This document shows positions 1-64,000 of a stretch of 64,000 bases of DNA, one piece after another. The position numbers and the translations under genes were made by a program. The DNA lies in the IMG/VR virus record IMGVR_UViG_3300018079_000001, positions 37,822 to 101,821 of that record. One strand, 5' to 3'. The number at the start of each line of letters is the position of its first letter. Position 1 is the first letter of the stretch. The DNA is from a virus. Under the pieces are notes generated by a model. That model was not told where the DNA came from. It did not search any database and was given only the letters and a program-made list of their open reading frames with translations.

Positions 1-109
1 AGGAATCGCCGTATCTCAAGGACCCGGCGACGCACCAGGCGAGCGAGACAACTGGACGCATGTACGACCGTGAAAGCAAACGCGGTCCGCAATCTGGACA
101 GTCAGTAGA

Positions 110-517
110 ATGATCAAGACAATCGGCCGTGTGTTCATTGGTGGCAAGCAATTCACGACCGATCCGCATATTCAGCGGAGTTGGCCGTCGCGGCAGACTG
201 TTCTTACTGGCATTAGTGGTGCAAGCACCGTGCAAGACTTTAACCGCTACGCGAAGGACATGCGGCTCGCCCTCACGAGTAACGGACAGTTCATCAATCA
301 GGCATTCAAGGCTGTGCTTGAGGGGCTGTGTGCGGTACGTGGCGCGGTGTACGTTTACGTGGATTACCAAGGCATTGAAGGAACAGTGAAGATTCTTAGC
401 TTCGATGCACAACCGACGTTCATCCGTGACGGGGACGGTGTGTTGTTCGAGTACCAAATGGAATTGAAAATCATGACACTGACGAAGCTGGACTTCGCTT
501 CATACTCGGGGAGTTGA
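110..517 (+). CDS. virion/tail-module protein (distal tail-like), hypothetical
   Basis: 135-aa ORF at the start of a tightly packed + strand run of tail-like genes. Confidence 0.5.
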   Translation: MIKTIGRVFIGGKQFTTDPHIQRSWPSRQTVLTGISGASTVQDFNRYAKDMRLALTSNGQFINQAFKAVLEGLCAVRGAVYVYVDYQGIEGTVKILSFDAQPTFIRDGDGVLFEYQMELKIMTLTKLDFASYSGS

Positions 518-520
518 ACA

Positions 521-1312
521 ATGGCAGAGATTCGACACCTTAATGCGAACGGCTTCACGACGCAAGCGCAGCAGACCTGGGGGCCGTTTGTCTCCGGTAC
601 GATTGAGGTTCGTTCAGGTAAGGTGAAGTTCGGTATCGAAAACACAGGTACCCGCGTACTCGGTGCAACGCCGTTTGCAGCAATTGCTCTTGAGATTCAG
701 CAGACGGGTACGAACGATGGTTATACGTTCTACTACACGGCCGAAGATTCGGCCGGCACGCTTAGTCGTCCGTGGGGCAACACTGTGGATGGTGCGCCCA
801 CGTCTCTGTTGCTTGGTTCTGGCGGTGTGTTCGGCGCGATAGGCACATATGGCTACAAGGTGACGGCGACAAACGCGACGGGTGAGACCATCGGTTCCGT
901 CGAGGCAATCGCAGTCGTTACGGTCACGACGCAACGGGTTCAACTCACGTGGGTGCAAACACCAGGTGCGACGGGTTACAAGGTATATCGGACAGCAACC
1001 GCTGGCACGTATGGGGCAACAACACTGCGGGCTACCATTGTGGGCGGTGCGACAGTATCGTACATTGACGATGGTTCGGCGACCGCAGCCGGAACACCGC
1101 CGAGCGAGAACACGACCGCTGGCGTTGGTCCGACATACGGTACGGCGCCTGTTGATGGCAGTTTCAATCAGACGGATAAGGTGATCGCCGTTACTCCGGC
1201 CGGATTGGCGATTGGGCAACAGTGGTTCTATTGGGCGCAGATTCGTGTGCCCGCTGCGACGAGTGAAATCGGCAATCGGCGGACGTTGAACGTCACGCCC
1301 GTGGAGTCGTAA
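521..1312 (+). CDS. virion structural protein with Ig/Fn3-like segment
   Basis: Thr/Gly-rich; YKVTATNATGET...LTW...GATGYKVYR...YIDDG pattern typical of phage Fn3-like modules. Confidence 0.6.
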   Translation: MAEIRHLNANGFTTQAQQTWGPFVSGTIEVRSGKVKFGIENTGTRVLGATPFAAIALEIQQTGTNDGYTFYYTAEDSAGTLSRPWGNTVDGAPTSLLLGSGGVFGAIGTYGYKVTATNATGETIGSVEAIAVVTVTTQRVQLTWVQTPGATGYKVYRTATAGTYGATTLRATIVGGATVSYIDDGSATAAGTPPSENTTAGVGPTYGTAPVDGSFNQTDKVIAVTPAGLAIGQQWFYWAQIRVPAATSEIGNRRTLNVTPVES

Positions 1313-1335
1313 AATGGAAAGGCTGAGGTAACATC

Positions 1336-1743
1336 ATGGCACTGCTAGTTCCGGACGTTGGCGAAGTTCAACTGCTCAGCTATGCGCTGAACAAGTTGAC
1401 GCCTGAAAATCAAATCATGCGTCTGTTCAAGAACGATTACACACCAGTCGAGGGCTCGGTGCTCGGCGACTTCACTGAAGCGACATGGACCGGATACGCG
1501 CAGAAGTCATTGACTGGCTCAAGCTGGACAGTTGCCACAGTAGCGGGAGTGACGACAGGGACGTTCGCGGTGCAGACGTTTACGTCCACGGCGAATCAAG
1601 CGGCAGAGTTGTCCTACGGATATTATGTCCTGGGCGCGACGAGCGGTATTTTGCTGTGGGCCGAACGGTTCACGGACGGACCGTACGCTATCGCTGTGCT
1701 CGGCGACAACATCGCAATCACTCCAAAGATTACAGGAGCGTAA
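1336..1743 (+). CDS. putative tail structural protein
   Basis: GAGG RBS; LFKNDYTP...FTEA..GYA...YGYY...LLWAERF pattern common in phage tail proteins. Confidence 0.55.
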   Translation: MALLVPDVGEVQLLSYALNKLTPENQIMRLFKNDYTPVEGSVLGDFTEATWTGYAQKSLTGSSWTVATVAGVTTGTFAVQTFTSTANQAAELSYGYYVLGATSGILLWAERFTDGPYAIAVLGDNIAITPKITGA

Positions 1744-1744
1744 G

Positions 1745-2242
1745 ATGGCCAGGATCAAGGCCGAGTACGATTCAGAAGCCCAAGCGATCACGTGCACCCT
1801 CGCGTCGCTGGCGAACAACGCGGCGCGGGAGTCCACGGCGATCCTCAATACATCCGTGCTGCATCTCGATGATTTGGTACAGGTGCGAATCGACCTAGCA
1901 GACGGTGGTACGATCGCTTCAGACAAGAAGGTGTACGTGTACGCGTACGGTACCGTGGATTTGACTACCCCGATCTACCCGGACCGTGTGACCGGCACGG
2001 ACGCGGCAATCGTGCTCGACGCCCCGACGCAGTTGAAACTGATCGGCGTCATTGAGTGCGCCGCATATGTCACCGTCACGAAGACGATTTTTACGTCTGA
2101 GCCGCTATCGGTGGCAAAGGCGTTCGATGGTATCATGCCGCAGAAGTGGGGCATTGTCGTCGAGAACAAGACGAGCATTGCGTTTCGGGCTTCTGAAACG
2201 AACCAGAAAAAAATCTTTCAGGGCGTGTGGGCGCAGTCATAA
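1745..2242 (+). CDS. putative virion protein
   Basis: ATG directly after the previous stop (MARIKAEY...); tail-module context. Confidence 0.5.
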   Translation: MARIKAEYDSEAQAITCTLASLANNAARESTAILNTSVLHLDDLVQVRIDLADGGTIASDKKVYVYAYGTVDLTTPIYPDRVTGTDAAIVLDAPTQLKLIGVIECAAYVTVTKTIFTSEPLSVAKAFDGIMPQKWGIVVENKTSIAFRASETNQKKIFQGVWAQS

Positions 2243-2243
2243 A

Positions 2244-2951
2244 ATGGCGATTAACGTTTGGCCGAAACATTGGGGTAGTAGTCCGGTATTGGGGATTCCC
2301 ATGCAGGGGCATCCTCTGACACCGCGCTACGGCTTCATCATGGACGGCTCCGTGGCAGATATCGTACGAAACGTTCGTGGCATTTTAATTGCAGGAACGT
2401 GGGCGCCGAATAGTGCTCGTGGTTACTCGGGGACGGCGCGGAAGCACACAGCGACGACGGACCGTGTAGACATTGGGCTCGATTCTGAACTTCTGACGAC
2501 AGGGCCGTGTTCTATCGTCCTGGGATATCAGAAAACAGACGCGGTTGCACGAGGCTCGGTGGCGTTTGGAACCACAACAGGCACCACGAGCACATGCGAC
2601 GCATATGTTCCGTTTTCGGACAACGTGGTCTATTGGGACTATGGTGGAACTGCCGGCGGTAGCACCAGACTTACTGCTAGCGGACTCACGTTCGGGGATG
2701 ATATTTGGGCGTTCACGCAAGGTCTGCGTGGCGCGGAGATTTGGCAAAACGGCATTCTGCGTGCAGCGAACGGTAGTAACAATGTAAGAGTCAATGCCGG
2801 CACCCAATTCATGCTAGGGAAAAACAACGCGGGGAGTGGACAGCTTTCTGACCTGGCATTGTGGAAATTCTTTTATATCTACCATCGTCAGATTCTTCGA
2901 AGTGAGATCAGTGATCTGGTACGGACGCCGTATTCGTGGGTTGAACGATGA
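2244..2951 (+). CDS. LamG/ConA-like lectin-domain virion protein
   Basis: Beta-rich; C-terminal IWQNG...YIYHRQILRSEI resembles the LamG end motif. Confidence 0.45.
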   Translation: MAINVWPKHWGSSPVLGIPMQGHPLTPRYGFIMDGSVADIVRNVRGILIAGTWAPNSARGYSGTARKHTATTDRVDIGLDSELLTTGPCSIVLGYQKTDAVARGSVAFGTTTGTTSTCDAYVPFSDNVVYWDYGGTAGGSTRLTASGLTFGDDIWAFTQGLRGAEIWQNGILRAANGSNNVRVNAGTQFMLGKNNAGSGQLSDLALWKFFYIYHRQILRSEISDLVRTPYSWVER

Positions 2952-3409
2952 GACCACTGAGGATTTTTTTCACTCCTAGCAGCAGTTTTACTTATGTGGC
3001 GTCGGGCGGTGTTGTCTTCGGTGGTGCCGCTGACACAGAGAATAACCGTGATCCGATTACCTACTCGTACACACCTACAGGCGGGCTCGCCTTTGGTGGC
3101 TCTGCGCAGGTCCAAATCTCGAAGAACTACAACGCATCGGGCGGGTTCGTTTTCGGCGGCACAGCCGATATTGTGGCCGATGTCACGCAGATTGCCTTCG
3201 ACATCTTTCAAGCGTTGAATTCACCACGAACAATATTCTTTGACATCATCTCGTCGTTGGAACCGTTGAATGGGATCGAGGCGTCGTTCGACATATACGA
3301 AGGTGTTGCGGGTGCGATGATTTCGTTTGACATCTATTCCGAGCGTCTGCGGACGGCTCGATTCTCAGAGGACGTTCAAATGCCTGTGGCCGAAGTGGAG
3401 ATTTCATAA
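2948..3409 (+). CDS. putative virion protein with SGGxxFGG repeats
   Basis: Three repeats of Y..(S/T)GG..FGG.A; ATGA overlap with upstream gene. Confidence 0.5.
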   Translation: MRPLRIFFTPSSSFTYVASGGVVFGGAADTENNRDPITYSYTPTGGLAFGGSAQVQISKNYNASGGFVFGGTADIVADVTQIAFDIFQALNSPRTIFFDIISSLEPLNGIEASFDIYEGVAGAMISFDIYSERLRTARFSEDVQMPVAEVEIS

Positions 3410-6084
3410 TGGCTGAAGTTCTCATAAATCACGTCTTCAACAATCCGCAGCCGGACGATGTGGGGCCGCACACGTATGTGAAACCGACTGATTGGAATGC
3501 CTCTGAAGTGTTCGGTGGCGGCGGTACAGACGGTGACCTTGTCACGTGGAACCCGGCGTCTTCGACGAAAGCATCATTCCGTACAATCGTCGCGGGCACG
3601 GGTATTTCGGTCAGCATCACGGCTGGACAGATTCAAATTTCGACGACGGTCTCTGGGGTTGGTGGGACAGGTACGGCCGGGAAGTTGTCGAAGTGGACGG
3701 GTGTATCCTCACTCGGTGACTCTATGGTCATCGAAAGTGCAACCGGTCTCACGATCGGGGGTGTCGGACCGCACGCTTGGGGCGCAAGTACGAATGCTAA
3801 CGTACAGTTCTTGATTGCAGGGACATTCTCGCCTGCTGGCACAGGCAGAGCCTTCGAGGTTGGTTCGACTCTCAGCGGCGCCTCGGGGCAGGACGAATAT
3901 CTCGTCAACATCAACGGATCGGTTGTGGCTTTTGGCTCGCCCTCTCTCCTGGCGGGTTTGCGGGTCGCTCCGACCTTTAGTGGCGGTACCCCTGTCGATA
4001 CGGTCGGTATTCGAGTCGCATCCTTTACGGCGATCGGCACGGTGGCTTCGGGCATCAAACTAGACGCTCCGACTGGTGCTACTACTAACTACGCTCTGTG
4101 GGCGCCCACAGGAAACGTGCAGTTCGATGGTTCGATCGTTGCGGCCGGGAACGCGGCGAAGACTGTACGGACTGACTTCCAGATAGAGTCAAACTCCGGG
4201 CGCGGGAACTTCTTTGTTCAGGGTTCGGCGGACGGCGGCACCCACGCAGGCATTGGTCGAGCAGTGAAATTCATTGCGGCTGCTACGACCGCGTTCCCGT
4301 TTGTCATCTCTCACAGCGCGGCGCAGCCGGTCGTGTTCGGGACAAGCGACACAGAGAGAATGCGGATTGACAGCGCAGGGTCTTGGACCCTCAGCATTGC
4401 CGGGCCGCACGCCATCGGTGGCACTGTCGTTACTGGCACGCAGCTAACCTTGAAGGGTACATTTAGCCCGGGTGTCTTCGAGGTACGCGGACTAGAAGTA
4501 GCAATGTCACTCCAAGCAGCGTCAAATCTTGACGTATACGGATTGGTGCTGAGTCCTACCCTGATCGAATCGGGAGCAGGTACACACCCCAACCTTGCGG
4601 CTCTTAAAGTCGCTCCTTCTGTAACTGGCAATATTGCAAACGTCACCGATCTTTCTGGTATTTTGGTCAACACTTTCGTCGCCGGTTCAATCGGCACCAC
4701 CACCAACGCGTCTGGCATCAAGATCAACGCTGCTCCTACAGGCGCGACAAACAACCGCTCATTGTGGGTAGCGGCAGGTAGTGTTGAAATCACTTCAGCC
4801 GGATCGCACGCTATTGGTGGTGTGATTAACGATGGGGTTGGATTCTATATCAGAGGCACATTCGCGTCGGCGCAGTCCTTCGCGCGGGCTTTGCAAGTAG
4901 ATCAAACCCTAACCGCTACCGGGGACAACGGCAGCCTGGTTGGCCTCTATATAAATCCAGTGCTGACAGAACGAGCAGCCGGTACGCACCCAATTCTGGC
5001 GGGTATCTTCGTTCAACCGACCGTTATAGCCGGTGCCGCAGCAACAACTCTATTCGCGGGCATTCATGTCGCCGCCCTGGTAGCTCAAAGCGGGACGAGT
5101 GCCGCAGCCTCTCTGAATATCGACAGTGAACCGACCGGAGCTACTACCAACTATGCATTACGTGTCCAGTCCGGTAAGACTCTCCTAGTAGGTCAGACCG
5201 CCGTAGGGTCTCTTGGTGGTGGCGACGCGCAGTTTACACTCGCTGGTGCGTGGACCGGAACAACCCAAACAGAAATGATGCGAGCGTCTACAACGCTGAC
5301 TGCTGTAGTGGGGGCGGGGGCTTTCGGACTTATCTTCGTCCCAACATTCGTCGAGGCAGGCTCAGGCACACACAGTCAGCTTACCGGCATCTATGTGGCC
5401 CCGACGTTCACGAACGGTGCCGGAGCGACCACGAATATTTTCGGTATCAATATCGACATGGGCGCAGTCGGAGCGATTGCCCCGACTACCGCCGCTGCGC
5501 TGCGCATTGCGGCCCCGACCGGCGCGACGAACAACTATGCGATCCTGGTAGCATCGGGCCTCACCTTGCTTGGCGGCGACCTGACTATCACTAAGACTGC
5601 CCCGGTCCTGACGATCGAGGGCTCGGGCGTCACTTCGGCCTTCGAAGTTTGGCGGACGAACGGCACCGACCGCTGGTCTGTAGGAGTGGCTTCGGGAGCC
5701 ACCGACTTGTTATTTCAAGCGGGCAGCCCTGGCGCGACCGCCTTTCTGACATTGACGAATGCCGGTAACATCGCACTCTTCGCGGCCGGTTCGTTCGGTA
5801 GCGGCACCCTGGTGCTGTTTGTCGGCAACGCGACGACTGCACCGACGACAAATCCGACTAGCGGCGGCATCCTATACTCGGAGGCGGGCGCAGGGAAGTG
5901 GCGCGGTAGCGGCGGCACAGTGACAACCTTCGGCCCTGCCGAACCGCATTGTCCGACGTGCGGTAACGACTTTATGCATGAGTGGGAGAATGAGCGGACC
6001 GGCTACTTGGCGGTCTGCATGTCATGCTTGACTGACGAGATTGGCGCGCGGTCGTGGATCATCAAGCGCGCGGGAAGGGCATAA
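3409..6084 (+). CDS. tail fibre / receptor-binding protein
   Basis: 891 aa, Gly/Ala/Thr-rich, four PTGAT(T/N)N repeats, C-terminal GGILYSEAG..KWRGSGGTVT and CxxC...CxxC. Confidence 0.75.
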   Translation: MAEVLINHVFNNPQPDDVGPHTYVKPTDWNASEVFGGGGTDGDLVTWNPASSTKASFRTIVAGTGISVSITAGQIQISTTVSGVGGTGTAGKLSKWTGVSSLGDSMVIESATGLTIGGVGPHAWGASTNANVQFLIAGTFSPAGTGRAFEVGSTLSGASGQDEYLVNINGSVVAFGSPSLLAGLRVAPTFSGGTPVDTVGIRVASFTAIGTVASGIKLDAPTGATTNYALWAPTGNVQFDGSIVAAGNAAKTVRTDFQIESNSGRGNFFVQGSADGGTHAGIGRAVKFIAAATTAFPFVISHSAAQPVVFGTSDTERMRIDSAGSWTLSIAGPHAIGGTVVTGTQLTLKGTFSPGVFEVRGLEVAMSLQAASNLDVYGLVLSPTLIESGAGTHPNLAALKVAPSVTGNIANVTDLSGILVNTFVAGSIGTTTNASGIKINAAPTGATNNRSLWVAAGSVEITSAGSHAIGGVINDGVGFYIRGTFASAQSFARALQVDQTLTATGDNGSLVGLYINPVLTERAAGTHPILAGIFVQPTVIAGAAATTLFAGIHVAALVAQSGTSAAASLNIDSEPTGATTNYALRVQSGKTLLVGQTAVGSLGGGDAQFTLAGAWTGTTQTEMMRASTTLTAVVGAGAFGLIFVPTFVEAGSGTHSQLTGIYVAPTFTNGAGATTNIFGINIDMGAVGAIAPTTAAALRIAAPTGATNNYAILVASGLTLLGGDLTITKTAPVLTIEGSGVTSAFEVWRTNGTDRWSVGVASGATDLLFQAGSPGATAFLTLTNAGNIALFAAGSFGSGTLVLFVGNATTAPTTNPTSGGILYSEAGAGKWRGSGGTVTTFGPAEPHCPTCGNDFMHEWENERTGYLAVCMSCLTDEIGARSWIIKRAGRA

Positions 6085-6090
6085 AAAGCC

Positions 6091-6456
6091 ATGGCTTCTC
6101 TGGATAGGAAAGTTGCAGCGCTTCAAACGACCGATGCCGTGCAGGTGAGTGCGTTCACGTTCGCGGTGGCTGATGACACTGTCGTTTCGATCACGGCCAA
6201 GGTGACAGCCCTGCAATCGGGACAGGGAACCGGAAAGTCCTTCTGGCTATTCGGCTCAGCCAGGAAGGCGGGGGCGGCGGCAGCGGTCTTGCTAGGAGCC
6301 GCCTTGGCTATCGTCACTGCGCAGGGAGACGCAGGGGCGGTGTTGTGGGATGCAGTCATCGACCTGAGTTCTCCTAACCTTAGGATTAGAGTCACAGGCG
6401 TAGCCGCGACCACGATCAATTGGTTGGTCAGCGTTGACATTCACGTCGCACCCTAA
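6091..6456 (+). CDS. tail fibre-associated small beta protein
   Basis: Ala/Val-rich 121-aa ORF immediately after the fibre gene. Confidence 0.45.
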   Translation: MASLDRKVAALQTTDAVQVSAFTFAVADDTVVSITAKVTALQSGQGTGKSFWLFGSARKAGAAAAVLLGAALAIVTAQGDAGAVLWDAVIDLSSPNLRIRVTGVAATTINWLVSVDIHVAP

Positions 6457-6478
6457 AAAGTGAGGCCCTAGAGGCTCC

Positions 6479-8281
6479 ATGGCGACCGCATTTCAGTTAA
6501 ACGCATTCCAGAACCCGGAGACGTACGACCACTTTGGGTTTCAGGTTTCAGTCACGCCCATTGTAGGGCCTGATGGAATCGCCAGCGCGTTCACTATTGA
6601 CCAATCAGTACAGATGGCGTCTGACCAGTGGGAGTTGGCACTCACTTCTTCGGAGCAGTGGCGTGCCCGTTCACGAACGAATTCGGTTGATTTGTCCACC
6701 GGTCTGATCAACGCACTCGGCGACCCTGATCTAGTCAAGCACGTCAAGGAGGGCAAGACGGACGAGTGGGAGTTAGAGTTCTTGCCGGACAAGCTGATTG
6801 GTCGCATGCGTGGGCGCGATGCGATGGCGTTTGCACTCGACACCGCACTCTTCATCTCATACGTGAGCGGCGGTGTGGCTCCTCCGGCTATCGACCCTGC
6901 GCTTCTGCCGCCCGGTCTACAGCCTATATTGGGAGTGACAGAGCGGCTCTACCTGCCGGGTCATTGGCTTGCATCCACCATCTGCCGTGACCTGGCAACG
7001 CGAGTCGGACTCGACATAAGCTATCAGGCGCCGGAGTATGTGTTGCGGGAAGACGTGGAAGTCAACGGACCAGCCCTTGGGGCGATTCAGCAAATCATTG
7101 AGCCCTTTACCCACTTCGAGCCGTTCAAGGTTGACGTGTGGGTTGAAGGTAAGACGCTGATGATTCGTCAGCGGCAGGGACTCGTCGAGAGTCCTGGGCC
7201 GCTCGGTCCGCTGCCGGGCACGTTGAACACGGTTTCCATCGGTGATTTGCGGGCGAACAGTCTAACGATTCGTGCACACTTTCTCGACTACATCCGTATC
7301 TTTCGGGCACTTGGTGCCGTGTTGGATTGTAGTGCGAGTAGCGCGAACAGGACGATAGGCATAAGAGATCAATTCACGGCTGGTGACTTCCGCACTACCA
7401 TCGCCAAGGAAGTTCGTGTTCTTGACAAAGCGGACATGGGCTCGCAGACCGATGTTGTAGACCTGCGAAACGCCCACATGGTGTCCCGTGAAACTGTAGT
7501 GCATCTTCAGGACCCTTTGATTCTCGACGCGAATTGCCGCATCATAAACAGTCCACTAGACCGGGGCTCCCAAACACTGCTCGAAGAGGAAATCCAAGAG
7601 ACGTTTGAAGGGCTGACTACTACTGCCTTTCGACAGACGAAACGCATTACGGTGACTAACGTGTACGACAACAACAACTTCATGACCGGGCAGGACACCG
7701 TCACTGAGGAACGAGATGCGACCGATCCCGCGTCGCAGCTTCAGGTAACTAAGCGCGAAAGCCAAGTCTTCAGCGACAACGGTCCTAAAATGTGGGGGGC
7801 GCGTGCGACGAAATGGTCAATCGACAGCGACGGTACATCATCTGTTGATTCTGTGCAGTCGGCTCCTGGTAGCGGTGTTCGTCCTGGTGGTCCCGGTCGT
7901 GCACCCGTAGAGACAGCGACAGATTCACAGCGAGCGTTCAAGGCGGCGATCATTGACAATTTACCAGGGGCTAAGGATTTTTCCCTGAAGAACGACAACC
8001 TGAAGCAGGACCAAATCGACATGATCTATAATCAGGCGGTCGCGTCATCGGGGGCGCAGGAGTACGAAGTCCAGTTCGTCGCCGCGCAGATTCCCTGGAT
8101 CAAGAAAGGGCAGATGCTCAAGATCACCGGCCTGGTGTACGAAGACGGAGTGACGCCTGTGGATTTGCCTAACATGCTCGTTCTCGACACCAGAATTGTC
8201 CACACAGAAGAGTCGTCGAATCCGACTTCGCTTGTGCAAATAAAAGCGGTCTTTTGGTCGAAGACGTGGGGGCAGGGATAA
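6479..8281 (+). CDS. tail/baseplate hub-like protein
   Basis: 600 aa; ..RGRD..A..LD and C-terminal PWIKKGQMLKI pattern like late-control-D/hub proteins; tail context. Confidence 0.5.
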   Translation: MATAFQLNAFQNPETYDHFGFQVSVTPIVGPDGIASAFTIDQSVQMASDQWELALTSSEQWRARSRTNSVDLSTGLINALGDPDLVKHVKEGKTDEWELEFLPDKLIGRMRGRDAMAFALDTALFISYVSGGVAPPAIDPALLPPGLQPILGVTERLYLPGHWLASTICRDLATRVGLDISYQAPEYVLREDVEVNGPALGAIQQIIEPFTHFEPFKVDVWVEGKTLMIRQRQGLVESPGPLGPLPGTLNTVSIGDLRANSLTIRAHFLDYIRIFRALGAVLDCSASSANRTIGIRDQFTAGDFRTTIAKEVRVLDKADMGSQTDVVDLRNAHMVSRETVVHLQDPLILDANCRIINSPLDRGSQTLLEEEIQETFEGLTTTAFRQTKRITVTNVYDNNNFMTGQDTVTEERDATDPASQLQVTKRESQVFSDNGPKMWGARATKWSIDSDGTSSVDSVQSAPGSGVRPGGPGRAPVETATDSQRAFKAAIIDNLPGAKDFSLKNDNLKQDQIDMIYNQAVASSGAQEYEVQFVAAQIPWIKKGQMLKITGLVYEDGVTPVDLPNMLVLDTRIVHTEESSNPTSLVQIKAVFWSKTWGQG

Positions 8282-8547
8282 TGCCAGTCCCACGAGCTAC
8301 GACAGCAGTTACGAAAGCCGGGGCAATAGGGACCACCACGTTTTCCTCCGGTGGAGCGGGCTGGATACTGAAGGCTGTGATCGTGGGCAAAGTCAGCGAC
8401 CAGAACAACACGTACTATCTAAATCTGAACGGGTCCATCGTGCGCGCGGAAGCCTCGATCGACGCCCCCCTTGATGTCGGGCACACAGTATGGGTAGGAC
8501 CAGGACCTACCAAAGGCACGTATGTGATTCAAGGAACGGGTGCGTAA
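8281..8547 (+). CDS. small OB-fold/spike-like tail protein, hypothetical
   Basis: Coupled ORF (TAATG overlaps at both ends). Confidence 0.4.
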   Translation: MPVPRATTAVTKAGAIGTTTFSSGGAGWILKAVIVGKVSDQNNTYYLNLNGSIVRAEASIDAPLDVGHTVWVGPGPTKGTYVIQGTGA

Positions 8548-10781
8548 TGCCCGCGCCGAGAGCGATCACTCAGATACAGGAAGCCAGAGTTGGCACAAAG
8601 ATCACGAAGGAAGTGGTCGAAGGAGTGCAGGGCAACCGCTACCGCATACACGGTGTGTGGGTGCCTGGCGCAGATACGCAGGCAAAAGTAGGGGATGTTG
8701 TGCACGTGCAGTGGTTGACTCATACGCGTGAGCTGGATACCCCACTCAGGATCGTCAGCTACAATGTCAGACGCGGCAGTGTGTTCTTACCTTCGGAGGA
8801 GGGACTAGCACTCGTCGAAGAGTTGTTCGTGGACGTACCTACTGGAGAGGTTTACTTCAGGAACAGCAAACAAATCACAAAACTCAAAGTTCGTGAGTTG
8901 CTCCCGCGCGATCCCGACTACGTGCAGTTCGGAATTGACGGCGTGTATTTTGTTGTCAGAACTTCAACACCGTTTACGCCCGGCAGCTACACAATCGGGC
9001 AGACGCCTCTCTATCATATCTTCAAACTGAACCGAACAAGCGGTACAAAACACCTGTCTGCCACGGCCGTCGCGACGTTCGTGCGCACGGAGAGTCCCGT
9101 CGCGAGTAATCTGGCCTTAGTTGACGTACGTCTCGTCGGGGCAATGACCGGGTCGTCGAAATGGGCTCAGGGAACCACAGTCCATCCAGGCGGAATCGGG
9201 GATTCAACAGGGACCAGCATCAGCGATATATCCGCTTCGGCTTCGCAGGACATCACTCGAACCATCCATTTGAATGTAGCCAATCACGACGGAACCAGTC
9301 CGTTCTTCTTCAAAAGTCAAACTATTGACGAAGTGCATGTAAACGAGGCGGGGGATCTGCTCATTGTCTTGAGTGTTCAAGTAGACCTCTGCATGAACAA
9401 AGAACACGGCATTGGTATCATCAACCCGCTGACCGGCCTCGTCGGCACCCAAAAACTTTATGTAGAAGGCGCAGAGTGCGTCTTCACCCCAACACTAGAA
9501 GACTTCGGTGTCGCTGATTCTGATTTCTCGTACCCGATCGCCAGGTCTCATGTCTTCGTAATCAATAACACGCTTGGGGTCATTCTCTTCCGTTCCTGTC
9601 CGCCGATAATCACGAAAACCGTCACCTCAGAATACCACCAGTTTCGCGGAGCACAAACCCACCTTTTTGATTCACTAGGCGCGGAGTTGTGCGGAATAGC
9701 TCGTTTCGATCCGGAAGTTTGGACTGGAAGTGATGCAGGAGCACCCACAGTCGCTTTTGGAAACATTGGGGTTCACGGTCATCTTGGCAAGTCTATTGAT
9801 GGTTGGGATACGCGCTTAACCTTCATCGGAAACCCGGCGACCTTTTTCACCACGGTAGACATTGCTGACAGTAAATCTTTAGAAATGGCATACGGGCCAA
9901 GTGGCGCATTTCCTCAGGGAGGACTCAAAGTCACTTACAACCGCACTCTTCGACAAATCAATCACATTATCCAGTGGGAGATCGCCGGGAGGTTTATCCC
10001 TCGGCTCGTCAAGGACAAGGCGGGTGTCGGAACTGTCTTTCTCCGCGCGAGAAAGGTGATACAAGGGGTTGGAATCGCCTATGAGGTGGGCGCCTTTATG
10101 TTGGACCTAGAGACCAGTGTGCTCACCACCATCCACCCGATGACCGCCAGCCCGGTCGGAGGCCAGTTCATCGGCAGCGACATCAAAGTCGGGTTCGATG
10201 ACATAACATTCCCTTGGCTGGACTATGTTTCAGCACAGAACGCGACGGCGCACGAAATCCTGATGCGTGTACGGTACGCGCCGGACGCGACAAATGTGAC
10301 AGACGCGATCGAAGTATACAATCGCGACACAGAAGTTCTTCGAGTGTTGGACACGGTCACAACAGTGCAAGGAGACGAGACGCATCTACCACCAGACCCC
10401 GCGCTCGCTCCGATTCTGGCGTGGACCAAACGACAATTCGCGCTTCTACGTCCTGACTTTACGTTTTGGGCCGCTGACGCGGATATGGACCCGACTGAAC
10501 AAATCTTTCCTGCACCAGCCATAGATGCGGAGAAAGACGCGGACATTTTCCTGGACATCAAAAAAGCAAACGTACCAGGCTCGACTCTTACGATGGGAGT
10601 ACGACCGAAAGAGTTTCGTGATGGTTCAGTTCCTAGAACCGCTGGAAAGAGAAAAAAGCTACCGACGACAACGCCGCCTCCTCTTCTCGTACCGAAGAGG
10701 CAGAACGTCGTCAGAGACTCTAACGAGCAGCAGGAAATTTATCCTGGGCCGTCGTTCAGAACAACCAAAGCAGGGAGCTAA
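8547..10781 (+). CDS. large tail-associated protein, hypothetical
   Basis: 744-aa ORF coupled to the upstream gene; somewhat lower GC. Confidence 0.5.
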   Translation: MPAPRAITQIQEARVGTKITKEVVEGVQGNRYRIHGVWVPGADTQAKVGDVVHVQWLTHTRELDTPLRIVSYNVRRGSVFLPSEEGLALVEELFVDVPTGEVYFRNSKQITKLKVRELLPRDPDYVQFGIDGVYFVVRTSTPFTPGSYTIGQTPLYHIFKLNRTSGTKHLSATAVATFVRTESPVASNLALVDVRLVGAMTGSSKWAQGTTVHPGGIGDSTGTSISDISASASQDITRTIHLNVANHDGTSPFFFKSQTIDEVHVNEAGDLLIVLSVQVDLCMNKEHGIGIINPLTGLVGTQKLYVEGAECVFTPTLEDFGVADSDFSYPIARSHVFVINNTLGVILFRSCPPIITKTVTSEYHQFRGAQTHLFDSLGAELCGIARFDPEVWTGSDAGAPTVAFGNIGVHGHLGKSIDGWDTRLTFIGNPATFFTTVDIADSKSLEMAYGPSGAFPQGGLKVTYNRTLRQINHIIQWEIAGRFIPRLVKDKAGVGTVFLRARKVIQGVGIAYEVGAFMLDLETSVLTTIHPMTASPVGGQFIGSDIKVGFDDITFPWLDYVSAQNATAHEILMRVRYAPDATNVTDAIEVYNRDTEVLRVLDTVTTVQGDETHLPPDPALAPILAWTKRQFALLRPDFTFWAADADMDPTEQIFPAPAIDAEKDADIFLDIKKANVPGSTLTMGVRPKEFRDGSVPRTAGKRKKLPTTTPPPLLVPKRQNVVRDSNEQQEIYPGPSFRTTKAGS

Positions 10782-10783
10782 AT

Positions 10784-11254
10784 ATGGTCATCACAGCGCA
10801 AATTCCAAAGGACCGCATCGGACACGGCACGATCACCTGGGAAGGTGGCTTCGGCCGCTGTCGCGGCAAGGCCGACAATCAGAAAGCCTCCGAGCACGGC
10901 AACCCAACCCGTGACCCCCGACGCCCGTGGGGCGATCACCCTGCCGGCCACTATGTCGTGACTGGTGTTCGCACAGTCATCGTCGGACAGGATCACAGTT
11001 ACGGCCCGGTGAAGATCGACATTCAGCCTGCCGATCTGTCGAGTGACGACGAGTGCGCGACGCGCGAGAATGCCGAGGGCGGCGACGATGGTATTTTGAT
11101 TCACGGGGGCGACCCACAAGCTGATGGGGTTTCTCTCCGAGCGACCTACGGCTGCTTGCGTGTCTCGAATGAGACAGCCCGCGCGCTTGCTCTGGTGATC
11201 AAGGCCGCGATGGCAGCCGGCGAGCACGTCGAGTACAACTGCGAGGCAGCCTGA
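10784..11254 (+). CDS. L,D-transpeptidase (YkuD)-like cell-wall enzyme, possible lysin
   Basis: GDHPAGHY and ILIHGG...LRATYGCLRV match the His-x(14-17)-(S/T)xGC catalytic motif. Confidence 0.7.
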   Translation: MVITAQIPKDRIGHGTITWEGGFGRCRGKADNQKASEHGNPTRDPRRPWGDHPAGHYVVTGVRTVIVGQDHSYGPVKIDIQPADLSSDDECATRENAEGGDDGILIHGGDPQADGVSLRATYGCLRVSNETARALALVIKAAMAAGEHVEYNCEAA

Positions 11255-11276
11255 CCACAAAAGCGAAGCAGCCCGT

Positions 11277-11293
11277 TGATCCTACTAAGTAGG
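11277..11293 (+). promoter_or_regulatory. 17-bp element TGATCCTACTAAGTAGG, copy 1 of 11
   Basis: Exact repeat with palindromic core CCTACT-A-AGTAGG, fused to the RBS of the helicase gene. Confidence 0.8.
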
Positions 11294-11304
11294 AGGGCAC
11301 TACC

Positions 11305-12786
11305 CTGGACTCTTCTACTATTGAAGTCGGACCTGTGTGGGCTCGGTTGCGTGGACCTGTCGGACAGGTGAACTACGTCCGCGAGTCTCTGACGCTCGAC
11401 ACGCCCGGTGTCGAGTACATGCGATGGAAGGTCGGTGACGGCAAGACGCGCTTCCTGCGTCGCGGTGATGTTTTTCTGTCTGGCCTCACGTGGCGCGTGG
11501 CGCAGATTCTTGTCGGGGGCGGCTACCCGATGCCCACCGTGAAGTGGCCGCTTGTCATGGAGCGCAAACCGTGGACGCCAACACCGCTCGACACGCGCGG
11601 GTACCAGGAGCCCGCTGTCGTGAAGATGGTGCGAGCGCGTCGTATGGGTGTGCAATCACCAACTGGTTCGGGCAAGACGATGATTGGCGTCGAGGCTGCG
11701 CGTCGCATCGGGCACCGCACGCTGTGGCTCACACACCGAAAGGAACTGTTGGCGCAGACAGCCGACGTATTCCGTGACAGCCTCGGCATCGTGCCAGGTA
11801 TAGTTGGGGCGGGCAAGGATTTCGAAGGCGACGGCCGTCTCGTGATCGCATCGGTGCAGACGCTCGCGCGCATGCTCGATAAGAAGCGTGGGGCTCCTGA
11901 CACAGTAAAGCCGTGGCTCGCTGACTTCGGCTGCGTCATCGGAGACGAAGGGCACCACGCATCGGCGCCGACGTGGCAGGACATCTTCGAAGCATGCACG
12001 AACGCCAACTACCGTTTCGTTCTCTCCGCGACACTCGACACCGGCAATGAAGTGAGCAACTGGAAGATCGAGGGTGCGACCGGACCGACATACATCGTCG
12101 CCGAGACAGCGGACCTGGCAAGGCAAGGCTTCCTCGCCATGCCCCACGTGATCGTTCTTCGAGTGCCCACTGACACTTACCCGTCATACGAAGAGATCAG
12201 GGATGTTGTCTGCCCTGGCTGGCAAGCCAACCCTCGCGCCTTGCGCTCCCTTGGGGCCAGGCTATTCACCGAGACGTACGAACGTGGCATCATGAACAAT
12301 GGAGCCCGCAACAGCATGGTCGTTCTAACGGCTGTTCAGCACGCGACTAGACAGGAAAAAGTTCTCGTGCTATGCTCAAGGGTTCCCCATGCGGCGGCTC
12401 TCATGGACGATGCACGACGCCTGAACCCCTGCCCCGTGTATGTACTCGACGGCGGGTGTAACGACCTGACACGACAGGCGACCCTGAACCTGTTCAAGCG
12501 TGGAGCCGGCGCAATCCTGTTCGCCACACCGTTTTTCCGAGAGGGAGTTGACATACCACAGATCGACGTGGGGGTACTGGCAGGTGGTGGGCTCTCCGAC
12601 GTGGCCGTGACTCAGGGGCTCGGGCGGGTGCTTCGACCACGACCCGACAAGGCTGAGGTTCTCTGGTACGACTTCATGGACGGCGGGGCTCTGACCGACC
12701 GCCCCGAGAAGGACTACCTTCGGGTACACTCCGAGTCGCGCCTGGCACTCTACACAACTTCAGGCTTCAAGGTGGAGACTCGCTAA
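11305..12786 (+). CDS. SF2 DNA helicase (UvsW/ResIII-like)
   Basis: SPTGSGKT Walker A, DEGHH, SAT, EGVDIP and QGLGRVLR motifs; best start is CTG 11305 or GTG 11335. Confidence 0.9.
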   Translation: MDSSTIEVGPVWARLRGPVGQVNYVRESLTLDTPGVEYMRWKVGDGKTRFLRRGDVFLSGLTWRVAQILVGGGYPMPTVKWPLVMERKPWTPTPLDTRGYQEPAVVKMVRARRMGVQSPTGSGKTMIGVEAARRIGHRTLWLTHRKELLAQTADVFRDSLGIVPGIVGAGKDFEGDGRLVIASVQTLARMLDKKRGAPDTVKPWLADFGCVIGDEGHHASAPTWQDIFEACTNANYRFVLSATLDTGNEVSNWKIEGATGPTYIVAETADLARQGFLAMPHVIVLRVPTDTYPSYEEIRDVVCPGWQANPRALRSLGARLFTETYERGIMNNGARNSMVVLTAVQHATRQEKVLVLCSRVPHAAALMDDARRLNPCPVYVLDGGCNDLTRQATLNLFKRGAGAILFATPFFREGVDIPQIDVGVLAGGGLSDVAVTQGLGRVLRPRPDKAEVLWYDFMDGGALTDRPEKDYLRVHSESRLALYTTSGFKVETR

Positions 12787-12799
12787 TGATCGGAAGAGC

Positions 12800-13672
12800 A
12801 TGACCCGCTACTTCTGCAAGGACTGCGGTGCACGTCAGGGAAGCAAGCGCGAGTTGAATGAGCACGTGTGTCGAAAGCGGGTCAGGAATGAGATACCCGA
12901 GGGTCAGGAACTACCGCCAGTTGGGGTCAGGAATTTGACCCAACCACTACAGGAGGGGGTCAGGAACCTGACCCTTGGTGGGTCAGGAATCGGGTCAGGA
13001 AATGAAATCCTGACCCGAGAATTATCTAATGAAGACGATACGTTGTCTAATGGCGCGGGGGTCAGGAATGATGAAAGTCGTTGTCCTCCTCTTCTTGATC
13101 TCTCTAAAGAGAGAGGAACGCACACGGGTCAGGAGTGGTGTGCGATCTCTGATCCTGAGCCGATCAAAAGTGCCCACGCCCGAGAGCAGGAAGCCATCGC
13201 ATACGTCTCGTCTCGGACGGAGTACCTGACAGCGTGGGAGAGATCATTCTTTATTGGGGTTCAATTCACAAACCAGACTCTATCGAGCAAGCAGAAGTTG
13301 ACCCTGTTCGAGATCGAAGCCAAGATCAAGAGTCATGAGCATGGACTCGAAGAGTGGCGTGAGGCTGACGCACGGGCTCAGCACCCTCTGAAGAAGCTAC
13401 AGCCCGATCACCCGAAGGCTGACTGCAAGTATTGCCAGGCCGAGGCTGAATCAGCCGTTCAGGCCAAAGCCGATTTCGAGGAAGACATGGCCGAGTTGCT
13501 TGTGCTCGGGGAAGAGATCAAGGTCCGTCGTGCCCGTGAGGCCCTACAAGCCTCTAGGACGCGTCCAGGACACCGACCCGCTGGTAGGACCCTCCTGGAC
13601 TCCTCAAAGCGGCGCATTACCCCCAATCCGCCCCGATTTGCCCCCAAGGAAGAGGGACCCGCCAATGCCTGA
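12800..13672 (+). CDS. putative replication initiator / origin-containing protein with N-terminal zinc finger
   Basis: CKDC...H.C at N-terminus; internal DNA repeats; directly upstream of dnaB. Confidence 0.5.
   Translation: MTRYFCKDCGARQGSKRELNEHVCRKRVRNEIPEGQELPPVGVRNLTQPLQEGVRNLTLGGSGIGSGNEILTRELSNEDDTLSNGAGVRNDESRCPPLLDLSKERGTHTGQEWCAISDPEPIKSAHAREQEAIAYVSSRTEYLTAWERSFFIGVQFTNQTLSSKQKLTLFEIEAKIKSHEHGLEEWREADARAQHPLKKLQPDHPKADCKYCQAEAESAVQAKADFEEDMAELLVLGEEIKVRRAREALQASRTRPGHRPAGRTLLDSSKRRITPNPPRFAPKEEGPANA
12879..13135 (+). repeat. iteron-like array, 8 x GGGTCAGGA(A/G) plus 3 inverted TGACCC copies; candidate origin
   Basis: Copies at 12879, 12901, 12924, 12957, 12980, 12992, 13059 and 13126, read in different codon frames. 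Confidence 0.75.
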
Positions 13673-15044
13673 TCGACAGTTCACGGACGGAATCGCCCGG
13701 CTGGTCCTGGTCGCAGCGGTCTATGGCGACCTGTTGACTGCCCTGCCAGGAGCCTTCGCCCCGGACCTGTTCGGGGAGTCGAGTGCCCGCCAGAGGATCG
13801 CGGAAGCCGTCGCGCGGTACGCTGAGCAGTACCCTGGCACCCGGCCGGCGCCGGAGTTCATCGACGACCTGATCAGTAAGGATATGGCGAACCGGAGCGA
13901 AGCCGAGCAGGATGCCGTCGCTGACGAGTGGGGCTTTGTCCAGGCGGCAGACCTGCCCGAAGACACGGGCTACCTGTATCAGCAAGTCAGGGAGTGGATC
14001 GAGTTTAGGCGGACCCGAGACGCTCTTATAGCCGCCCGGGAAGTGATGGACAAGGACGGTGGGCTCGAAGAAGCCCGGGAGATTCTAGCGAAGGTCGAGC
14101 CGCTGAAGCCGCGTATCGAGATCAAGCAGGAGATTTTCTGGCTCCGCGACGCCGAGGAACGGCTGACCCTGTGGCGCGAGGGTATCACGATGGGGGAGCG
14201 CATCCCGACCCGAATGTCAGCGTTCGATGCAGCGGTGAGCGGTGGACCGACGAAGAAAGAGGCGTGGTATTTCCTGGCCCCGCCGAAGGGGGGCAAGACG
14301 ACGTTCCTGCTGAACGTCGCACGCGGTGCTGCGCGTGGTGGTTACGGGGTGTACTACAACACGTTCGAGATGCAGGGCATGCGCACCGCGCTCCGCTTCG
14401 ATCAGATGATGGCGAAGTCAAGACGCGAAGAATTGGCAGGCAAGGATGGTGAGATTGGGAACATCGCCCCCCTCGAAGCGGCGATCAAGGGCATGACGGC
14501 AATCGGGAGCGGAGAGATCGTGTTCACTCGCCGCGCAACGCAGGCGAAGAGCAGCGTGCGGCAGACGGCGCAGGACATCAAGCGGCTACGGAACGATGGC
14601 GTGCAAATCGACGTGGTCGTCTTCGACTATCTGAACATCATGGGTGGCTCGAAGAACGAGTCGGAGCTACGACGCGAGTTGTTCGGCATCTCGTATGAGA
14701 TCGCGGACCTGGCGCAAGAACTGGACGTGCTTGTGTGGTCGGCGGCCCTCGTGACCCGGCAAGCCGTGGACAAGTATCCTATCCGCAAGACAGACATCGC
14801 CGAGGCGTTCGGTGTGATCGCAGCACTCGATGGTGCCGTCGCCATTTGCTCCCCGCCTATCCTCGTGGCGAACAACTTCCGCCGACTGTACATCGCAGCA
14901 GCGCGTGAAGAGCGTGACGAAGTGATGGCGGGTGACTATCTGGTCGAGTTCGATCGAATGCGTATTCGACCCGCCGACTCGCAGCGCGTGGATCAGCTAC
15001 TCGAATCGACACGCAAGCGGAAGAACGGGGAGGAAACGGAATGA
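13665..15044 (+). CDS. dnaB: replicative DnaB-like helicase
   Basis: APPKGGKTT Walker A, FEM, VVFDYLNI, and KTDIAEAFG..AALD motifs. Confidence 0.9.
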   Translation: MPDRQFTDGIARLVLVAAVYGDLLTALPGAFAPDLFGESSARQRIAEAVARYAEQYPGTRPAPEFIDDLISKDMANRSEAEQDAVADEWGFVQAADLPEDTGYLYQQVREWIEFRRTRDALIAAREVMDKDGGLEEAREILAKVEPLKPRIEIKQEIFWLRDAEERLTLWREGITMGERIPTRMSAFDAAVSGGPTKKEAWYFLAPPKGGKTTFLLNVARGAARGGYGVYYNTFEMQGMRTALRFDQMMAKSRREELAGKDGEIGNIAPLEAAIKGMTAIGSGEIVFTRRATQAKSSVRQTAQDIKRLRNDGVQIDVVVFDYLNIMGGSKNESELRRELFGISYEIADLAQELDVLVWSAALVTRQAVDKYPIRKTDIAEAFGVIAALDGAVAICSPPILVANNFRRLYIAAAREERDEVMAGDYLVEFDRMRIRPADSQRVDQLLESTRKRKNGEETE

Positions 15045-16060
15045 CCGACGACCGCCGACGTATCGACCTGGATAAGTGGCTTCGCACTCGCGTCAAGATT
15101 TTGAATGATTCTGGTGGGCGCGGCTTCGACACAGGAGTGCGCACGTACAATTGCCCGCTGTGCCGTGACACGAAAGGACGCGGCTGGTCGAACGTCGCGT
15201 ACTGGACGACGGGCTGTTTCAACATCGGATGCGTGGCGTGCGAGCGGCTGGAGGGTGGCGCCCTGGAATTGGCGCGACGGCTCGAAGGCATCCGTATGCG
15301 CGCCGACACGTTCATCTTGCTCAAGAACAAATTCGGTGTCGCGCGCCCGATCGAGTACAAGCCGCTCCCGCGACAGGGTGACGATTTCGTGCGCTGGCCC
15401 GAAGGCATGAAGCCGCTGGCCGGCCCTGCTGATCCGTGGCGACGAACCTATCTGAAGTTTATCGAGAAGCAGTGGGGTATCAGTGAGGCTGACGCGGAGA
15501 CGTGGGGCCTGGGCTACTGCCTGACGGGTTACTACGCGAACCGCGTCATCATCCCGATTGTGATGGACGGCGAGCCCGTCGCATTTCAGGCGCGGGCAAT
15601 TGTGGACGTGAAGCCAAAGCCAAAGTACCTCACGAGCCGGCACGGCGCACAGGACGACCCGAAAGCTGAGTGCTTCAGGAGCGCGAGCGCAATCCTGTTC
15701 AACTACGATCGCGTGAACGAAGGCGATGAAGTCCTGCTAGTCGAGGGGGTGGGCGACGTGATGGGCTGGCATCGGGGCAAGCCTGATCGTAAGCCCGTGG
15801 CCGTCGCGATGCTCGGTATCAGCCTGACTCCCGAGAAGCTGAGCCTGCTCGCGGCGAAAAGCCCGAGCCGCATCATTCTCGCGGTGGACGCCGAGCCTGC
15901 CGCGCAGAAGCAAGCTGACGAGATGTTCTCGACGCTTCTCGATAATGACTTGCCCGTGGTGCTCGCGACCTGGCAGGGCGGGAAAGACGCGGGCTCAGGT
16001 GCCCTGCCAGTCGAGCGCGCGGCAACACTTCGAGACGCGGACTTGAACCGACTGCGGTAG
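15041..16060 (+). CDS. DNA primase (Zn-binding + TOPRIM)
   Basis: CPLC...CFNIGC zinc domain, RVIIP, VEGVGD, DAE TOPRIM and GKD motifs. Confidence 0.9.
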   Translation: MTDDRRRIDLDKWLRTRVKILNDSGGRGFDTGVRTYNCPLCRDTKGRGWSNVAYWTTGCFNIGCVACERLEGGALELARRLEGIRMRADTFILLKNKFGVARPIEYKPLPRQGDDFVRWPEGMKPLAGPADPWRRTYLKFIEKQWGISEADAETWGLGYCLTGYYANRVIIPIVMDGEPVAFQARAIVDVKPKPKYLTSRHGAQDDPKAECFRSASAILFNYDRVNEGDEVLLVEGVGDVMGWHRGKPDRKPVAVAMLGISLTPEKLSLLAAKSPSRIILAVDAEPAAQKQADEMFSTLLDNDLPVVLATWQGGKDAGSGALPVERAATLRDADLNRLR

Positions 16061-16112
16061 AAGTGCCTGTTAAATAAGCGAAATCCCCTTCCGGAAACCC
16101 TAAAGATTTTTC

Positions 16113-16140
16113 TTGTTCCCCGCCCCCACTATGCTATTAT
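16113..16140 (+). promoter_or_regulatory. sigma70-type early promoter (TTGTTC-16-TATTAT, extended -10 TG, AT-rich upstream)
   Basis: AT-rich island in a GC-rich genome, at the head of the small-ORF region. Confidence 0.65.
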
Positions 16141-16146
16141 GAGTGT

Positions 16147-16390
16147 GTAGTCAGAGCAGCAAGACGCCAAGTAGGTGGCAGAGGCGATCGAAAGTACGAA
16201 GCAAGCCACCGAGTAGCGTAGAGCGCAGAGGGCGCGGCACAGATCCCCTCAGACGCGGCTCTGGCTAAAGTCACGCGGCCAACCTCTAGGGCACCGGGCG
16301 TGACAGCGCATGCCGCCACGAGATGCGCAACCGGGGGCGATAACAGGGACCCAAACCCTGCTAACCGCGAGGGGTCTTAACCCGGACGAT
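16147..16390 (+). ncRNA. structured 5' leader RNA, unknown class
   Basis: No + ORF; nested stems TAGTCAGAGC/GCTCTGGCTA, GGTGGC/GCCACC, GTCACGC/GCGTGAC, GCGCAT/ATGCGC, CCGGG/CCCGG. Confidence 0.45.
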
Positions 16391-16422
16391 CTAACAAAAT
16401 TGAAATTAAGGGGGAGCAACCC

Positions 16423-16668
16423 ATGAGATGCGACGATGGCAAAGCAACGGCGATCAAAGACACGTTCGTGGTCGAAGGCAAGCGGGACGAGCGCGGCGAG
16501 AGTTTCATCTCTATCGCAATCGACCCGGCTGATCCTTACGGTTCGTTCAAGCGTCTGCCTGCGGGCGTAGAGTTTGAGGGCAAGACGTACGGCAAGACAG
16601 GCTACGACAGCGACAAGAACCTGGCCTACTACGCGACGAGCGCCCCAATAGCGCGCGGGAGAAAGTAA
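16423..16668 (+). CDS. early hypothetical protein
   Basis: Strong GGGGGAG RBS; first ORF after the promoter. Confidence 0.65.
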   Translation: MRCDDGKATAIKDTFVVEGKRDERGESFISIAIDPADPYGSFKRLPAGVEFEGKTYGKTGYDSDKNLAYYATSAPIARGRK

Positions 16669-16895
16669 TGCTGATCAACGGGAACGACCTGAACCAAACG
16701 CAGCGAGCGCAGGTGCTTGCCGTATTCATCTATCGGCACCACGCAATCGGCGCGGGCCTGTACTACGCCACTGAGCGGGCGTGGCTGACCGACCATGCGT
16801 TTCACTTCATTAAGAGTGGTGCGCGCCTGGCGTTGAATAAGCGGTATGCCGAGTGCCCGACGACAACCGCCGCATCGCGGCGAAAGGGGAACTGA
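16668..16895 (+). CDS. early hypothetical protein
   Basis: TAATG coupling. Confidence 0.6.
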   Translation: MLINGNDLNQTQRAQVLAVFIYRHHAIGAGLYYATERAWLTDHAFHFIKSGARLALNKRYAECPTTTAASRRKGN

Positions 16896-16896
16896 C

Positions 16897-17151
16897 ATGG
16901 ACAACATGCACCCGGTGGTGATGATCAAAACAAGGGGAAATGACATGGACAATATGCTCACGGTCGAAGAGGTTGGTCTGATCATGCAGGGTAAGCCGAT
17001 CCTGGCGATCAAGTCTGTGCGCACCAGGCTCGCCCTGGACCTTCGTGACGCGAAATACCTGGTCGATTCGTACGCAATCGCGATGGGCAAGCGGGTCGAA
17101 GACGTTTGCCACTATTGCGGCGGCGCAGGCAAGGTCGGTCGTTACATCTGA
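16897..17151 (+). CDS. ribosomal protein L7/L12 C-terminal-like protein
   Basis: PILAIKSVRTRLALDLRDAKYLVD matches the bL12-CTD K..AIK.VR....L.EAK..V motif; alternative start 16945. Confidence 0.6.
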   Translation: MDNMHPVVMIKTRGNDMDNMLTVEEVGLIMQGKPILAIKSVRTRLALDLRDAKYLVDSYAIAMGKRVEDVCHYCGGAGKVGRYI

Positions 17152-17311
17152 TGCGAGTGAACATCAAGGCGATCCTGGCCGACCCGGCGAAGCGGCGTGA
17201 GTTGATGGTCAGAGCGATCATCTCGACGCAGGCGGTAGAGGGCATCGTCACAACGCGAGAGCAAGCCGAGCACGCGTACGATACGGTGCAGGCTGAGAGA
17301 AAGGCAAAACG

Positions 17312-17569
17312 ATGAACTGCCCAACAGTCGGTTGTCCTAAAACGCTTCCTTATGGGGAGCCCGGTCACACGATATGCTGGACTCCAGTGCTCGACGTAGA
17401 GGCAACCTACGCGGTTGTGCCGTGCCCTGACTACGGCAGACCGTTTGCGGTAGTGGACCTGAATCGCGACCTGGTCATCAGCAAGCACAGTGATCAGTTG
17501 ACCGCGATTCGAGCAGCGAACATCCTTAACAGGAAGGGGAACCTACTCTTCCCCGAGAGAGGAATCTAA
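17312..17569 (+). CDS. hypothetical protein
   Basis: ATGA-coupled ORF. Confidence 0.5.
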   Translation: MNCPTVGCPKTLPYGEPGHTICWTPVLDVEATYAVVPCPDYGRPFAVVDLNRDLVISKHSDQLTAIRAANILNRKGNLLFPERGI

Positions 17570-17572
17570 CCC

Positions 17573-17866
17573 ATGCACTCACTCGAAACGATCATTGCCC
17601 GCAACGCCAAAGCGGCTGGACGCGAGGGCGCCCACGCTGACAGCGACGGCGACGACAGGTTAGCGTCGGCGATTCATGCCGCCGCGACCGAGCACGGCGC
17701 GTCCGCGTTCTGCGGCGTGTGCGTGTATCCTATGATTGACCACGCGGGAGCCGACCACGATTTTGTGGTTGTCGCCCACGACCCAACAGTAGACAAGCCG
17801 GACCTGAATGACGAGAGCTACCCTTGGTTCGCCACTGGCTACCTCGACGGTCGCAAAGACGGCTGA
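17573..17866 (+). CDS. hypothetical protein
   Basis: GAGGA RBS, 97 aa. Confidence 0.55.
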   Translation: MHSLETIIARNAKAAGREGAHADSDGDDRLASAIHAAATEHGASAFCGVCVYPMIDHAGADHDFVVVAHDPTVDKPDLNDESYPWFATGYLDGRKDG

Positions 17867-18110
17867 GCCGAGCGAGCAGTGAACCTTAAACGAGCGGACG
17901 GTCAAAGGCGAGTAAGTGCTGGCTCGCCCCGCTCACAAAGGAAACAACAATGCCACGTATCGCGTACGCGAACATTCTCAGAGAGTGCCAGTGCGGTGCC
18001 CCCGCCACGGCGGGTCGCTACTGCCACGAGTGCAGAGACAACGTGAGAGAGCAGGACACCTACAACGGCCGCGTGGTTGCCACGCTGGTCGAGCAAGGTG
18101 GAGGGCAAGC

Positions 18111-18386
18111 GTGAGCAAACATGTTCAGGATGTGATGGACGCATTGAAGCTAGCGCTCGAAGCCAAGCCGTTTCCAGACAGCGCGGCGTTGTCTGCTGAG
18201 CGGACGTTAGAAGCCAGGTGGTGTGGTCGCTGGCGGCTGGTGCAGGCGGGCATCACGTTCAAGGTTACAGCGGTGCGCACTGGCAATGTGCACTGTCACT
18301 CGCGTGTCGGTGGACCGGCGACGATCAAGGTTGCTGACATGGAGTTTCTGACAGCGAGCGGCGAGTTGCAGTTCATCGGGAAATAA
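18111..18386 (+). CDS. hypothetical protein
   Basis: GGAGGG RBS and GTG start coupled to a small Zn-finger ORF (17950-18114). Confidence 0.5.
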   Translation: MSKHVQDVMDALKLALEAKPFPDSAALSAERTLEARWCGRWRLVQAGITFKVTAVRTGNVHCHSRVGGPATIKVADMEFLTASGELQFIGK

Positions 18387-18400
18387 CCCTAGTAGGCTGT

Positions 18401-18417
18401 TGATCCTACTAAGTAGC
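18401..18417 (+). promoter_or_regulatory. 17-bp element copy 2 (last base C)
   Basis: TGATCCTACTAAGTAGC followed by GGGAGGG RBS. Confidence 0.8.
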
Positions 18418-18427
18418 GGGAGGGACT

Positions 18428-18634
18428 ATGGCTGAACTGAAGCATTGCGAGAAGTGCCGCATGAGCACCGCGCACGTTGACGGTGCCTGTCAGCGTTGTG
18501 TCTTCCAAAAGACAAAGGGCAAGAAAAAGCCGATGTCGGCTGAGGCAAAGTCGAAGCTGAAAGCATTGCGGGAGTGGCGCGCGGGGAAGCGTGACACGGA
18601 CCCGAGACTTGAACCCAACAACGGAGGGAGCTAG
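18428..18634 (+). CDS. small Zn-ribbon protein
   Basis: CEKC...H...CQRC. Confidence 0.55.
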   Translation: MAELKHCEKCRMSTAHVDGACQRCVFQKTKGKKKPMSAEAKSKLKALREWRAGKRDTDPRLEPNNGGS

Positions 18635-18637
18635 ACC

Positions 18638-20272
18638 ATGGAACTGCTGAAAGCATTCAAGGCCGCCCGCGTGGCGGCGGTGCCGATTGTCGCCGTGTCG
18701 TGCTTCGACCCGGCCGACGTGATCAAGAAGATTCGCGCGTCGAACGAAGAGGGCGCGAAGACGCCGATCCCGCTTGTGCAGTGGGATGCAATGGACGGAA
18801 TGAAGGGCCTGAACACGGCGGGCAAGGCGGCGGTAGCTGCCGTGCTGAAGGGTGACGAGAAAGACTGGCCGGGCATGACGAGCAACCCAGGTGCCGCGCT
18901 CGGGTTCATGAGCGAGCTACCCGGCGAGCAACGCGAGGGCGGTCGGCCGGACGGTGCCATTCAAATGCGCGGTACGATCGTGTTCGCCCTGAACCTGCAC
19001 AACTACTTCGAGGATCGGCCGAGCAAGGAAAACGCGCCGATCGTGCAGGGCGTGTGGAATCTGCGGGACCGGTTCAAGGCCAACCGGCGCACGCTCGTGG
19101 TGCTCGGGCCTGGCTTCAAATTTCCGGCTGAGATCGCGAATGACGTGATCAGCCTGGACGTGCCGATGCCGACCGACGAGGAACTGACCGCGATCATCGC
19201 CAAGGAAGTTTCGGGTGTCGCGGGCCTCGCTGCGCTGGACGAGAAGACGATGCAGTCCGCCGTTGATGCGGTGCGCGGGCTGCCGAGCGCGTTCACGGTC
19301 GAGCAGGTATCGCGGATGTCCATGACGAAAGAGGGCATCGCGATCGACGAGTTGTGGGAGCGGAAGATCAGTACGATGGAGATGACTTCGGGCCTGAGCG
19401 TGGACCGGGGAACCGAGACGTTCGATGATGCAGGCGGGCTGGACCAGTTTAAGACGTTCGGTCTGCGGCTGGTCAAGAGCGAGAAGTCGCCGCTTCTGTA
19501 CGTGCGCATTGACGAGATCGAGAAGTTTCTCGGTGGACTCGGTGGTGGCGGTAACGCGGGCGACAACACGGGCGTGTCTCAGGATGCGCTCGGGGTGTTC
19601 CTGCGCGAGATGGAAGACAACGGCTGGAATGGCCTGATCGCACTCGGCCATGCCGGCGCGGGAAAGTCGCTGATCACGAAGGGCCTCGCGAATACCGCCT
19701 CGAAGCTGACCGGGCGGCGGGTCCTGAGTGTGGCTCTGGACCTGGGTGCGACGAAGAACAGCCTGCTCGGTAAGAGTGAAGAGAGGTTGCGCACTCTATT
19801 CAAGGTGCTCAAGGCGGTCGGGGGTAAGCGCGTGTGCTTCATCGCCACGTGTAACGACCTGGACGTGATGCCGCCTGCTCTGCGTCGGCGGTTCAAACTC
19901 GGTATGTGGATGTTCGACTTGCCGACCCGCCCGCAGAAAGACGCAATCTGGAAGATCAACCTGACGAAGTTTGGTCTGAAGAAGCCGGCACGGCTGCCGG
20001 ACGATACGGACTGGACTGGCGCAGACATTCGTAACGTGTGTGAGCAGGCCGATCTGCTTGGTTGCTCGCTGGACGAGGCGTGCAACTACGTCGTATTCGT
20101 CGCGAAGAACGACCCGGACAGCATCTCGCGTCTTCGGGCCAAGGCGGACGGGAAGTACCTGGACGCCAACCGGCCTGGTGTGTATCGGGCCGCGCGACAG
20201 GAAGAGCTAGTGCCGAGCCTGGACGCTCCAACGCAGGGGCGAGCCAAGGTGAGCACGGACGAGGAAGTCTAA
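18638..20272 (+). CDS. AAA+ ATPase (Ycf46-like), C-terminal DEEV tag
   Basis: IDEIEK Walker B-like, GHAGAGKS Walker A, ATCN, PPALRRRF and WTGADI motifs. Confidence 0.85.
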   Translation: MELLKAFKAARVAAVPIVAVSCFDPADVIKKIRASNEEGAKTPIPLVQWDAMDGMKGLNTAGKAAVAAVLKGDEKDWPGMTSNPGAALGFMSELPGEQREGGRPDGAIQMRGTIVFALNLHNYFEDRPSKENAPIVQGVWNLRDRFKANRRTLVVLGPGFKFPAEIANDVISLDVPMPTDEELTAIIAKEVSGVAGLAALDEKTMQSAVDAVRGLPSAFTVEQVSRMSMTKEGIAIDELWERKISTMEMTSGLSVDRGTETFDDAGGLDQFKTFGLRLVKSEKSPLLYVRIDEIEKFLGGLGGGGNAGDNTGVSQDALGVFLREMEDNGWNGLIALGHAGAGKSLITKGLANTASKLTGRRVLSVALDLGATKNSLLGKSEERLRTLFKVLKAVGGKRVCFIATCNDLDVMPPALRRRFKLGMWMFDLPTRPQKDAIWKINLTKFGLKKPARLPDDTDWTGADIRNVCEQADLLGCSLDEACNYVVFVAKNDPDSISRLRAKADGKYLDANRPGVYRAARQEELVPSLDAPTQGRAKVSTDEEV

Positions 20273-20379
20273 CCGAGTGGAGGGTGCCCGGGCGCAAGGC
20301 AGGTAACGCGGACACCGCTGAAGGCCGAAAGCCTGAAGGCGACTAGGTGCCGCCCCGTAAACTCACAACGGAGGGAAAC

Positions 20380-20586
20380 ATGGCAGACAGTTTCGAGATT
20401 CAGATTCTCGATGACGGCACGATCAAGAGCACGACGGGTAAGGTTGGCGCGCAGAACCACCAGAGTGCCGAGGGCTTCTTCGGGATGCTGGCCCGCGTGA
20501 TGGGCGGCAAGACGACCCGTAACCGTCGCGGCGAACACGCTCACGTGCACTCGCACGGTGAGGGCGAGCAACACGAGCACGCGTAA
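20380..20586 (+). CDS. DUF2997-like small protein, His-rich C-terminus
   Basis: EIQILDDGTIK pattern; adjacent to Ycf46-like ATPase. Confidence 0.5.
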   Translation: MADSFEIQILDDGTIKSTTGKVGAQNHQSAEGFFGMLARVMGGKTTRNRRGEHAHVHSHGEGEQHEHA

Positions 20587-20623
20587 CCTTTAACCGGGCG
20601 AGAGCCTGAGACAGGAGCCACAT

Positions 20624-21568
20624 ATGAGCACGATCCCAACAACGGCAACGGTCATGGAGCAGAGCGTCGCGTTTGTCCTGGCCTTCTCACGCCCCGGCGT
20701 CAAGCGGGTCGTGCGGAAGTCGCAGGTGTCCGAGAAGAGCGAGGGCACCGACAACGCGGTTGTCGTGGATGCCGACAAGAGCATGATCAACGTCGGCAAG
20801 GAAATCATTGACTCCCCGCAACTGCGGGCGATCATCTCGCGCGATGGCGCGGTCCGCCAGTGGGTGAAGGCGCGCAGTCTGCCGAGTCCGCTGTTCAAGT
20901 CGGGTACGACGATCGTGCCGACTGTGCTCGTCGAGGCGGTGTACGAGTACCTCGAAAAGTCGAAGGCTGATCGGGACGCCGACATCGCGACGTTCCTTGA
21001 AGCCTACCCTGGCCTGGTCGAGGAAGCGAAGACGAAACTAGGGCCGCTGTTCGACGCTCGTCAATACCCCGCCGCGACGGCACTCAAAGGCGCGTTCGAG
21101 ATGCGGTGGAACATCATCGAATTCGGGACGCCCGGCAAGCTGAAGACTATCAGCAAGGCTCTGTACGATAAAGAGCGCGCCAAGGCCGAGGCCGAGTGGG
21201 CGGACGCCACGTCGCAGATTCGCAACGCGCTTCGCGTGGCGATGGCGGAACTGGTCGAGCACATGATCGAGAAGCTGTCGTCGGACAACGACGGCAAGGC
21301 GAAGACGTTCCGCGATAGCATGGTCAAGAACCTGACCGAGTTTTCCGATTTGTTCAACGCACGCAACCTGACGGGCGACTCGGAGTTGGCAGCACTCGTC
21401 GAGAAGGCGCAGAAGGTCATGAGCGGCGTGGACGCGAAGTCACTGCGGACTGACGCCGACATCAAGCAGCGTGTGGCTGATGGTTTCGCGGAGATCAAGG
21501 CGAACCTCGACACGATGGTGATTGACCGCCCGACGCGGGCGTTGACGATCGCTGACGAGGAAGTCTAA
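20624..21568 (+). CDS. DUF3150-like helical protein, C-terminal DEEV tag
   Basis: Y...LG.LF....YP and K.FRDS...NL..F..LF...NLTGD.EL pattern; AAA-module context. Confidence 0.55.
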   Translation: MSTIPTTATVMEQSVAFVLAFSRPGVKRVVRKSQVSEKSEGTDNAVVVDADKSMINVGKEIIDSPQLRAIISRDGAVRQWVKARSLPSPLFKSGTTIVPTVLVEAVYEYLEKSKADRDADIATFLEAYPGLVEEAKTKLGPLFDARQYPAATALKGAFEMRWNIIEFGTPGKLKTISKALYDKERAKAEAEWADATSQIRNALRVAMAELVEHMIEKLSSDNDGKAKTFRDSMVKNLTEFSDLFNARNLTGDSELAALVEKAQKVMSGVDAKSLRTDADIKQRVADGFAEIKANLDTMVIDRPTRALTIADEEV

Positions 21569-21651
21569 CAGCGGGACGGGCGGGGGTTCCTGGGCACCAG
21601 GTTCAGAGACGGGCACCGTCTCGCCCCCGCCCGGTACTCATGGAGGGAACA

Positions 21652-21837
21652 ATGGCAGCGAAAGATCGGACGCGAGCAGGCGCGTACATGATCGCAACAC
21701 CTTCGGTGCGAATTGCGCATCGACACTACACGCATCTGTGTCCTGCAACGGGGAGGCCGTTGACGTTGTCGTGGTTTGATTCGCCGTGGTTTGAGATGAT
21801 GCGGCGCATGGTGAAGGGTCTGAGACGATCTAACTGA
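21652..21837 (+). CDS. small hypothetical protein (paralogue A)
   Basis: GGAGGG RBS; resembles the next ORF. Confidence 0.55.
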   Translation: MAAKDRTRAGAYMIATPSVRIAHRHYTHLCPATGRPLTLSWFDSPWFEMMRRMVKGLRRSN

Positions 21838-21892
21838 GAACGAAAACGAGACGGGCAGCATGGCGTTGCCCGTTCACAAATGGAGATGACCT

Positions 21893-22066
21893 ATGGCAGT
21901 GAGTGACAAGACAGTCCGGGGCGCGTACGAGATACCGGCCGCGCAGGTTGCGCTACAGCATTACGCGCCGTGGTTCGAGTTGCTGCGAGCGGGCGAGGCT
22001 TTGGTTCAAGGGGGTAAACATTTACTCCGGGCGTTGCGCGCCTGGCGAAAGAGGGAGGGTGTCTGA
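21893..22066 (+). CDS. small hypothetical protein (paralogue B; not in ORF track)
   Basis: GGAG RBS; MAVSDKTVRGAYEIPAAQVALQHYAPWFELLR...; stop overlaps the next ATG. Confidence 0.55.
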   Translation: MAVSDKTVRGAYEIPAAQVALQHYAPWFELLRAGEALVQGGKHLLRALRAWRKREGV

Positions 22067-22386
22067 TGCCGTGTGATAGCGTCGTCCTGAACACAGTCGA
22101 ATTGGACAAGGTCGGTGACCACGATCTACTCGAAAAGGCTCTGGCTGGAGAATTCGGCACCGTGCGCCGCAACGGTACGACGATGACGTTCACGTACCAG
22201 GGACGCACAGTCACGATCCGCAACGGCCGCGCCGAGTCGAGCCTGAGCGAGAGCACGCTGCAACAATTGGTCGGCCAGGTGAAGCAGGCGTACAGCCGCG
22301 AGGCCGTGCACATGGCGGCGAAGCGGTTCGGGTGGATGATCAAACCCGGCAGGGACAAGAACAACTTCACGGTTGTGAAGAACTAG
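22066..22386 (+). CDS. DUF1257/Ycf35-like protein
   Basis: MPCDS...D.DLLEKAL...VKQAYS....AAKRFGW pattern; AAA-module context. Confidence 0.55.
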   Translation: MPCDSVVLNTVELDKVGDHDLLEKALAGEFGTVRRNGTTMTFTYQGRTVTIRNGRAESSLSESTLQQLVGQVKQAYSREAVHMAAKRFGWMIKPGRDKNNFTVVKN

Positions 22387-22387
22387 C

Positions 22388-22882
22388 ATGTGGCCGGGCG
22401 AGTTTCCTGACGATGCGGGTAGTGCCAGTGGTGACTGGACTGTCCGCCTGGTTGGCCGTGCGCTGATTGAAGCCACGGCGGCGAGCACGGGTAAACCGTT
22501 CATGGCGCGGATTGTAGGACGTGACAATACGTACACGTGGCAGCGTCAGTGGCTCAAGCCGAAGTGGGAGTTTCCCGCGCGCAACGCGAACCCCGCCGCG
22601 ATCGTGCGGCTGGTCCTGCCTGTGTCTGCTGTCGGCAAGTTGCCGGCTGCTCTGGACATACGGTGGGGGCCAGCGACGGGCGGCACGGGTATCGACGTGA
22701 AGAACGGACAGGCGTTTCGCTACTGCGGGTATCGTAGTCTGTTTATCCTGGACGCGGCTGGCTTGCGGCAGGCGACTGAGCAGCACGTGACGTGGCTGCT
22801 CGACGAGGGCATCGTGGTTTCCGGACCACCACGTCGTGAGCCGGGCTCGCGCCCGGTGCTGAGGTTCGATGAAGAAGTTTGA
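22388..22882 (+). CDS. hypothetical protein, C-terminal DEEV tag
   Basis: 164 aa; ends SRPVLRFDEEV. Confidence 0.6.
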   Translation: MWPGEFPDDAGSASGDWTVRLVGRALIEATAASTGKPFMARIVGRDNTYTWQRQWLKPKWEFPARNANPAAIVRLVLPVSAVGKLPAALDIRWGPATGGTGIDVKNGQAFRYCGYRSLFILDAAGLRQATEQHVTWLLDEGIVVSGPPRREPGSRPVLRFDEEV

Positions 22883-22911
22883 CGGGCCAGCGGCCTGAGA
22901 AAGGGACGGCA

Positions 22912-23478
22912 ATGGCGACAACGGTAGAAAAACGACAATTCAAAAGCAGCCGCCCCGGATCGGCGGCACTGTATACCGCCGTCGTGTACGACGACGGCAC
23001 CGCGTCCTGCGACTGCCCTGGCTGGCGGTTCCAGCGTTCAGGCCAGCCGCGAGGCTGCAAGCACACCGCCACCATGTTGACCGGCACAACGGTCAAGGTG
23101 GTGACGAACGCCGAGATGGCGCGCATGGCGTTGCGTGGTGAGCAGTTCAACGTGATCAAGCGGTGGACGATTGCGCAGAGCGGCGCACAGATGGTGAGCC
23201 TGCGTATGGGGGAGAGCGCGTCTGCCGAGCAGACGGTGCGTCGGATCATGAAAGAGGATAACGCACCGCAGTCTTACCCGGCGCGACGGGATCGCTGGTC
23301 GCAGGCTGAGGGGAAGTGGGTGTCGGTGCCGAAGAAGATGACGCCCGAGATGCGCACGCCTGATCCACTGGCGGCGCGGGACTTCTTTCCGTCGAAACCG
23401 AAGCCGCAGACGACGCGGCGTGCAGAGCAGATCGAACAACCAACACGAGCACGCCTAGCGTTCGATGAAGAGGTATAG
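22912..23478 (+). CDS. SWIM zinc-finger protein, C-terminal DEEV tag
   Basis: SCDCPGW...CKH SWIM motif; ends TRARLAFDEEV. Confidence 0.75.
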   Translation: MATTVEKRQFKSSRPGSAALYTAVVYDDGTASCDCPGWRFQRSGQPRGCKHTATMLTGTTVKVVTNAEMARMALRGEQFNVIKRWTIAQSGAQMVSLRMGESASAEQTVRRIMKEDNAPQSYPARRDRWSQAEGKWVSVPKKMTPEMRTPDPLAARDFFPSKPKPQTTRRAEQIEQPTRARLAFDEEV

Positions 23479-23480
23479 TC

Positions 23481-23864
23481 ATGATAGTTCTGAAAGAGAT
23501 GGACCCGTTCAAGCTGAAAGAGTACGTGCACGCTATTCAGCGGTGCGGTGATCACCCGTTGCCGGGTCTGACCGACAGTGACGTGCTCGACAAGGTTGTT
23601 GAAATTCTCGACTGCTACATCGAATCGGCCGAGACGTACGAAGACACGTCGTCGAAGATCATCTTCCTGCTCGACGATGGGCGGGTCGGTGTGTTCGAAG
23701 AGTGGTCCGACTCGTCGGGTCACGGCTGACAGTGCGGCGCATCGTGGGGGCTGTATGCTTCCAAAGACGCAGCATGCACTGAGGGCAAGCTGGTATGGGA
23801 TGAAACCGCGACGCTAATCGAGCGGCTGCAACGGGCGCCGATTGCGTTCGATGAAGAGGTATGA
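23481..23864 (+). CDS. UGA-interrupted protein (in-frame TGA 23727-23729), C-terminal DEEV tag; Sec/read-through candidate or pseudogene
   Basis: ...WSDSSGHG*QCGASWG...RLQRAPIAFDEEV* in one frame. Confidence 0.65.
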
Positions 23865-23945
23865 TACAGCGGGAGCCGTGGGTGTACGGCTTGGCGGGAG
23901 CCTGGCTGTCAGGCAAACCTTAACCCTGCCCGCACCGCTGGTTTT

Positions 23946-24022
23946 CGGGGAATCGTCTAGCGGCCAAGGATGCCGGTCCTTCAAACCGGAAGACGCGGGT
24001 TCGAATCCCGCTTCCCCGACCA
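23946..24022 (+). tRNA. tRNA-Glu(UUC), atypical C33
   Basis: CGGGGAA/TTCCCCG acceptor, Glu-type D arm, CCGGT-CCTTCAA-ACCGG anticodon arm, TTCGAAT loop, CCA. Confidence 0.85.
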
Positions 24023-24023
24023 C

Positions 24024-24113
24024 GTAAGCGATGGGCGAATTGGCTGAGCCCGCCTGTCTGTAAAACAGGCGCAGTGACCCTGCATGGAGGTTCGATTCCT
24101 CCCGCTTGCACCA
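24024..24113 (+). tRNA. tRNA-Tyr(GUA)
   Basis: CCTGT-CTGTAAA-ACAGG arm, long variable arm, TTCGATT loop, ACCA end. Confidence 0.9.
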
Positions 24114-24117
24114 TTCG

Positions 24118-24290
24118 GACGGGCGTCGTGTGAACGTCGGCTAGCAGGAGTACAGGCCGAGCAGCCGCGATGAAAAGATCGTGAGGCAGTAGGGAGCAGC
24201 GTTGCCGATAACGACCCGTTAGACACTCGTTCGTCGGTCGGCGAGTGGTTGTACAACATAGTACGGCGTGCAAGGCCGACTCCAAAAAAA
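24118..24290 (+). ncRNA. structured RNA downstream of the tRNAs
   Basis: Multi-branch stems GACGGGCGTCGT/ACGACCCGTT, TCGGC/GCCGA, CGCGAT/ATCGTG, GGCA/TGCC, CACTCG/CGAGTG. Confidence 0.4.
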
Positions 24291-24303
24291 GGGAGGATCA
24301 ACA

Positions 24304-24582
24304 ATGGACATTGAACTGGACAAACCTGGCGACCCTCACTGGCTCTCAAAGCCAAAACCACCCGTGTGCTCGTGCGAGTTGGACCGCGCACCGACGTGGC
24401 GTGACGGCAAGCGGCTGGACCGTACACCGATCGCGAAGTTGTGCCCGATGCACGCGGCGGCACCGCGAGCGCTCAAGCTGCTCGCTGAGGTTCCAGCACT
24501 GGAGTCTGATTTGTCAGGGTGCGATGTTGCCTGGCAGAAGAAGGTGCGGGACCTGTGGCGCGACTTGGGGGTGACACAATGA
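24304..24582 (+). CDS. hypothetical protein
   Basis: GGGAGG RBS; CPMHAAAP..L pattern common in phage small proteins. Confidence 0.6.
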   Translation: MDIELDKPGDPHWLSKPKPPVCSCELDRAPTWRDGKRLDRTPIAKLCPMHAAAPRALKLLAEVPALESDLSGCDVAWQKKVRDLWRDLGVTQ

Positions 24583-25046
24583 AAATCCTCAAGGGGTCGA
24601 TCACGACGCTGATGTCCGAGGGTTACATGACGTTGCAGGTGCCAACTATCGCGCTGTCGCTCGACGGCATCAAGGCAGAGATGGCTGAGGCACCGGACGA
24701 TTGGTTCATGTTCGTGACGCGCGAGCGACTGGCCGTGGGCAGAGAGCAGGGCTTCCTGCATCTGTCGCCGAAGGGTTACCGCGCCAATCTCGACGCCATC
24801 AAGGCGGCGTGGGAAGCCTGCCCACTGGATCGGCGCCGCTCTGGTCGCTACACGTCGGGCCGGGAGTGGGATGGTAACGCGAAGGGCTGGCAAGTCGTGT
24901 CGTGGGCTGCGTTCCAAGCCGAAGCTGAGATGTTCTTCGCCGTTATCCAGAAGGGCACCGAGGCCGAAGAGATCAAGACGCGCGTGCGGACGCAAAAGCT
25001 GTATACGGCCGTCGCGACGATCCGCGATCAACGGAGAGGAAAATGA
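24579..25046 (+). CDS. hypothetical protein
   Basis: ATGA-coupled, 155 aa. Confidence 0.6.
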   Translation: MKILKGSITTLMSEGYMTLQVPTIALSLDGIKAEMAEAPDDWFMFVTRERLAVGREQGFLHLSPKGYRANLDAIKAAWEACPLDRRRSGRYTSGREWDGNAKGWQVVSWAAFQAEAEMFFAVIQKGTEAEEIKTRVRTQKLYTAVATIRDQRRGK

Positions 25047-25534
25047 CACGAACAATTCCGACGCACGTTCAGGTCAGTCAGTGTGACCACCGGACTCTTG
25101 GGGTGTGCTGCTCCGCGTGTCGTGCAGGCTACGTTCAGTACATGGACACAGCCTTGTGGGACCCGGAGCTAATCGAGCGGTACATCATCTGGCCCGCGCT
25201 CTATGACGAGCGCGGAGGGGAGGCTTAATACATGGAACTAGGAAAGCGTCAAGCCTGGGAGATCGTGATTCTCATTCTGCTCGGTATCGTGTGGGCCTCG
25301 CTCTGAGGGAGGAAACCTTAACCGGGGCGGGATCGCCAACCCTCCGTTTTATCAGGAGAGAGAGCCATGAACAACATAGACCTGATTTTCGTGGATGATT
25401 TCGAGATTGTGGAACGGCGGGAGGTAATCGAGGCTCTGGACTTCAACGGTGATGACGACAGTGAGGGTGCTTTGCGTGAGGTAGCGGAGAGGATCAAAAA
25501 TCCTGGTAGGGGGCTAGTCGGGGGTCGTGCGCGG

Positions 25535-25548
25535 GTGGTAAAATAAAA
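25535..25548 (+). promoter_or_regulatory. GTGGTAAAATAAAA extended -10-like motif, copy 1 of 3
   Basis: Identical 14-mer also precedes terS and terL. Confidence 0.6.
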
Positions 25549-25612
25549 GAGTAGACAATCAACCTTTAACAGGCCGCTAGGCGCAAGCCGTATAGGCCAG
25601 GGAGAATGAATA

Positions 25613-26239
25613 ATGGCTCAGCTATCCCCCGAGCAAGAAGTCCGTTTCGAGCAGTTTCTCATGTCTTACGAGTTGCAGATGCGACTGCGCCGCATCGTCA
25701 AGGCGCGGACTTACCGTCACGGTCAGGGACCACGCCGCAATCGGCACGTCTACCTGGACCCCGATGATCTTCAGGCTGTTGCGCACGCCGCCGCGTACGA
25801 GATTTTCTCGAAGTATGATGGTCAGGTTCCCGAGGCTGAGTTGCTGCCGCTCACGGTCACCGCTGTAGTTCGTCGTCTAACTAACGAGTCAATTCGGGCG
25901 CAACGTCACGGTGACGCGGATGGCATTGTGTATGCGTTCATCGACGCCTTGTACGGTGGTGCGGGTACCTATACCGGGGATGAAATGTCGATCAGCGGGC
26001 GGGTGAACGCCGGACGCGATGACGAGCAGGACACGGAAACGCTAGCCGGTGACATTGCTCAAGCTGTTGGCGAGCCTGACGCGTTGACTAGACTTGTCGT
26101 GCGAGAGCGCATTGACGCGGCTGTCGCCGCGATGACGCCGTCAGAGCAGACCTTCTTCAAGAAGGCGGTTAAGGCGGGCGGAATCGGCGGACGTGGACGC
26201 CCGACCACGGTTGAAAGGAAAATGCGGTCAATCCGCTGA
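25613..26239 (+). CDS. divergent sigma-factor-like transcription protein
   Basis: DPDDLQAVAH.A.YE..SKYD resembles sigma70 region 2; AMTPSEQ resembles the start of region 4. Confidence 0.45.
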   Translation: MAQLSPEQEVRFEQFLMSYELQMRLRRIVKARTYRHGQGPRRNRHVYLDPDDLQAVAHAAAYEIFSKYDGQVPEAELLPLTVTAVVRRLTNESIRAQRHGDADGIVYAFIDALYGGAGTYTGDEMSISGRVNAGRDDEQDTETLAGDIAQAVGEPDALTRLVVRERIDAAVAAMTPSEQTFFKKAVKAGGIGGRGRPTTVERKMRSIR

Positions 26240-26253
26240 TCCTACTAAGTAGG
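26237..26253 (+). promoter_or_regulatory. 17-bp element copy 3
   Basis: Exact repeat; its TGA is the stop codon of the sigma-like gene. Confidence 0.8.
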
Positions 26254-26374
26254 AGATAGTATCAGTGCCCCGCCACGGCGCAACCGGAGCGGGCGCGTGC
26301 AGCCAGTAAGGTTGCTCAAGGGCGGCAAGTCTGGCCGGGGCATCGCGTACTAAAATTCAAAACAGGAGGATTCT

Positions 26375-27343
26375 ATGACTACACGGACTAAGATCATCGC
26401 GGTTGTTGGTGCGGTTGTGCTTCTGGCTGTATCAGTAGCAAGTGCTTACCTCAAGGGTCAGACAGTTGGTGTCGAGCAGGGTCAGGCGTCCGCTGTTGCG
26501 CAGGTGAAGCAAGCGGACGCACTCGAAACCCGTATCATGGATTATGTGCTGAAGCGGAACCCGGACGCGACGATTCGGGACTTCTCTGACTTCCCGCGTA
26601 TTCTGCTCGCGGAGAGCGCGGCGGCAGGCTTCGACTTTCGCATCGTCATGGCACTGATCGACAAGGAAAGCCAATTCAATCCGCGCGCCATTGGCAAGGC
26701 GGGGGAGATCGGTTTGATGCAGGTGCTACCCGCGACTGGTGCGCTTGTGGCGAAGAGCGTCGGGCTGTCGTATGAGCCCGCGAAGGGCACCAATCTTGGA
26801 ACGCTCGGGGTGCCGCGCTACAATCTGCGCATCGGGGTCAAGTTCCTGAAGGATCGTGTGGACGAGTTTGGCGGTGTGAACGCGACTGCTCTGCGCGCGT
26901 ACAACCGTGGTAGCATGACGGCGCGCGAGCATCGACCGCTGGATCGCTACGCTGAAGACATTGCGATCACGCACCTGATGATAACGCAGAAGATACCGCA
27001 GGCTTCGGCACCCGCGCCCGTAACGGCTCCGGCTCCGGTGCTTCCAGCACCGGCACCCGTACCTATCGCGCCGACATCGCCGTCTGTGGCTGCGGAGTCA
27101 CAATACACTCTCGTCGCTCGGACGAGTGAGAAGACCTGGATGCGCGTCCAGACCAGCGGTAAGATCACGGATGAAATCGTTCCGGCCAATGCAATCAGGG
27201 AGTGGAAGTCGAACAACCCGATCGTCGTCTCGGTTGGCAACGCTGGCGGTGTCAGCTTGGAGTTGAACGGTAAAACACTTCCGCGTCTTGGTGAGCGGGG
27301 GCAGGTTGTATCGAAACTAACTCTGCCCGAGATGGCCCGGTGA
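26375..27343 (+). CDS. lytic transglycosylase (SLT) fused to a RodZ C-terminal (DUF4115-like) domain
   Basis: N-terminal TM/signal; KESQFNP, GLMQV and AYNRG SLT motifs; Pro/Ala linker; TWMRV...VGNAGGV.LELNGK.L..LG..GQV. Confidence 0.85.
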   Translation: MTTRTKIIAVVGAVVLLAVSVASAYLKGQTVGVEQGQASAVAQVKQADALETRIMDYVLKRNPDATIRDFSDFPRILLAESAAAGFDFRIVMALIDKESQFNPRAIGKAGEIGLMQVLPATGALVAKSVGLSYEPAKGTNLGTLGVPRYNLRIGVKFLKDRVDEFGGVNATALRAYNRGSMTAREHRPLDRYAEDIAITHLMITQKIPQASAPAPVTAPAPVLPAPAPVPIAPTSPSVAAESQYTLVARTSEKTWMRVQTSGKITDEIVPANAIREWKSNNPIVVSVGNAGGVSLELNGKTLPRLGERGQVVSKLTLPEMAR

Positions 27344-27576
27344 GAAAGGTGAGCGGTGGCGTCAACGGTCCGGTGCGACCACCACAGCCGCCGACTATCG
27401 TCACGGTCAACCGTGGCGTGATCGACAGCAACCGCAAGCGCGGCAAGAACGAGCCGCCTGTACGCGCGGCTCGGGGTAAGTATGGCCGCGTGGTCTACGG
27501 GCACGTCATCAAGCTGAACACCCACGGGGCGCGGGTATGGGTCGAAACTACTGCGCGGGCCGAAGTGGTCCGTTGA
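27340..27576 (+). CDS. small hypothetical protein
   Basis: GTGA-coupled; VN..VI.SN.K.G..EPP...GARVWVET pattern seen in phage proteins. Confidence 0.5.
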   Translation: MRKVSGGVNGPVRPPQPPTIVTVNRGVIDSNRKRGKNEPPVRAARGKYGRVVYGHVIKLNTHGARVWVETTARAEVVR

Positions 27577-27589
27577 AGGGAGGAAGTCA

Positions 27590-28396
27590 ATGAAACAGTT
27601 AGACAGATTGGCTATTGCCTGGATTAGAAGCAACCCCGGTCAAGAAGTCAAGGACGGAGATAGAGAGAGGATTGAATCTTTTGGTGTAGAGCGCGGTATT
27701 CTGTCGCCGGATTTCCTTCCATTGACGATGACATCGTTCACTGCAAACCTGACTGCGTTGAGAAGCAAGGGTGTTATCAAGCATCCTTTTGGTAGTAGTC
27801 GTGGGTGGTACATGGCCGATGCGTCGGATGCTGCAATCGAGGATGCTTTGTTACCAACAAAGCAAAAACGAGCGAAGACGTTGGGAGCGTTCAGTCCTGC
27901 CCTTCTTGAACTGTTCGAGGAGTCTGAAAAGAACAGAAGACTCTTTGCCAATCCTACTACCCCACGTCCAGACACTACAAAAGAGCGTGAGGATATTTTC
28001 AAACAGTACGGCGGTGTGTCCGCCATTGGCGACTACAGCGGCAACACGCTGCGTTACGCGGAGCGTTCTCATTTAGCAGCCGTGGGAGACTACAACCTGA
28101 CGGGACTGCCAGTGAACAACAGTCCTGCTAACGTGTTGCCTGAACCAACCGAAGTGAATCAAGCCCGCTATTATGGGGGTATCGTCCTTGAAGAAACAGA
28201 AAATGGTGGTTTGATTTATAGGGTGCTTGACGCTGCGGCCCCGGAGCATATTCGGGCTTATTATGACGGCGAGCGACCTCGACTGCCCAAATTTTTCATC
28301 ACTAAAAAGGATGAAAGAGTTCCAGCTTTGCCGTTGGTTCTAGTTCAAGTACGGTTTGCGGCTGCGCTGCGTAATTTCATTAAAGGCCCCCGATGA
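27590..28396 (+). CDS. hypothetical protein, lower-GC insertion
   Basis: GGGAGG RBS; visibly more AT-rich codons. Confidence 0.6.
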   Translation: MKQLDRLAIAWIRSNPGQEVKDGDRERIESFGVERGILSPDFLPLTMTSFTANLTALRSKGVIKHPFGSSRGWYMADASDAAIEDALLPTKQKRAKTLGAFSPALLELFEESEKNRRLFANPTTPRPDTTKEREDIFKQYGGVSAIGDYSGNTLRYAERSHLAAVGDYNLTGLPVNNSPANVLPEPTEVNQARYYGGIVLEETENGGLIYRVLDAAAPEHIRAYYDGERPRLPKFFITKKDERVPALPLVLVQVRFAAALRNFIKGPR

Positions 28397-29616
28397 AGTT
28401 GAAGGCGAAGACGCCAGCGCTACCGTGCGAGGGCTGCCCGTACGAGTCGAGGCGGTGCAAGATTACGCCCGTGATCCCCTCTGCTCCTCGTCTGCTAGTG
28501 GTCGGTGACGCGCCTGACGAGGGCTCGGAATTCACCATGACCCCCTTTTCCGGACCTGAACAGGAATTGATCACTTCTGCCCTGGCTGCCGTGGGGTACG
28601 GTGAGGCGGATGTGGCCTACCTGAACCTGACGCGCTGTAGGGCGGCAGGTGATGACTTGACCGGGCCGGTGCACCTGAAGGCCGAGAAGCGTTGCCGGAA
28701 ATTCCTGGAGCCTGACCTGACCCGCACAGAGGTTTCCGGAATACCCCTACTTTTGCTCGGGGAACGTGCCCTACACCGTTTCTGGAAAGAGGAGGGCCGC
28801 AAGCCGACCGTGGGCGCCTACCGTGGACTGTGGATCGAGGCCAAGCAAATCACGCCTGGGCGTAAGGCGTTCGTGGCGCGGCATCCGCGCGAGGTTCTGC
28901 GCGACCGCGCAATCGACGCACGTTCTGCGGAGTTTAAGGCTGATATTCGCCGCATGGCTGTCAGCCTGACTGACGCACCGCTGGCCCTGATCAAGCGTGA
29001 AGTCTATGCGACCGTCCGCGAAGCGCGTGAGGCTGGTTTCTTCGAGCGTCTTGCTGCTTTGACTACACCGTGGGCGTTCGACATCGAGGCGTACGACGCC
29101 GTCGAGTTCCCGTCCCGCAAATTCGTGTCCACCGATCCCTGTCACCCGGACTTTCGTTTGCGTGGTATCGCGTTCGCGTGGGCGACCGACGAGGGCGCGT
29201 ATGTGGACCTGAAGGAAGCCTCTGAGAGCGGCGATCTGCTCGAAGCATCTGAGGCACTGACACCGTGCTTCGCTAGCGATGCCGATAAGTGGGCGTTCTC
29301 CGGGCACTACGATGAAGAGGGTGTGGTCTACACGAAGGTCGCGGCGGACGGTGTGCACAACCGGGCTGGCGATGGCATGCTCGCCATGATCGCGCTCGGC
29401 GACGGTACGCACGATTCTCTACGCCTAGAGAAAGCCGTGGTAGACGTGCTTGGGAAGCCTCAGTATTGGCAGGGCTTCGATAAGTCCATGATGCGTGATG
29501 TATCGCTGGCAGACGTGGCTGATGGAGCGATCGGCGACGCCTGCTACACGTTCGAGTTGTGCACTGATCTTCACGACCGCATCCGTCGCGAAGACTATCT
29601 GCTATGGGGGAACTGA
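28393..29616 (+). CDS. DNA polymerase A N-terminal part: UDG family-4-like + 3'-5' exonuclease domains
   Basis: CEGCP, VVGDAP, PFSGP, NLTRCR and RHP (UDG); AFDIE ExoI, HYD ExoII and DA..T ExoIII. Confidence 0.8.
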   Translation: MKLKAKTPALPCEGCPYESRRCKITPVIPSAPRLLVVGDAPDEGSEFTMTPFSGPEQELITSALAAVGYGEADVAYLNLTRCRAAGDDLTGPVHLKAEKRCRKFLEPDLTRTEVSGIPLLLLGERALHRFWKEEGRKPTVGAYRGLWIEAKQITPGRKAFVARHPREVLRDRAIDARSAEFKADIRRMAVSLTDAPLALIKREVYATVREAREAGFFERLAALTTPWAFDIEAYDAVEFPSRKFVSTDPCHPDFRLRGIAFAWATDEGAYVDLKEASESGDLLEASEALTPCFASDADKWAFSGHYDEEGVVYTKVAADGVHNRAGDGMLAMIALGDGTHDSLRLEKAVVDVLGKPQYWQGFDKSMMRDVSLADVADGAIGDACYTFELCTDLHDRIRREDYLLWGN

Positions 29617-29618
29617 CT

Positions 29619-30125
29619 GTGGCTGACACGACAAATCCGAAGGACTTGCTCGGCGTGAAGAAGACACCGCTCCGTCTCGTACCGCCCGCGCTGAGCATCT
29701 GGACTGCGGGTGTGATGGCGACCGGCAAATCGAAGTACGGGGAACTGTACGACGTGTGGGGCTATGACGGCATGAACTGGCGCATGAAGGCCGTTCGCCT
29801 GTCGGTGTACCTCGAAGCGATCGAGCGACACCTGAACGCCACGAAAGACGGGCAGTGGTTCGACGAGGAAGACGGCATGCCGCACGTGGCGCATATCTCG
29901 GCGTGCGTGTGCATCATCCTTGACGCCTGGGCATGCGAGCAATTGATCGTTGACCTACCGCCGCGTGGCACAGCAGCCGAGCAGATGAAGCTGGTCGAGA
30001 AGATTCTCGCCGAGCATGCGGACATCCTGACTGCGCACGAGACGAAGCAACGGGAGCGTAAGAAGAACGAACCGAAGCCTGACATCGAACACGAAGAGCA
30101 CGACGGCGTCGAGCAGAACGCATGA
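29619..30125 (+). CDS. dATP/dGTP diphosphohydrolase-domain protein (DUF5664-like)
   Basis: NPKD..G.KK.PL.LVP...G..KYG...NWR...A.ERH......G...D.E.G.PH.AH. Confidence 0.8.
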   Translation: MADTTNPKDLLGVKKTPLRLVPPALSIWTAGVMATGKSKYGELYDVWGYDGMNWRMKAVRLSVYLEAIERHLNATKDGQWFDEEDGMPHVAHISACVCIILDAWACEQLIVDLPPRGTAAEQMKLVEKILAEHADILTAHETKQRERKKNEPKPDIEHEEHDGVEQNA

Positions 30126-30274
30126 AAAAGAAAACGCATCGGAAGGTGCGCTGCTGGACCTGTCGTCGCATGATCCGACGCTATAATGGAAACTGGTGCT
30201 ACGGGTGTTTGCATTATCAGTGTGTGACGTGTGCAGGTGCGGGACGCGGGCACGCTCGGGGGCTTATGCAGTGA
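30122..30274 (+). CDS. 50-aa Cys-rich zinc-finger protein (not in ORF track)
   Basis: CWTC...CYGC...CVTC; coupled at both ends. Confidence 0.5.
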   Translation: MKKKTHRKVRCWTCRRMIRRYNGNWCYGCLHYQCVTCAGAGRGHARGLMQ

Positions 30275-31995
30275 AGCTGGACACGTACTATCGCCAAATC
30301 CTAGTGCCGGCGAACGTCGCCATCTCGGCGATCCGGCGCGCAGGTCTGCCGATTGACGTGGAGCGCACACGTGAGCTACGCGCCACGTGGACGAAAGAGT
30401 TGGAGATCGAGAAACGGTTCGTCGAGGGCGAGGCTGCGAAGCGTGGCGTTGTGTTGAAGTACAGCGACGACAAGCACGGCATCGCAGCGAAAAAACTCTC
30501 GGACTTCCTGTTCAAGAAGCCGGGGCTCGGGCTCGACTTCCCGGAGCAGATGAAATCTTGGGAGATGCGGCAGATGTTGATGGAGGGCCAGAAGTACGAC
30601 TTCTCGACGGGCGCGGAAGTGCTCGCGTGGTTCGCGTCGCTGTCGGTGCCGAAGCCGGATGACAACCCGGTGGTGCGCTCGGTCCTTCGTGTGCGCTCGC
30701 TGGCGGGCTCCATCTCGAAGTATATGGACAAGTTCGAGCGGATGCAGCGCGCGGACGGTGCCGTGCATGCGTCGTTCAATTGGGCACTCCGCACGTCGCG
30801 CATCTCGGCGTCGAATCCTCCGATCCACGGCATCACAGAGCGGTCGGATGCGTACGTCGCGGCAGGTATCAAGTCGTGCATTGTGCCGCGCGTCGCACCG
30901 TACCGCGTCCGTGAGTGGGACCCGAAGAAAGGCAACTTCGGTGGATGGGACCCGCGCAAGCACGGGTGGTGCGGTCGGTGGGACATCAGCGGAGCCGAGG
31001 CGGCGATCCGTGCCGGCGTGCTCACGTTCCGATACTGTGAGCAGCCGGAGCCGATCGCGTGGGAGTACATTCGCCTGGGTAAGGACATTCACGGCAAGAC
31101 GGCGAGCCTGATCTATAACGTACCGGACGGGACGTATGCGAAGGGCTCGTACGAACGCGATGCGGTTGGCAAGCAGACGTTCTTTGCTAAAATCTTCGGG
31201 GCCAACTGGCGCACTGTGCAGGGCACCATCTGGAAGAAGGCTCGGCTGTGGCTCCCTGACGATCAGGCGCAGAAGACAGACACCAACTTCGATAAGGGCT
31301 ACCCTGGCCTGGTCGAGCTATACAACTACGACAAGATCACCCTTGGGCAACGGGCTGCTGACTCGCCTAACAATGTCGGCTGGTGCGTGGACGCATACGG
31401 TCGTCGTCGCTCAATCCCCCTTCCGGAGGGGGTTTCGTTCGACGAAGCCTACGCGGGTGCGTGGGGTGCGGACCCGAAGTTCCCTGGCTATTCGTTTGAT
31501 ACGGGGAACGAGCGGACCGAGAAAGAGATGAAGCGGCAACTGAACCACGCCTTTCACGTCATGGCGAATACGCCGACACAATCAATGAATGCCACGGACA
31601 ATTTTTGGATGTTGGCTTTGGCGTACCACGGTGAGGGCCTGGTCGAGGAGATGGGCGGGCTACAGGTGCCGTCTATGTGGGCCGCCGAGGGTGTGCAGTT
31701 CCCCGAGGCTGCCGGCTGGCAGATGCACGAGGGGGCCGGTCCTGGCGGGCGCCCGCTCATGGCGTGGCACAACAACACGGTGCATGACTCGGGCTGGTTC
31801 GACGGGGCTCCGGGGCATATTGAGCCGACTATGATGCTCCTGTGGCGTCGTTGCCACGCGTTGCCGCTCGACTGGCGGCTCGAAGCTGATGTGCCCTACC
31901 GGATCGACCTGAGCGTCGGACCGGACATGGCGAACCTCTGTGACTACAATCTCGTGGCGAAAGAATTTGGTCTGACGCCCATGCCGAAAAGGTGA
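30271..31995 (+). CDS. DNA polymerase family A, polymerase domain
   Basis: RTSRISASNP, motif A WDISGAE, DIHG.TA, motif B RDAVGKQTFFAKIFG, NTPTQS, motif C VHDS. Confidence 0.9.
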   Translation: MKLDTYYRQILVPANVAISAIRRAGLPIDVERTRELRATWTKELEIEKRFVEGEAAKRGVVLKYSDDKHGIAAKKLSDFLFKKPGLGLDFPEQMKSWEMRQMLMEGQKYDFSTGAEVLAWFASLSVPKPDDNPVVRSVLRVRSLAGSISKYMDKFERMQRADGAVHASFNWALRTSRISASNPPIHGITERSDAYVAAGIKSCIVPRVAPYRVREWDPKKGNFGGWDPRKHGWCGRWDISGAEAAIRAGVLTFRYCEQPEPIAWEYIRLGKDIHGKTASLIYNVPDGTYAKGSYERDAVGKQTFFAKIFGANWRTVQGTIWKKARLWLPDDQAQKTDTNFDKGYPGLVELYNYDKITLGQRAADSPNNVGWCVDAYGRRRSIPLPEGVSFDEAYAGAWGADPKFPGYSFDTGNERTEKEMKRQLNHAFHVMANTPTQSMNATDNFWMLALAYHGEGLVEEMGGLQVPSMWAAEGVQFPEAAGWQMHEGAGPGGRPLMAWHNNTVHDSGWFDGAPGHIEPTMMLLWRRCHALPLDWRLEADVPYRIDLSVGPDMANLCDYNLVAKEFGLTPMPKR

Positions 31996-32003
31996 AGTAT
32001 CAT

Positions 32004-32020
32004 TGATCCTACTAAGTAGG
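32004..32020 (+). promoter_or_regulatory. 17-bp element copy 4
   Basis: Exact repeat before the UvsY-like/ssb/recA operon. Confidence 0.8.
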
Positions 32021-32029
32021 GGGACGAAC

Positions 32030-32560
32030 GTGTCTGACATCAAGCCAGTACCAGTGACCGTGAACACGAAAGGGTTCGACTACGACCTGTCCAAGCAGGC
32101 CGAGATCGCAACCAACTACGACGCCTTGAATGAGGCCCTGGCGACCAACCCCGGCCGCTACGCCGTGTGGGGTGTGCTCGAAGCGAGTGCCCGCAAGGTG
32201 CACGAGGCCCTGGAAAGCAAGCTGGACATCCTCGAAGCGGAACTGTTCGAGGAGTATCGCGCGTCGATCGGCTCACCTGTGGACGCCATCAAAGCGAACG
32301 TCAAGAAGGACCCACGCCGGGTGAAGCTGCAAGAAGATGTCCTCGAAGCCAAAGCCAATGTGGAACTACTTCTCGTCGGTCGCAAGACAATCGGCGAGCA
32401 GAAGAAGGATTCATTGCTCGCTCTAGCCTCGAATATCCGCGCGGAGATGCAAAGCCGCATCGGGAACATAGGCTACGTGAGCGAGCGACAGAAGCGCGAC
32501 CTGGAAGAGCGCGCACGGGGAAGTCGTGGACCCGCAAGCCCACGGCGCAGCGGTAACTAA
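32030..32560 (+). CDS. UvsY-like recombination mediator
   Basis: Helical; KKDSLLALASNIRAEM C-terminal pattern; next to ssb and recA. Confidence 0.6.
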   Translation: MSDIKPVPVTVNTKGFDYDLSKQAEIATNYDALNEALATNPGRYAVWGVLEASARKVHEALESKLDILEAELFEEYRASIGSPVDAIKANVKKDPRRVKLQEDVLEAKANVELLLVGRKTIGEQKKDSLLALASNIRAEMQSRIGNIGYVSERQKRDLEERARGSRGPASPRRSGN

Positions 32561-32604
32561 AGCCCGATAGGCCGCAAGGCATAGGGGCAGAGGGGAAACG
32601 AGTC

Positions 32605-33615
32605 ATGGCAGGTTTGAGTGCGGCAGTCAAAGCGGAGATGCAGAAGCGGGCGCAGGAAGTGAAGGACCGCCAAGCGGCGGGTACATTCACGAAGAACTTC
32701 TCACTCACCGGCAAGAACGCGATCGTCGAGCCGGGCGGGGAAGTGATTGTTCGGTTCGGTCCACGGTGGACCATCGCACTCCTGGTCAACGGAAAGCTGG
32801 CGATGAACCCGGAGTACAAGTCCGGCGAAGAGCCGATCTTTGTCGGGGCGTGGGAACACTGGTGGGACACGGCGGATGGCAAGACCACGCACGAGTGGTG
32901 CCCGAAGACGATCAACCGTGAGGCCGAGTGCCCGGTGTGCATCGCGGCGTCGATCCTCATGAAGAGTGCCGAGGAGAGCGAGCGCAAGTATGGCAAGCGC
33001 ATCGCGGCGAAGGAAGTGTTCATCTTCAACGCGGTGGTTGGTGTGCCCCGCAAGCTGGCGGACGGCAAGGCCGACCTTCGCACCATCTCGGTGCCTGGCA
33101 CCGTCTATACTCAAGTGTCGGACATCATGACAGGTGGCGAGACGGAGTCGTTCGCTCGCGGCAACGTGGGCGATCACGCCGAGGGTTACGACCTGAAGTT
33201 CACGCGTCCCCGCAAGGACGGCAACGACAGATGGGCTGTCACGTGCGCGCCGAATCCGTCGCCGCTGTACGACGCGAAGCAGGCGCAAGCGTTCGCGGGC
33301 TGGCCGGGCATGCTGGTCAACCTCGAAGAGATGCTGACGAAGGAAACGAAGACGGGCCTGGAACTGTTCAAGGCGTACTACGGCCGGGACCCCGAGGGCG
33401 ACGAAGTAACCCCGGGCCTGGCGTCCGGTGCTCCTGCTCCCGAAGTCGAGCCCGAAGCAGAGGCTCAGCAGGAAGCCGCGCCCGAGCCAATTCTCGACGA
33501 GTTCATGCCGAAGCCGGCAGGGATTCAGACTCCCCGTAGCACACCGCCCGTGCCGACGCCACCGAAGGCGACGCCACCGGCTCGGTCGGCTTCGCGTACA
33601 GGAGGTAGACGGTAA
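32605..33615 (+). CDS. gp32-like single-stranded DNA-binding protein
   Basis: VRF.P, EH...CP......CPVC, GYDL motifs; low-complexity tail. Confidence 0.75.
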   Translation: MAGLSAAVKAEMQKRAQEVKDRQAAGTFTKNFSLTGKNAIVEPGGEVIVRFGPRWTIALLVNGKLAMNPEYKSGEEPIFVGAWEHWWDTADGKTTHEWCPKTINREAECPVCIAASILMKSAEESERKYGKRIAAKEVFIFNAVVGVPRKLADGKADLRTISVPGTVYTQVSDIMTGGETESFARGNVGDHAEGYDLKFTRPRKDGNDRWAVTCAPNPSPLYDAKQAQAFAGWPGMLVNLEEMLTKETKTGLELFKAYYGRDPEGDEVTPGLASGAPAPEVEPEAEAQQEAAPEPILDEFMPKPAGIQTPRSTPPVPTPPKATPPARSASRTGGRR

Positions 33616-33845
33616 CAGTCGCCAGCCGTGGGGCCACGGGGCGTCTGCGATAGCCCCGTGAAAAATACCACGGCCCGGTTCAAATGCGTGACCTGACTGA
33701 TACGTCAGCCAGCCGGGTTTTCCCCGGGGTCCGGTTGACGTAGTGACCGAAGCGCAGAGGCAAGACATCATCCGGGGCGGGAGTGGGGTCAGGCGCCCTT
33801 GCGGTGGTGCTGTTCACGAAACGTGAAAAAGGGAGAAAGCTGAAC

Positions 33846-35006
33846 ATGAGCGCAGACGAGAGAAAAGCACTGATCAAACTCGGCGTCGCTGCCGTGAAGA
33901 GATCGTACAAGGGTTCCACCATCGACATCGCCACGCGAGCGCTCGAATACCCGAGCGTGTTCGTGAGTACGGGTGCGTTATCGCTGGACCGTCTGTTCTC
34001 GGGGCGCAACCCTGGCGGTGTGCCGATCGGCCCACGGTTCGGGCGCACGGTGCACATTGCGGGTGAGTGGTCCACCGCGAAGTCACTGATTCTTGACCAT
34101 CTGTTCCGCTCTGTCATTGTGGACCTGAAAGGGCTCGCGGTGTGCACGGAGACGGAAGGCACACGCGACCCGCACTTCGCCGACGCGATCAAGTTGCCGC
34201 TCGACTTGCTGACGATGCAGCGGCCGAAGTCGTTCGAGGAGGGCTTCGACATCTTCGAGGCTTGGCACGACGCGATTCGTAAGGAAGACGAGGGCATTCC
34301 GATCCTGTGGGGTTGGGACTCACTGGACTCGACGGAGTCCGAGAAGAGTGCGGGCAAAGCGTTCACCGATAGTGGCGGCTGGCACTACGGTGGCGGACGT
34401 GCGGAGATGTTGGGTGCTGGCCTGCGACGGTTCTCGGGCATCTCGTCGAAGTACCCGACGACTCTGGTCATGCTCAATCAGACGCGTGACAACGTCGGCG
34501 TGATGTTCGGACCGAAGAAGCGAACCCCGGGCGGCAACCCGCCGCACTTCTATGCGACGCTGGAAATCATGCTCAAGGGCTCGCCCCGTCCAGACGGCGG
34601 TTTCGTCCGTGACGCGGTGAAAGAGATGGGTCTGACGAAGGAAGCCGAGAAGCGCTTGGGCTTGGCGTATATCAAGGACGCGGGGCGGGTACGTGGTCGG
34701 TACATTCAGGCGAAGGTCACGAAGACGAAGATGGCGTTGACGTTCGACACGACGGCGGACTTCTACGTGGACTTTCAGAAGGGCATGAATCCGTGGGAGG
34801 GCCTGCAAGAGCGGCTGATGTTCGAGGGTCTGCTCGGCACTGGATCGGACGGTATGTCGGACTTCGATATGGCCGGCAAGAAGTTCTCCAACAAGACGGA
34901 TTGGCTGAAGTGGCTTTCCGAGCGACTGAACAAAGGTGAGTACGAGGAAGTGGGCCTCGGGGTCCGTGAAGAGGAGAAGCCAGATGCAGCGGTGCTCGAA
35001 GCGTAG
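33846..35006 (+). CDS. recA: RecA/UvsX recombinase
   Basis: STG..SLD, GEWSTAKS (variant Walker A), WDS, LNQTRD.VGVMFG...TPGG. Confidence 0.9.
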   Translation: MSADERKALIKLGVAAVKRSYKGSTIDIATRALEYPSVFVSTGALSLDRLFSGRNPGGVPIGPRFGRTVHIAGEWSTAKSLILDHLFRSVIVDLKGLAVCTETEGTRDPHFADAIKLPLDLLTMQRPKSFEEGFDIFEAWHDAIRKEDEGIPILWGWDSLDSTESEKSAGKAFTDSGGWHYGGGRAEMLGAGLRRFSGISSKYPTTLVMLNQTRDNVGVMFGPKKRTPGGNPPHFYATLEIMLKGSPRPDGGFVRDAVKEMGLTKEAEKRLGLAYIKDAGRVRGRYIQAKVTKTKMALTFDTTADFYVDFQKGMNPWEGLQERLMFEGLLGTGSDGMSDFDMAGKKFSNKTDWLKWLSERLNKGEYEEVGLGVREEEKPDAAVLEA

Positions 35007-35165
35007 TCTGACGTTCTGCCGCAATCGTGTGGGCCAGAACCGCTACTGTGTGTGCGGGAAGCCTGAAGGTCATGGTCTATCGCGCGACGAGCGTGATCCT
35101 CAATTGCACGCGTGTGCGTGGTGTGAGGGTGACTTCGTTCAGGCACAGACGAGCGAGGGCGGCGC

Positions 35166-36137
35166 ATGAAGGTGCCACGCCGGGGTAGTGTAAGAGCACG
35201 CGCCCGTTCCACGGGTGTAGAGACGGTTTCGCCCGTTCCCCCGGCTCCAATTTCAACTCCGCTGTTTGAAATAGACCCAATGAAAATTCGTATTGTGGCT
35301 GCGCCAACTTCTGAAGTAGCAAAGCTCCAGCCGCTTATGTCGAAGGCGATCTGGCGTCCGTACGGGAGAAGGCTTGCTTTCAAGGTCGTCTATGACGATG
35401 CGCTTTTGGGTATAGTGTTTCTTACGTGTCCAGTTATTCAATTGACAGCTCGTGACCAAGCATTTGCATTTGCTACTAACGGGATGCTTCCGCTCCCCGG
35501 AAAAGGACAGCGAGATTCTAAAGGCCGAAAGCGCACAGATATTCTGAAGCACTATGCAGAAATGTCGATCTGTGTAGGAGCGCAGCCGATCGGGTGGTAT
35601 TGGAATTTGGGGAAGTTATGCGCCATGCTTGCGACCACTTTATCGGATGAATGGCGAGAACATCTGTGGGCAAACGCCCCGCATCATGTTGATCTATACG
35701 GAATCACGACTACATCTCTGAATGGAGGAAAGTGGAGCGGACGCGGGACTCAGTACAGTAGGATTTATAAATACCTCGGAGAAACCAAAGGCTTCGGCCA
35801 TGAACACATTTCGGAGGAACGCTATCAAGGCATGCTCCAGTGGATGCGCGATAATCGCGTAGAAATTCCTAGTTCAAAATTCGGTGCTGGTAGTAACCCT
35901 CGGATGCGGCGTATTCTAGCGTACCGCAGGGCGAGTGGGGATAACGAGGTTACTCTGAAGCATGGTAAGAAGCGTGGTGTTTATTATGCTCAAGCGCGTC
36001 CTACGTCGGAGCGTCCACTGGTCATTAAGGAGTGGTACGAACGTTGGGGAAAGCCGCGCTATGATCGGACCAAGAATCTTACGGCTCCGTATCAAGATGG
36101 AAAAAGTACCCGACAATCTACTGGAGACAAAGTATGA
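35166..36137 (+). CDS. DruA/DUF4338-like (GNAT-related) protein
   Basis: GRRL.F.V...LLG...L..PV..L..RD, GAQP....LGKL.A.L, ITTTS, QYSR...LGETKG.G; lower GC. Confidence 0.7.
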   Translation: MKVPRRGSVRARARSTGVETVSPVPPAPISTPLFEIDPMKIRIVAAPTSEVAKLQPLMSKAIWRPYGRRLAFKVVYDDALLGIVFLTCPVIQLTARDQAFAFATNGMLPLPGKGQRDSKGRKRTDILKHYAEMSICVGAQPIGWYWNLGKLCAMLATTLSDEWREHLWANAPHHVDLYGITTTSLNGGKWSGRGTQYSRIYKYLGETKGFGHEHISEERYQGMLQWMRDNRVEIPSSKFGAGSNPRMRRILAYRRASGDNEVTLKHGKKRGVYYAQARPTSERPLVIKEWYERWGKPRYDRTKNLTAPYQDGKSTRQSTGDKV

Positions 36138-37228
36138 AGATCGTCGTTACGGCAGACGTGCATGTGCATCCCTACCCTATCTGTTCCCGTGACCACGGCG
36201 CGGATCGTTTGCGTGATGGGCTTGCGACGCTTCGACAGTCGCTTGATTTAGCGATGAAGCACGACGCGCTCTGGATCATGGCGGGCGACTTCAAGATGCC
36301 GAAGACAAACTGGCCGCAAGAGGCCCTGACGGGGGCGCACGAAATCCTTCGCGAGTATCACCTGGTCGCAAAGTACATGATCGCAGGGAATCACGACGCA
36401 CTCGGGCTCGGTGGTTCGGGTCTGTCGCCGTTCATGGACTGTGTGACGGTTATTGAGCGGGAGGCTGAGGAACATCGCGGCATTTTGTTCGTGCCATACG
36501 GTGCGGACCTGACTCCGGTGAAGAAGAACAAGCACCTGCCAATCGTGTCGCACGGGTTCATCAAGGGCGTGTTCCTGGGTCCGGAAGACGTGAGGAAGCC
36601 AGACAAGGGTGTGGACATCGAAGACTACGGTCCATTCCCGGTAGCGTTCTTCGGTGACATTCACAAGGCGCAGTACCGTGTGCCTGCTGATCCGACAATC
36701 GGTCGCAACGCGGCGTGGTTGCCGATCAGCAAAGCCGGGCTCGTGCGTGGTAAGGGCCTGGGCGGTCCAGGATGGAAGGGTGAAGTGTTCTACCCTGGCT
36801 CGCCCTACATGCAAAATTGGGGTGAACGCAACGACGGTGTGAAGGGTTTCCTGGTCGCAGACCTGAAGACGGGCCAGGTGGACATGGTCGAGTCCAACGC
36901 GCCGCGCTTTCTGCACGTCGAGCTAGTTGACTGCGAGATGCTGCCGAATGACCTGATCAACGCTGGTACGGAGAACTTCGTGCGCATCATCACTGATTCC
37001 GCGAAGTGGACACAGCAGGCTCTCGAAGCAAAGGGTCTGACGTTCCGCTCGCTGCAAGTCATCGAGCGTCCACGCGCCGAGAAGCGGACAACACGGCCAG
37101 TGATTCACGCGGGCATGGACTTCGACGAGATGATGTCCGGTTACATGAAGGCGCACCCGGTGCCGGCTGGTGTGGACGAGGCGCAAGTGGTGAACGCGAT
37201 GCGCAATCTCTACAGGGGCGAAGCATGA
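36134..37228 (+). CDS. SbcD/Mre11-like nuclease
   Basis: ADVH, GD, GNHD, SH, GDIH and YPGSP.Q.NWGE motifs. Confidence 0.9.
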   Translation: MKIVVTADVHVHPYPICSRDHGADRLRDGLATLRQSLDLAMKHDALWIMAGDFKMPKTNWPQEALTGAHEILREYHLVAKYMIAGNHDALGLGGSGLSPFMDCVTVIEREAEEHRGILFVPYGADLTPVKKNKHLPIVSHGFIKGVFLGPEDVRKPDKGVDIEDYGPFPVAFFGDIHKAQYRVPADPTIGRNAAWLPISKAGLVRGKGLGGPGWKGEVFYPGSPYMQNWGERNDGVKGFLVADLKTGQVDMVESNAPRFLHVELVDCEMLPNDLINAGTENFVRIITDSAKWTQQALEAKGLTFRSLQVIERPRAEKRTTRPVIHAGMDFDEMMSGYMKAHPVPAGVDEAQVVNAMRNLYRGEA

Positions 37229-39144
37229 TTCGACGCGTGATCGGGAAGAATTTCCTCCCGTTTCGGAACCAATTCGAGTTCCCACTCGACAACCTTGGGC
37301 TCGTCGTGGTGCGCGGTGACAATCGCATAAGTGCCGCCGCGAACGACAACGGCTCTGGCAAGACGAGCATCCTGCACGCAATCGCCTGGGCAACCTGGGG
37401 CGAAGACTTGCTCGGGCGCAAGGCGGATGCCGTCGCGAATCGCTTCACCGACGACCTATGCTACGTGACGGTCGAGCATGTGGACTCGTTCGGTGAGTGG
37501 GGGTATACACGGACCCGGCGACCTGGCGGGCTCGAAGCCTACGGGCTCAATCTGCCCGAGGGTTCGGACATGCCCGTCGTCCAGGCGGCAATCGACTCTC
37601 GCCTGGGCTTCGGGTTTCGCACGTTCTGCAATGCGGTCGTGTTTGGCCAGGGCGCGTTCGAGCGCTTCGCTCACGCGGATCAGGCTGAGCAGATTCGGAT
37701 GCTCGACGAGATTCAGGGGATCGACTTCAGTGACGCTCGCAAGCGCACAAAAGCATGGCGTGACAAGATTGTCGTGCAGATGGGCGAGATCGAGAACGGT
37801 CTGCGGATGGACTCAGAGGCTCTTATCGGGGCGCGCAGCAACGTCACAACACTGAGCATGCTTCGTGATTCGTACGAAAACACGAAGTGGCTGGCGGTTA
37901 GTGGTCTGAAGGTGAGGATGCTCACCGCCGTGGACGCGACGGCTCGGGCTGAAGCCGACGCGAAGGCGATTGACGAGAGCGGGCGTCTTCTGGCAAAACT
38001 GCGGATCGCGGATGCGAAGTGCACGGAACTGGAAACTGTGTTGACGCAGGCGCACAATGACGAGAATTTCAAGGGTGCGATGCAGGACGAGGCCGGTCGG
38101 GACCTGCGGAAATTCGATGATGCCCTAGAAGTTCTGTTCGGTAACGCCGTGTGCCCGGTATGTCGTGCCAAGGTGGACAACGCGCCGAAGATCAAAGAAC
38201 GGTTTGCCAAGGATCGTGCTGCTCTGAGCCGCGCCGCTGAGCGTACAGCGAAGGACTATAAGGCAGCACTCGGGGTGACCGCCAAGGCACTTGAGGCACT
38301 TGAAGCGGAGCAGGCGGTACGGGCGCGGGTAGCCGGCATTGAGCCTAACCCGTTTGGTGCGGACGTGGACGTGTCGAGGCTGATCATGCGGCTGGAAGTC
38401 GAGACGACTCCGATCGCCCGCAAGAGGCTGGTGGGTGTGGCTGAGCAAGCCCGCCGCGATGTGCTTACCCTGGGCGAGAACATCAGGAAAGCCGAGGCTG
38501 AGAAGTGGGACGGTGCTGACAAGTTGCAAAAGGTCGAGGAGTCTGTCGTTGCCCTGACGGTGCGAATCGCACGGGAGCAGAGCCGCATGGACCGGGCCGG
38601 TGTGGCGGTCGATATAGCCGAATATGCGACTGAGGCGTTCTCCGATCGGGGCATCCGTTCGATGCTGGCAGACGGTGTAGCCGACTACCTGAACGAGCGC
38701 ATGGCCGAGCACCTGGGGGTGCTGACAGCCGGCGAGGCGAAGAATGTCATGTCGTCACAGACGGCTCTGAAGAAGGGCGGCGCCCGTGAGCGCATTTCGT
38801 TCACGCCGACCTGGGCGTGGGGCGGTGATGGGGTGGACACTGGCTCGTCAGGGCAGGACCGCCGTGTGGACTTGGCGACGTTTGCGGCTGTCCAGGACTT
38901 GTCTGAGAGCCGGAGTGCCCGACCGTTCCCGTTCAAGGCGTACGACGAGCCGTTTGACGCGCTCGACAGTCGGGGCAAGGAAATGGCGTGTGCCTGGCTG
39001 AGGGCTCAGGCAAAAGAGCGGACGGTGTTCCTTATCACGCACTCTGAAGAGTTGGCAACGCTAGCCGAGCCGGATCAGGTGTGGACGATCGTGCACGATG
39101 ACAATGGCGCAAAAATCGAAACAACCGTTGATCCTACTAAGTAG
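37225..39144 (+). CDS. SbcC/Rad50-like ATPase
   Basis: NGSGKTS, CPVC hook, SSGQ signature, DEPFDALD and ITH motifs. Confidence 0.9.
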   Translation: MIRRVIGKNFLPFRNQFEFPLDNLGLVVVRGDNRISAAANDNGSGKTSILHAIAWATWGEDLLGRKADAVANRFTDDLCYVTVEHVDSFGEWGYTRTRRPGGLEAYGLNLPEGSDMPVVQAAIDSRLGFGFRTFCNAVVFGQGAFERFAHADQAEQIRMLDEIQGIDFSDARKRTKAWRDKIVVQMGEIENGLRMDSEALIGARSNVTTLSMLRDSYENTKWLAVSGLKVRMLTAVDATARAEADAKAIDESGRLLAKLRIADAKCTELETVLTQAHNDENFKGAMQDEAGRDLRKFDDALEVLFGNAVCPVCRAKVDNAPKIKERFAKDRAALSRAAERTAKDYKAALGVTAKALEALEAEQAVRARVAGIEPNPFGADVDVSRLIMRLEVETTPIARKRLVGVAEQARRDVLTLGENIRKAEAEKWDGADKLQKVEESVVALTVRIAREQSRMDRAGVAVDIAEYATEAFSDRGIRSMLADGVADYLNERMAEHLGVLTAGEAKNVMSSQTALKKGGARERISFTPTWAWGGDGVDTGSSGQDRRVDLATFAAVQDLSESRSARPFPFKAYDEPFDALDSRGKEMACAWLRAQAKERTVFLITHSEELATLAEPDQVWTIVHDDNGAKIETTVDPTK

Positions 39145-39145
39145 G
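39129..39145 (+). promoter_or_regulatory. 17-bp element copy 5
   Basis: Exact repeat; encodes the DPTK* end of SbcC. Confidence 0.8.
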
Positions 39146-39210
39146 AGCAGTTAATCACTGCACGGGGCCGCGCCGATCAGCGGTAATGGTCAAAAAATGG
39201 AGGGGTGAAC

Positions 39211-39360
39211 ATGGCGAAGACGGGCAGAGGCAAGAAGGCTGCGAAGCGTGGCGCGAAGGCGAGCCGCAAGATCGGACGGGGCGGCAAGCTGGTCAAGGCT
39301 CCGAGAACGGGGCCTGGTGTCGGCATCGAAATCGTCGGTGTCGAGCGAATCGAGAGCTAG
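39211..39360 (+). CDS. 49-aa basic (Lys/Arg/Gly-rich) nucleoid-like protein (not in ORF track)
   Basis: GGAGGGG RBS; MAKTGRGKKAAKRGAKASRKIGRGG... Confidence 0.55.
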   Translation: MAKTGRGKKAAKRGAKASRKIGRGGKLVKAPRTGPGVGIEIVGVERIES

Positions 39361-39380
39361 CCAGAACGCCGACTGGAGAA

Positions 39381-39405
39381 GCCCCGGCCTGACCTGGGCC
39401 GGGGC
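39381..39405 (+). terminator. GC-rich hairpin, possible terminator
   Basis: GCCCCGGCCT-GACCT-GGGCCGGGGC; no U tract. Confidence 0.35.
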
Positions 39406-39414
39406 AACTATATC

Positions 39415-40014
39415 ATGAAACCGTGGCGAATCCTGCGAGAGCAGATGGAAGCGCGGAGACGCGCGGAGGGGAAAACTGTGACACTGTACCTGGACCTACC
39501 GTACCGGACGAAGAAGGGCGAAGAGCAAAACTTCCTGGAGCCGTTCGAGATCGAGGAAGTGAACGACAAGATCAAGGCGATGGCGACGCTGGTCGGCCCG
39601 GACCAACTGGACGAGGCCAAGCGCAGAGCGCGGGAGATCAAAGACGAGTACATCGCGGCCATCGGTTCATTCGCGCCGCGTATCACGTCTTACCTGCTCC
39701 GCACGGCGGTCGAGCTACGCTACCGCAAGGATACGCAACAGGGACCACGTGTCGAGGTTCCGCGCAAGGGACCCGAGAAGACGAAGCCTGGTGTGTGGTG
39801 GGGAGAGTTACAGGTGCAACTAGAAGATTACCCCGCCGAGATCGACGTGCCTGTCGTAGTCGCGCAGTGGCTTGTGGCGACCTGGCAGGACGACAAGGTG
39901 CAGAACGGTCTGAACGAGAAGGTGCAGGCGTGGGCGAACGTGTTCGACGCCGAGATCGAGCGGCTGAGCACGGAACTGACGGCGAAGAAGCCGGAGCCGG
40001 CGAAGGCCGAGTAG
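39415..40014 (+). CDS. hypothetical protein
   Basis: 199 aa, typical codon usage. Confidence 0.65.
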   Translation: MKPWRILREQMEARRRAEGKTVTLYLDLPYRTKKGEEQNFLEPFEIEEVNDKIKAMATLVGPDQLDEAKRRAREIKDEYIAAIGSFAPRITSYLLRTAVELRYRKDTQQGPRVEVPRKGPEKTKPGVWWGELQVQLEDYPAEIDVPVVVAQWLVATWQDDKVQNGLNEKVQAWANVFDAEIERLSTELTAKKPEPAKAE

Positions 40015-40015
40015 C

Positions 40016-40453
40016 GTGTCACGCACCAACTGGAAGCAGATCGAGCGGGATGCGGCGAGTCTATTCGGGCTCGCCCGCTTCCCCGCGAACATGGGTGGGC
40101 GGATTGATTTCGGTCCGCGTCACCCACAGCATGCGCCGTTTATCGGCCAGGTGAAGAATCCGAAGGTGCAATCGTTGAATGTGCTGACGAAGCTGGTCGA
40201 GGAGATGGATGCCATTGCGGCGAAGGAAGCCTACTCGTACTCGGCGAGCGATCTGGACGGGCGTGAGCATTTCGGTGTGGTCGTGGTAAAGTTGTCGAAT
40301 AAGCGGCCGACGCCGAAACTGGTCGTGTTCAGCGAAGATACGTGGCTGCGAATTCGTGCGATGCTTCCGTTCGATTGGGAGATCGGACTGCCGAGAAAGG
40401 TGGAGGGCGATGGGCAAGAATCCCGGATCGAAGCAGAGCAGCAAGCCGGTTAG
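40016..40453 (+). CDS. PD-(D/E)xK Holliday-junction resolvase-like nuclease
   Basis: WKQIER..A, D...QVKN, and VVVK pattern. Confidence 0.6.
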   Translation: MSRTNWKQIERDAASLFGLARFPANMGGRIDFGPRHPQHAPFIGQVKNPKVQSLNVLTKLVEEMDAIAAKEAYSYSASDLDGREHFGVVVVKLSNKRPTPKLVVFSEDTWLRIRAMLPFDWEIGLPRKVEGDGQESRIEAEQQAG

Positions 40454-40576
40454 TCGAGCGGGTTTCAGCAAGCCCGCATGTCCGGTGTGTGGGGCGGACA
40501 CGCGCCGTCTGCGTAAGCCGAAATGGTCGGTCTGCGAGACGGGGCACCGGCTCTACAAACTCAAGGGGAGATAGTT

Positions 40577-41092
40577 ATGAGCGAGCAAGTGCTGAGCATG
40601 TACCTGGCCGGCGCGATCCGTGACGGGCGCAAGGAAGACATCGAGTGGCGTGAGCAGGTGATCGACGCTCTCAAGGGTCTGCCTGTCCGCATCATAAACC
40701 CGATCGCTGGCAAGACGTACGAAGACGGGAAGTGGACCGTGTCGGGTGTGTCGTCCGGGGCGAAGTTCATCACGAAGCACGATCAGTTCTATGTCCGCCA
40801 AGCGGACATCGGGCTGTTCAACTTCCGTGCGCTCAGTCAGGGCTACCCTAACATTGGCACCCTGGTCGAGTTCGGGTGGGCCTCGAACAACGTCAAGCCG
40901 ACTCTGATCTACGCTATCGTGGACCCCGACTATGCGGGGCACGACAGCAAGAAGATGTACAACCTGCACCCGTTCATCGAGCAGTTCGCGGCACAGGTAT
41001 TCGACACGACGGAGCAGGCGATCGAATTCCTGAAGCGGCACGTGCCAGTGATGACCGGGCTCGCGCCTTCCTTCCCGGCGTATCGGGCGTGA
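40577..41092 (+). CDS. nucleoside 2-deoxyribosyltransferase-like protein
   Basis: YLAGAI...WR...INP...D...V.QAD...IGTLVEFGWA. Confidence 0.8.
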   Translation: MSEQVLSMYLAGAIRDGRKEDIEWREQVIDALKGLPVRIINPIAGKTYEDGKWTVSGVSSGAKFITKHDQFYVRQADIGLFNFRALSQGYPNIGTLVEFGWASNNVKPTLIYAIVDPDYAGHDSKKMYNLHPFIEQFAAQVFDTTEQAIEFLKRHVPVMTGLAPSFPAYRA

Positions 41093-41230
41093 ACTGGTTC
41101 ATGGTAACGTCGGGGTTGTTGAACCTCGGCGCGGGTGTGTGGGCGGTGCTTCAGAGTCACGACTGGAAGCTAGCGGCGGTCTATACAATGTGGGGCGTGG
41201 GCAACATCATCATGGCGAGCAAGGGTTGAC

Positions 41231-41491
41231 ATGCGCTACGAATTGCACATGGCGACGGGTGATCATCGGAGCAATGTCGCACTGCACAAGTACGCGCACC
41301 CGTGCGTGTGCATCGCGGCCCGGAACGAAGACGGCACGAAGGCTTTCGATCGCAAAGTGTTCGAGGCTAGGTGGTGCGGGCGCAATGGCTCGGCAGTGTA
41401 TGACTTGAATGCAGGCGGGCGGGCCATGTGGGTAGTCATCGAGGGACCAATCGAAGTGCGAACCGAGAAAGGATGGGAGGAGCTACCGTGA
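41231..41491 (+). CDS. hypothetical protein
   Basis: 86-aa ORF within the operon. Confidence 0.5.
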   Translation: MRYELHMATGDHRSNVALHKYAHPCVCIAARNEDGTKAFDRKVFEARWCGRNGSAVYDLNAGGRAMWVVIEGPIEVRTEKGWEELP

Positions 41492-41895
41492 CCGACAATC
41501 AAGCTGCAATCGACATGGTACAGCGCATTCCAGCGTTCGAGCAGGATTTCACGCTGAACCACTACCAGGACATCATCAAGGCGACCGATCGTCCGGGCTT
41601 GGAAAGTTTCGGCGCAGACGGCACCACGCCGCTGTGGTACTACGCGCTCGGGCTCGGTGGTGAGTCGGGGGAGTTCGTGGACAAGGTCAAGAAGGTCTAC
41701 CGCAACAGCCAAGGTGAGTTGGACTCTTCTGCGACCTTGGCCCTGGCGTATGAGCTAGGCGACGTGCTGTGGTATCTCAGTCGTGCTGCTGCGAAGCTGA
41801 ATCTGACGCTGGCACAGGTGGCGAAGCTGAACATCTTTAAGCTGTCCGACCGTGCTAAACGTGATGTGATCCGGGGCGAGGGAGACAACCGATGA
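41488..41895 (+). CDS. MazG-like nucleoside triphosphate pyrophosphohydrolase
   Basis: LGLGGESGE..DKVKK, ELGDVLWY and N..KL.DR..R..I.G.GDNR. Confidence 0.9.
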   Translation: MTDNQAAIDMVQRIPAFEQDFTLNHYQDIIKATDRPGLESFGADGTTPLWYYALGLGGESGEFVDKVKKVYRNSQGELDSSATLALAYELGDVLWYLSRAAAKLNLTLAQVAKLNIFKLSDRAKRDVIRGEGDNR

Positions 41896-42326
41896 ACAAG
41901 TGGGACGCGCGCTTCATGGACATGGCGAAGCTGGTGTCTTCGTTCTCTAAGGACCCAAGCACACAAACGGGCGCGGTCATCGTGGACCCGCGCAATCGGG
42001 TTGTGTCGGTGGGCTTCAACGGTTTCCCGCAAGGTATCGCGGATACGCCCGAGCGGCTGAATGATCGTGAGACGAAGTACGCTCTGATCCTGCATTGTGA
42101 GCATAACGCTGTCCTGCTCGCGGGCAAGTCGGTCGAGGGGTGCACGCTGTACACGTATCCCTTCGGCTCCTGCACGCGGTGCGCGGTGACAATGATCCAG
42201 GCTGGCATCAAGCGTGTAGTCTTCCCGCCATGCCCGGCTGATAAGATGGATCGGTGGGGACCAGACCTGATCAGGGCCGAGAACCTGTACCGTGAGGCTG
42301 GCATCGAGGTAGTGCCGCTGTCATGA
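41892..42326 (+). CDS. dCMP deaminase
   Basis: SKDPSTQ.GA, G(F)NGFP, HCE.NA and C..C motifs. Confidence 0.9.
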   Translation: MNKWDARFMDMAKLVSSFSKDPSTQTGAVIVDPRNRVVSVGFNGFPQGIADTPERLNDRETKYALILHCEHNAVLLAGKSVEGCTLYTYPFGSCTRCAVTMIQAGIKRVVFPPCPADKMDRWGPDLIRAENLYREAGIEVVPLS

Positions 42327-42760
42327 AGGTCATCTACCTTGTCGGTTCACTTCGCAATCCCAAGGTGCCAGAGCTAGCAGCCGCTCTGCGTGCTGAGGGG
42401 TACGACGTGTTCGACGATTGGTTTGCCGCTGGATTTGAGGCAGATTTGTGGTGGCAGAGGTACGAGAAGGCACGCGGTAAGACGTACTCCGAGGCACTCG
42501 ACGGCTACCCCGCGTGGCACGTGTTCAACTACGACAAGACGCACCTGGACCGTTGCGACGCCACTGTTCTGCTCATGCCAGCGGGGAAGTCGGGACACAT
42601 GGAGTTTGGTTACGTGATCGGTCAAGGTAAGCCGGGGTTCATTCTATTGCCCGAAGAGCCAGGAGCAGACGCGTCATGGGATGTAATGTATCGGTTTGCG
42701 ACGAGGGTTGTGTATGACGTGCCGACGCTCGTTATGGAATTGAAGCGTGCCATCGGGTGA
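42323..42760 (+). CDS. second deoxyribosyltransferase/TIR-like fold protein
   Basis: IYL.GS.RN, D...L..CD...L..PAGKS.H.E.GY..G.GK. Confidence 0.7.
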   Translation: MKVIYLVGSLRNPKVPELAAALRAEGYDVFDDWFAAGFEADLWWQRYEKARGKTYSEALDGYPAWHVFNYDKTHLDRCDATVLLMPAGKSGHMEFGYVIGQGKPGFILLPEEPGADASWDVMYRFATRVVYDVPTLVMELKRAIG

Positions 42761-42913
42761 TCATCGCCGCTGCTACAAGTGCGGCGATGAATTCTTGCTG
42801 TTAGACATAGTTCTTGAAGCGGCAGACGGACGCACGTCGCACTGGTGCTACTGTCCGAAAGAGCATTGGGCGTGGTGGGCGAAGTTTCAACAAAAGTACA
42901 TGGGGAGAAACAT

Positions 42914-43507
42914 GTGACACTTGGCAATATCCTCTCGCACGCTCGTGGCATCGTGACGGCTCGCACTGGCACGCCGATTGTCCATGAAAACGGTTTTATT
43001 CAGTTGCCGCTCGACGCTCGGACGCGCCTGCATGTGTGGCCGGACGGCCCGCTGAACCATCAGAAGACAAGCAGTCCGATTCACGACCACCGCTTCGCAT
43101 TCGAGAGCTACGTGATCAGGGGCATGCTGCAACACATCGAGTATGAGTGGTGGCAGGACAAGACGAAGCCGACGCACCGTCTGCATCAGGTGGTGCAGAA
43201 GGTGAACGCCGAAGGTCGAATGGGTTGGGGCATACTAACTGCAACGGACGAGACAGGCTTTGTGAAGATTCACAGTCAGTACAAGCTGGTCGAAGGGGGG
43301 AGTGCCTATACGTTCGGGTCGCGGCGTTTTCATGAGAGCATCGGTATCGGGCTGACTGCCACGGTGATGTTCAAGACGAAGAACTACCCGGAGTATACGC
43401 CGCGCGTGTTGGCGCCGCTCGGGCAGGTGCCCGACAACGATTTCAGCCGCGAGAGTATGAACGATCCTAAACTGTTGTGGGACTACCTGGAAAGGGCGGT
43501 GCGGTGA
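42914..43507 (+). CDS. cupin-fold (double-stranded beta helix) protein
   Basis: H.NGF.QL, RLHVW, IHDHRF.F.S and FH metal-ligand pattern. Confidence 0.55.
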   Translation: MTLGNILSHARGIVTARTGTPIVHENGFIQLPLDARTRLHVWPDGPLNHQKTSSPIHDHRFAFESYVIRGMLQHIEYEWWQDKTKPTHRLHQVVQKVNAEGRMGWGILTATDETGFVKIHSQYKLVEGGSAYTFGSRRFHESIGIGLTATVMFKTKNYPEYTPRVLAPLGQVPDNDFSRESMNDPKLLWDYLERAVR

Positions 43508-43841
43508 ACACCGCAGTAGGACGCTGGCGGCTGATCGTCCGCGACGCCGGCACGGCCGCCAGCGCGATCGAGAACCTACACCGTTGCCTCGCCAAGATCG
43601 AGGAGCGGGCAGAGAAGCTGCCGTTCGTTGACGACGTATGGTTTAATGAAGTGCGCACCGAGTGCTGCCGTGAGCTAGAGCAGGCGAAGCTGAGTCTCGG
43701 CAAGGCCCTGGCCTCACTTGATATTGTCGGAAGCCGTGAGCGTCAGTGGTGGGCTCGTGTCCGGAAACGTGTGGAGGCAAAGGATCGCGAGCGACGGCTC
43801 AAGCTGGACGCGCCAAATATCTAAAAAAGGCGAAGGCTCGT

Positions 43842-43858
43842 TGATCCTACTAAGTAGG
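43842..43858 (+). promoter_or_regulatory. 17-bp element copy 6
   Basis: Exact repeat fused to the rtcB RBS. Confidence 0.8.
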
Positions 43859-43873
43859 GGGAGGGACAACGCC

Positions 43874-45085
43874 ATGCAAGTCTTCGCTGAGCAGGGACGC
43901 GCACCGATCAAATCCTGGACGGATGGGGTAGAGTTGGACCCTAACGCGCTCGGGCAGCTTCGCAATACGGCCAGCCTACCGTTCATTTTCAAGCACGTAG
44001 CCGTTATGCCCGACGTGCACCTGGGTATCGGTGCCACGGTGGGCAGTGTCATACCCACAAAGGGTGCGATCATACCCGCTGCGGTGGGTGTGGACATTGG
44101 CTGCGGTATGATCGCGGCCCGGACCCCACTGACGGCGAGCGACCTACCCGACAGCCTCGCGGCACTTCGGACCAACATCGAATGGGCGGTGCCGCACGGG
44201 CAGAACCAATACAAGCACGCGGTGGCCCCGATTGGCGAGCAGAACGCAATCATGGATGCGTACAAGATCATCTATGACAGACACAAGGGCTTGCCGAATC
44301 CGGGGACCGATTGGGCCGGGAAGATCGTGCGGCAACTAGGGACACTCGGCGGCGGAAACCACTTCATCGAAGTGTGCCTCGACGAAGAGCAGCGTGTGTG
44401 GGTGATGTTGCACTCGGGCTCGCGCGGTATCGGCAACAAGATCGGCAGCTACTTCATTGAGCTAGCCCGCAAAGACATGCGACTGCATTTCATCAACCTG
44501 CCCGACCGCGACCTAGCGTACCTGAGCGAGGGCACGCAGTATTTCCTCGACTACTGGAACGCGGTGAAGTGGGCGCAGAACTACGCGCTCGTGAACCGTC
44601 GCATCATGCTCGAACGTACGCTGGATCAGGTGCAGCGGGCACTGTGGAAGACGTGGGAGACGGAGCCGATGCCGGTAGAGATCGCGGCTAACTGTCACCA
44701 CAACTACGTGGAGCGCGAGAACCACTTTGGCGAGAACATCCTCGTCACGCGCAAGGGTGCGGTACGCGCCCGCCTGGGTGACATGGGCATCATTCCCGGT
44801 AGCATGGGCGTGCGTTCGTACATCGTGCGCGGCCTGGGTAACGCCGAGTCGTTTCAGTCCTGCTCGCACGGAGCGGGACGCCGTATGTCGAGAACCGCCG
44901 CACGGAACACATTCAGCGTCGAAGATCACGTGCAGGCGACGGCCGGCGTCGAATGCCGTAAGGACGTGGGTGTGATCGACGAAACGCCGGGGGCCTACAA
45001 GGACATCGAAGCGGTCATGGCAGCGCAGACGGACCTGGTCGAGATCGTGCACACGCTCAAAGGTGTGCTGTGTGTGAAGGGTTGA
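43874..45085 (+). CDS. rtcB: RtcB RNA ligase
   Basis: MPDVH.G.G, VGVDIGCG, GTLGGGNHF, HSGSRG, HN, RKGA, PGSMG, SHGAGR and DE.P.AYK motifs. Confidence 0.95.
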   Translation: MQVFAEQGRAPIKSWTDGVELDPNALGQLRNTASLPFIFKHVAVMPDVHLGIGATVGSVIPTKGAIIPAAVGVDIGCGMIAARTPLTASDLPDSLAALRTNIEWAVPHGQNQYKHAVAPIGEQNAIMDAYKIIYDRHKGLPNPGTDWAGKIVRQLGTLGGGNHFIEVCLDEEQRVWVMLHSGSRGIGNKIGSYFIELARKDMRLHFINLPDRDLAYLSEGTQYFLDYWNAVKWAQNYALVNRRIMLERTLDQVQRALWKTWETEPMPVEIAANCHHNYVERENHFGENILVTRKGAVRARLGDMGIIPGSMGVRSYIVRGLGNAESFQSCSHGAGRRMSRTAARNTFSVEDHVQATAGVECRKDVGVIDETPGAYKDIEAVMAAQTDLVEIVHTLKGVLCVKG

Positions 45086-45308
45086 TGCTCGGCTGGTATT
45101 TCGCGTGGATTGCGCTCATGTCAGTGGTAGGCACGGACGTGATGGGGCCGTACCCGACGCAGGCCGTGTGCATCGCAGCGCGTGATGGCGCGAAGGACTT
45201 CGGTGGTGTGACGACGACGCAGTGCACGAACGACGCGCGGTTGTACGATGACATGCTGTTTTGGGAGTTGGAACTGGAAGAGATGATTGCTAACAGTGGA
45301 GGGCCGAC

Positions 45309-46355
45309 ATGAGCGTAGAGATCAACGAATACACGTCCTGGCACAGCTATCCGGACTCGAACGCACTCGGGCACAAGTATCTGACCGAGCTATTCTTCGA
45401 TGCCGTGACGGTCGAGGAAAAGGTGGATGGCTCACAGTTCTCGTTCGGCGTGTTCGGTGACTTGCCGAGCGATATGCGTTTCCGCTCAAAGGGCGCGCAG
45501 ATTTTCGTCACCGATGATGGGCACTCGTCCGAGAAGATGTTCGATAAGGCGGTGCAGTCGGTCATCAAGCGGCAGTACCTTTTGCACGAGGGCTGGACCT
45601 ACCGTGCCGAGTACCTGCCGAAGCCGAAGGCCGTGACGCTAACGTACGATCGGGTGCCGCGTGACCTGTTCGACAATACGGACGCGTACCTGATCGGTTA
45701 CGACGTGGAGATTGCCGACGAAGTGTTTCTTAGCCCGGACGAGAAGCGCGAAGAATTTGCGCGTATCGGCCTGGAGTGCGTGCCGTGCTTCATGAACGAA
45801 GAGACGATAACGGACATCGAAGCGATCAAGGCACTGCTCGCGGAGACGAGCATCCTGGGCGGGCAATTGATCGAGGGCGTGTGCATCAAGAACTATCACC
45901 GCTGTACGCCAGACAAGAAAATCCTGATCGGCAAGTACGTGTCCAAGACGTTCAAGGAATTGCACGGGCGGGATTGGGCAAAGGGAAACCCGAAGTCGGG
46001 AGACATCGTGCAGACGATCATAGAAGACATCCGGACTCCGGCTCGGTGGGCGAAGGGGGTTCAGCACCTTCGCGAGGCGGGGAAGTTGACTGACAGCAAC
46101 CAGGACATCGCGCTTCTGTTTCAGGAGATACCCGCTGACATCAAGAAGGAACTGGAAGGCAGGATCAAGGACGAGTTGTTCAAGTGGGCGTGGCCGAAGA
46201 TCAGTCGAGGCGCGATGGCTGGTATGCCCGAGTGGTACAAGGAACTGCTCGCGGCGGGCCAGCCGATGCCAGAGGGCCACGAGCCAAAGGGACCGGATTA
46301 TCAGCCGCAAGGTATGAATCCATATGACCACGCCGAAGAGGGAGGGCAAAGCTGA
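45309..46355 (+). CDS. ATP-dependent RNA ligase (Rnl2-like)
   Basis: EKVDGSQF motif I, AE, YD, EGVCIK and K.V...FKE. Confidence 0.75.
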   Translation: MSVEINEYTSWHSYPDSNALGHKYLTELFFDAVTVEEKVDGSQFSFGVFGDLPSDMRFRSKGAQIFVTDDGHSSEKMFDKAVQSVIKRQYLLHEGWTYRAEYLPKPKAVTLTYDRVPRDLFDNTDAYLIGYDVEIADEVFLSPDEKREEFARIGLECVPCFMNEETITDIEAIKALLAETSILGGQLIEGVCIKNYHRCTPDKKILIGKYVSKTFKELHGRDWAKGNPKSGDIVQTIIEDIRTPARWAKGVQHLREAGKLTDSNQDIALLFQEIPADIKKELEGRIKDELFKWAWPKISRGAMAGMPEWYKELLAAGQPMPEGHEPKGPDYQPQGMNPYDHAEEGGQS

Positions 46356-46652
46356 TGGCAAGACACGCGCATCAAGATTGGGGTCTGAACGTCGCGTACA
46401 CGTACAACGACATACAGTGTGCGCTGCTCATGGACATCCGTGAGATTCTGAACAAGATCGCGGCGAACACGTCGCCGCTGATCTGTTACAACGCTCGGCG
46501 CATTCCGACGTTGCTCACGAAGATCGCGAGCAACACGGATCGGTTCAAGTGCCACCATCATCCGCGCTACAAGGCGATACTGCCGCCACGCACGGATTGC
46601 AAGGATTGTCGGAGAATGTTTCGAAGGCGCCACGCCTAGAAAGGGGCACTCT

Positions 46653-47033
46653 ATGGCTGAAAGACAGCGCGCAGTGGACAAACTGAAAGAAGGCGAGGGT
46701 GACTATCAGTCCGAAGCTAACCTCGAACATCTCGCAACGGGGCAAGGACTCGGCGACCTGGGTGAAGGCTCGGGCGACAACCGCAGGGCTGCGGCGTTCA
46801 GCGAGATCAAGGGCCTGTGCCGTACGTGCGTGCACGCGCATATCACGAAGCGCGGGTCGGTCGAGCACACCGAGACGACGATCCGATGCGGCGAGATTGG
46901 CAAGGTGATGCCGCCCGACATCATGGAGTGTTCGGCGTACTGGAAGATCGGGCAGATGTCCCTGCGCGACATGCACGAGATCGCGTGGTACGTGGACAAC
47001 CGCGAGCCGACTGGCGGCGGAGGGTACAGATGA
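46653..47033 (+). CDS. Cys-rich hypothetical protein
   Basis: AGGGG RBS; CRTC.H...C...C. Confidence 0.55.
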   Translation: MAERQRAVDKLKEGEGDYQSEANLEHLATGQGLGDLGEGSGDNRRAAAFSEIKGLCRTCVHAHITKRGSVEHTETTIRCGEIGKVMPPDIMECSAYWKIGQMSLRDMHEIAWYVDNREPTGGGGYR

Positions 47034-47279
47034 AACGCGGCGATCGTGTGATCCTGACCGACGAGGCAATCAAGTGGGTTGACCTGAAGCACGCGCCCAC
47101 GGTGAAATCGCGGGTGATCACAGGCACGGTTGTGCGTGTGCTGCATCCCGAGGGGCACCCGAAGAAACCATACTGCATCGTTGTGCTCCGTGACGAGCAC
47201 AGGATGCCTGAGTCGTGGGCGTATCACTTCTGGCGCCCAACGCGCGGTAAGCTGGTCCGGACATGTGGCCGATCGTGAG

Positions 47280-47744
47280 ATGGCTCGTGTTCGTGTTCGG
47301 CGGTATGTGTCTCTTGGGTCTGCTCTTCGGTTGCTCGACGGTCGAACAGATACACGACGTAGACTCCCCGCTCGACGAAGCACATCGGTTCTGATGGACC
47401 TGTCGTCTATCGAGGCCGTGAAGGCGAAGGCGGCTCGGGCCAAGGCGCGTCGAGCGCGCACGAGGAGGGAGCAATTTTCAAGCTGTAGCGGCTGCGGACG
47501 GTTCGGCCTGGTCCTCAAGAAGAGTTTGTGCTCGGAGTGCATTCGCGTAAATGAAATCATGGAGAGAGACATGGCACAGAAGAAGCTGAGTGGAGGATCA
47601 TCGCGCGGAGACAAGCTGCCGACCGTGGGCAAGTTGTTCCTGCTCCCGAAGCGCGAAGCGAAGACTCCCGATAAGCCAATCGAGTCACCTAAGCCACAAC
47701 TCGAAGGCAGAGCACCGCGCCCGCAAGACGGGGAAGAAGTATAG
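47280..47744 (+). CDS. basic Zn-ribbon protein, C-terminal GEEV tag (start uncertain)
   Basis: CSGC...CSEC; ends EGRAPRPQDGEEV. Confidence 0.55.
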   Translation: MARVRVRRYVSLGSALRLLDGRTDTRRRLPARRSTSVLMDLSSIEAVKAKAARAKARRARTRREQFSSCSGCGRFGLVLKKSLCSECIRVNEIMERDMAQKKLSGGSSRGDKLPTVGKLFLLPKREAKTPDKPIESPKPQLEGRAPRPQDGEEV

Positions 47745-48259
47745 TGCCTTCGCTCGGTGACGGATTCAGCATGGACACAGCGAATGTTTGCCTCTGTGGT
47801 CATTGGAGCGCGTCGCATCGTGGTGGTGGTAAGGCAACGTGCGAGGGTATGCGCTGTGGCTGTTACACGTTCAGGCAATTGACCACGGAGAACTGCGGGG
47901 TCGGGGTGAACCTGCCCAAGTGCCCGAAGTGCGGGTCAGTGCTCACGGGCCGGACCGTGACGCTCGGAGCGCGCGGTATGACACTGATCGTAGAATGGAA
48001 GCACCTGATGGGTAACTCGTGCAAGACGATCGAGCAAGTCAAGATGGACGAAGAAGCGGCAGAGCGGATCAAGGCTGAAGCACGTCAGCGCAACACATTT
48101 GGTGACGCCGGGGCGTTCGATGAAGACGAGTTCGAGTACGAGTACACACTGGACGATCCGGTAGGAGCGAAAGCCAAGGCGCGGGCCGTCCCGAAGCCTG
48201 AGCCGCCAAAGCCTGAACTGACTGGACGCGCCCCGCTGGCGTTGGAGGAAGAGGTATGA
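47744..48259 (+). CDS. Cys/His zinc-binding protein, C-terminal EEEV tag
   Basis: C.CGH...H...C...C.C and CPKC; ends TGRAPLALEEEV. Confidence 0.6.
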   Translation: MPSLGDGFSMDTANVCLCGHWSASHRGGGKATCEGMRCGCYTFRQLTTENCGVGVNLPKCPKCGSVLTGRTVTLGARGMTLIVEWKHLMGNSCKTIEQVKMDEEAAERIKAEARQRNTFGDAGAFDEDEFEYEYTLDDPVGAKAKARAVPKPEPPKPELTGRAPLALEEEV

Positions 48260-49362
48260 CCGAATATGTGAAGATGTACGCGTGGCTCATGCGTCGGGTG
48301 TTCAAGACGAAGAATTTTTACGTCGCCTGGGATCGGTCGAAGAGCCCGGCCGGTGAGCATAGGCTGGACGAGTTCGACTTCTGGCTGACGTTCTATCAAC
48401 TACTCGCATATGACATGGAGGGAGAAAATGGCTGAGCAAGAGATCAAGACTGTGACGTTCAGCGTGGACGTTACCGAGGCTCTGCTGGCGACGATGCAGG
48501 GCAGCGACATAGCCCGCGAGAACGTACGGAACATCCTGTACAAGCGGGTCGATGACTTCATCGCCGAGGCCCTGGCGCGGACCTACTCGTCATGATCACC
48601 TGGCGTAAGGGCTACAGATCGGTGGGCAACCCGCCACACAGCACGGTCGAAGTCGAGGAGGGGATCATCGAGCGGACTGAGTACGAGACACTGCTCCGCG
48701 CGATCGAGATACTAGCGAAGGGTTTGGGCATGAACCCCGAGCACTTGGCTGAAGTTCGAGCACTCGGCAAGGTGGAGCCGAAGCCGACCCCGAAGCGGTA
48801 TCAGGATCGACCGCATCCGTCAGCCTGTGAGCGGTATGACCCGATCATGATGTGCGATTGCTGGCCGACTCGCATGGAAGCCGAGATTGCTGAGTGGAGG
48901 GTACGAGGCTGATGGACACCAACAAACGCCTGAAGCTGATAGACATAGGCTACCGTATCCTGAACACGTGCGGCTCGTGTGTGTCGTTCAGGACGAACGG
49001 TGTAATGGGCTCGGGGTTTGGGTCCTGCACGCGCTACCAGTACATGCACCTGAAGCAAGGCAGGAAAGACTTGAGCGTACATCGGTCGGGCACCTGCCCC
49101 GAGTTCGAGGCCAAAGCGAGCCTGGAAGGCTTCGAGGAGTTCAGGCGGTGATGGACAGCCGAGAGTGGCAGTTCAAGGACAGATTCATCGCAGCGTTCCT
49201 GGCGGGGATGGCGGCAAACCAGTTCGAGCAAGCGTGTCAGGACGGATGGTCAGCAGCCGCCTACAAGCGGATGTTCCCGATCGAGGACGCTGAGCAATTG
49301 GCGAATGAAGCCTGGCGACGCTACCGTGACGAGAGCTATCCGGCCCGTAACCTGGTGCCTCG

Positions 49363-49737
49363 ATGATGGGCCGAGGGGTTGGGCGAACCTGTGCGCGCTG
49401 TGAGAAGTCGTGGGAAGGCTGAGCGGTCGAGACGACGTGCCCGCGTTGCGGGTACTGCAATGAGCCTGAGTCGCATAGCCCGAGCGACTGCCTGGCCGAT
49501 CACAGTACCGGGCTGGCTCAAGGGGAGTGGTCGGACGACGGAGCCGAGTATTTCCCTACCCTGGCTGAAATCGAGGCGTCGGTGGGGTTTGCGAAGGGGG
49601 TAAATCGGGGCGATTTGGGGGTGCGCTGGCGATATCGGGGGCTCGGGAGTGGTAAGACAGCGGGAAGCCGACCCTCGCCGATCCTGGGGCATCGTAGGCG
49701 ACGTAGGCACAACACGTGTGTGCTAATCACGTGTTAA
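49363..49737 (+). pseudogene. Zn-ribbon ORF interrupted by in-frame TGA (49420-49422); pseudogene or read-through
   Basis: MMGRGVGRTCARCEKSWEG*AVETTCPRCGYC...; ATGA-coupled start; frame stays open to 49737. Confidence 0.45.
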
Positions 49738-49780
49738 GTAGTGTAGGTTCAACGCTGAACACTTACTCAACGTCTGTTGA

Positions 49781-49794
49781 GTGGTAAAATAAAA
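49781..49794 (+). promoter_or_regulatory. GTGGTAAAATAAAA copy 2 (before terS)
   Basis: Exact repeat, preceded by three inverted repeats. Confidence 0.6.
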
Positions 49795-49810
49795 TGGTAG
49801 GGGGGACAAG

Positions 49811-50314
49811 ATGGCAGAGGGCGGCGCGACAGGTAAGGGCTTCAAGAAGGGCAAGAGCGGCAATCCAGGCGGCAAGTTTAAGGCTACGGGTTTGTCGTCA
49901 CGCACGGAAGAGGCTGTACGCAAGGCTCAAGCCATCGAAGCGTTCGGCAATGCGCTGATGACCGAGACAGCGACTAGCCTGAGCCTGGCCCCGCTGCGCC
50001 CGCTGCGCAAGGGTGAGAAGTACACGATCGAAGAGTTGCTGATGTCTCGCCCGTACATGGAAGGTGTGGTCATGCGCATGCGCCTGGGCACGGCGCCTCA
50101 CCTTGAGAAGTTCGTGTGGGAGCACGTGTTCGGCAAGGCGATTCAAACGCTGAGGATCGAGAAGCCGCCCGAGTCACCTATGGCGAAGGCCATGAAGGAA
50201 CTGAAGCCCGAGGAAATCAGGGTGCTTGCGCAAGCCGCTGCCCGAGTGATCGAGCTACGCAAAGCAGCAGTGATCGAAGTGAAAGCCTTACCGTCTGCTG
50301 ATCCTACTAAGTAG
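49811..50314 (+). CDS. terminase small subunit-like (DUF5681-type)
   Basis: GFKKGKSGNPGG N-terminal motif and FGKAIQ. Confidence 0.65.
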   Translation: MAEGGATGKGFKKGKSGNPGGKFKATGLSSRTEEAVRKAQAIEAFGNALMTETATSLSLAPLRPLRKGEKYTIEELLMSRPYMEGVVMRMRLGTAPHLEKFVWEHVFGKAIQTLRIEKPPESPMAKAMKELKPEEIRVLAQAAARVIELRKAAVIEVKALPSADPTK

Positions 50315-50315
50315 G
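50299..50315 (+). promoter_or_regulatory. 17-bp element copy 7
   Basis: Exact repeat; encodes the DPTK* end of TerS. Confidence 0.8.
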
Positions 50316-50327
50316 GAGGGCCAAACC

Positions 50328-50577
50328 ATGAGTGACCGACACCTGATCATGAGTGAGATCGAGAAGAGCGATGACGGTCGGCAGACGATTGATCAGACAG
50401 CCGACGCCATTGCCCGCATCCTGAGCTTGGGGCCGGAGGATCCGTGCCGAGGTTCGTATGCTCGTGGGTGAGTCGGGCCTGGACAACGCTGACCTGGCTG
50501 ACGAAATCCTCGATACGTTCGACTTCGACGATGACTTCGAAGACGACGACTACGACGAAGAGGACGACCAGGATTGA
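50328..50577 (+). CDS. small acidic protein, frameshifted or two overlapping mini-ORFs
   Basis: RBS-ATG at 50328 stops at 50471; the +1 frame gives ...DTFDFDDDFEDDDYDEEDDQD*. Confidence 0.4.
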
Positions 50578-50664
50578 TGTTCGAGTGGCTGACGGGTGTC
50601 TGACCACATTGCTTGGTGACCTGGGCTCAGGTCGCATGGGAGTTCATCACAAGGGGAGGGTTTG

Positions 50665-51234
50665 ATGGGAGTCAAAGGCGTTCTGACATCGAAAATGCGT
50701 GAAGCCGCTAAGGGCATCCGTGCCCCTGGACGTGAGAATGGGCCGACACTCGCCAACATGGGCGAGCCGCGTGCTCGCAAGGCGAAGCTGCGCGACGAGA
50801 CACGCCAGTATACGGTCGAGGCGGTGGACCTGGCTGAGTGGGTGAGCGGTGAGAGCCGCTTCAACGTGGTCGAGATCGTGTACGACAACGCCGAGGATGC
50901 CTTCGTGGTGACGCTATCGTCGGCGAAGCAAGCCGAGCAGCCGAGGATAACGAAGCGCGACGCGTTTGTGGACAGAGACACCGAAGCACGGTTGACGAGT
51001 GGCCCACAGGTTTCGGATGACGATGCAGGCGACATGGGCACGGCTGACGCGGTGCCTGCTATCGCATCTCGGGGTGAGCGTGACAGATTGCGCAAGCACG
51101 TGCGCTCCCGGCGTGAAATCCTGATCGAAGCGCAGAAGCAGGGAAAGCCGGCACCGGCCGCGAGGATCACGCATCGGGAGACGGACGAAGACGATCCGGT
51201 TCCGAGCGCGCTTCCGGACCATATCAATCGGTGA
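50665..51234 (+). CDS. hypothetical protein
   Basis: GGGGAGGG RBS. Confidence 0.6.
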   Translation: MGVKGVLTSKMREAAKGIRAPGRENGPTLANMGEPRARKAKLRDETRQYTVEAVDLAEWVSGESRFNVVEIVYDNAEDAFVVTLSSAKQAEQPRITKRDAFVDRDTEARLTSGPQVSDDDAGDMGTADAVPAIASRGERDRLRKHVRSRREILIEAQKQGKPAPAARITHRETDEDDPVPSALPDHINR

Positions 51235-52112
51235 TGACTGGCCTCGAAGCGCAGATCGAGGTAGCGGTCGGCATCGGCATCAGTGCGCTGACCATTGGGG
51301 GTGTGTTTGGGTGGTGCTCGTTCAAGCACCGCATGCAGCCGAGTGGCACGCGCAAGTATGGCATCGTGTACACGTGCCTGAAGAATGCACCGACGTATGA
51401 CATGGCGGGCAAGTTCCCGCCCGAGTCGCGCATGCCTGACCTGTACTGGCACACGCGTGCAGCGTGGGGTTGCAGAGAAACGTCGCTTGCATGGTGGGGT
51501 TGCAAGGAACCGACGCTCTTGCCGCATCCGCTCGTGTACGTGAATAAGGACGGCGAGAGCGTGACCTGTCACTGTGGCAGGCTCGTCGGTCAGTACGTGG
51601 TGACTCGCGACGCGCAGAACGTATGGTTCCGCGCCACGGGCGAGCTAAACTGGCTGACGAGTGCAGGGCGTTCGCTGAGCGATGACGAGGCGGCTCTGGT
51701 CACCCGCAGGCAGTACGAGGCTGAGTCGATCAGGCTCAGCGGTGGACGCTTTGTGGGACCGAATGAAGAGGGGGCTCGACGATGGGAGCCCACGCCGAAG
51801 TTTACAGTCGAGACGGCTGGAATGGCGATGGGAACACGGAAAGTGATACGTTCCGAGCAAGGTGACGTGTATACACAGATCACGTGCACACGGTGTGCGA
51901 GGCAGATGTCCGAAGATGAGTTCTATACTCAGCATTTCGTGGGTACGCCCGCGACGCTGAAGTGTGAGTCAGCACTCGGGGGAATGACTACGTGGGAGCG
52001 TCTTAACGGTGTGGACCGCAAACGGCCCAAGGCTCCCGATGCGCGCGTGGTCCTGGCTGAAGCGATCGAGGCCGGCGTGCGAGCACCGTTGTCCTTCGAT
52101 GGGGAAGTGTGA
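51231..52112 (+). CDS. hypothetical Zn-binding protein, C-terminal DGEV tag
   Basis: Ends VRAPLSFDGEV. Confidence 0.6.
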   Translation: MMTGLEAQIEVAVGIGISALTIGGVFGWCSFKHRMQPSGTRKYGIVYTCLKNAPTYDMAGKFPPESRMPDLYWHTRAAWGCRETSLAWWGCKEPTLLPHPLVYVNKDGESVTCHCGRLVGQYVVTRDAQNVWFRATGELNWLTSAGRSLSDDEAALVTRRQYEAESIRLSGGRFVGPNEEGARRWEPTPKFTVETAGMAMGTRKVIRSEQGDVYTQITCTRCARQMSEDEFYTQHFVGTPATLKCESALGGMTTWERLNGVDRKRPKAPDARVVLAEAIEAGVRAPLSFDGEV

Positions 52113-52124
52113 TGGGTCAAGGAT

Positions 52125-52349
52125 GTGGCACCACGCGACGCGGACGAGCCTGGACCACGCTGCACGTGTAGGCATACGAAGGCGCGGCATGCGAGTCCGG
52201 GATGTCTCGTGTACCTGGAAGACGCGTCTGAGTTCTGTCCATGCGCCGTGTACACGAAGCCTGGCTCACCCAAGGCGAAGGCTAGGGCGAAGACACTAGC
52301 CGACTTCTTCCCGGTGCGGGCCAGGCTCGCGTTCGACGAGGAAGTGTGA
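52125..52349 (+). CDS. small Cys/His protein, C-terminal DEEV tag
   Basis: CTC.H...H...C...C.C; ends VRARLAFDEEV. Confidence 0.6.
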   Translation: MAPRDADEPGPRCTCRHTKARHASPGCLVYLEDASEFCPCAVYTKPGSPKAKARAKTLADFFPVRARLAFDEEV

Positions 52350-52825
52350 TGGGCAGCATCGAAATACCTTTGACCGCGCTCCGTGAATGGGTGGCTACGG
52401 GCAAGAAGATCAGAGAGGTTGCTCCTATGGCAGCGATGACGACGGCAGTGAAGCAAGCGCAGGACCGCGCTATCCGTGTGCGTCGCGTGCAGCAAGTGCA
52501 GACTCTTGACGGCCGCGTGATCATGCAGGACTTCGACTTCGAGTCGCCACGGATCATGACGACGAACGGCACCAACCTCGACGTGCCGGTGACGGCGCAG
52601 AAGCAGAAGCCGAGCGTGGCGACCGTGATGGCTGACGAGGACTTTAAGCTAGCGTGCCTGGCAGCAGGTGTCGAAATATCCAGGCGGCAGGCGTCGAAGT
52701 TCCGCAAGGGACACGGTGCAGCGTTCGCGGCACAGGAGAAGCGTAGGCTGGCAGCACTCGCATATGATCCGACACCTGTGCTCGAAGGACGCGCGCCGAG
52801 GCCCCGCGACGGCGAGGAAGTATGA
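52349..52825 (+). CDS. hypothetical protein, C-terminal GEEV tag
   Basis: F..AC..AG....RRQASKFR.G.G.A pattern; ends EGRAPRPRDGEEV. Confidence 0.6.
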   Translation: MGSIEIPLTALREWVATGKKIREVAPMAAMTTAVKQAQDRAIRVRRVQQVQTLDGRVIMQDFDFESPRIMTTNGTNLDVPVTAQKQKPSVATVMADEDFKLACLAAGVEISRRQASKFRKGHGAAFAAQEKRRLAALAYDPTPVLEGRAPRPRDGEEV

Positions 52826-52832
52826 AGTCTGT

Positions 52833-52849
52833 TGATCCTACTAAGTAGG
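52833..52849 (+). promoter_or_regulatory. 17-bp element copy 8
   Basis: Exact repeat. Confidence 0.8.
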
Positions 52850-52862
52850 AAGGGTAAAGCCT

Positions 52863-53144
52863 ATGCCGGGATTTGCTGAGCAATTGGACGAATCGCGCCT
52901 GGACGACGTGCTGACCTTCGAGGGCCAGTCGGTGACTCGGCGTGACGCACAAGTGCTCCTGGCGCAGATGGTGCCGGGCTCCGACCTGGTGGACGCCGTC
53001 AAGCGGATCGCACGAGCGCGCAACATGGGGTTTTCGCAGTTCGGGAGTGAGTCTCCGATTGTACCCGTTCCGCCACTGTTCGAGCCGATGCCGCTGCCCT
53101 ATCCTGATAAGCGGGCGCCGCTCGACTTCGACGAGGATGTGTGA
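52863..53144 (+). CDS. hypothetical protein, C-terminal DEDV tag
   Basis: Ends KRAPLDFDEDV. Confidence 0.6.
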   Translation: MPGFAEQLDESRLDDVLTFEGQSVTRRDAQVLLAQMVPGSDLVDAVKRIARARNMGFSQFGSESPIVPVPPLFEPMPLPYPDKRAPLDFDEDV

Positions 53145-53168
53145 ACGGTTGAAGTGTCGTGGATACTG

Positions 53169-53244
53169 AGGGCGGTACGTCAGCGGCCAGACTTCTGGTG
53201 TCGGAAACCAGAGGACGGAGGTTCGACTCCTCCCCGCCCTACCA
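53169..53244 (+). tRNA. tRNA with CGG anticodon (Pro), atypical
   Basis: AGGGCGG/CCGCCCT acceptor, CTGGT-GTCGGAA-ACCAG arm, TTCGACT loop, ACCA. Confidence 0.8.
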
Positions 53245-53281
53245 TTTCGGTGAGATGTTAAAACGAAGACAGGAGGCGCAT

Positions 53282-53704
53282 ATGGGTATGTATGACGATG
53301 GTGGCAGTTCAGTGATTCTCGAAACTGCGCCGGACCGTGACGAGCGCAGACGGCGTGAGTACGAGGCGTGGATCGTGGCGAGCCGCAAGCAGGCACGACG
53401 CGAGCGCATCTACAAGCGTGTGACCTGGGGCGTAGCTATACTGATCACGCTCGGGTTACTGTTCGGCCTGATGGTCTACGTGAATCAGGCTACTGCGGCA
53501 CCACCGCCACAGGAGCGCGAGCTACGGCCCAAACCCCGCGCGAGGCAGGGTGTGCCGGTCGAGCAGTCCCCGCGAAGCCTGAAGGCCGCAGAGGCGTACT
53601 GCGAGAAGGCGGGCGGATTCTGGTGGGTGGACATGGACCCCGATGGCTTGCCTGGCATGAAGGTCGTCGGGTGCCTCTGGCCTGTGCCAAAGGGGATGAA
53701 GTGA
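53282..53704 (+). CDS. single-pass membrane protein
   Basis: AGGAGG RBS; hydrophobic VTWGVAILITLGLLFGLMVYV. Confidence 0.6.
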   Translation: MGMYDDGGSSVILETAPDRDERRRREYEAWIVASRKQARRERIYKRVTWGVAILITLGLLFGLMVYVNQATAAPPPQERELRPKPRARQGVPVEQSPRSLKAAEAYCEKAGGFWWVDMDPDGLPGMKVVGCLWPVPKGMK

Positions 53705-54185
53705 TGCTGACGCCGGTCATGGAAGGTGGCACGCGGTACAAGGCCGAGCGTGATCTCCGTAAGGCAACGCTGGTCGAAGTGGACAAGCGTATGGCGATGG
53801 CGAAGAGTTCGAGCGGCGTTGACAGCGTGGGGCACAGTCTGTATGCGCTGCTCCTGATCGCGCGGCTGCACGAGAGTGTCTATGATGACTGATACCATTG
53901 ACCTGAACGGTGCAGCCCTGAAACAGGTTGCGCTGGCGTGGTACGAGTACGTGGTGAATGTCGCCGGCTATACCGAAGCCAAGTGGAAGGCAGCCGAGTC
54001 GCGCTGTCTGGCCGAGTACCGTACGTTCACGCACAAGGAATGGAACGGTAAGCAGGCGAAGAACATCATTGTCGAGACACAGCGGTGGGTGCTGACCGAC
54101 AACGGCATTGACCTTTACATCGAGGGACGCAAAAATAGCCTGGCAGGCTAACTTTTGCGTCCCTGAGATACGAGATAGTTCGAGC

Positions 54186-54253
54186 GGCGGCGTGGCCGAG
54201 AGGCATCCTCGCGGGATGGGCTGAGCCTGGCCCCCAAATCCTCGTCGCCGCCA
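54186..54253 (+). ncRNA. degenerate tRNA-like element
   Basis: GGCGGCG/CGTCGCC acceptor + GCCA and TGGCCGAG D-arm start; no canonical anticodon or T loop. Confidence 0.45.
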
Positions 54254-54262
54254 GTTTTCTTT

Positions 54263-54335
54263 GCGGCTATAGCTCAAGGAAGAGCACGTCCCTCGTAAGG
54301 ACGGAGATGGTGCCTCGAAACACCTGGCCGCGCCA
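54263..54335 (+). tRNA. tRNA-Thr(CGU) with degenerate T arm
   Basis: GCGGCTA/TGGCCGC acceptor, CGTCC-CTCGTAA-GGACG arm, GCCA end. Confidence 0.7.
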
Positions 54336-54339
54336 GTTT

Positions 54340-54710
54340 GTAGAGGCCCGAGGAGAGACAAGTTCTTGGGAGCAATGGCAGGGCGTAATCTCCCCTGATC
54401 CCCTCACTGTTGAAAGGCGGTGCAACATGCGATGAAATAGGGAAAGGCCGAAAGGCTCCGGAAGAAAACTTTGTGAAATGTGGTTTTTATAAAGGTAATA
54501 GGCTGAACGAAGGGAGCCCTGCCCGGTGTTTGGGTTAGCGACAGGTGCGGGCGAGGCCGGGAAGATTCTGTGGTAAGCCTGGCGTCACGGCGGGGCATAA
54601 GAACGAGGCGACACCCAAGACGCGCCTACTCCCTTCTATTGATCGAGAGGCCGAGCGGGAACGCTGCTCGGGGAATACGGTCAGGCGGTTTGACCCTGAC
54701 CCCTCGTGAC
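54340..54710 (+). ncRNA. large structured RNA, 5' part
   Basis: No plausible CDS; GGCAGGGC/GCCCTGCC and GAAGGGAG/CTCCCTTC long-range pairs, GAAA tetraloop hairpins. Confidence 0.5.
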
Positions 54711-54711
54711 T

Positions 54712-54785
54712 GTGACGCTGGCCGAGTGGCAAGGCAGCGGGTTGTGGACCCGCGCAGCGGGGTTCGACTCCCCGGCGTCACCCCA
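54712..54785 (+). tRNA. tRNA-His(GUG)
   Basis: GCGGG-TTGTGGA-CCCGC arm, C73, CCA; position -1 is T. Confidence 0.9.
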
Positions 54786-54789
54786 ATGT

Positions 54790-54862
54790 GCCGCCTTAGC
54801 TCAGTTGGCAGAGCATCGGTTTTGTAAACCGAGGGTCCGTGGTTCGATCCCACGAGGCGGCT
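54790..54862 (+). tRNA. tRNA-Thr(UGU), CCA not encoded
   Basis: GCCGCCT/AGGCGGC acceptor, TCGGT-TTTGTAA-ACCGA arm, TTCGATC loop. Confidence 0.9.
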
Positions 54863-54865
54863 CCG

Positions 54866-55075
54866 TGCGCACGCCCTGCGAGCCGACCGGCAGGGGGAAG
54901 GAAGAGTCAGCGGGGAACTTGGTGCAAGCAGGGGAAACGCTGGCGAGGTTGGCGCGCTTCACGTCGGACTGCGACCGACGCTAAGACGACTATTTCGCGG
55001 TGGTACCCGTGTGAGCACGGCGCAACGCTGTGTGTCTCGAAGCTACGTGGACCGGGCTGGTCGGTCCCCTACCTC
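54866..55075 (+). ncRNA. structured RNA, 3' part
   Basis: Serial hairpins CCCTGC/GCAGGG, GTCAGCG/CGCTGGC, CGTCGG/CCGACG, CCGTG/CACGG, GGACCG/CGGTCC. Confidence 0.45.
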
Positions 55076-55077
55076 AC

Positions 55078-55151
55078 TCCGGTGTCAGCCAATGGTAGGC
55101 TAACGGACTGTTAATCCGTCAATCGTGGTTCGAGTCCACGCACCGGAGCCA
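55078..55151 (+). tRNA. tRNA-Asn(GUU)
   Basis: TCCGGTG/CACCGGA acceptor, ACGGA-CTGTTAA-TCCGT arm, GCCA. Confidence 0.92.
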
Positions 55152-55167
55152 AATTCTCTACGTCTGT

Positions 55168-55184
55168 TGATCCTACTAAGTAGG
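55168..55184 (+). promoter_or_regulatory. 17-bp element copy 9
   Basis: Exact repeat fused to a GGGAGG RBS (ATG 55197). Confidence 0.8.
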
Positions 55185-55196
55185 GAGGACAGCCAA

Positions 55197-55373
55197 ATGG
55201 AAAAGGACAGAGGCAGCATGCAGAAGCCGGTATGGGTAACGCTCGGCATGGCGACGCACTTCGGCGTCGGCATCGCGGCTGGCAAGGCGTTCGGATTCTG
55301 GTGGGGCGTGTTTTACGGTGCCTTTGCCGAGACGTGGCTGGTCTATCGGCTCGCCGCGTGGATACTCGCATGA
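55197..55373 (+). CDS. small membrane protein
   Basis: Hydrophobic; GFWWGVFYG. Confidence 0.55.
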   Translation: MEKDRGSMQKPVWVTLGMATHFGVGIAAGKAFGFWWGVFYGAFAETWLVYRLAAWILA

Positions 55374-55426
55374 TCAACATTCTGTGCATGATGTTGGCCT
55401 TGCGGTATTCATGATCGCCATTTCGG

Positions 55427-55756
55427 TTGCGCCTGGTGAGTAAGCGTTTCCGTTGGCGCATGGACAAGCAGTGCGACAACTGCCCCTTCGCCTCGAAGGG
55501 TGCGGGGCTTGCGCTGCGCCGGTCACTCAAGCCTGGCCGATGGGCTGAGATCACACAGTCAATCAGAGACGGCGCACCGTTCCATTGTCACAAGACGACT
55601 CAGGACATGGTCGAGGATGACGACGGCGACGTGCTCGACGTGGGCGCGAAGGCACTCATGTGCGCCGGGGCACTCGCCTACGCTGAGAAGCGCGGCGTGT
55701 CGAGCCAACTGCAACGGGTGTGCGAGCGGCTGGACTCCATGAGGAAGAGAGTGTGA
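55427..55756 (+). CDS. Cys-rich hypothetical protein
   Basis: CDNCPF...FHCHKT...CAGA pattern recurrent in phages. Confidence 0.6.
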   Translation: MRLVSKRFRWRMDKQCDNCPFASKGAGLALRRSLKPGRWAEITQSIRDGAPFHCHKTTQDMVEDDDGDVLDVGAKALMCAGALAYAEKRGVSSQLQRVCERLDSMRKRV

Positions 55757-56253
55757 TGGGCGCGGCCAAGCAGAAGGCACTCGCACTCGCGGAGGGCCGC
55801 ACATACATCGAAGTCAAGGACATGCGCGGGCTGATGTTCCCGGTCACTGAGACTCCCGAGGGCGACTTGCTCGTGACGGACGGGCTGTACAAAGGCTTCA
55901 AAATTCGCACAAAGGGAGGCGCATCATGAAACTAGCAATCATCGCGGTGGGAACTGTGGTGGTATTCTTGGCGCAGCTTGCTCTGCTGGCCGGGGCAATA
56001 TACGTTGTAGTTCACTTCGCCGTGAAGTTCTGGTGATGCAAGCCTTTGCCAAGCAAGTCAGTGTGTGGGGTGAGGAGTTCGAGGCGGTAGCAAAAGCCCT
56101 CAAGGACAAGGGCAAGCCGCAAGGTCGCATGCAGACCTGGTACTGCCACGAAGACAAGGGCTTTCATAACCTGCTCGGCAAGGTTGGTTGTGGCACATGC
56201 GCATTCTACGAAGAGCGGGTCGAATTGGACGAACCTAAACAGGAGGGAACATC

Positions 56254-56640
56254 ATGAGAAATCTGTTGCTCGCGCTACTGTCGGTGGTTTTTCTGGTCGG
56301 ATGTCAGAGCGATGCGGACATCGCGTCGTACAACACGTCCAAGGCTGCGGACATGTTCGAGGTTGAACGCCGCGTGATCTTCTACAACGGCATCACTGGC
56401 GAGTACATCCTCGTCATCGAGGGTCGGTGCTCGCTCGGCAACAACGACACGGCACTCCGTATGAGTGTCACGTGCAAGACCGGAGATGGTGCGTACAAGA
56501 AACATTTCCTCGGCCTGTCCGACAACGTGACGTTTTTCGTCGAGCAGGTGGAGTCGAAGAAGGTGGGCGCGTACCACTATCGGGTGATCTTCAAGCCACA
56601 GACCGTTATCCCGGACATCGACGTGCGGATTGAGAGATGA
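56254..56640 (+). CDS. lipoprotein (common phage beta-sandwich type)
   Basis: Lipobox LVGC; DA..ASYN.SKAAD.FE..RR..F.NGIT. Confidence 0.8.
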   Translation: MRNLLLALLSVVFLVGCQSDADIASYNTSKAADMFEVERRVIFYNGITGEYILVIEGRCSLGNNDTALRMSVTCKTGDGAYKKHFLGLSDNVTFFVEQVESKKVGAYHYRVIFKPQTVIPDIDVRIER

Positions 56641-57686
56641 TCAAGCGGTGGCGCGAGCGTGACGCATGGGCGCAGTGGCACTTTGGCCTGGTCGTATGGG
56701 CCAGTCCAGAGCGATCGTGGGGTATCCGTGCGTGGTTCGGTCCGTGGTCGTGGGTAGTGAAGCGGGTGCCCCGTGGTCGGTAAGACAGGCAAGGCACGAC
56801 TCGAAGCCGCGATGAAACGGGTGTTCTCGGCTGTGCTCGACTACGACGGCGTTCGACCCGAGTTCGTCACGCTGCGGCAGGACGACATGGAGGCCCTGTT
56901 GATTGTGTTCAAAGAGAAGGCGATGGTCCTGGTCACTGCGCCCGATATGCACCCGGAGCAGCGGTGATGTCGGCGCCAGTGAACACGCCGAAGACGGGGC
57001 AGATAGTCTACAAGAACTACACGCCCGCTGTCGTGGGCACGATCATCGCGGTGCTGAGCGAAGGTGATGACGATGCCCGTTGGCCCCGCGTCCAGGTGAA
57101 GTGGGACAACAAGAAGCGCGGGACGACCGAGGAGACGACGCTCGGCCTGGCAGACTACGAAAGCCTGGTCGAGGAGCACGAGCGCAAGGCGAAGAATCAT
57201 CGAGCGACCCTGGCCCGGATTCAGCGTGAGCGGGTGCGTGAGGTACTGGCGACAACGGATGGCCTGAGCCGGTTGGTTCAGGAGAAAATGGGGAGGGCAT
57301 AATGCCAATGTATAGCATCGAGTTTGGGTTCGATGATGACATTTCGTTTGCCAAGGAGATCGTTGCTGACTCCTTCGAGGATGCGCTGAAGAAGGCGCGT
57401 GACATGTCCACCAGGAAGTTGCTGGCGAAGGACGTGGAGTGGTTCGACGGGCACGCGATTGTCAAGGGGGTGCACCTGCGATGATCACGTACAGAATCGT
57501 GTCTGGCGACATGGACGAGAAAGTGAAGGCAGAGAGTTACGAGGAGGCATTCGCCAAGGCACTCGACGCTGCTGAACGTAAAGGCAAGGCGAAGAATCTC
57601 GGGTTGCTGTTCGAGATAATCGTCAAGGGCGAGCCAACACGATACGCGGACACAAGCAAGCAACTGAAACAAATGGGGAGGATGGA

Positions 57687-58340
57687 ATGATCTACACATT
57701 CAGCCGTGAGATGGTCGAGTTCGGGTTGGACCTGACTGAGCCGTACGCTCTGATCAGCATTTCGACTCCAGCCGTGTACGGGCCAAAGGGAAATGCACAA
57801 GGCTTCAACATGGACGATCATGCTGCCGCCCTGCCAGCAGACGAGTTCCGTCTGGACATTCTGCGGCTGGCGTTTTGGGACGTGGATGAAAGCGATCTCA
57901 GGAGCCTGGGGAGCGACAAGTGGCAGGCACAGGTGCGGCTGTACTCGCCCGAGGATGCGCGCAGGGTTGCGGCGTTTGTGCGGGCCTGGGCGGTCAACCT
58001 GGTCATTCACTGTGATGCCGGTATCAGCCGCTCGCAGGGTATGGCGGCTGCGATCAGTGATCATCTGGACGTGCCTGTGAAGCACTCGACGCCGGGTATG
58101 CCCAACCGTCACGTGTACCGCATAACCTGGGAAGCCCTGCGACCGCGTGTGCTGTCATCGAAGCTGGCTCCGAATTCGCCCGCGCTCGTGCCGTTCAAGT
58201 ACGAAGACGCACCTGTCATCCCGCAGACGCGTCCGCTGAGAGAGTCAACTCGCCGAGACCCGTACAAGATCAGATTCACGAAGGACGGCGCGGTCGAGAG
58301 GTACGAGCGACAAGACAAGGGGGTAAAGGTGGTAAAATAA
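57687..58340 (+). CDS. protein-tyrosine/dual-specificity phosphatase-like protein
   Basis: IHCDAGISRS catalytic loop, ISI, F.D and PN..VY. Confidence 0.8.
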   Translation: MIYTFSREMVEFGLDLTEPYALISISTPAVYGPKGNAQGFNMDDHAAALPADEFRLDILRLAFWDVDESDLRSLGSDKWQAQVRLYSPEDARRVAAFVRAWAVNLVIHCDAGISRSQGMAAAISDHLDVPVKHSTPGMPNRHVYRITWEALRPRVLSSKLAPNSPALVPFKYEDAPVIPQTRPLRESTRRDPYKIRFTKDGAVERYERQDKGVKVVK

Positions 58341-58342
58341 AA
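58329..58342 (+). promoter_or_regulatory. GTGGTAAAATAAAA copy 3 (before terL)
   Basis: Exact repeat ending 5 nt before the terL ATG. Confidence 0.6.
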
Positions 58343-58347
58343 GAGAC

Positions 58348-59898
58348 ATGCGGCTGATCAATCAGCTTGACCCGATTCAATCTGTCGAGGAGAGCCCGGA
58401 CGAAATCCTCACGCTCGGGTGTCAGAACGATCTTGAGACGTTTGTCGAATTCGCCTGGCCTACCGTCGTTCGTGCCGCGAAGTTTCAGAACAACTGGCAT
58501 ATCGGGGCAATCTGCGAACACTTGACCGCGCTCTACAAGTTGGATTTCAAGAACCTCCTGATCAACGTCCCGCCCCGGTTCGGCAAGTCGGTCATCTCGT
58601 CGGTGATGTTCCCTGCGTGGCTGTGGCTTCAGGACCCGAAGCTGCGCATGCTCTACTCGTCCTACTCACAACCGCTCGCGACGCGTGACTCGCTGTACAC
58701 GCGGCAATTGATTCAGAGTCCGTGGTATCAGGGGCAGTGGGCAGATCGCTTTACGATTGCCGGCGATCAGAACGAGAAAATGCGCTTCGAGAACACCGAC
58801 AAGGGCTATCGGCTCGCCACGTCGGTTGCGGGTGCCAACACTGGAGAGGGTGGCGACCTGATCGTCTGCGACGACCCACACAACGTGGCCGAGGCTGAGT
58901 CAGACCTGAAACGGGAAGAGGCCGTACGGTGGTGGAACGAAGTCATGAGCACCCGAGGCAACGACCCACGCACCGCTCGACGCGTGGTCATCGCGCAGCG
59001 CGCCCACTTCGCCGATCTGTCACAGGACATCCTGGACAAGGGCGAGTACGTGCACTTGAATCTGGCGATGGAGTTCGAGAAGGGTGCAAAGCTAATCAGC
59101 GTCCCCTCGGGGGTGCAATGGCTGCCAACCGAGGTAGACGAACGCGTAGAAGACGGCGAGTTACTGTGGCCGGCGCGCTACGATACTGCGTGGGTTGCAG
59201 CGCAGAAGATCGCGATGGGCAGCTACGCCTACGCTGCGCAGTTCCAACAGCGTCCGACCCCGCGTACGGGCGGCATGTTCAGCCGCGACAAGATCGTCAT
59301 TGATACCCTGCCCCTGGAGCTACGCCTGGAAAAGGGATGGGACGACGCGGTGTGGTCCTGGGATATGTCGTTCAAAGACTTGGCGGACTCAGACTATGTG
59401 GTCGGTCAGTGCTGGATTCGAAAAGGCGGCATGTTCTACCTGATCCACCAGACACGAGCGCGTATGGCGTTCTCAGCCACGAAGGCGGCTGTGCGCACGA
59501 CCCGAGCGAAGTTCACGAGGATCACCCGTATCCTCGTCGAGGACAAGGCGAACGGCACCGCCGTGATTGATGACCTGCGTACGACCATCCCTGGCCTGAC
59601 CCCTGTCGAGCCGATGGGCGGCAAGGAAAGCCGAGCGTCCACGGTCGAGCCGCTGTGGGAGTCGGGCTGTATCGTCCTGCCGATGGGCGCCCCGTGGGTA
59701 GAGGACTTCATTCAGGAGTGCGCTGAGTTCCCTCGGGGAGCCTACGACGACCAGGTGGACGCTATGTCACAGGCCCTTGTGTGGCTCTTAAACCGATACA
59801 ACATGCCGGGCGGGGCGTCGGTCGGTAGCTTCACGAAAAGCACGCTCCCCTGGCAGCGAGGCCCACAACAGGGGTACAAGGACCCCCGAGGCGAGTGA
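58348..59898 (+). CDS. terL: terminase large subunit
   Basis: NWH, PPRFGKS Walker A, TGEGGD..VCDDPH, QQRP, SWD, VEDKANG and FP.G..DDQVDA. Confidence 0.95.
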   Translation: MRLINQLDPIQSVEESPDEILTLGCQNDLETFVEFAWPTVVRAAKFQNNWHIGAICEHLTALYKLDFKNLLINVPPRFGKSVISSVMFPAWLWLQDPKLRMLYSSYSQPLATRDSLYTRQLIQSPWYQGQWADRFTIAGDQNEKMRFENTDKGYRLATSVAGANTGEGGDLIVCDDPHNVAEAESDLKREEAVRWWNEVMSTRGNDPRTARRVVIAQRAHFADLSQDILDKGEYVHLNLAMEFEKGAKLISVPSGVQWLPTEVDERVEDGELLWPARYDTAWVAAQKIAMGSYAYAAQFQQRPTPRTGGMFSRDKIVIDTLPLELRLEKGWDDAVWSWDMSFKDLADSDYVVGQCWIRKGGMFYLIHQTRARMAFSATKAAVRTTRAKFTRITRILVEDKANGTAVIDDLRTTIPGLTPVEPMGGKESRASTVEPLWESGCIVLPMGAPWVEDFIQECAEFPRGAYDDQVDAMSQALVWLLNRYNMPGGASVGSFTKSTLPWQRGPQQGYKDPRGE

Positions 59899-59921
59899 TC
59901 GGCAGAATGTCACTGTTCTGT

Positions 59922-59938
59922 TGATCCTACTAAGTAGG
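59922..59938 (+). promoter_or_regulatory. 17-bp element copy 10
   Basis: Exact repeat. Confidence 0.8.
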
Positions 59939-59947
59939 GGGAGTCTT

Positions 59948-60439
59948 ATGGGTGTAAGCGACGGCGGTGAGGGGTGGGTGTTTCAGGCTCCTTGGGCGCC
60001 TTGGGATGCCGCGCAGCCGAAGCCAACCACGCGCCAGCCGATCGACCAGGACATGTGCAAGTGCGGACACGCATACCCCGAGCACAAAGCCAACGGGTGC
60101 AGCTTCCGCGAGACGGTGTTTGCGGACATTGCGCGGAACGGTCCTTCGGGGCCGCAGTGCGAGTGCAAGAAGTTCGAGTTCCGGTACGGGACGGACATGG
60201 CCCGTCTGGAAAAGGTGATGAAGGACATCATGGCCTTGACGTTGGCGAAGCAGGACGTGACGTTGCAGGACATCGAGAACATTTTGCGCCCGGTGCTTGT
60301 GGGAGAGCCGAAGCCGATTTACGTGGATCGACCCGTGCCAGCGCCGGCTGAGCCAGTGCAGAAGGTGGTCGATCGGTTGTTCTCGGTCAAGCCGACACTC
60401 GAAGGACGCGCATCGTTTAACCTGGACGAAGAGGTATGA
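59948..60439 (+). CDS. Cys/His zinc-binding protein, C-terminal DEEV tag
   Basis: CKCGH...H...C...C.C..F; ends EGRASFNLDEEV. Confidence 0.6.
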   Translation: MGVSDGGEGWVFQAPWAPWDAAQPKPTTRQPIDQDMCKCGHAYPEHKANGCSFRETVFADIARNGPSGPQCECKKFEFRYGTDMARLEKVMKDIMALTLAKQDVTLQDIENILRPVLVGEPKPIYVDRPVPAPAEPVQKVVDRLFSVKPTLEGRASFNLDEEV

Positions 60440-60563
60440 ACGACACGACGCGGCAGCATCCGAAGCACAGGGTCCTGGCCGAGGTTCAAGGCTGTAGCAA
60501 GTGCATGGAGCGGTTTTGGACTGCGATAGAGAAACTAAAGAGGCTGGACGCAAAGGACAAGCA

Positions 60564-60902
60564 ATGCTAACACTTCAGGTGTGGAACGTGAGTGATCTTG
60601 CCCCGGTGTCAGACTACCACTACGCGGTGTACATCGGACGCGAGCGCATCGCGACGGGCTCAGTCAACGGGCATCGACGCGATGATGGTTGGCCTGCACT
60701 CGTCAAGCAGATTGCCGAGGCGCACACCAAGGCGTGTCTGCCGAAGACACCTGCCGCTGAGTGGTTCGAGGCTTTCGTCAAGGCTGAGCCGCTCGCCTGC
60801 GGGCTTCTACGCGAGCGCGATGGTGCAATCTGCTGCAAGCCGAAGAGCATCTACCCGGACGGCACGCACCGGCACAAGTTCGTCAAGATCAGGCCGGCAT
60901 GA
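60564..60902 (+). CDS. hypothetical protein
   Basis: G.V.GHRR.DGW..LV pattern. Confidence 0.5.
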   Translation: MLTLQVWNVSDLAPVSDYHYAVYIGRERIATGSVNGHRRDDGWPALVKQIAEAHTKACLPKTPAAEWFEAFVKAEPLACGLLRERDGAICCKPKSIYPDGTHRHKFVKIRPA

Positions 60903-61859
60903 GTACCTCACGCTGTCCGTGCAGAGAGACAGGGTGCACTCGGATTGTGAAGTTGTATCTCGAAGGTAGGCTGACTGACGATCAAGCAATCAATCTGCAT
61001 CGTTTACCAGTGACCTTGCGAGAGATGATCACACCGGATGACGGCATGCGGGTACGCAACGTAGTGTTTGATGAAGACTTGGAGAAACAAGTCAAGGAAT
61101 ACGAGCAGGCGTTGCGCGAGCGCGTCGAGGAAGGCACGAAGTGATATTATATCATGATCATCGGCCGGGTGCCCGCGTGGCTCTGTCGGTGGCTTCATCG
61201 AAGGCACCGTGTCATGGAGCCGTTCGACGAATTTGGTGCAATGTGGTGCGAGCACTGTCGGGTGAGACGATGGCCGCGATCTGTGTCAACATCTTCGTCC
61301 TCTTGCTCGTCCTGCTACACACGATGCGCGCATTGCAACAAGCCACGTGCGTGATAGGAGGGGCGGACCTATTTCAATGTCTGAGATGAAACCGTTCTCC
61401 GTGTCCGTGACCATGCGACCCGAGTCACCGCTGAAGCAGATCATCCTGCACGGTGCGGTGATGGAAACAGGCTTTGCTGCGCAGGGGCTCATGTACTGGA
61501 TCAGGACGGACGAGGGAAAGACGTACCGTTACCCGGTGGATCAAATCACGAGCATCATAGAGGATCGTTCGTGATGCCAAACGACCCAAACGACACCACG
61601 AGCGTGTTCATTCCACGGACGCCGTCCATTCCAGACTCGCCAGACTTGTCACGGACGCACTGCTATGGTTGTGACCCCGCGCCGGACCCGAAGCTGATTC
61701 TACGCCCGTTCCCGTGCATACTGCATAGCAAGAAAGTGGAGGGCACGGACGACGAGGCAGCTACGACAAGTGACGGGATACCGTCTGGCTCTGGAGCAGC
61801 AGACGGAAACGAATCCAACCGAGCAGCGTGTGAGATCGTTCACAGGGAGAGGAAAGCAC

Positions 61860-62561
61860 ATGACGACGAATAAGGACTACACTGAGCACACCTGTTACTT
61901 CAACACGGCGGGGTACTGCCCGACATGTGGGACACGTGTTGCCATTCCGCAACCGAGTACAACCGCGCCGGAGCCTGTGTTGATTCTCACACCATTCACC
62001 CTGCCAGTGCCGCCCGTCGTTGTGATTGATTTCCTGCCTGAGCCACCGAAGGCTGGTAAGGACCCGATCGAAGTAGTTCGCGAGTACCACATGGGCGAGA
62101 AGGGCCGCGACAAGATCAACGGCGGCTCGCCTGTGGGACCGGGCTTTGTAGTGTTCGAGCGCGCGGCTGGTGAGTACGGCTACGATGTGAAGATGGCGAA
62201 GGCATCTATTGGGCCAGGCTGGCAGCATCTCGTGCAAGCACTCTTCGACCACGTCGAGCACGACAAGAAGTGGAATCCAAAGTCGGGCTTTGCGCACCTG
62301 GTCGTCACTCAGGTGAAAGAGAAGTTCGGCGACCTACGCATCTACTTCCACACGAAAGGTGCAGGGCAAGGCGGGTACGACCGTGTCGAGGGCTTCGTGG
62401 ACGCGCTCTGTGCCATCTCGCGGCGGACGTGCGAAGCGTGCGGGGCTCGGGGTCGGACTCGCAACGACCGAGGATGGATACTGACGCTCTGTGACGTGTG
62501 CGACGGCAAGGACCGGAACGAGCTACGCACCCTCTTCGAGACGGAGCAGACCGCGTGCTAG
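61860..62561 (+). CDS. hypothetical protein with QVKEKFG.LR.Y and Zn-ribbon motif
   Basis: GPGW..L...QVKEKFGDLRIY...S..TCE.CG..G......GWI.TLC..C, a recurrent phage family. Confidence 0.65.
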   Translation: MTTNKDYTEHTCYFNTAGYCPTCGTRVAIPQPSTTAPEPVLILTPFTLPVPPVVVIDFLPEPPKAGKDPIEVVREYHMGEKGRDKINGGSPVGPGFVVFERAAGEYGYDVKMAKASIGPGWQHLVQALFDHVEHDKKWNPKSGFAHLVVTQVKEKFGDLRIYFHTKGAGQGGYDRVEGFVDALCAISRRTCEACGARGRTRNDRGWILTLCDVCDGKDRNELRTLFETEQTAC

Positions 62562-62690
62562 CCTGGTGGTGGGATTGCATCGACTACTGGTTTTACTCCC
62601 TCGGGCTCAAGCTGCGCGGCCGGTGGTGCTATGACTGCGAGGCTCCCGTTTTCTGCTGCGCGTGTTCGAAGGGGAATTAGTGCATTTCGT

Positions 62691-62707
62691 TGATCCTACT
62701 AAGTAGG
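62691..62707 (+). promoter_or_regulatory. 17-bp element copy 11
   Basis: Exact repeat fused to an RBS (ATG 62719). Confidence 0.8.
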
Positions 62708-63191
62708 GAGGGTGACAAATGGACACTTTGATACTGGTAATCGACAAGTCGTTGGCGTACCTGACGAAACCACGGCTACGTCCCGAGTGCATGATCGAAA
62801 GCCCCGATAAGTTCGAACGCGAGGCCGAGTTACGGGAGCAGCGGGAGCTGGTCAAAATCGTGACGCCGAGCGAGTCGGACTCGTCGTACTAACATGGACC
62901 CACACGACGGCAGCATGGCCGAGATTCCGGAATTGTACGCGGTGGCGGACCCGGATACGAACGTGACACAGCCAACCCGCGCCGAGCGCGAAGCAGCGTA
63001 CAACCCTGGCCCGCCGAGCACGAGCCGCAAGGCACGCCGCAAGATCGGCGCTAGGGACGCTCGACCGATGGTCAACAAGACGATCAAGCCGAGCAAGCGG
63101 AAGTCTCGGCGCAAGGCTGACAACAAGCGACGCCGGGCAATCGGTGCACGTGGAGCGAAGACGAACAGCATTCGCTCAGGGAGGAACTGAC

Positions 63192-63503
63192 ATGACAATC
63201 GAGAAAGACACAGCACTAGGCGGCGGACTGTACGCGATCATGGTCGAGCAGGCGGCGCAACTGATCGAGCCCGACGACACGATCCACGACAACCCCGAGT
63301 ACATCCGAGGCATGTGTGAGTTGATCGCGTCGGCGTTCCCGCGTCGCGGCATGTACACGGCCGAGACAGCGAAGATGGTCGCAGGCGACATGGGCATCAA
63401 GCAGGACATCTACGTGGCGTGCGACAAGTGGCGCGAAGACAACGTGCTAGACGAAGTCGAGCCCCGAGATGACTTGGCCTACGGGCCGGATGGTGGGCTG
63501 TGA
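63192..63503 (+). CDS. hypothetical protein
   Basis: GGGAGG RBS; NPEY.RG.CELI. Confidence 0.55.
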   Translation: MTIEKDTALGGGLYAIMVEQAAQLIEPDDTIHDNPEYIRGMCELIASAFPRRGMYTAETAKMVAGDMGIKQDIYVACDKWREDNVLDEVEPRDDLAYGPDGGL

Positions 63504-64000
63504 TGCGCTGGAGTGTGTTCCTGTGCGCGCTCTTGATGCTCGCGGTTTCTCCAGTGTTCGCAGCCTGTCCGATCTCGTGCGTAGCGTCGTGGAGTGAGCC
63601 GACGACCAACACAGACGGCTCGCCTCTGACTGACCTGGCAGGCTACCGTGTGTATGTGGATGGCATCGTGACGGTGGACACCCCTGCTCCGAGCGCGGCT
63701 CCGATCCCTGGGTCTAGGATCGACGCTATCCTGCCGTCGCTGGCAGTGGGTACTCATGGTGTTGATGTGACTGCGTACGATCTGACTTTTAACGAGTCAG
63801 TGCACAGTATGTCGGTGCTCGTTACCGTGGCCCCACCGTCATCGGACGTTACCGCTCCAACGGTGCAGATCGGTACAATCACGCCGAATCGCTCGAAGCG
63901 AACGGTTGTGGTATCGGCGACTGACGAAACGGCTCTGGCCCGAGTCGAGATTACTGTCAACGGAACCACGACAGTGTATCTCATGAACAGCATGACATGG
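63503..64000 (+). CDS. secreted Fn3/Ig-like domain protein (partial, runs off window)
   Basis: Signal peptide MRWSVFLCALLMLAVSPVFA; W..PTTNTDGSPLTDLAGYRVY...VTAYD...NES, then D.TAPTV.I. Confidence 0.7.
   Translation, partial: MRWSVFLCALLMLAVSPVFAACPISCVASWSEPTTNTDGSPLTDLAGYRVYVDGIVTVDTPAPSAAPIPGSRIDAILPSLAVGTHGVDVTAYDLTFNESVHSMSVLVTVAPPSSDVTAPTVQIGTITPNRSKRTVVVSATDETALARVEITVNGTTTVYLMNSMTW

Follow-up and report, generated by a model that had tools for sequence, protein, structure and literature searches.

A ten-residue C-terminal peptide recurs on unrelated proteins of an uncultured 102-kb soil phage, which raises the question of what this peptide does and by what it might be read. An earlier note on a stretch of 64,000 nt of this genome (the window) had counted twelve tagged proteins and proposed that the tag addresses accessory proteins to one shared receptor, with capsid loading or ejection, a chaperone or protease, or an AAA+-driven assembly as options.

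Occurrence of the tail in the phage proteome

All twelve C-termini were found at their stops (Table 1). Eleven of them end called genes with the pattern R-A/P-x4-5-[DEG]-[DEG]-E/D-V on ORFs accepted by the codon-usage gene call, while the twelfth (stop 23864) is conditional on read-through of a stop codon. In the 155 called genes of the phage, comprising 31,250 residues, the regular expression R.{5,6}[DEG][DE][DE]V resulted in ten matches, all ten C-terminal and none internal, compared with a mean of 0.01 after shuffling of the last 30 residues, which was the check suggested by the earlier note. In the same gene set, [DE][DE]V C-termini were observed 11 times versus 0.19 times expected by chance (binomial P 1.6e-16). 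All tail matches lie on the plus strand and in real genes, and the 11–12 tagged proteins represent about 8% of the proteome, i.e., approximately one protein in 13. As claimed before, the tag is absent from the tail, replication, and terminase proteins of the window. In the tails at stops 47744 and 52825, the Arg lies 11 residues from the C-terminus, and the hydrophobic alternation of the ancestral core described below is missing from three tails (RAKVSTDEEV and the two of the form RAPRP.DGEEV). The 25 residues N-terminal of the Arg contain Pro at 3-fold enrichment, and the tail was shown to form the tip of a linker that is disordered and proline-rich. Outside the window (genome positions 21659–24088), ARKFANGEEV was noticed as a possible thirteenth ending; it lies within an XkdF-type protease domain and is probably coincidental.

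Table 1. Genes of the AAA+ module and further tail-carrying genes, with positions in the window
Position	Strand	Product	C-terminus	Remark
18638..20272	+	Tandem p97/Cdc48-like D1-D2 AAA+ ATPase, 544 aa	GRAKVSTDEEV	Pfam AAA
20347..20586	+	Small His-rich protein, 79 aa, DUF2997-like	no tail	By position and weak profile similarity
20624..21568	+	DUF3150-like protein, 314 aa	RPTRALTIADEEV	
22066..22386	+	106-aa protein, invariant M-P-C start, DUF1257-like	no tail	By position
22388..22882	+	Orphan, 164 aa	SRPVLRFDEEV	
22879..23478	+	SWIM zinc-finger protein, 199 aa	TRARLAFDEEV	Pfam SWIM, E 0.0056
23481..23864	+	82-codon ORF, in-frame TGA (23727-23729), then 44 codons	QRAPIAFDEEV	Conditional twelfth tail
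47394..47744	+	Cys-rich protein, 116 aa (204 aa from TTG at 47130)	LEGRAPRPQDGEEV	
47744..48259	+	171-aa protein, several CxxC pairs	TGRAPLALEEEV	
51231..52112	+	Cys-rich orphan, 293 aa	VRAPLSFDGEV	
52209..52349	+	Mini-protein, 46 aa (74 aa from GTG at 52125)	VRARLAFDEEV	
52346..52825	+	Orphan, 159 aa	LEGRAPRPRDGEEV	
52863..53144	+	Orphan, 93 aa	DKRAPLDFDEDV	
59921..60439	+	Cys-rich protein, 172 aa	LEGRASFNLDEEV	Directly after large terminase

The repeat might also be read at the nucleic-acid level, i.e., as a signal in translation (Shine-Dalgarno or translational coupling), as a repeat with a regulatory role, or as a DNA cassette that was duplicated recently, since GAGGAAGT is purine-rich and the stops of five of the twelve tail genes overlap or abut the next start. 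Against this, the third codon position of the tails contains 0.68 bit of information, which is half of that at the first (1.33) and second (1.48), and identical tail residues share their codon in 39% of pairs, with 41% expected from genome codon usage. The peptide RARLAFDEEV is identical at stops 23478 and 52349 with eight of ten codons differing, TAA, TAG, and TGA are all used as stops, and for the remaining seven tails, the distance to the next start exceeds 35 nt (37–403 nt to the next gene). Furthermore, the real boundary element of this phage is a different, palindrome-containing repeat of 17–18 nt. Thus, the random codon choice indicates selection on the peptide and not on DNA or a ribosome-binding site, in agreement with the protein-level selection assumed by the earlier note, and the analysis of codon positions and codon sharing refutes the nucleic-acid reading, to which we assign a negligible probability.

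The AAA+ ATPase and its neighbouring genes

The AlphaFold2 (AF2) model of the ATPase revealed a pLDDT of 93.6 with a disordered tail (residues 525–544), and Foldseek assigned it to the D1D2 region of p97/Cdc48/Rix7 (E 1e-12). A Walker A motif (GAGKS) was detected at 339–344 and no P-loop in residues 16–24, so that the protein fits a layout in which about 500 aa comprise a degenerate AAA-like domain followed by a predicted active AAA domain. Its AAA domain is nearest to those of Rpt, katanin, and Cdc48, i.e., the classical unfoldase clade. A p97-type N domain is absent because the two AAA domains use up all 544 residues: in the model, the first AAA-like domain comes right at the start, and the alignments from Foldseek are confined to D1D2. 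The family comprises 962 clusters at E<1e-30, i.e., roughly a thousand 50%-identity clusters, from metagenomes. Within the last 12 residues, R-x-h (h, hydrophobic) was found in 118 of 150 homologues compared with 22% of internal windows, and R-x-h-x-h in 74 of 150 compared with 8.7%; the Arg column of the tail is conserved in 109 of 111 aligned homologues. The ATPase forms the core of the module and is the ancestral tail carrier. In the AF2 monomer model, its own tail is not docked in cis, and a scan for mutual information between tail positions and the body of the ATPase (about 105 sequences) revealed nothing above noise.

The protein encoded at 20347..20586, without a match in Pfam, is kept beside the ATPase in genomes L002, L003, L005, L008, and L010; hhalign comparison with the DUF2997 protein of genome G005, which is the small protein within the module there and a clear family member (4e-15), gave an E of 0.0016 at a probability of only 16%. 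The DUF3150-like protein itself had no Pfam match at E<=0.01, while its homologue P0019 (45% identity) revealed a DUF3150 hit (E 3e-5) with 23.9 bits versus a cut-off of 24.9. On plasmid CP114559, the equivalent slot is occupied by an annotated DUF3150 gene. Tails of the RPxRAhxhxDEEV type are kept in 29 of its homologues down to about 40% identity, and its AF2 model, which has no PDB match, consists of helices and a disordered tail. For the 22066..22386 product, conserved in L002, L008, L010, and G003, Pfam gave no match at E<=1; the G003 homologue showed a weak DUF1257 match (E 0.055), and the annotated DUF1257 gene of plasmid CP114559 occupies the equivalent slot. The L002 homologue of the 164-aa orphan (50% identity) ends RAKIRFDDDDV, and homologues of the SWIM protein end RARNAFDEEV (L002), RRFSFEE (L009), or RRRVFDLRED (L010/G002).

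In the case of 23481..23864, the coding score stays positive behind the TGA in this frame only, and no in-frame start codon was found between the TGA and the stop at 23864; the tail therefore needs read-through, or the gene was broken recently. A genome search for Sec or suppressor tRNAs revealed none, and no homologues of this ORF were found. Away from the module, a family search with the 47744..48259 product was without result, and the sole homologue found for the 293-aa orphan (P0181, 39% identity) ends IRAPLALDEEV. The gene behind the terminase is missing there in L048–L050, which have a 68%-identical terminase, and is therefore an insertion in this phage; the set of carriers is thus fluid even among close relatives.

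Distribution and spelling of the tail in relatives

Comparison with relatives showed that the tag is neither special to this phage nor dependent on DEEV as its essential element. In distant phages, the module (ATPase, DUF1257-like, DUF2997-like, DUF3150-like, and SWIM protein) is the sole detectable overlap with this genome. On plasmid CP114559 of Ca. Manganitrophus, the annotated order is AAA-DUF1257-DUF2997-DUF3150, and the ATPase, the DUF3150 protein, and one neighbouring protein end in matching R-[RK]-h-R-h tails. Altogether, the module with matching tails was found in phages of 35–72% GC, in this Nitrospirota plasmid and, by family, in cyanobacteria; it is a widespread, mobile module residing in otherwise unrelated phages and a bacterial plasmid. 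The number of tails per genome is 2–4 in distant relatives versus 11–12 in this phage. Their ends vary (EE, ED, LD, LRD, EA, QD, with E, D, A, or N as the last residue), and in G002 the motif is internal, 13 residues from the end, so that R-x-h-x-h is the conserved core. The tag is how this phage spells an R-x-h-x-h(-acidic) tail in which the Cdc48-like ATPase and its DUF3150-like partner terminate.

The ATPase and its partners share this C-terminal tail, and its spelling matches within a genome: RKVILD/RKVILE (G004), RRVRLRD twice (L016), RRALAG/RRAIGF (G003), RKFTLED/RKFNLE (G005), RKIRIL/RKIRLS (CP114559), and DEEV 11–12 times in this phage. A permutation test of ATPase against DUF3150 tails, comprising only 12 and partly related genomes, resulted in 17 identities versus 6.2 expected (P 1.3e-4). 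Since tails of unrelated proteins match within each genome, one shared, co-evolving putative reader is suggested. The co-variation could also stem from gene conversion between tails, though the random codon usage in the tails of this phage argues against a recent event of this kind. Comparison of the sequences further showed that the tail is conserved more strongly than the bodies of its carriers.

Candidate functions of the tail

Based on these data, we consider the tail to be, with fair probability, a short linear docking motif, i.e., an address tag of the mobile Cdc48-like AAA+ module with one putative docking site. The terminal enrichment, the codon usage, the conservation of the tail in proteins with diverged bodies, and the co-variation uphold the proposed C-terminal address, while the receptor is putative. 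Among the three options offered before, the AAA+-linked one is favoured because the ATPase family and the DUF3150-like partner ancestrally end in this tail, and capsid loading is disfavoured by the plasmid, which has no capsid genes but does have the module and its matching tails. All tails would compete for a single binding site, which may be encoded within the module, with the ATPase hexamer as its most probable though still tentative place and the tail-less small partners as a fainter candidate. The extra carriers would consist of a small Zn-binding or other recognition domain, a flexible linker, and the tail, and might be tethered to the ATPase as adaptors or clients, like SspB to ClpX or the cofactors to p97, by which one unfoldase/segregase could act on many targets during infection. 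The tail of the ATPase itself might enter the same site in trans, thereby linking hexamers or permitting auto-regulation. The three tails without the hydrophobic alternation may be weak binders, or the DEEV end may, in this lineage, have taken over part of the binding.

Alternatively, the tail might be a substrate mark or degron. The ATPase, either by itself or together with a host protease, would then grip the disordered C-terminus in its pore and unfold, disassemble, or remove the tagged proteins, thereby timing early accessory activity. The ATPase does belong to the classical unfoldase clade, whose pores hold an extended chain by every second residue, so that an h-x-h alternation in a disordered terminus would suit them, and the tagged proteins are small and non-essential-looking. 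However, the ATPase and its constant DUF3150-like partner are themselves tagged in nearly all relatives, which is odd for a destruction signal, the module contains no protease gene, and pore engagement is usually sequence-tolerant, whereas the spelling co-varies within genomes, so that we regard a degron as rather unlikely. Docking on a host hub would plug many phage proteins into host machinery; such a hub might be the sliding clamp, a pocket like those that bind the SSB tip, a chaperone, or a protease. Here, RAxLxF-D bears some resemblance to the clamp-binding hexapeptide QxxLxF and to the acidic, hydrophobic-ended SSB tip, and the scanned replication genes of the phage include no clamp gene. 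The tails nevertheless deviate from the sliding-clamp motif (QL[SD]LF/QxxLxF), since all twelve have the invariant Arg in place of Gln and three lack the hydrophobic pair. Considering also that relatives' tails end EE, ED, LRD, and similar, that a host reader would have to be universal across the wide range of module carriers and yet drive genome-specific spellings, and that the module alone is common to unrelated phages, pointing to a reader inside it, a host hub seems improbable.

Loading of accessory proteins into the virion by a capsid-targeting or ejection signal would be analogous in principle to encapsulin cargo peptides; one tagged gene directly follows the terminase, and a polyprotein outside the window that contains the head protease also ends GEEV. 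Since this GEEV lies inside a folded domain, the module and its tails occur on the capsid-less plasmid, and the tagged genes lie in early-type or accessory regions outside the structural block, such a signal is very improbable.

Returning to the docking motif, several known systems share some of its features. Cofactors of p97/Cdc48 bind the N domain via VIM, VBM, and SHP motifs, and PUB/PUL domains read the C-terminal tail of p97. The phage system resembles this network in the tandem D1-D2 fold, the disordered ATPase tail, and one short motif on many unrelated proteins, but its ATPase has no N domain and hence no double-psi-barrel receptor, its motif is unrelated to VIM, VBM, and SHP, and ATPase and partners carry the same motif. 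HbYX/GQYL tails dock the proteasome activators PAN, Rpt, Cdc48, Blm10, Mpa, and Bpa and are likewise C-terminal peptides common to an AAA+ ATPase and unrelated proteins, fitting into identical pockets of one receptor. In contrast, no penultimate Tyr is present in the twelve phage tails or those of relatives, whose core is Arg with alternating hydrophobics, no 20S-type ring partner is known in the phage module, and the motif lies away from the end in one relative. With the XB tail of SspB and the ClpX N domain, the system shares, judged from linker composition, the sequence of recognition domain, long flexible linker, and short C-terminal peptide, but ATPase clade and peptide differ, and the phage ATPase is itself tailed and has no zinc-binding N domain.

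An acidic C-terminal peptide on a flexible tail also serves as a hub code in the SSB tip (DDDIPF) and in Hsp70/Hsp90 EEVD-TPR docking, both mentioned in the earlier note. Unlike in these, the acidic part of the phage tail is lineage-specific, and the conserved part is basic and hydrophobic. The SSB tip was rejected for its [IL]-P-F end, as the window tails end E-E-V without Pro-Phe and those of relatives E, D, A, or N, and EEVD-TPR for the missing terminal Asp; Pfam scans of 50 window proteins revealed no TPR family. A PDZ class III ligand ([DE]-x-hydrophobic-COOH) would fit the window tails, but was rejected on the basis of homologous tails ending EE, ED, EA, and QD and of the internal motif of G002.

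With regard to gene order, the set of Ycf46 (AAA+), Ycf35 (DUF1257), and DUF2997 together with DUF3150 has the same arrangement as annotated on CP114559, and a duf2997-ycf35-fed7 cluster has been listed (PMC4284462). In comparison, the small proteins of the window stay below Pfam thresholds, and the phage adds the SWIM protein and has spread the tail to 7–8 further proteins. The tail is a signature of an ATPase family linked by conserved gene neighbourhood to the uncharacterised cyanobacterial and plastid Ycf46/Ycf35/DUF2997 genes.

In the protein quality control of eukaryotes and archaea, a central role is played by short terminal peptides that direct many proteins to a single AAA+ machine, examples being p97 cofactors and proteasome activators. 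To our knowledge, nothing comparable has been described for phages, and no publication on a shared C-terminal tail of this kind was found in the literature. It is conceivable, though speculative, that the tail is a programmable, genome-specific address code read by a phage Cdc48-like segregase, where functions would be gained or lost by adding the peptide to new genes, resulting in a viral counterpart of the eukaryotic p97 cofactor network, i.e., an adaptor network aimed at host complexes. If so, read-through of the TGA at 23727 could yield tagged and untagged forms of one protein, and, given the homology of the module to the Ycf46/Ycf35 set of plastids and cyanobacteria, the reader of the tail would also open up this long-unexplained set. 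The tag makes the question tractable, as the ten-residue peptide can be used as bait and the tagged proteins provide a ready list of clients. A cultivable relative is Tunturiibacter phage Tunturi_3, whose DUF3150-like gp96 ends RKFHLEGEEF.

The carriers of the C-terminal tail and their genomic setting

The virus record is complete, with a genome size of 101,821 bp (G+C content of 59%) and direct terminal repeats, and the window comprises its final 64 kb. A gene call based on codon usage revealed about 154 genes, all except one on the + strand, and the window could be divided into characteristic regions (see the table). The replication region includes UDG-like, MazZ-like, family A polymerase, gp32-like, RecA-like, and SbcC-like genes, as well as genes for dCMP deaminase, RtcB, and an RNA ligase. 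Comparison at the DNA level resulted in no similarity to any GenBank phage. The only isolate sharing the ATPase of this phage was Tunturiibacter phage Tunturi_3, which has an acidobacterial host, and a scan of genome contigs revealed true ATPase relatives on only four MAG contigs, two of them labelled Acidobacteriota or Terracidiphilus, so that an acidobacterial host is plausible. The DUF3150-like family gave no match in the same scan for prophage or host context.

Positions of the features discussed (window coordinates unless stated otherwise)
Feature	Position	Remark
Phage tail genes	1–16 kb
Small early-type genes and ATPase cluster	16–25 kb
Replication and nucleotide-metabolism genes	26–46 kb
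Small orphans, six tRNAs, large terminase	46–64 kb	large terminase 58348–59898
p97/Cdc48-like ATPase	18638–20272	544 aa; residues ~286–344 at 19490–19670
His-rich protein (DUF2997-like)	20347–20586
DUF3150-like protein	20624–21568	314 aa
M-P-C protein (DUF1257-like)	22066–22386	106 aa; M-P-C at 22066–22074
SWIM protein	22879–23478
Conditional twelfth carrier	23481–23864	in-frame TGA 23727–23729
tRNA-Glu and tRNA-Tyr	23946–24113	downstream of twelfth tail
MazZ-type domain, nucleoside 2-deoxyribosyltransferase, MazG, dCMP deaminase	29604–30125, 40523–41092, 41473–42326
DruA-like protein	35280–36137	Pfam E 6e-11
RtcB and adjoining RNA ligase	43718–46355	RtcB E 5e-129
Orphan carrier	51231–52112
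TTGATCCTACTAAGTAGG, eleven copies (starts)	11277, 18401, 26237, 32004, 39129, 43842, 50299, 52833, 55168, 59922, 62691	co-oriented
809-aa protein	genome 21659–24088 (L046:6660–9086)	upstream of window
Tunturi_3 gp96	15696–16655 of PP885686 (L014)	DUF3150-like homologue

All twelve C-termini of the type R-A-x(4-5)-D-E-E-V listed in the earlier note were found at their positions; eleven belong to called genes, while the twelfth sits behind an in-frame TGA and counts only conditionally. The proposed comparison with shuffled C-termini bore out the motif, since its regular expression matched ten times in 31,250 residues, every time at a C-terminus, and 0.01 times in shuffled C-terminal 30-mers. Likewise, 11 proteins end in [DE][DE]V where 0.19 were expected (P 1.6e-16). 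Proline is three-fold enriched over the 25 residues preceding the tail Arg, and CxxC-type pairs occur in six of the 11 certain carriers, a count that includes the ATPase and the SWIM protein. Searches for the function of the carriers against Pfam, PHROGs, and NCBIfam gave nothing except AAA and a weak SWIM match, and the ESM Atlas likewise provided nothing usable, leaving the carriers outside the ATPase module as orphans in these databases. A possible thirteenth tail (ARKFANGEEV) on an 809-aa protein was rejected, as the ending falls inside a domain: the final 120 residues form an XkdF-type prohead protease, and the likeness is therefore probably coincidental. The 1105-aa protein preceding it combines 2H-phosphoesterase and PI3/4-kinase-like domains.

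In the conditional carrier, an 82-codon ORF precedes the TGA and a 44-codon extension with a perfect tail follows it. The extension is without a start codon of its own, and this frame is the only one to retain coding potential. The genome lacks Sec and suppressor tRNAs, and no homologue of the read-through product was found. The TGA may be read through or may be a nonsense mutation of recent date, so that a carrier dependent on read-through is possible.

Since the tails might be a nucleic-acid feature, such as a Shine-Dalgarno overlap or a DNA repeat, they were analyzed at the codon level, which refuted this explanation and upheld the earlier claim of selection on the protein. Information at third codon positions is half that at first and second positions, and where two tails have a residue in common, the codon is also the same in 39% of pairs, with 41% expected from genome codon usage. 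RARLAFDEEV, which occurs twice as a peptide, differs at 8 of 10 codons; all three stop codons are represented after tails, and for seven tails the next start lies 37–403 nt away. The real boundary element of this phage is TTGATCCTACTAAGTAGG, which is separate from the tails and contains the inverted repeat CCTACT-A-AGTAGG. All copies are situated at gene boundaries with a GGAGG-type ribosome-binding site after them, and the element probably serves the phage as a promoter, operator, or processing site. It is unrelated to the tails, although two copies lie beside tagged genes, one after the gene that ends at 52825 and one before that at 59921.

The ATPase module and conservation of the tail in relatives

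The AF2 model of the ATPase was confident (pLDDT 93.6) apart from the disordered last 20 residues, and structure comparison aligned it over its full length with the D1-D2 tandem of p97/Cdc48/Rix7. A Walker-B-like hhhIDEIEK (h, hydrophobic), in which E293, E295, and K296 are invariant, lies about 45 residues before the Walker A motif GAGKS, and a sensor-1-like ATCN is found on the strand following the latter. AAA domains do not usually have their motifs in this order, which is conserved across the family. Long homologues were considered as Rosetta-stone fusions and rejected, because P0049, P0073, and P0156 (810–861 aa) owe their additional length to inteins (Hint with LAGLIDADG or HNH) close to the Walker A region; the same scan of P0090 (912 aa) revealed the AAA domain only.

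Distant ATPase-bearing phages (35–72% G+C) had nothing detectable in common with this genome besides module proteins, namely the ATPase and the DUF3150-like protein, with the two small proteins and the SWIM protein in some only (BLAST). The small in-module protein of relative G005 is a clear DUF2997 (4e-15), the M-P-C protein of G003 matches DUF1257 weakly, and a Ca. Manganitrophus plasmid (CP114559) carries AAA, DUF1257, DUF2997, and DUF3150 in the same order according to the depositors' annotation. Thus, the phage cluster is one form of the uncharacterised Ycf46/Ycf35/DUF2997(+DUF3150) module, in which the small proteins of the window fall below the family thresholds and are only "-like". 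The 106-aa protein always starts with M-P-C (homologues in L002, L008, L010, and G003), and its invariant Cys3 may be a catalytic or modified residue at the N-terminus. A fold search with the DUF3150-like model gave no PDB match, PDB profile searches with this family and that of the 106-aa protein found nothing, and PADLOC revealed only weak generic AAA matches to known defence systems. Literature searches turned up no account of the tail, nor of what the module does.

The tail is not private to this phage. In a 71%-identical relative (L001/L002), orthologues end in RAITLADENV, RAKIRFDDDDV, and RARNAFDEEV; among 29 homologues of the DUF3150-like protein, RPxRAhxhxDEEV-like tails are kept down to about 40% identity, and the sole homologue (39% identical) of the orphan carrier likewise ends in RAPLALDEEV. 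On the plasmid, the ATPase (RRLRG..), the DUF3150 protein (RKIRIL..), and a nearby 847-aa protein (RKIRLSPGS) carry tails as well. The ATPase family is very large: a threshold of E<=0.001 gives 3,011 clusters, and one of E<=1e-30 gives 962. When 111 members were aligned, 109 of them had the Arg, after which come [RAK], [IFLV], a position open to any residue, and [LV], with an acidic residue often next; most members stop 5–10 residues past the Arg. An alignment-free count found R-x-h-x-h within the last 12 residues of 74 of 150 homologues vs 8.7% of internal windows. Together, alignment and count show R-x-h-x-h to be the conserved core, the DEEV end being an elaboration of this lineage, and judged from these sequences the tail predates this phage and extends beyond it. 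The Tunturi_3 homologue of the DUF3150-like protein (gp96, 34% identity) ends in DRKFHLEGEEF, and its annotation as "HNH endonuclease" is probably wrong.

Co-variation of tails and a putative docking site

Tails of unrelated proteins were closer to one another within a genome than to tails of the same family elsewhere. Matching pairs, each from one genome, were RKVILD and RKVILE (G004), RRVRLRD twice (L016), RRALAG and RRAIGF (G003), and RKFTLED and RKFNLE (G005), while RKFDL is present twice in G002; the spelling of this phage is strongly acidic. Between the tails of the ATPase and the DUF3150-like protein, 12 genomes gave 17 identical residues over positions +1 to +4 vs 6.2 after permutation (P 1.3e-4), and restriction to 10 less-related genomes gave P 3e-4. 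In this small sample of 12 genomes, such co-variation would be the expected outcome of one shared reader drifting with its ligands. Distant relatives have 2–4 tails per genome vs 11–12 here. The carrier after the terminase is missing from relatives with a 68%-identical terminase, which suggests that the client set turns over quickly, carriers apparently being inserted and lost between close relatives.

Since the carriers are laid out (recognition domain, flexible linker, short terminal peptide) in the same way as adaptors tethered to AAA+ machines, we infer that the tail is probably a docking tag for a single site within the module. The likeliest location of this site is the ATPase hexamer, and the ATPase's own tail would occupy it in trans. 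In AF2 monomer models, the tails of the ATPase and the DUF3150-like protein were of low confidence and free, with no cis-docking. Complex prediction of ATPase residues 1–524 with the 106-aa and His-rich proteins and the C-terminal 45 residues of the DUF3150-like protein scored 0.00, which speaks neither for nor against docking. When tail positions were tested for mutual information with 524 ATPase columns (105 sequences), the top z was 4.5, the same as noise. Among the other explanations, a degron or substrate signal ranks first, followed by docking on a host hub. Of the shared receptors suggested earlier, an AAA+-linked site is the most likely, while a signal for capsid loading is unlikely given that a plasmid carries a copy of the module.

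Further genes in the window

The MazZ-type dATP/dGTP diphosphohydrolase domain, nucleoside 2-deoxyribosyltransferase, MazG, and dCMP deaminase occur together, which suggests a modified-base or nucleotide-pool programme. A further protein of the phage gave a match to DruA, a protein of the Druantia defence system. With six tRNA genes elsewhere in the window, RtcB and the RNA ligase look like a tRNA-repair kit as used against host anticodon nucleases.

Follow-up and report, generated by a model that had tools for sequence, protein, structure and literature searches.

Is the UGA that closes an 82-codon open reading frame of an uncultured tailed phage the end of the protein, or is it decoded as an amino acid? 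The locus lies in a 64,000-nucleotide stretch of DNA (hereafter the window), which comprises bases 37822–101821 of a 101,821-bp IMG/VR virus record, an uncultured 102-kb phage with 123-bp direct terminal repeats. An encoded portal protein, helicases and a DnaB-like helicase identify it as a tailed phage; its genes lie nearly always on the plus strand, and its GC content is 59%. Positions given below are those of the window.

The open reading frame (ORF) begins at ATG 23481, ends in SDSSGHG and stops at TGA 23727–23729. Past this codon, the frame continues as QCGASWGLY...RAPIAFDEEV for 44 sense codons up to a stop at TGA 23862–23864, with no in-frame ATG, GTG or TTG within the extension and with a Cys two codons 3' of the UGA (GHG-TGA-Q-C, read as U-Q-C). 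A first-pass annotation of this DNA had pointed out the 82-aa ORF, the open codons without a restart, the nearby Cys and the perfect tag RAPIAFDEEV at the end of the extension, all of which we confirmed from the sequence. According to a genome-wide comparison, open extensions after stop codons are common in this phage and carry no weight alone, and the extension of this ORF is the sole one that lacks a restart codon yet bears the tag. The significance of the open frame depends on the tag and, above all, on the homologues. We consider it likely that 23481–23864 encodes a 126-residue phage selenoprotein, in which selenocysteine (Sec) is inferred without selenium or protein data. The features of the gene are as follows:

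23470..23473, plus strand: GAGG, Shine-Dalgarno-like motif 7 nt before ATG 23481, read from the sequence, function inferred
23481..23864, plus strand: proposed complete selenoprotein gene (82 codons, Sec-UGA, 44 codons and terminating TGA), 126-residue product, with homologues spanning both halves
23544..23555, plus strand: codons for C22-G-D-H25, the conserved N-terminal Cys/His pair of the family; C22 nearly invariant, CxDHP consensus in alignment A1
23718..23735, plus strand: core motif G80-H81-G82-U83(TGA)-Q84-C85; GHG invariant, Cys at the UGA column in 134 of 143 family proteins
23727..23729, plus strand: in-frame UGA, proposed selenocysteine codon, residue 83; TGA at the same column in 18 of 19 related loci
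23832..23861, plus strand: C-terminal tag RAPIAFDEEV, common to at least 8 other proteins of this phage and missing in the orthologues of other phages
23862..23864, plus strand: terminating TGA with no hairpin behind it; 12 of 15 distinct UGA-form genes likewise end in TGA

The UGA aligns with a conserved cysteine

An exhaustive HMMER search of 1.8 billion cluster representatives yielded 39 matches and alignment A1; three long proteins of this set (P0008, P0036 and P0037), which lack the GHG motif and are probably spurious, were left out. GHG is invariant in the alignment, and every full-length homologue carries a Cys at the UGA column, within the motif SD[ST][ST]GHG-C-[QR]-C. Seven other proteins from the same search, 38–57% identical to the query, terminate exactly after GHG. 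A profile search brought the family to 223 proteins; 143 were examined; the motif GHGC[QRWS]C is present in 134 of them, and 8 stop at GHG.

Pattern scans of IMG/VR and metagenome contigs retrieved 19 related loci, with TGA as the codon after GHG in 18 and TGC in one; TAA and TAG never occur there. Loci L009–L013 and L019 come from groundwater metagenomes of Hainich. The Cys codon is TGC or TGT in nine loci. In the UGA-form loci, TGA is followed by [Q/R]-C and by 20–45 conserved open codons, whose translations resemble the Cys forms (VYPTxEEA, LGLTxEDRE). Removal of duplicates left 15 distinct UGA forms from IMG/VR and metagenomes, 30–59% identical to the window's protein, and the UGA is kept, along with a co-varying hairpin, by 14 other diverged phage sequences. 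The first-pass annotation had named as a check on Sec that homologues should have Cys at this position and that the TGA should be independently conserved; this proved positive, with 134 Cys homologues and 15 distinct TGA sequences. A recent nonsense mutation, which it had also entertained, is contradicted by the presence of TGA in those 15 diverged sequences.

When an HMM was trained exclusively on the segments that follow the Cys in 135 Cys forms, it matched the in-frame post-UGA peptide in 15 of 15 UGA forms, with E-values from 7e-16 to 0.065, whereas off-frame translations of these stretches, used as controls, reached E = 0.3 at best. In close pairs, the number of synonymous differences 3' of the UGA equals or exceeds that of nonsynonymous ones: L005 and L011 differ by 5 synonymous and 0 nonsynonymous changes, L007 and L015 by 6 and 4. 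The tail matches and the synonymous excess indicate that the post-UGA sequence is translated and under purifying selection.

On a FastTree phylogeny of 148 family members, computed from 136 alignment columns with the Sec/Cys column masked, the UGA state changes 7 times, and at least 2 changes are forced by well-supported branches; the count is approximate because the tree rests on so few columns. The clade containing the window's sequence has full support; its members are 9 UGA forms and a single Cys form (P0002). Repeated exchange of Sec and Cys is the usual pattern in selenoprotein families.

An isolated assembly error is an unlikely source of the TGA, since databases list exactly this 82-aa product for 5 contigs, drawn from three sources (JGI/IMG, Logan and ENA), although the reads themselves were not seen. 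Word-based and cultured-phage searches returned only the window's own 82-aa product; cultured phage genomes gave no match to 5 kb of the locus by megablast or to the read-through protein by tblastn. IMG/VR searched with the single protein gave no match either, and the relatives came from an alignment-based query. Scans of 185,579 prokaryotic species genomes (one per species) with UGA-form and Cys-form patterns detected no relative, and family members were found only in metagenomic and viral contigs. The family is apparently restricted to phages.

A predicted SECIS-like hairpin follows the UGA

Two nested RNA features were defined downstream of the UGA:

23730..23781, plus strand: extended imperfect helix starting directly after the UGA, −26.7 kcal/mol, z = −2.47
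23745..23763, plus strand: apical SECIS-like stem-loop UGGGGGC / UGUAU / GCUUCCA, loop start 22 nt after the UGA, GU at 23753–23754

The extended helix (z = −2.5 after rounding) was equalled in stability by 4 of 200 shuffled sequences, and its conserved part is the apical stem-loop. The first-pass annotation had placed a weak hairpin just after the UGA, with arms TGCGGC...GCTGTA. A hairpin is indeed present and is stronger than had been described, but these arms are wrong, the conserved stem being that at 23745–23763.

Per-sequence folding predicted an equivalent hairpin in 15 of 15 UGA forms, with a stem of 5–9 bp and a loop of 3–7 nt that starts 20–23 nt after the UGA. Every one of these loops contains GU (UGUAU, CGUGU, AGUU, GUC, GUU and others). 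Minimum free energies over 30 nt range from −6.8 to −16.3 kcal/mol in the UGA forms (mean −11.5), compared with −0.6 to −7.7 kcal/mol (mean −4.0) in nine Cys-form controls, where the hairpin is absent. The difference is significant by a Mann-Whitney test (p = 4e-5), a value inflated by kinship, as the UGA and Cys forms are related sequences and the test overstates their independence.

The stems vary in sequence and encode different peptides (ASWGLYAS, AGWVVYPT, GAVEVFDS, GDGGEFAT, GDASRFDS and others). In a loop-anchored comparison, the two arms of a given sequence pair at 5 of 5 positions in all 12 distinct hairpins, against an average of 2.9 of 5 once an arm is taken from another sequence; C-G, U-A, A-U and G-C are all found as the closing pair and are compensatory variants of it. 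Most hairpins are also unusually stable relative to synonymous recodings of the same peptide. The exceptions are 4–5 sequences of the WVVYP subgroup, which are no more stable than their recodings; this test is weak in that subgroup because the peptide itself favors a hairpin. RNAalifold applied to the codon-register alignment recovered only 5 pairs, a weak result attributable to offsets of up to 2 nt between the hairpins of different sequences; the comparison was therefore made with per-sequence folds and loop anchoring instead.

The reference for a SelB-binding SECIS is E. coli fdhF, with G23/U24 in the loop, and bSECISearch places the apical loop about 16–37 nt from the UGA. By this comparison, the position, size and loop GU of the hairpin fit a SelB-binding bacterial SECIS, with the reservation that all structures are predicted. 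Rfam, SECIS families included, gave no family at E ≤ 10 except one chance lncRNA match; bacterial SECIS elements are poorly represented in Rfam (preprint, 10.64898/2026.04.03.716425).

Published criteria for recognizing a new selenoprotein family in metagenomes comprise at least two sequences with a conserved TGA, Cys homologues, and a stem-loop directly downstream with a G in the apical loop (PMC1976440). All are met here, by TGA in 15 distinct sequences, by the Cys homologues and by a stem-loop with loop GU. The further criterion of homology beyond the UGA, which applies to a bacterial-type selenoprotein gene, is met by the tail HMM, the synonymous excess and the fold model described below. 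Sec insertion by host machinery, the first of the explanations put forward in the first-pass annotation, is thus supported by the Cys/TGA comparison and by a hairpin found only in the TGA forms, with Sec inferred and not measured.

TGA remains the main stop codon of the phage

Among the 145 genes predicted in the genome, TGA is the stop codon used most often (69 genes), and among the 15 distinct UGA-form genes it is the terminator in 12. Since most UGA-form genes end at a second TGA, recoding is local and not genome-wide. Using ARAGORN and the Rfam tRNA and tRNA-Sec models, we identified six ordinary tRNAs in this phage (Glu, Tyr, Pro, His, Thr and Asn). Neither this phage (G000) nor any of four related records contains a UCA anticodon, a suppressor tRNA or a tRNA-Sec, and selA, selB and selD are likewise missing from the five phage records. 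Two of the related genomes (G001 and G004, 98–100% complete) have no tRNA gene at all and keep both UGA and hairpin; a third (G003) has only a tRNA-Arg and an odd tRNA-like gene. The use of TGA as a stop and the absence of such tRNAs exclude genome-wide reassignment and a phage-borne suppressor as general explanations.

Genome-wide reassignment of TGA, as under codes 4 or 25 or in recoded phages, had been considered as a candidate and was rejected, given that TGA ends 69 of 145 genes as well as this one and that no tRNA with a UCA anticodon is present.

Several tRNA genes near the locus or in related phages have unusual features. A tRNA-Glu (UUC) lies at 23946–24022, 80 nt after the proposed Sec gene. 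Its anticodon loop is CCUUCAA, with C33 in place of the near-universal U, and a one-base shift to CUUCAAA would read UGA. Adjacent to it, at 24024–24113, is a 90-nt tRNA-Tyr (GTA) with a long variable arm, whose anticodon is not UCA; it is the genome's best match to the tRNA-Sec model but falls below threshold (35 bits against a cut-off of 47). The tRNA-like gene of G003, which carries a UGA form, is located on the minus strand at L026:1501-1606 (G003:C1:50461-50566). It scores 35.5 bits against the Rfam tRNA model and 11.9 bits against tRNA-Sec, has 42 nt at the position of the anticodon arm (17 nt in the model) and is not called by ARAGORN; it may be an intron-containing or otherwise aberrant tRNA.

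Because the phage records carry no Sec genes, the host must supply selA, selB, selD and tRNA-Sec. Leads to that host are weak. The portal protein is only 25–30% identical to that of any cultured phage, its matches being portals of Streptomyces and archaeal viruses, and the SLT protein gave no more than weak leads to Rokubacteria, Methylomirabilota and Binatota (scores 0.82), which are groundwater and soil phyla. As the species-genome scans returned no relative, there is no prophage from which the host could be read.

The UGA lies within a predicted single-sheet domain

The AF2 model of the read-through protein (pLDDT 86, pTM 0.77) consists of a helix packed on a four-stranded sheet, the sole sheet of the protein. 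The UGA lies inside this β-sheet domain, at the invariant Cys, and the fourth strand (residues 84–92) and two helices fall after it, suggesting that the 82-aa product would be an incomplete fold if the model is correct. Conserved residues comprise C22 and H25 after helix 1, D77, and G80-H81-G82-U/C83-Q/R84-C85 at the turn into the last strand.

No relative of the family was detected in Pfam, PHROG, NCBIfam or PDB sequences, and fold searches of the PDB (Foldseek and VIA-align wide) and BFVD produced no convincing match. The best Z-score was 5.3, for cystatin-like rolls, with levivirus coat proteins also at about 5, which is not informative; Foldseek E-values were 0.003 or worse. Protein-atlas neighbors of the Cys homologue P0002 are exclusively viral hypothetical clusters, and no conserved gene neighborhood was found among 15 loci. 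The best reading, which relies on the predicted model, is a new small α+β fold in an unannotated phage family.

In most families, Sec/Cys pairs are catalytic redox cysteines, and in a few they are metal ligands (FDH, [NiFeSe] hydrogenase). On the strength of these known roles alone, U83-x-C85 is inferred to be probably either a redox-active selenenylsulfide or part of a Cys/His metal-binding centre.

Two variations in domain architecture were noted among the homologues. Five Cys forms (P0009, P0017, P0020, P0021 and P0035) contain an extra four-Cys insert (CxC...C..C) at about columns 95–125 of alignment A1, between the first helix region and the sheet, which points to a second metal site in some family members. 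In P0034 (382 aa), the GHGCQC domain is C-terminal, at residues of about 313–362, so fused forms exist.

The C-terminal tag is shared by nine ORFs of this phage

The ending R-[AP]-x-h-x-h-[DE]-E-[ED]-V followed by a stop closes nine otherwise unrelated ORFs of the genome, with TGA as the stop in six. It is a shared C-terminal tag whose partner is unknown. Its sites in the window are:

20243–20272
21539–21568
22853–22882
23449–23478
23832–23864
48230–48259
52320–52349
53115–53144
60410–60439

An AAA ATPase and a SWIM-finger protein are among the tagged ORFs, together with the proposed Sec protein. No homologue in the HMMER search aligned over the tag; the proposed Sec protein is tagged in this phage only, and its orthologues in other phages do without. 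The upstream SWIM gene supplies the GAGG motif at 23470–23473 through its final tag codons (GAA GAG GTA TAG), and the SWIM gene and the proposed Sec gene are probably translationally coupled.

Discussion

Conservation of the UGA, its alignment with Cys, coding beyond it, covariation of the hairpin and its link to the UGA, and the local character of the recoding are observed directly in the sequences compared here. The explanation we favor, and hold to be probable, is that of a phage-specific family that has switched repeatedly between Cys and Sec, in tailed phages that carry a bacterial-type SECIS and use the SelA/B/C/D of the host. The phage would infect a selenocysteine-using bacterium, in which a ribosome arriving at UGA 23727–23729 would meet the downstream hairpin, whose apical stem-loop at 23745–23763 would act as a bacterial-type SECIS. 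The hairpin would recruit SelB-GTP-Sec-tRNA(Sec) of the host, an interaction that is inferred, and Sec would be inserted at residue 83 in competition with RF2; that this residue is Sec is an inference as well. Translation would then proceed for 44 codons and terminate at the second UGA, which has no SECIS. In the product, U83 would form a U-x-C pair in the turn before the last β-strand, beside the invariant H81 and, judging by conservation, C22/H25, the chemistry of the site again being inferred. The tag RAxhxhDEEV would be present on the product, as on other early proteins, in this phage only.

Other explanations, which collectively keep roughly one chance in five by our reckoning, concern either the residue inserted or whether the codon is read at all. 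A hairpin-aided local decoding of UGA as something other than Sec is improbable in our view but is the most serious of them. Cys, for example, could be delivered by a near-cognate tRNA-Cys, or by a SelB-like factor working with a selC-like tRNA of Cys identity; UGA-to-Cys recoding by SelB-like systems has been proposed for some bacteria, and the Cys alignment, the conserved UGA and the hairpin would fit equally well. Such a device would offer no advantage over TGC or TGT, which most family members keep, whereas the family's repeated alternation of TGA with TGY is what is classically seen for Sec and Cys, and the loop GU and spacing fit a SelB-type SECIS. Programmed leaky termination of the Q-beta A1 type, giving mostly the 82-aa protein and a few tagged long forms with Trp or another residue, would draw on the C that follows UGA in 15 of 15 forms, UGA-C being a weak termination context, and on the DEEV tag that the extension adds in this phage. 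We rate it as still less probable: that C is dictated by the conserved Q/R codon, which is present in the Cys forms too, the codon sits at an invariant Cys in mid-domain instead of between domains, what follows the UGA is homologous to the core of the Cys forms, and orthologues in other phages lack the tag. Plain suppression, also raised in the first-pass annotation, is unlikely on similar grounds, since the codon falls at the invariant Cys inside the fold and TGA ends the same genes 20–45 codons later.

Two further possibilities seem to us hardly tenable. The tRNA-Glu at 23946–24022, read one base out of register (CUUCAAA), could be an opal suppressor of this gene, and it does have C33 and does lie 80 nt downstream; ARAGORN calls it Glu-UUC. 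What renders such a role unlikely is that related UGA-bearing phages lack tRNAs: G001 and G004 keep UGA and hairpin without any tRNA gene, and G003 has only its tRNA-Arg and the odd tRNA-like gene. A general suppressor would moreover read through the 69 genes that end in TGA, and Glu at an invariant Cys is implausible. To the same slight degree we allow for a pseudogene, or for a sequencing or assembly error at the TGA, with only the 82-aa fragment or nothing made. A change from TGY to TGA takes a single base, and gene callers do record the 82-aa product; this must be set against 15 distinct sequences with TGA, a conserved open frame downstream with an excess of synonymous differences, the identical product on 5 contigs from three sources, and the intact in-frame tag.

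If selenocysteine is indeed inserted, phages can exploit the UGA-recoding machinery of their hosts, and gene callers would systematically truncate such genes, as in the 8 database proteins here that end at GHG. A Sec gene would limit the host range of a phage to Sec-using bacteria and could serve as a marker for host prediction. The U/C-x-C and His centre would then be important enough to the phage to repay the cost of Sec insertion, and the gene would point to a phage requirement for Sec chemistry in a tagged early protein of new fold. We found no description of a phage selenoprotein gene among 8.4 million full texts. A marine survey reported few or no viral sequences among selenoprotein families (PMC9402790), and the only viral selenoprotein genes in a 2021 review of viral recoding are the GPx1 gene MC066L of molluscum contagiosum virus and GPx4 of fowlpox virus (PMC8310308). 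In the literature searched, no virus of bacteria is reported to carry bacterial-type Sec recoding, which here would occur in a protein family that is itself new.

The locus can be compared with several known systems. The conserved C22, H25, H81, U/C83 and C85 recall the redox CxC/UxC and Cys/His metal centres of small proteins, and the four-Cys insert of several Cys forms suggests metal binding or thiol chemistry; unlike those proteins, this one matches neither thioredoxin-like nor known zinc-finger families in sequence or fold. With phage stop-codon recoding, whether genome-wide TAG/TGA reassignment with suppressor tRNAs or Q-beta A1, it shares a phage gene read through a stop. Here, however, a single codon is involved, TGA is still the main terminator, no suppressor tRNA is present, and the inserted residue matters because it replaces an invariant Cys; in contrast to A1-type read-through, the UGA lies inside a domain and not at the end of a complete one. 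Like the poxvirus selenoproteins, this would be a virus-encoded gene decoded by the Sec machinery of the host, and the fowlpox SECIS also lies inside the coding region. The poxvirus genes, however, are captured cellular glutathione peroxidases with a eukaryotic kink-turn SECIS, whereas the SECIS-like element of this gene is of the bacterial kind, its host would be a bacterium, and the apparently phage-specific family is of unknown function. A further comparison is with bacterial selenoprotein genes in which SelB reads a SECIS inside the ORF (E. coli fdhF as prototype, and the families that Zhang and Gladyshev defined from metagenomes, PMC1976440). Unlike these, the present gene resides in tailed phages that would borrow the decoding machinery from the host, and it has no relative in 185,579 species genomes or in Pfam, PHROG, NCBIfam or the PDB. 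As in those genes, homologues have Cys where the in-frame UGA stands, the UGA is immediately followed by a stem-loop with G(U) in an apical loop some 20 nt further on, exchange of Sec and Cys is scattered through the family, and gene callers truncate the gene.
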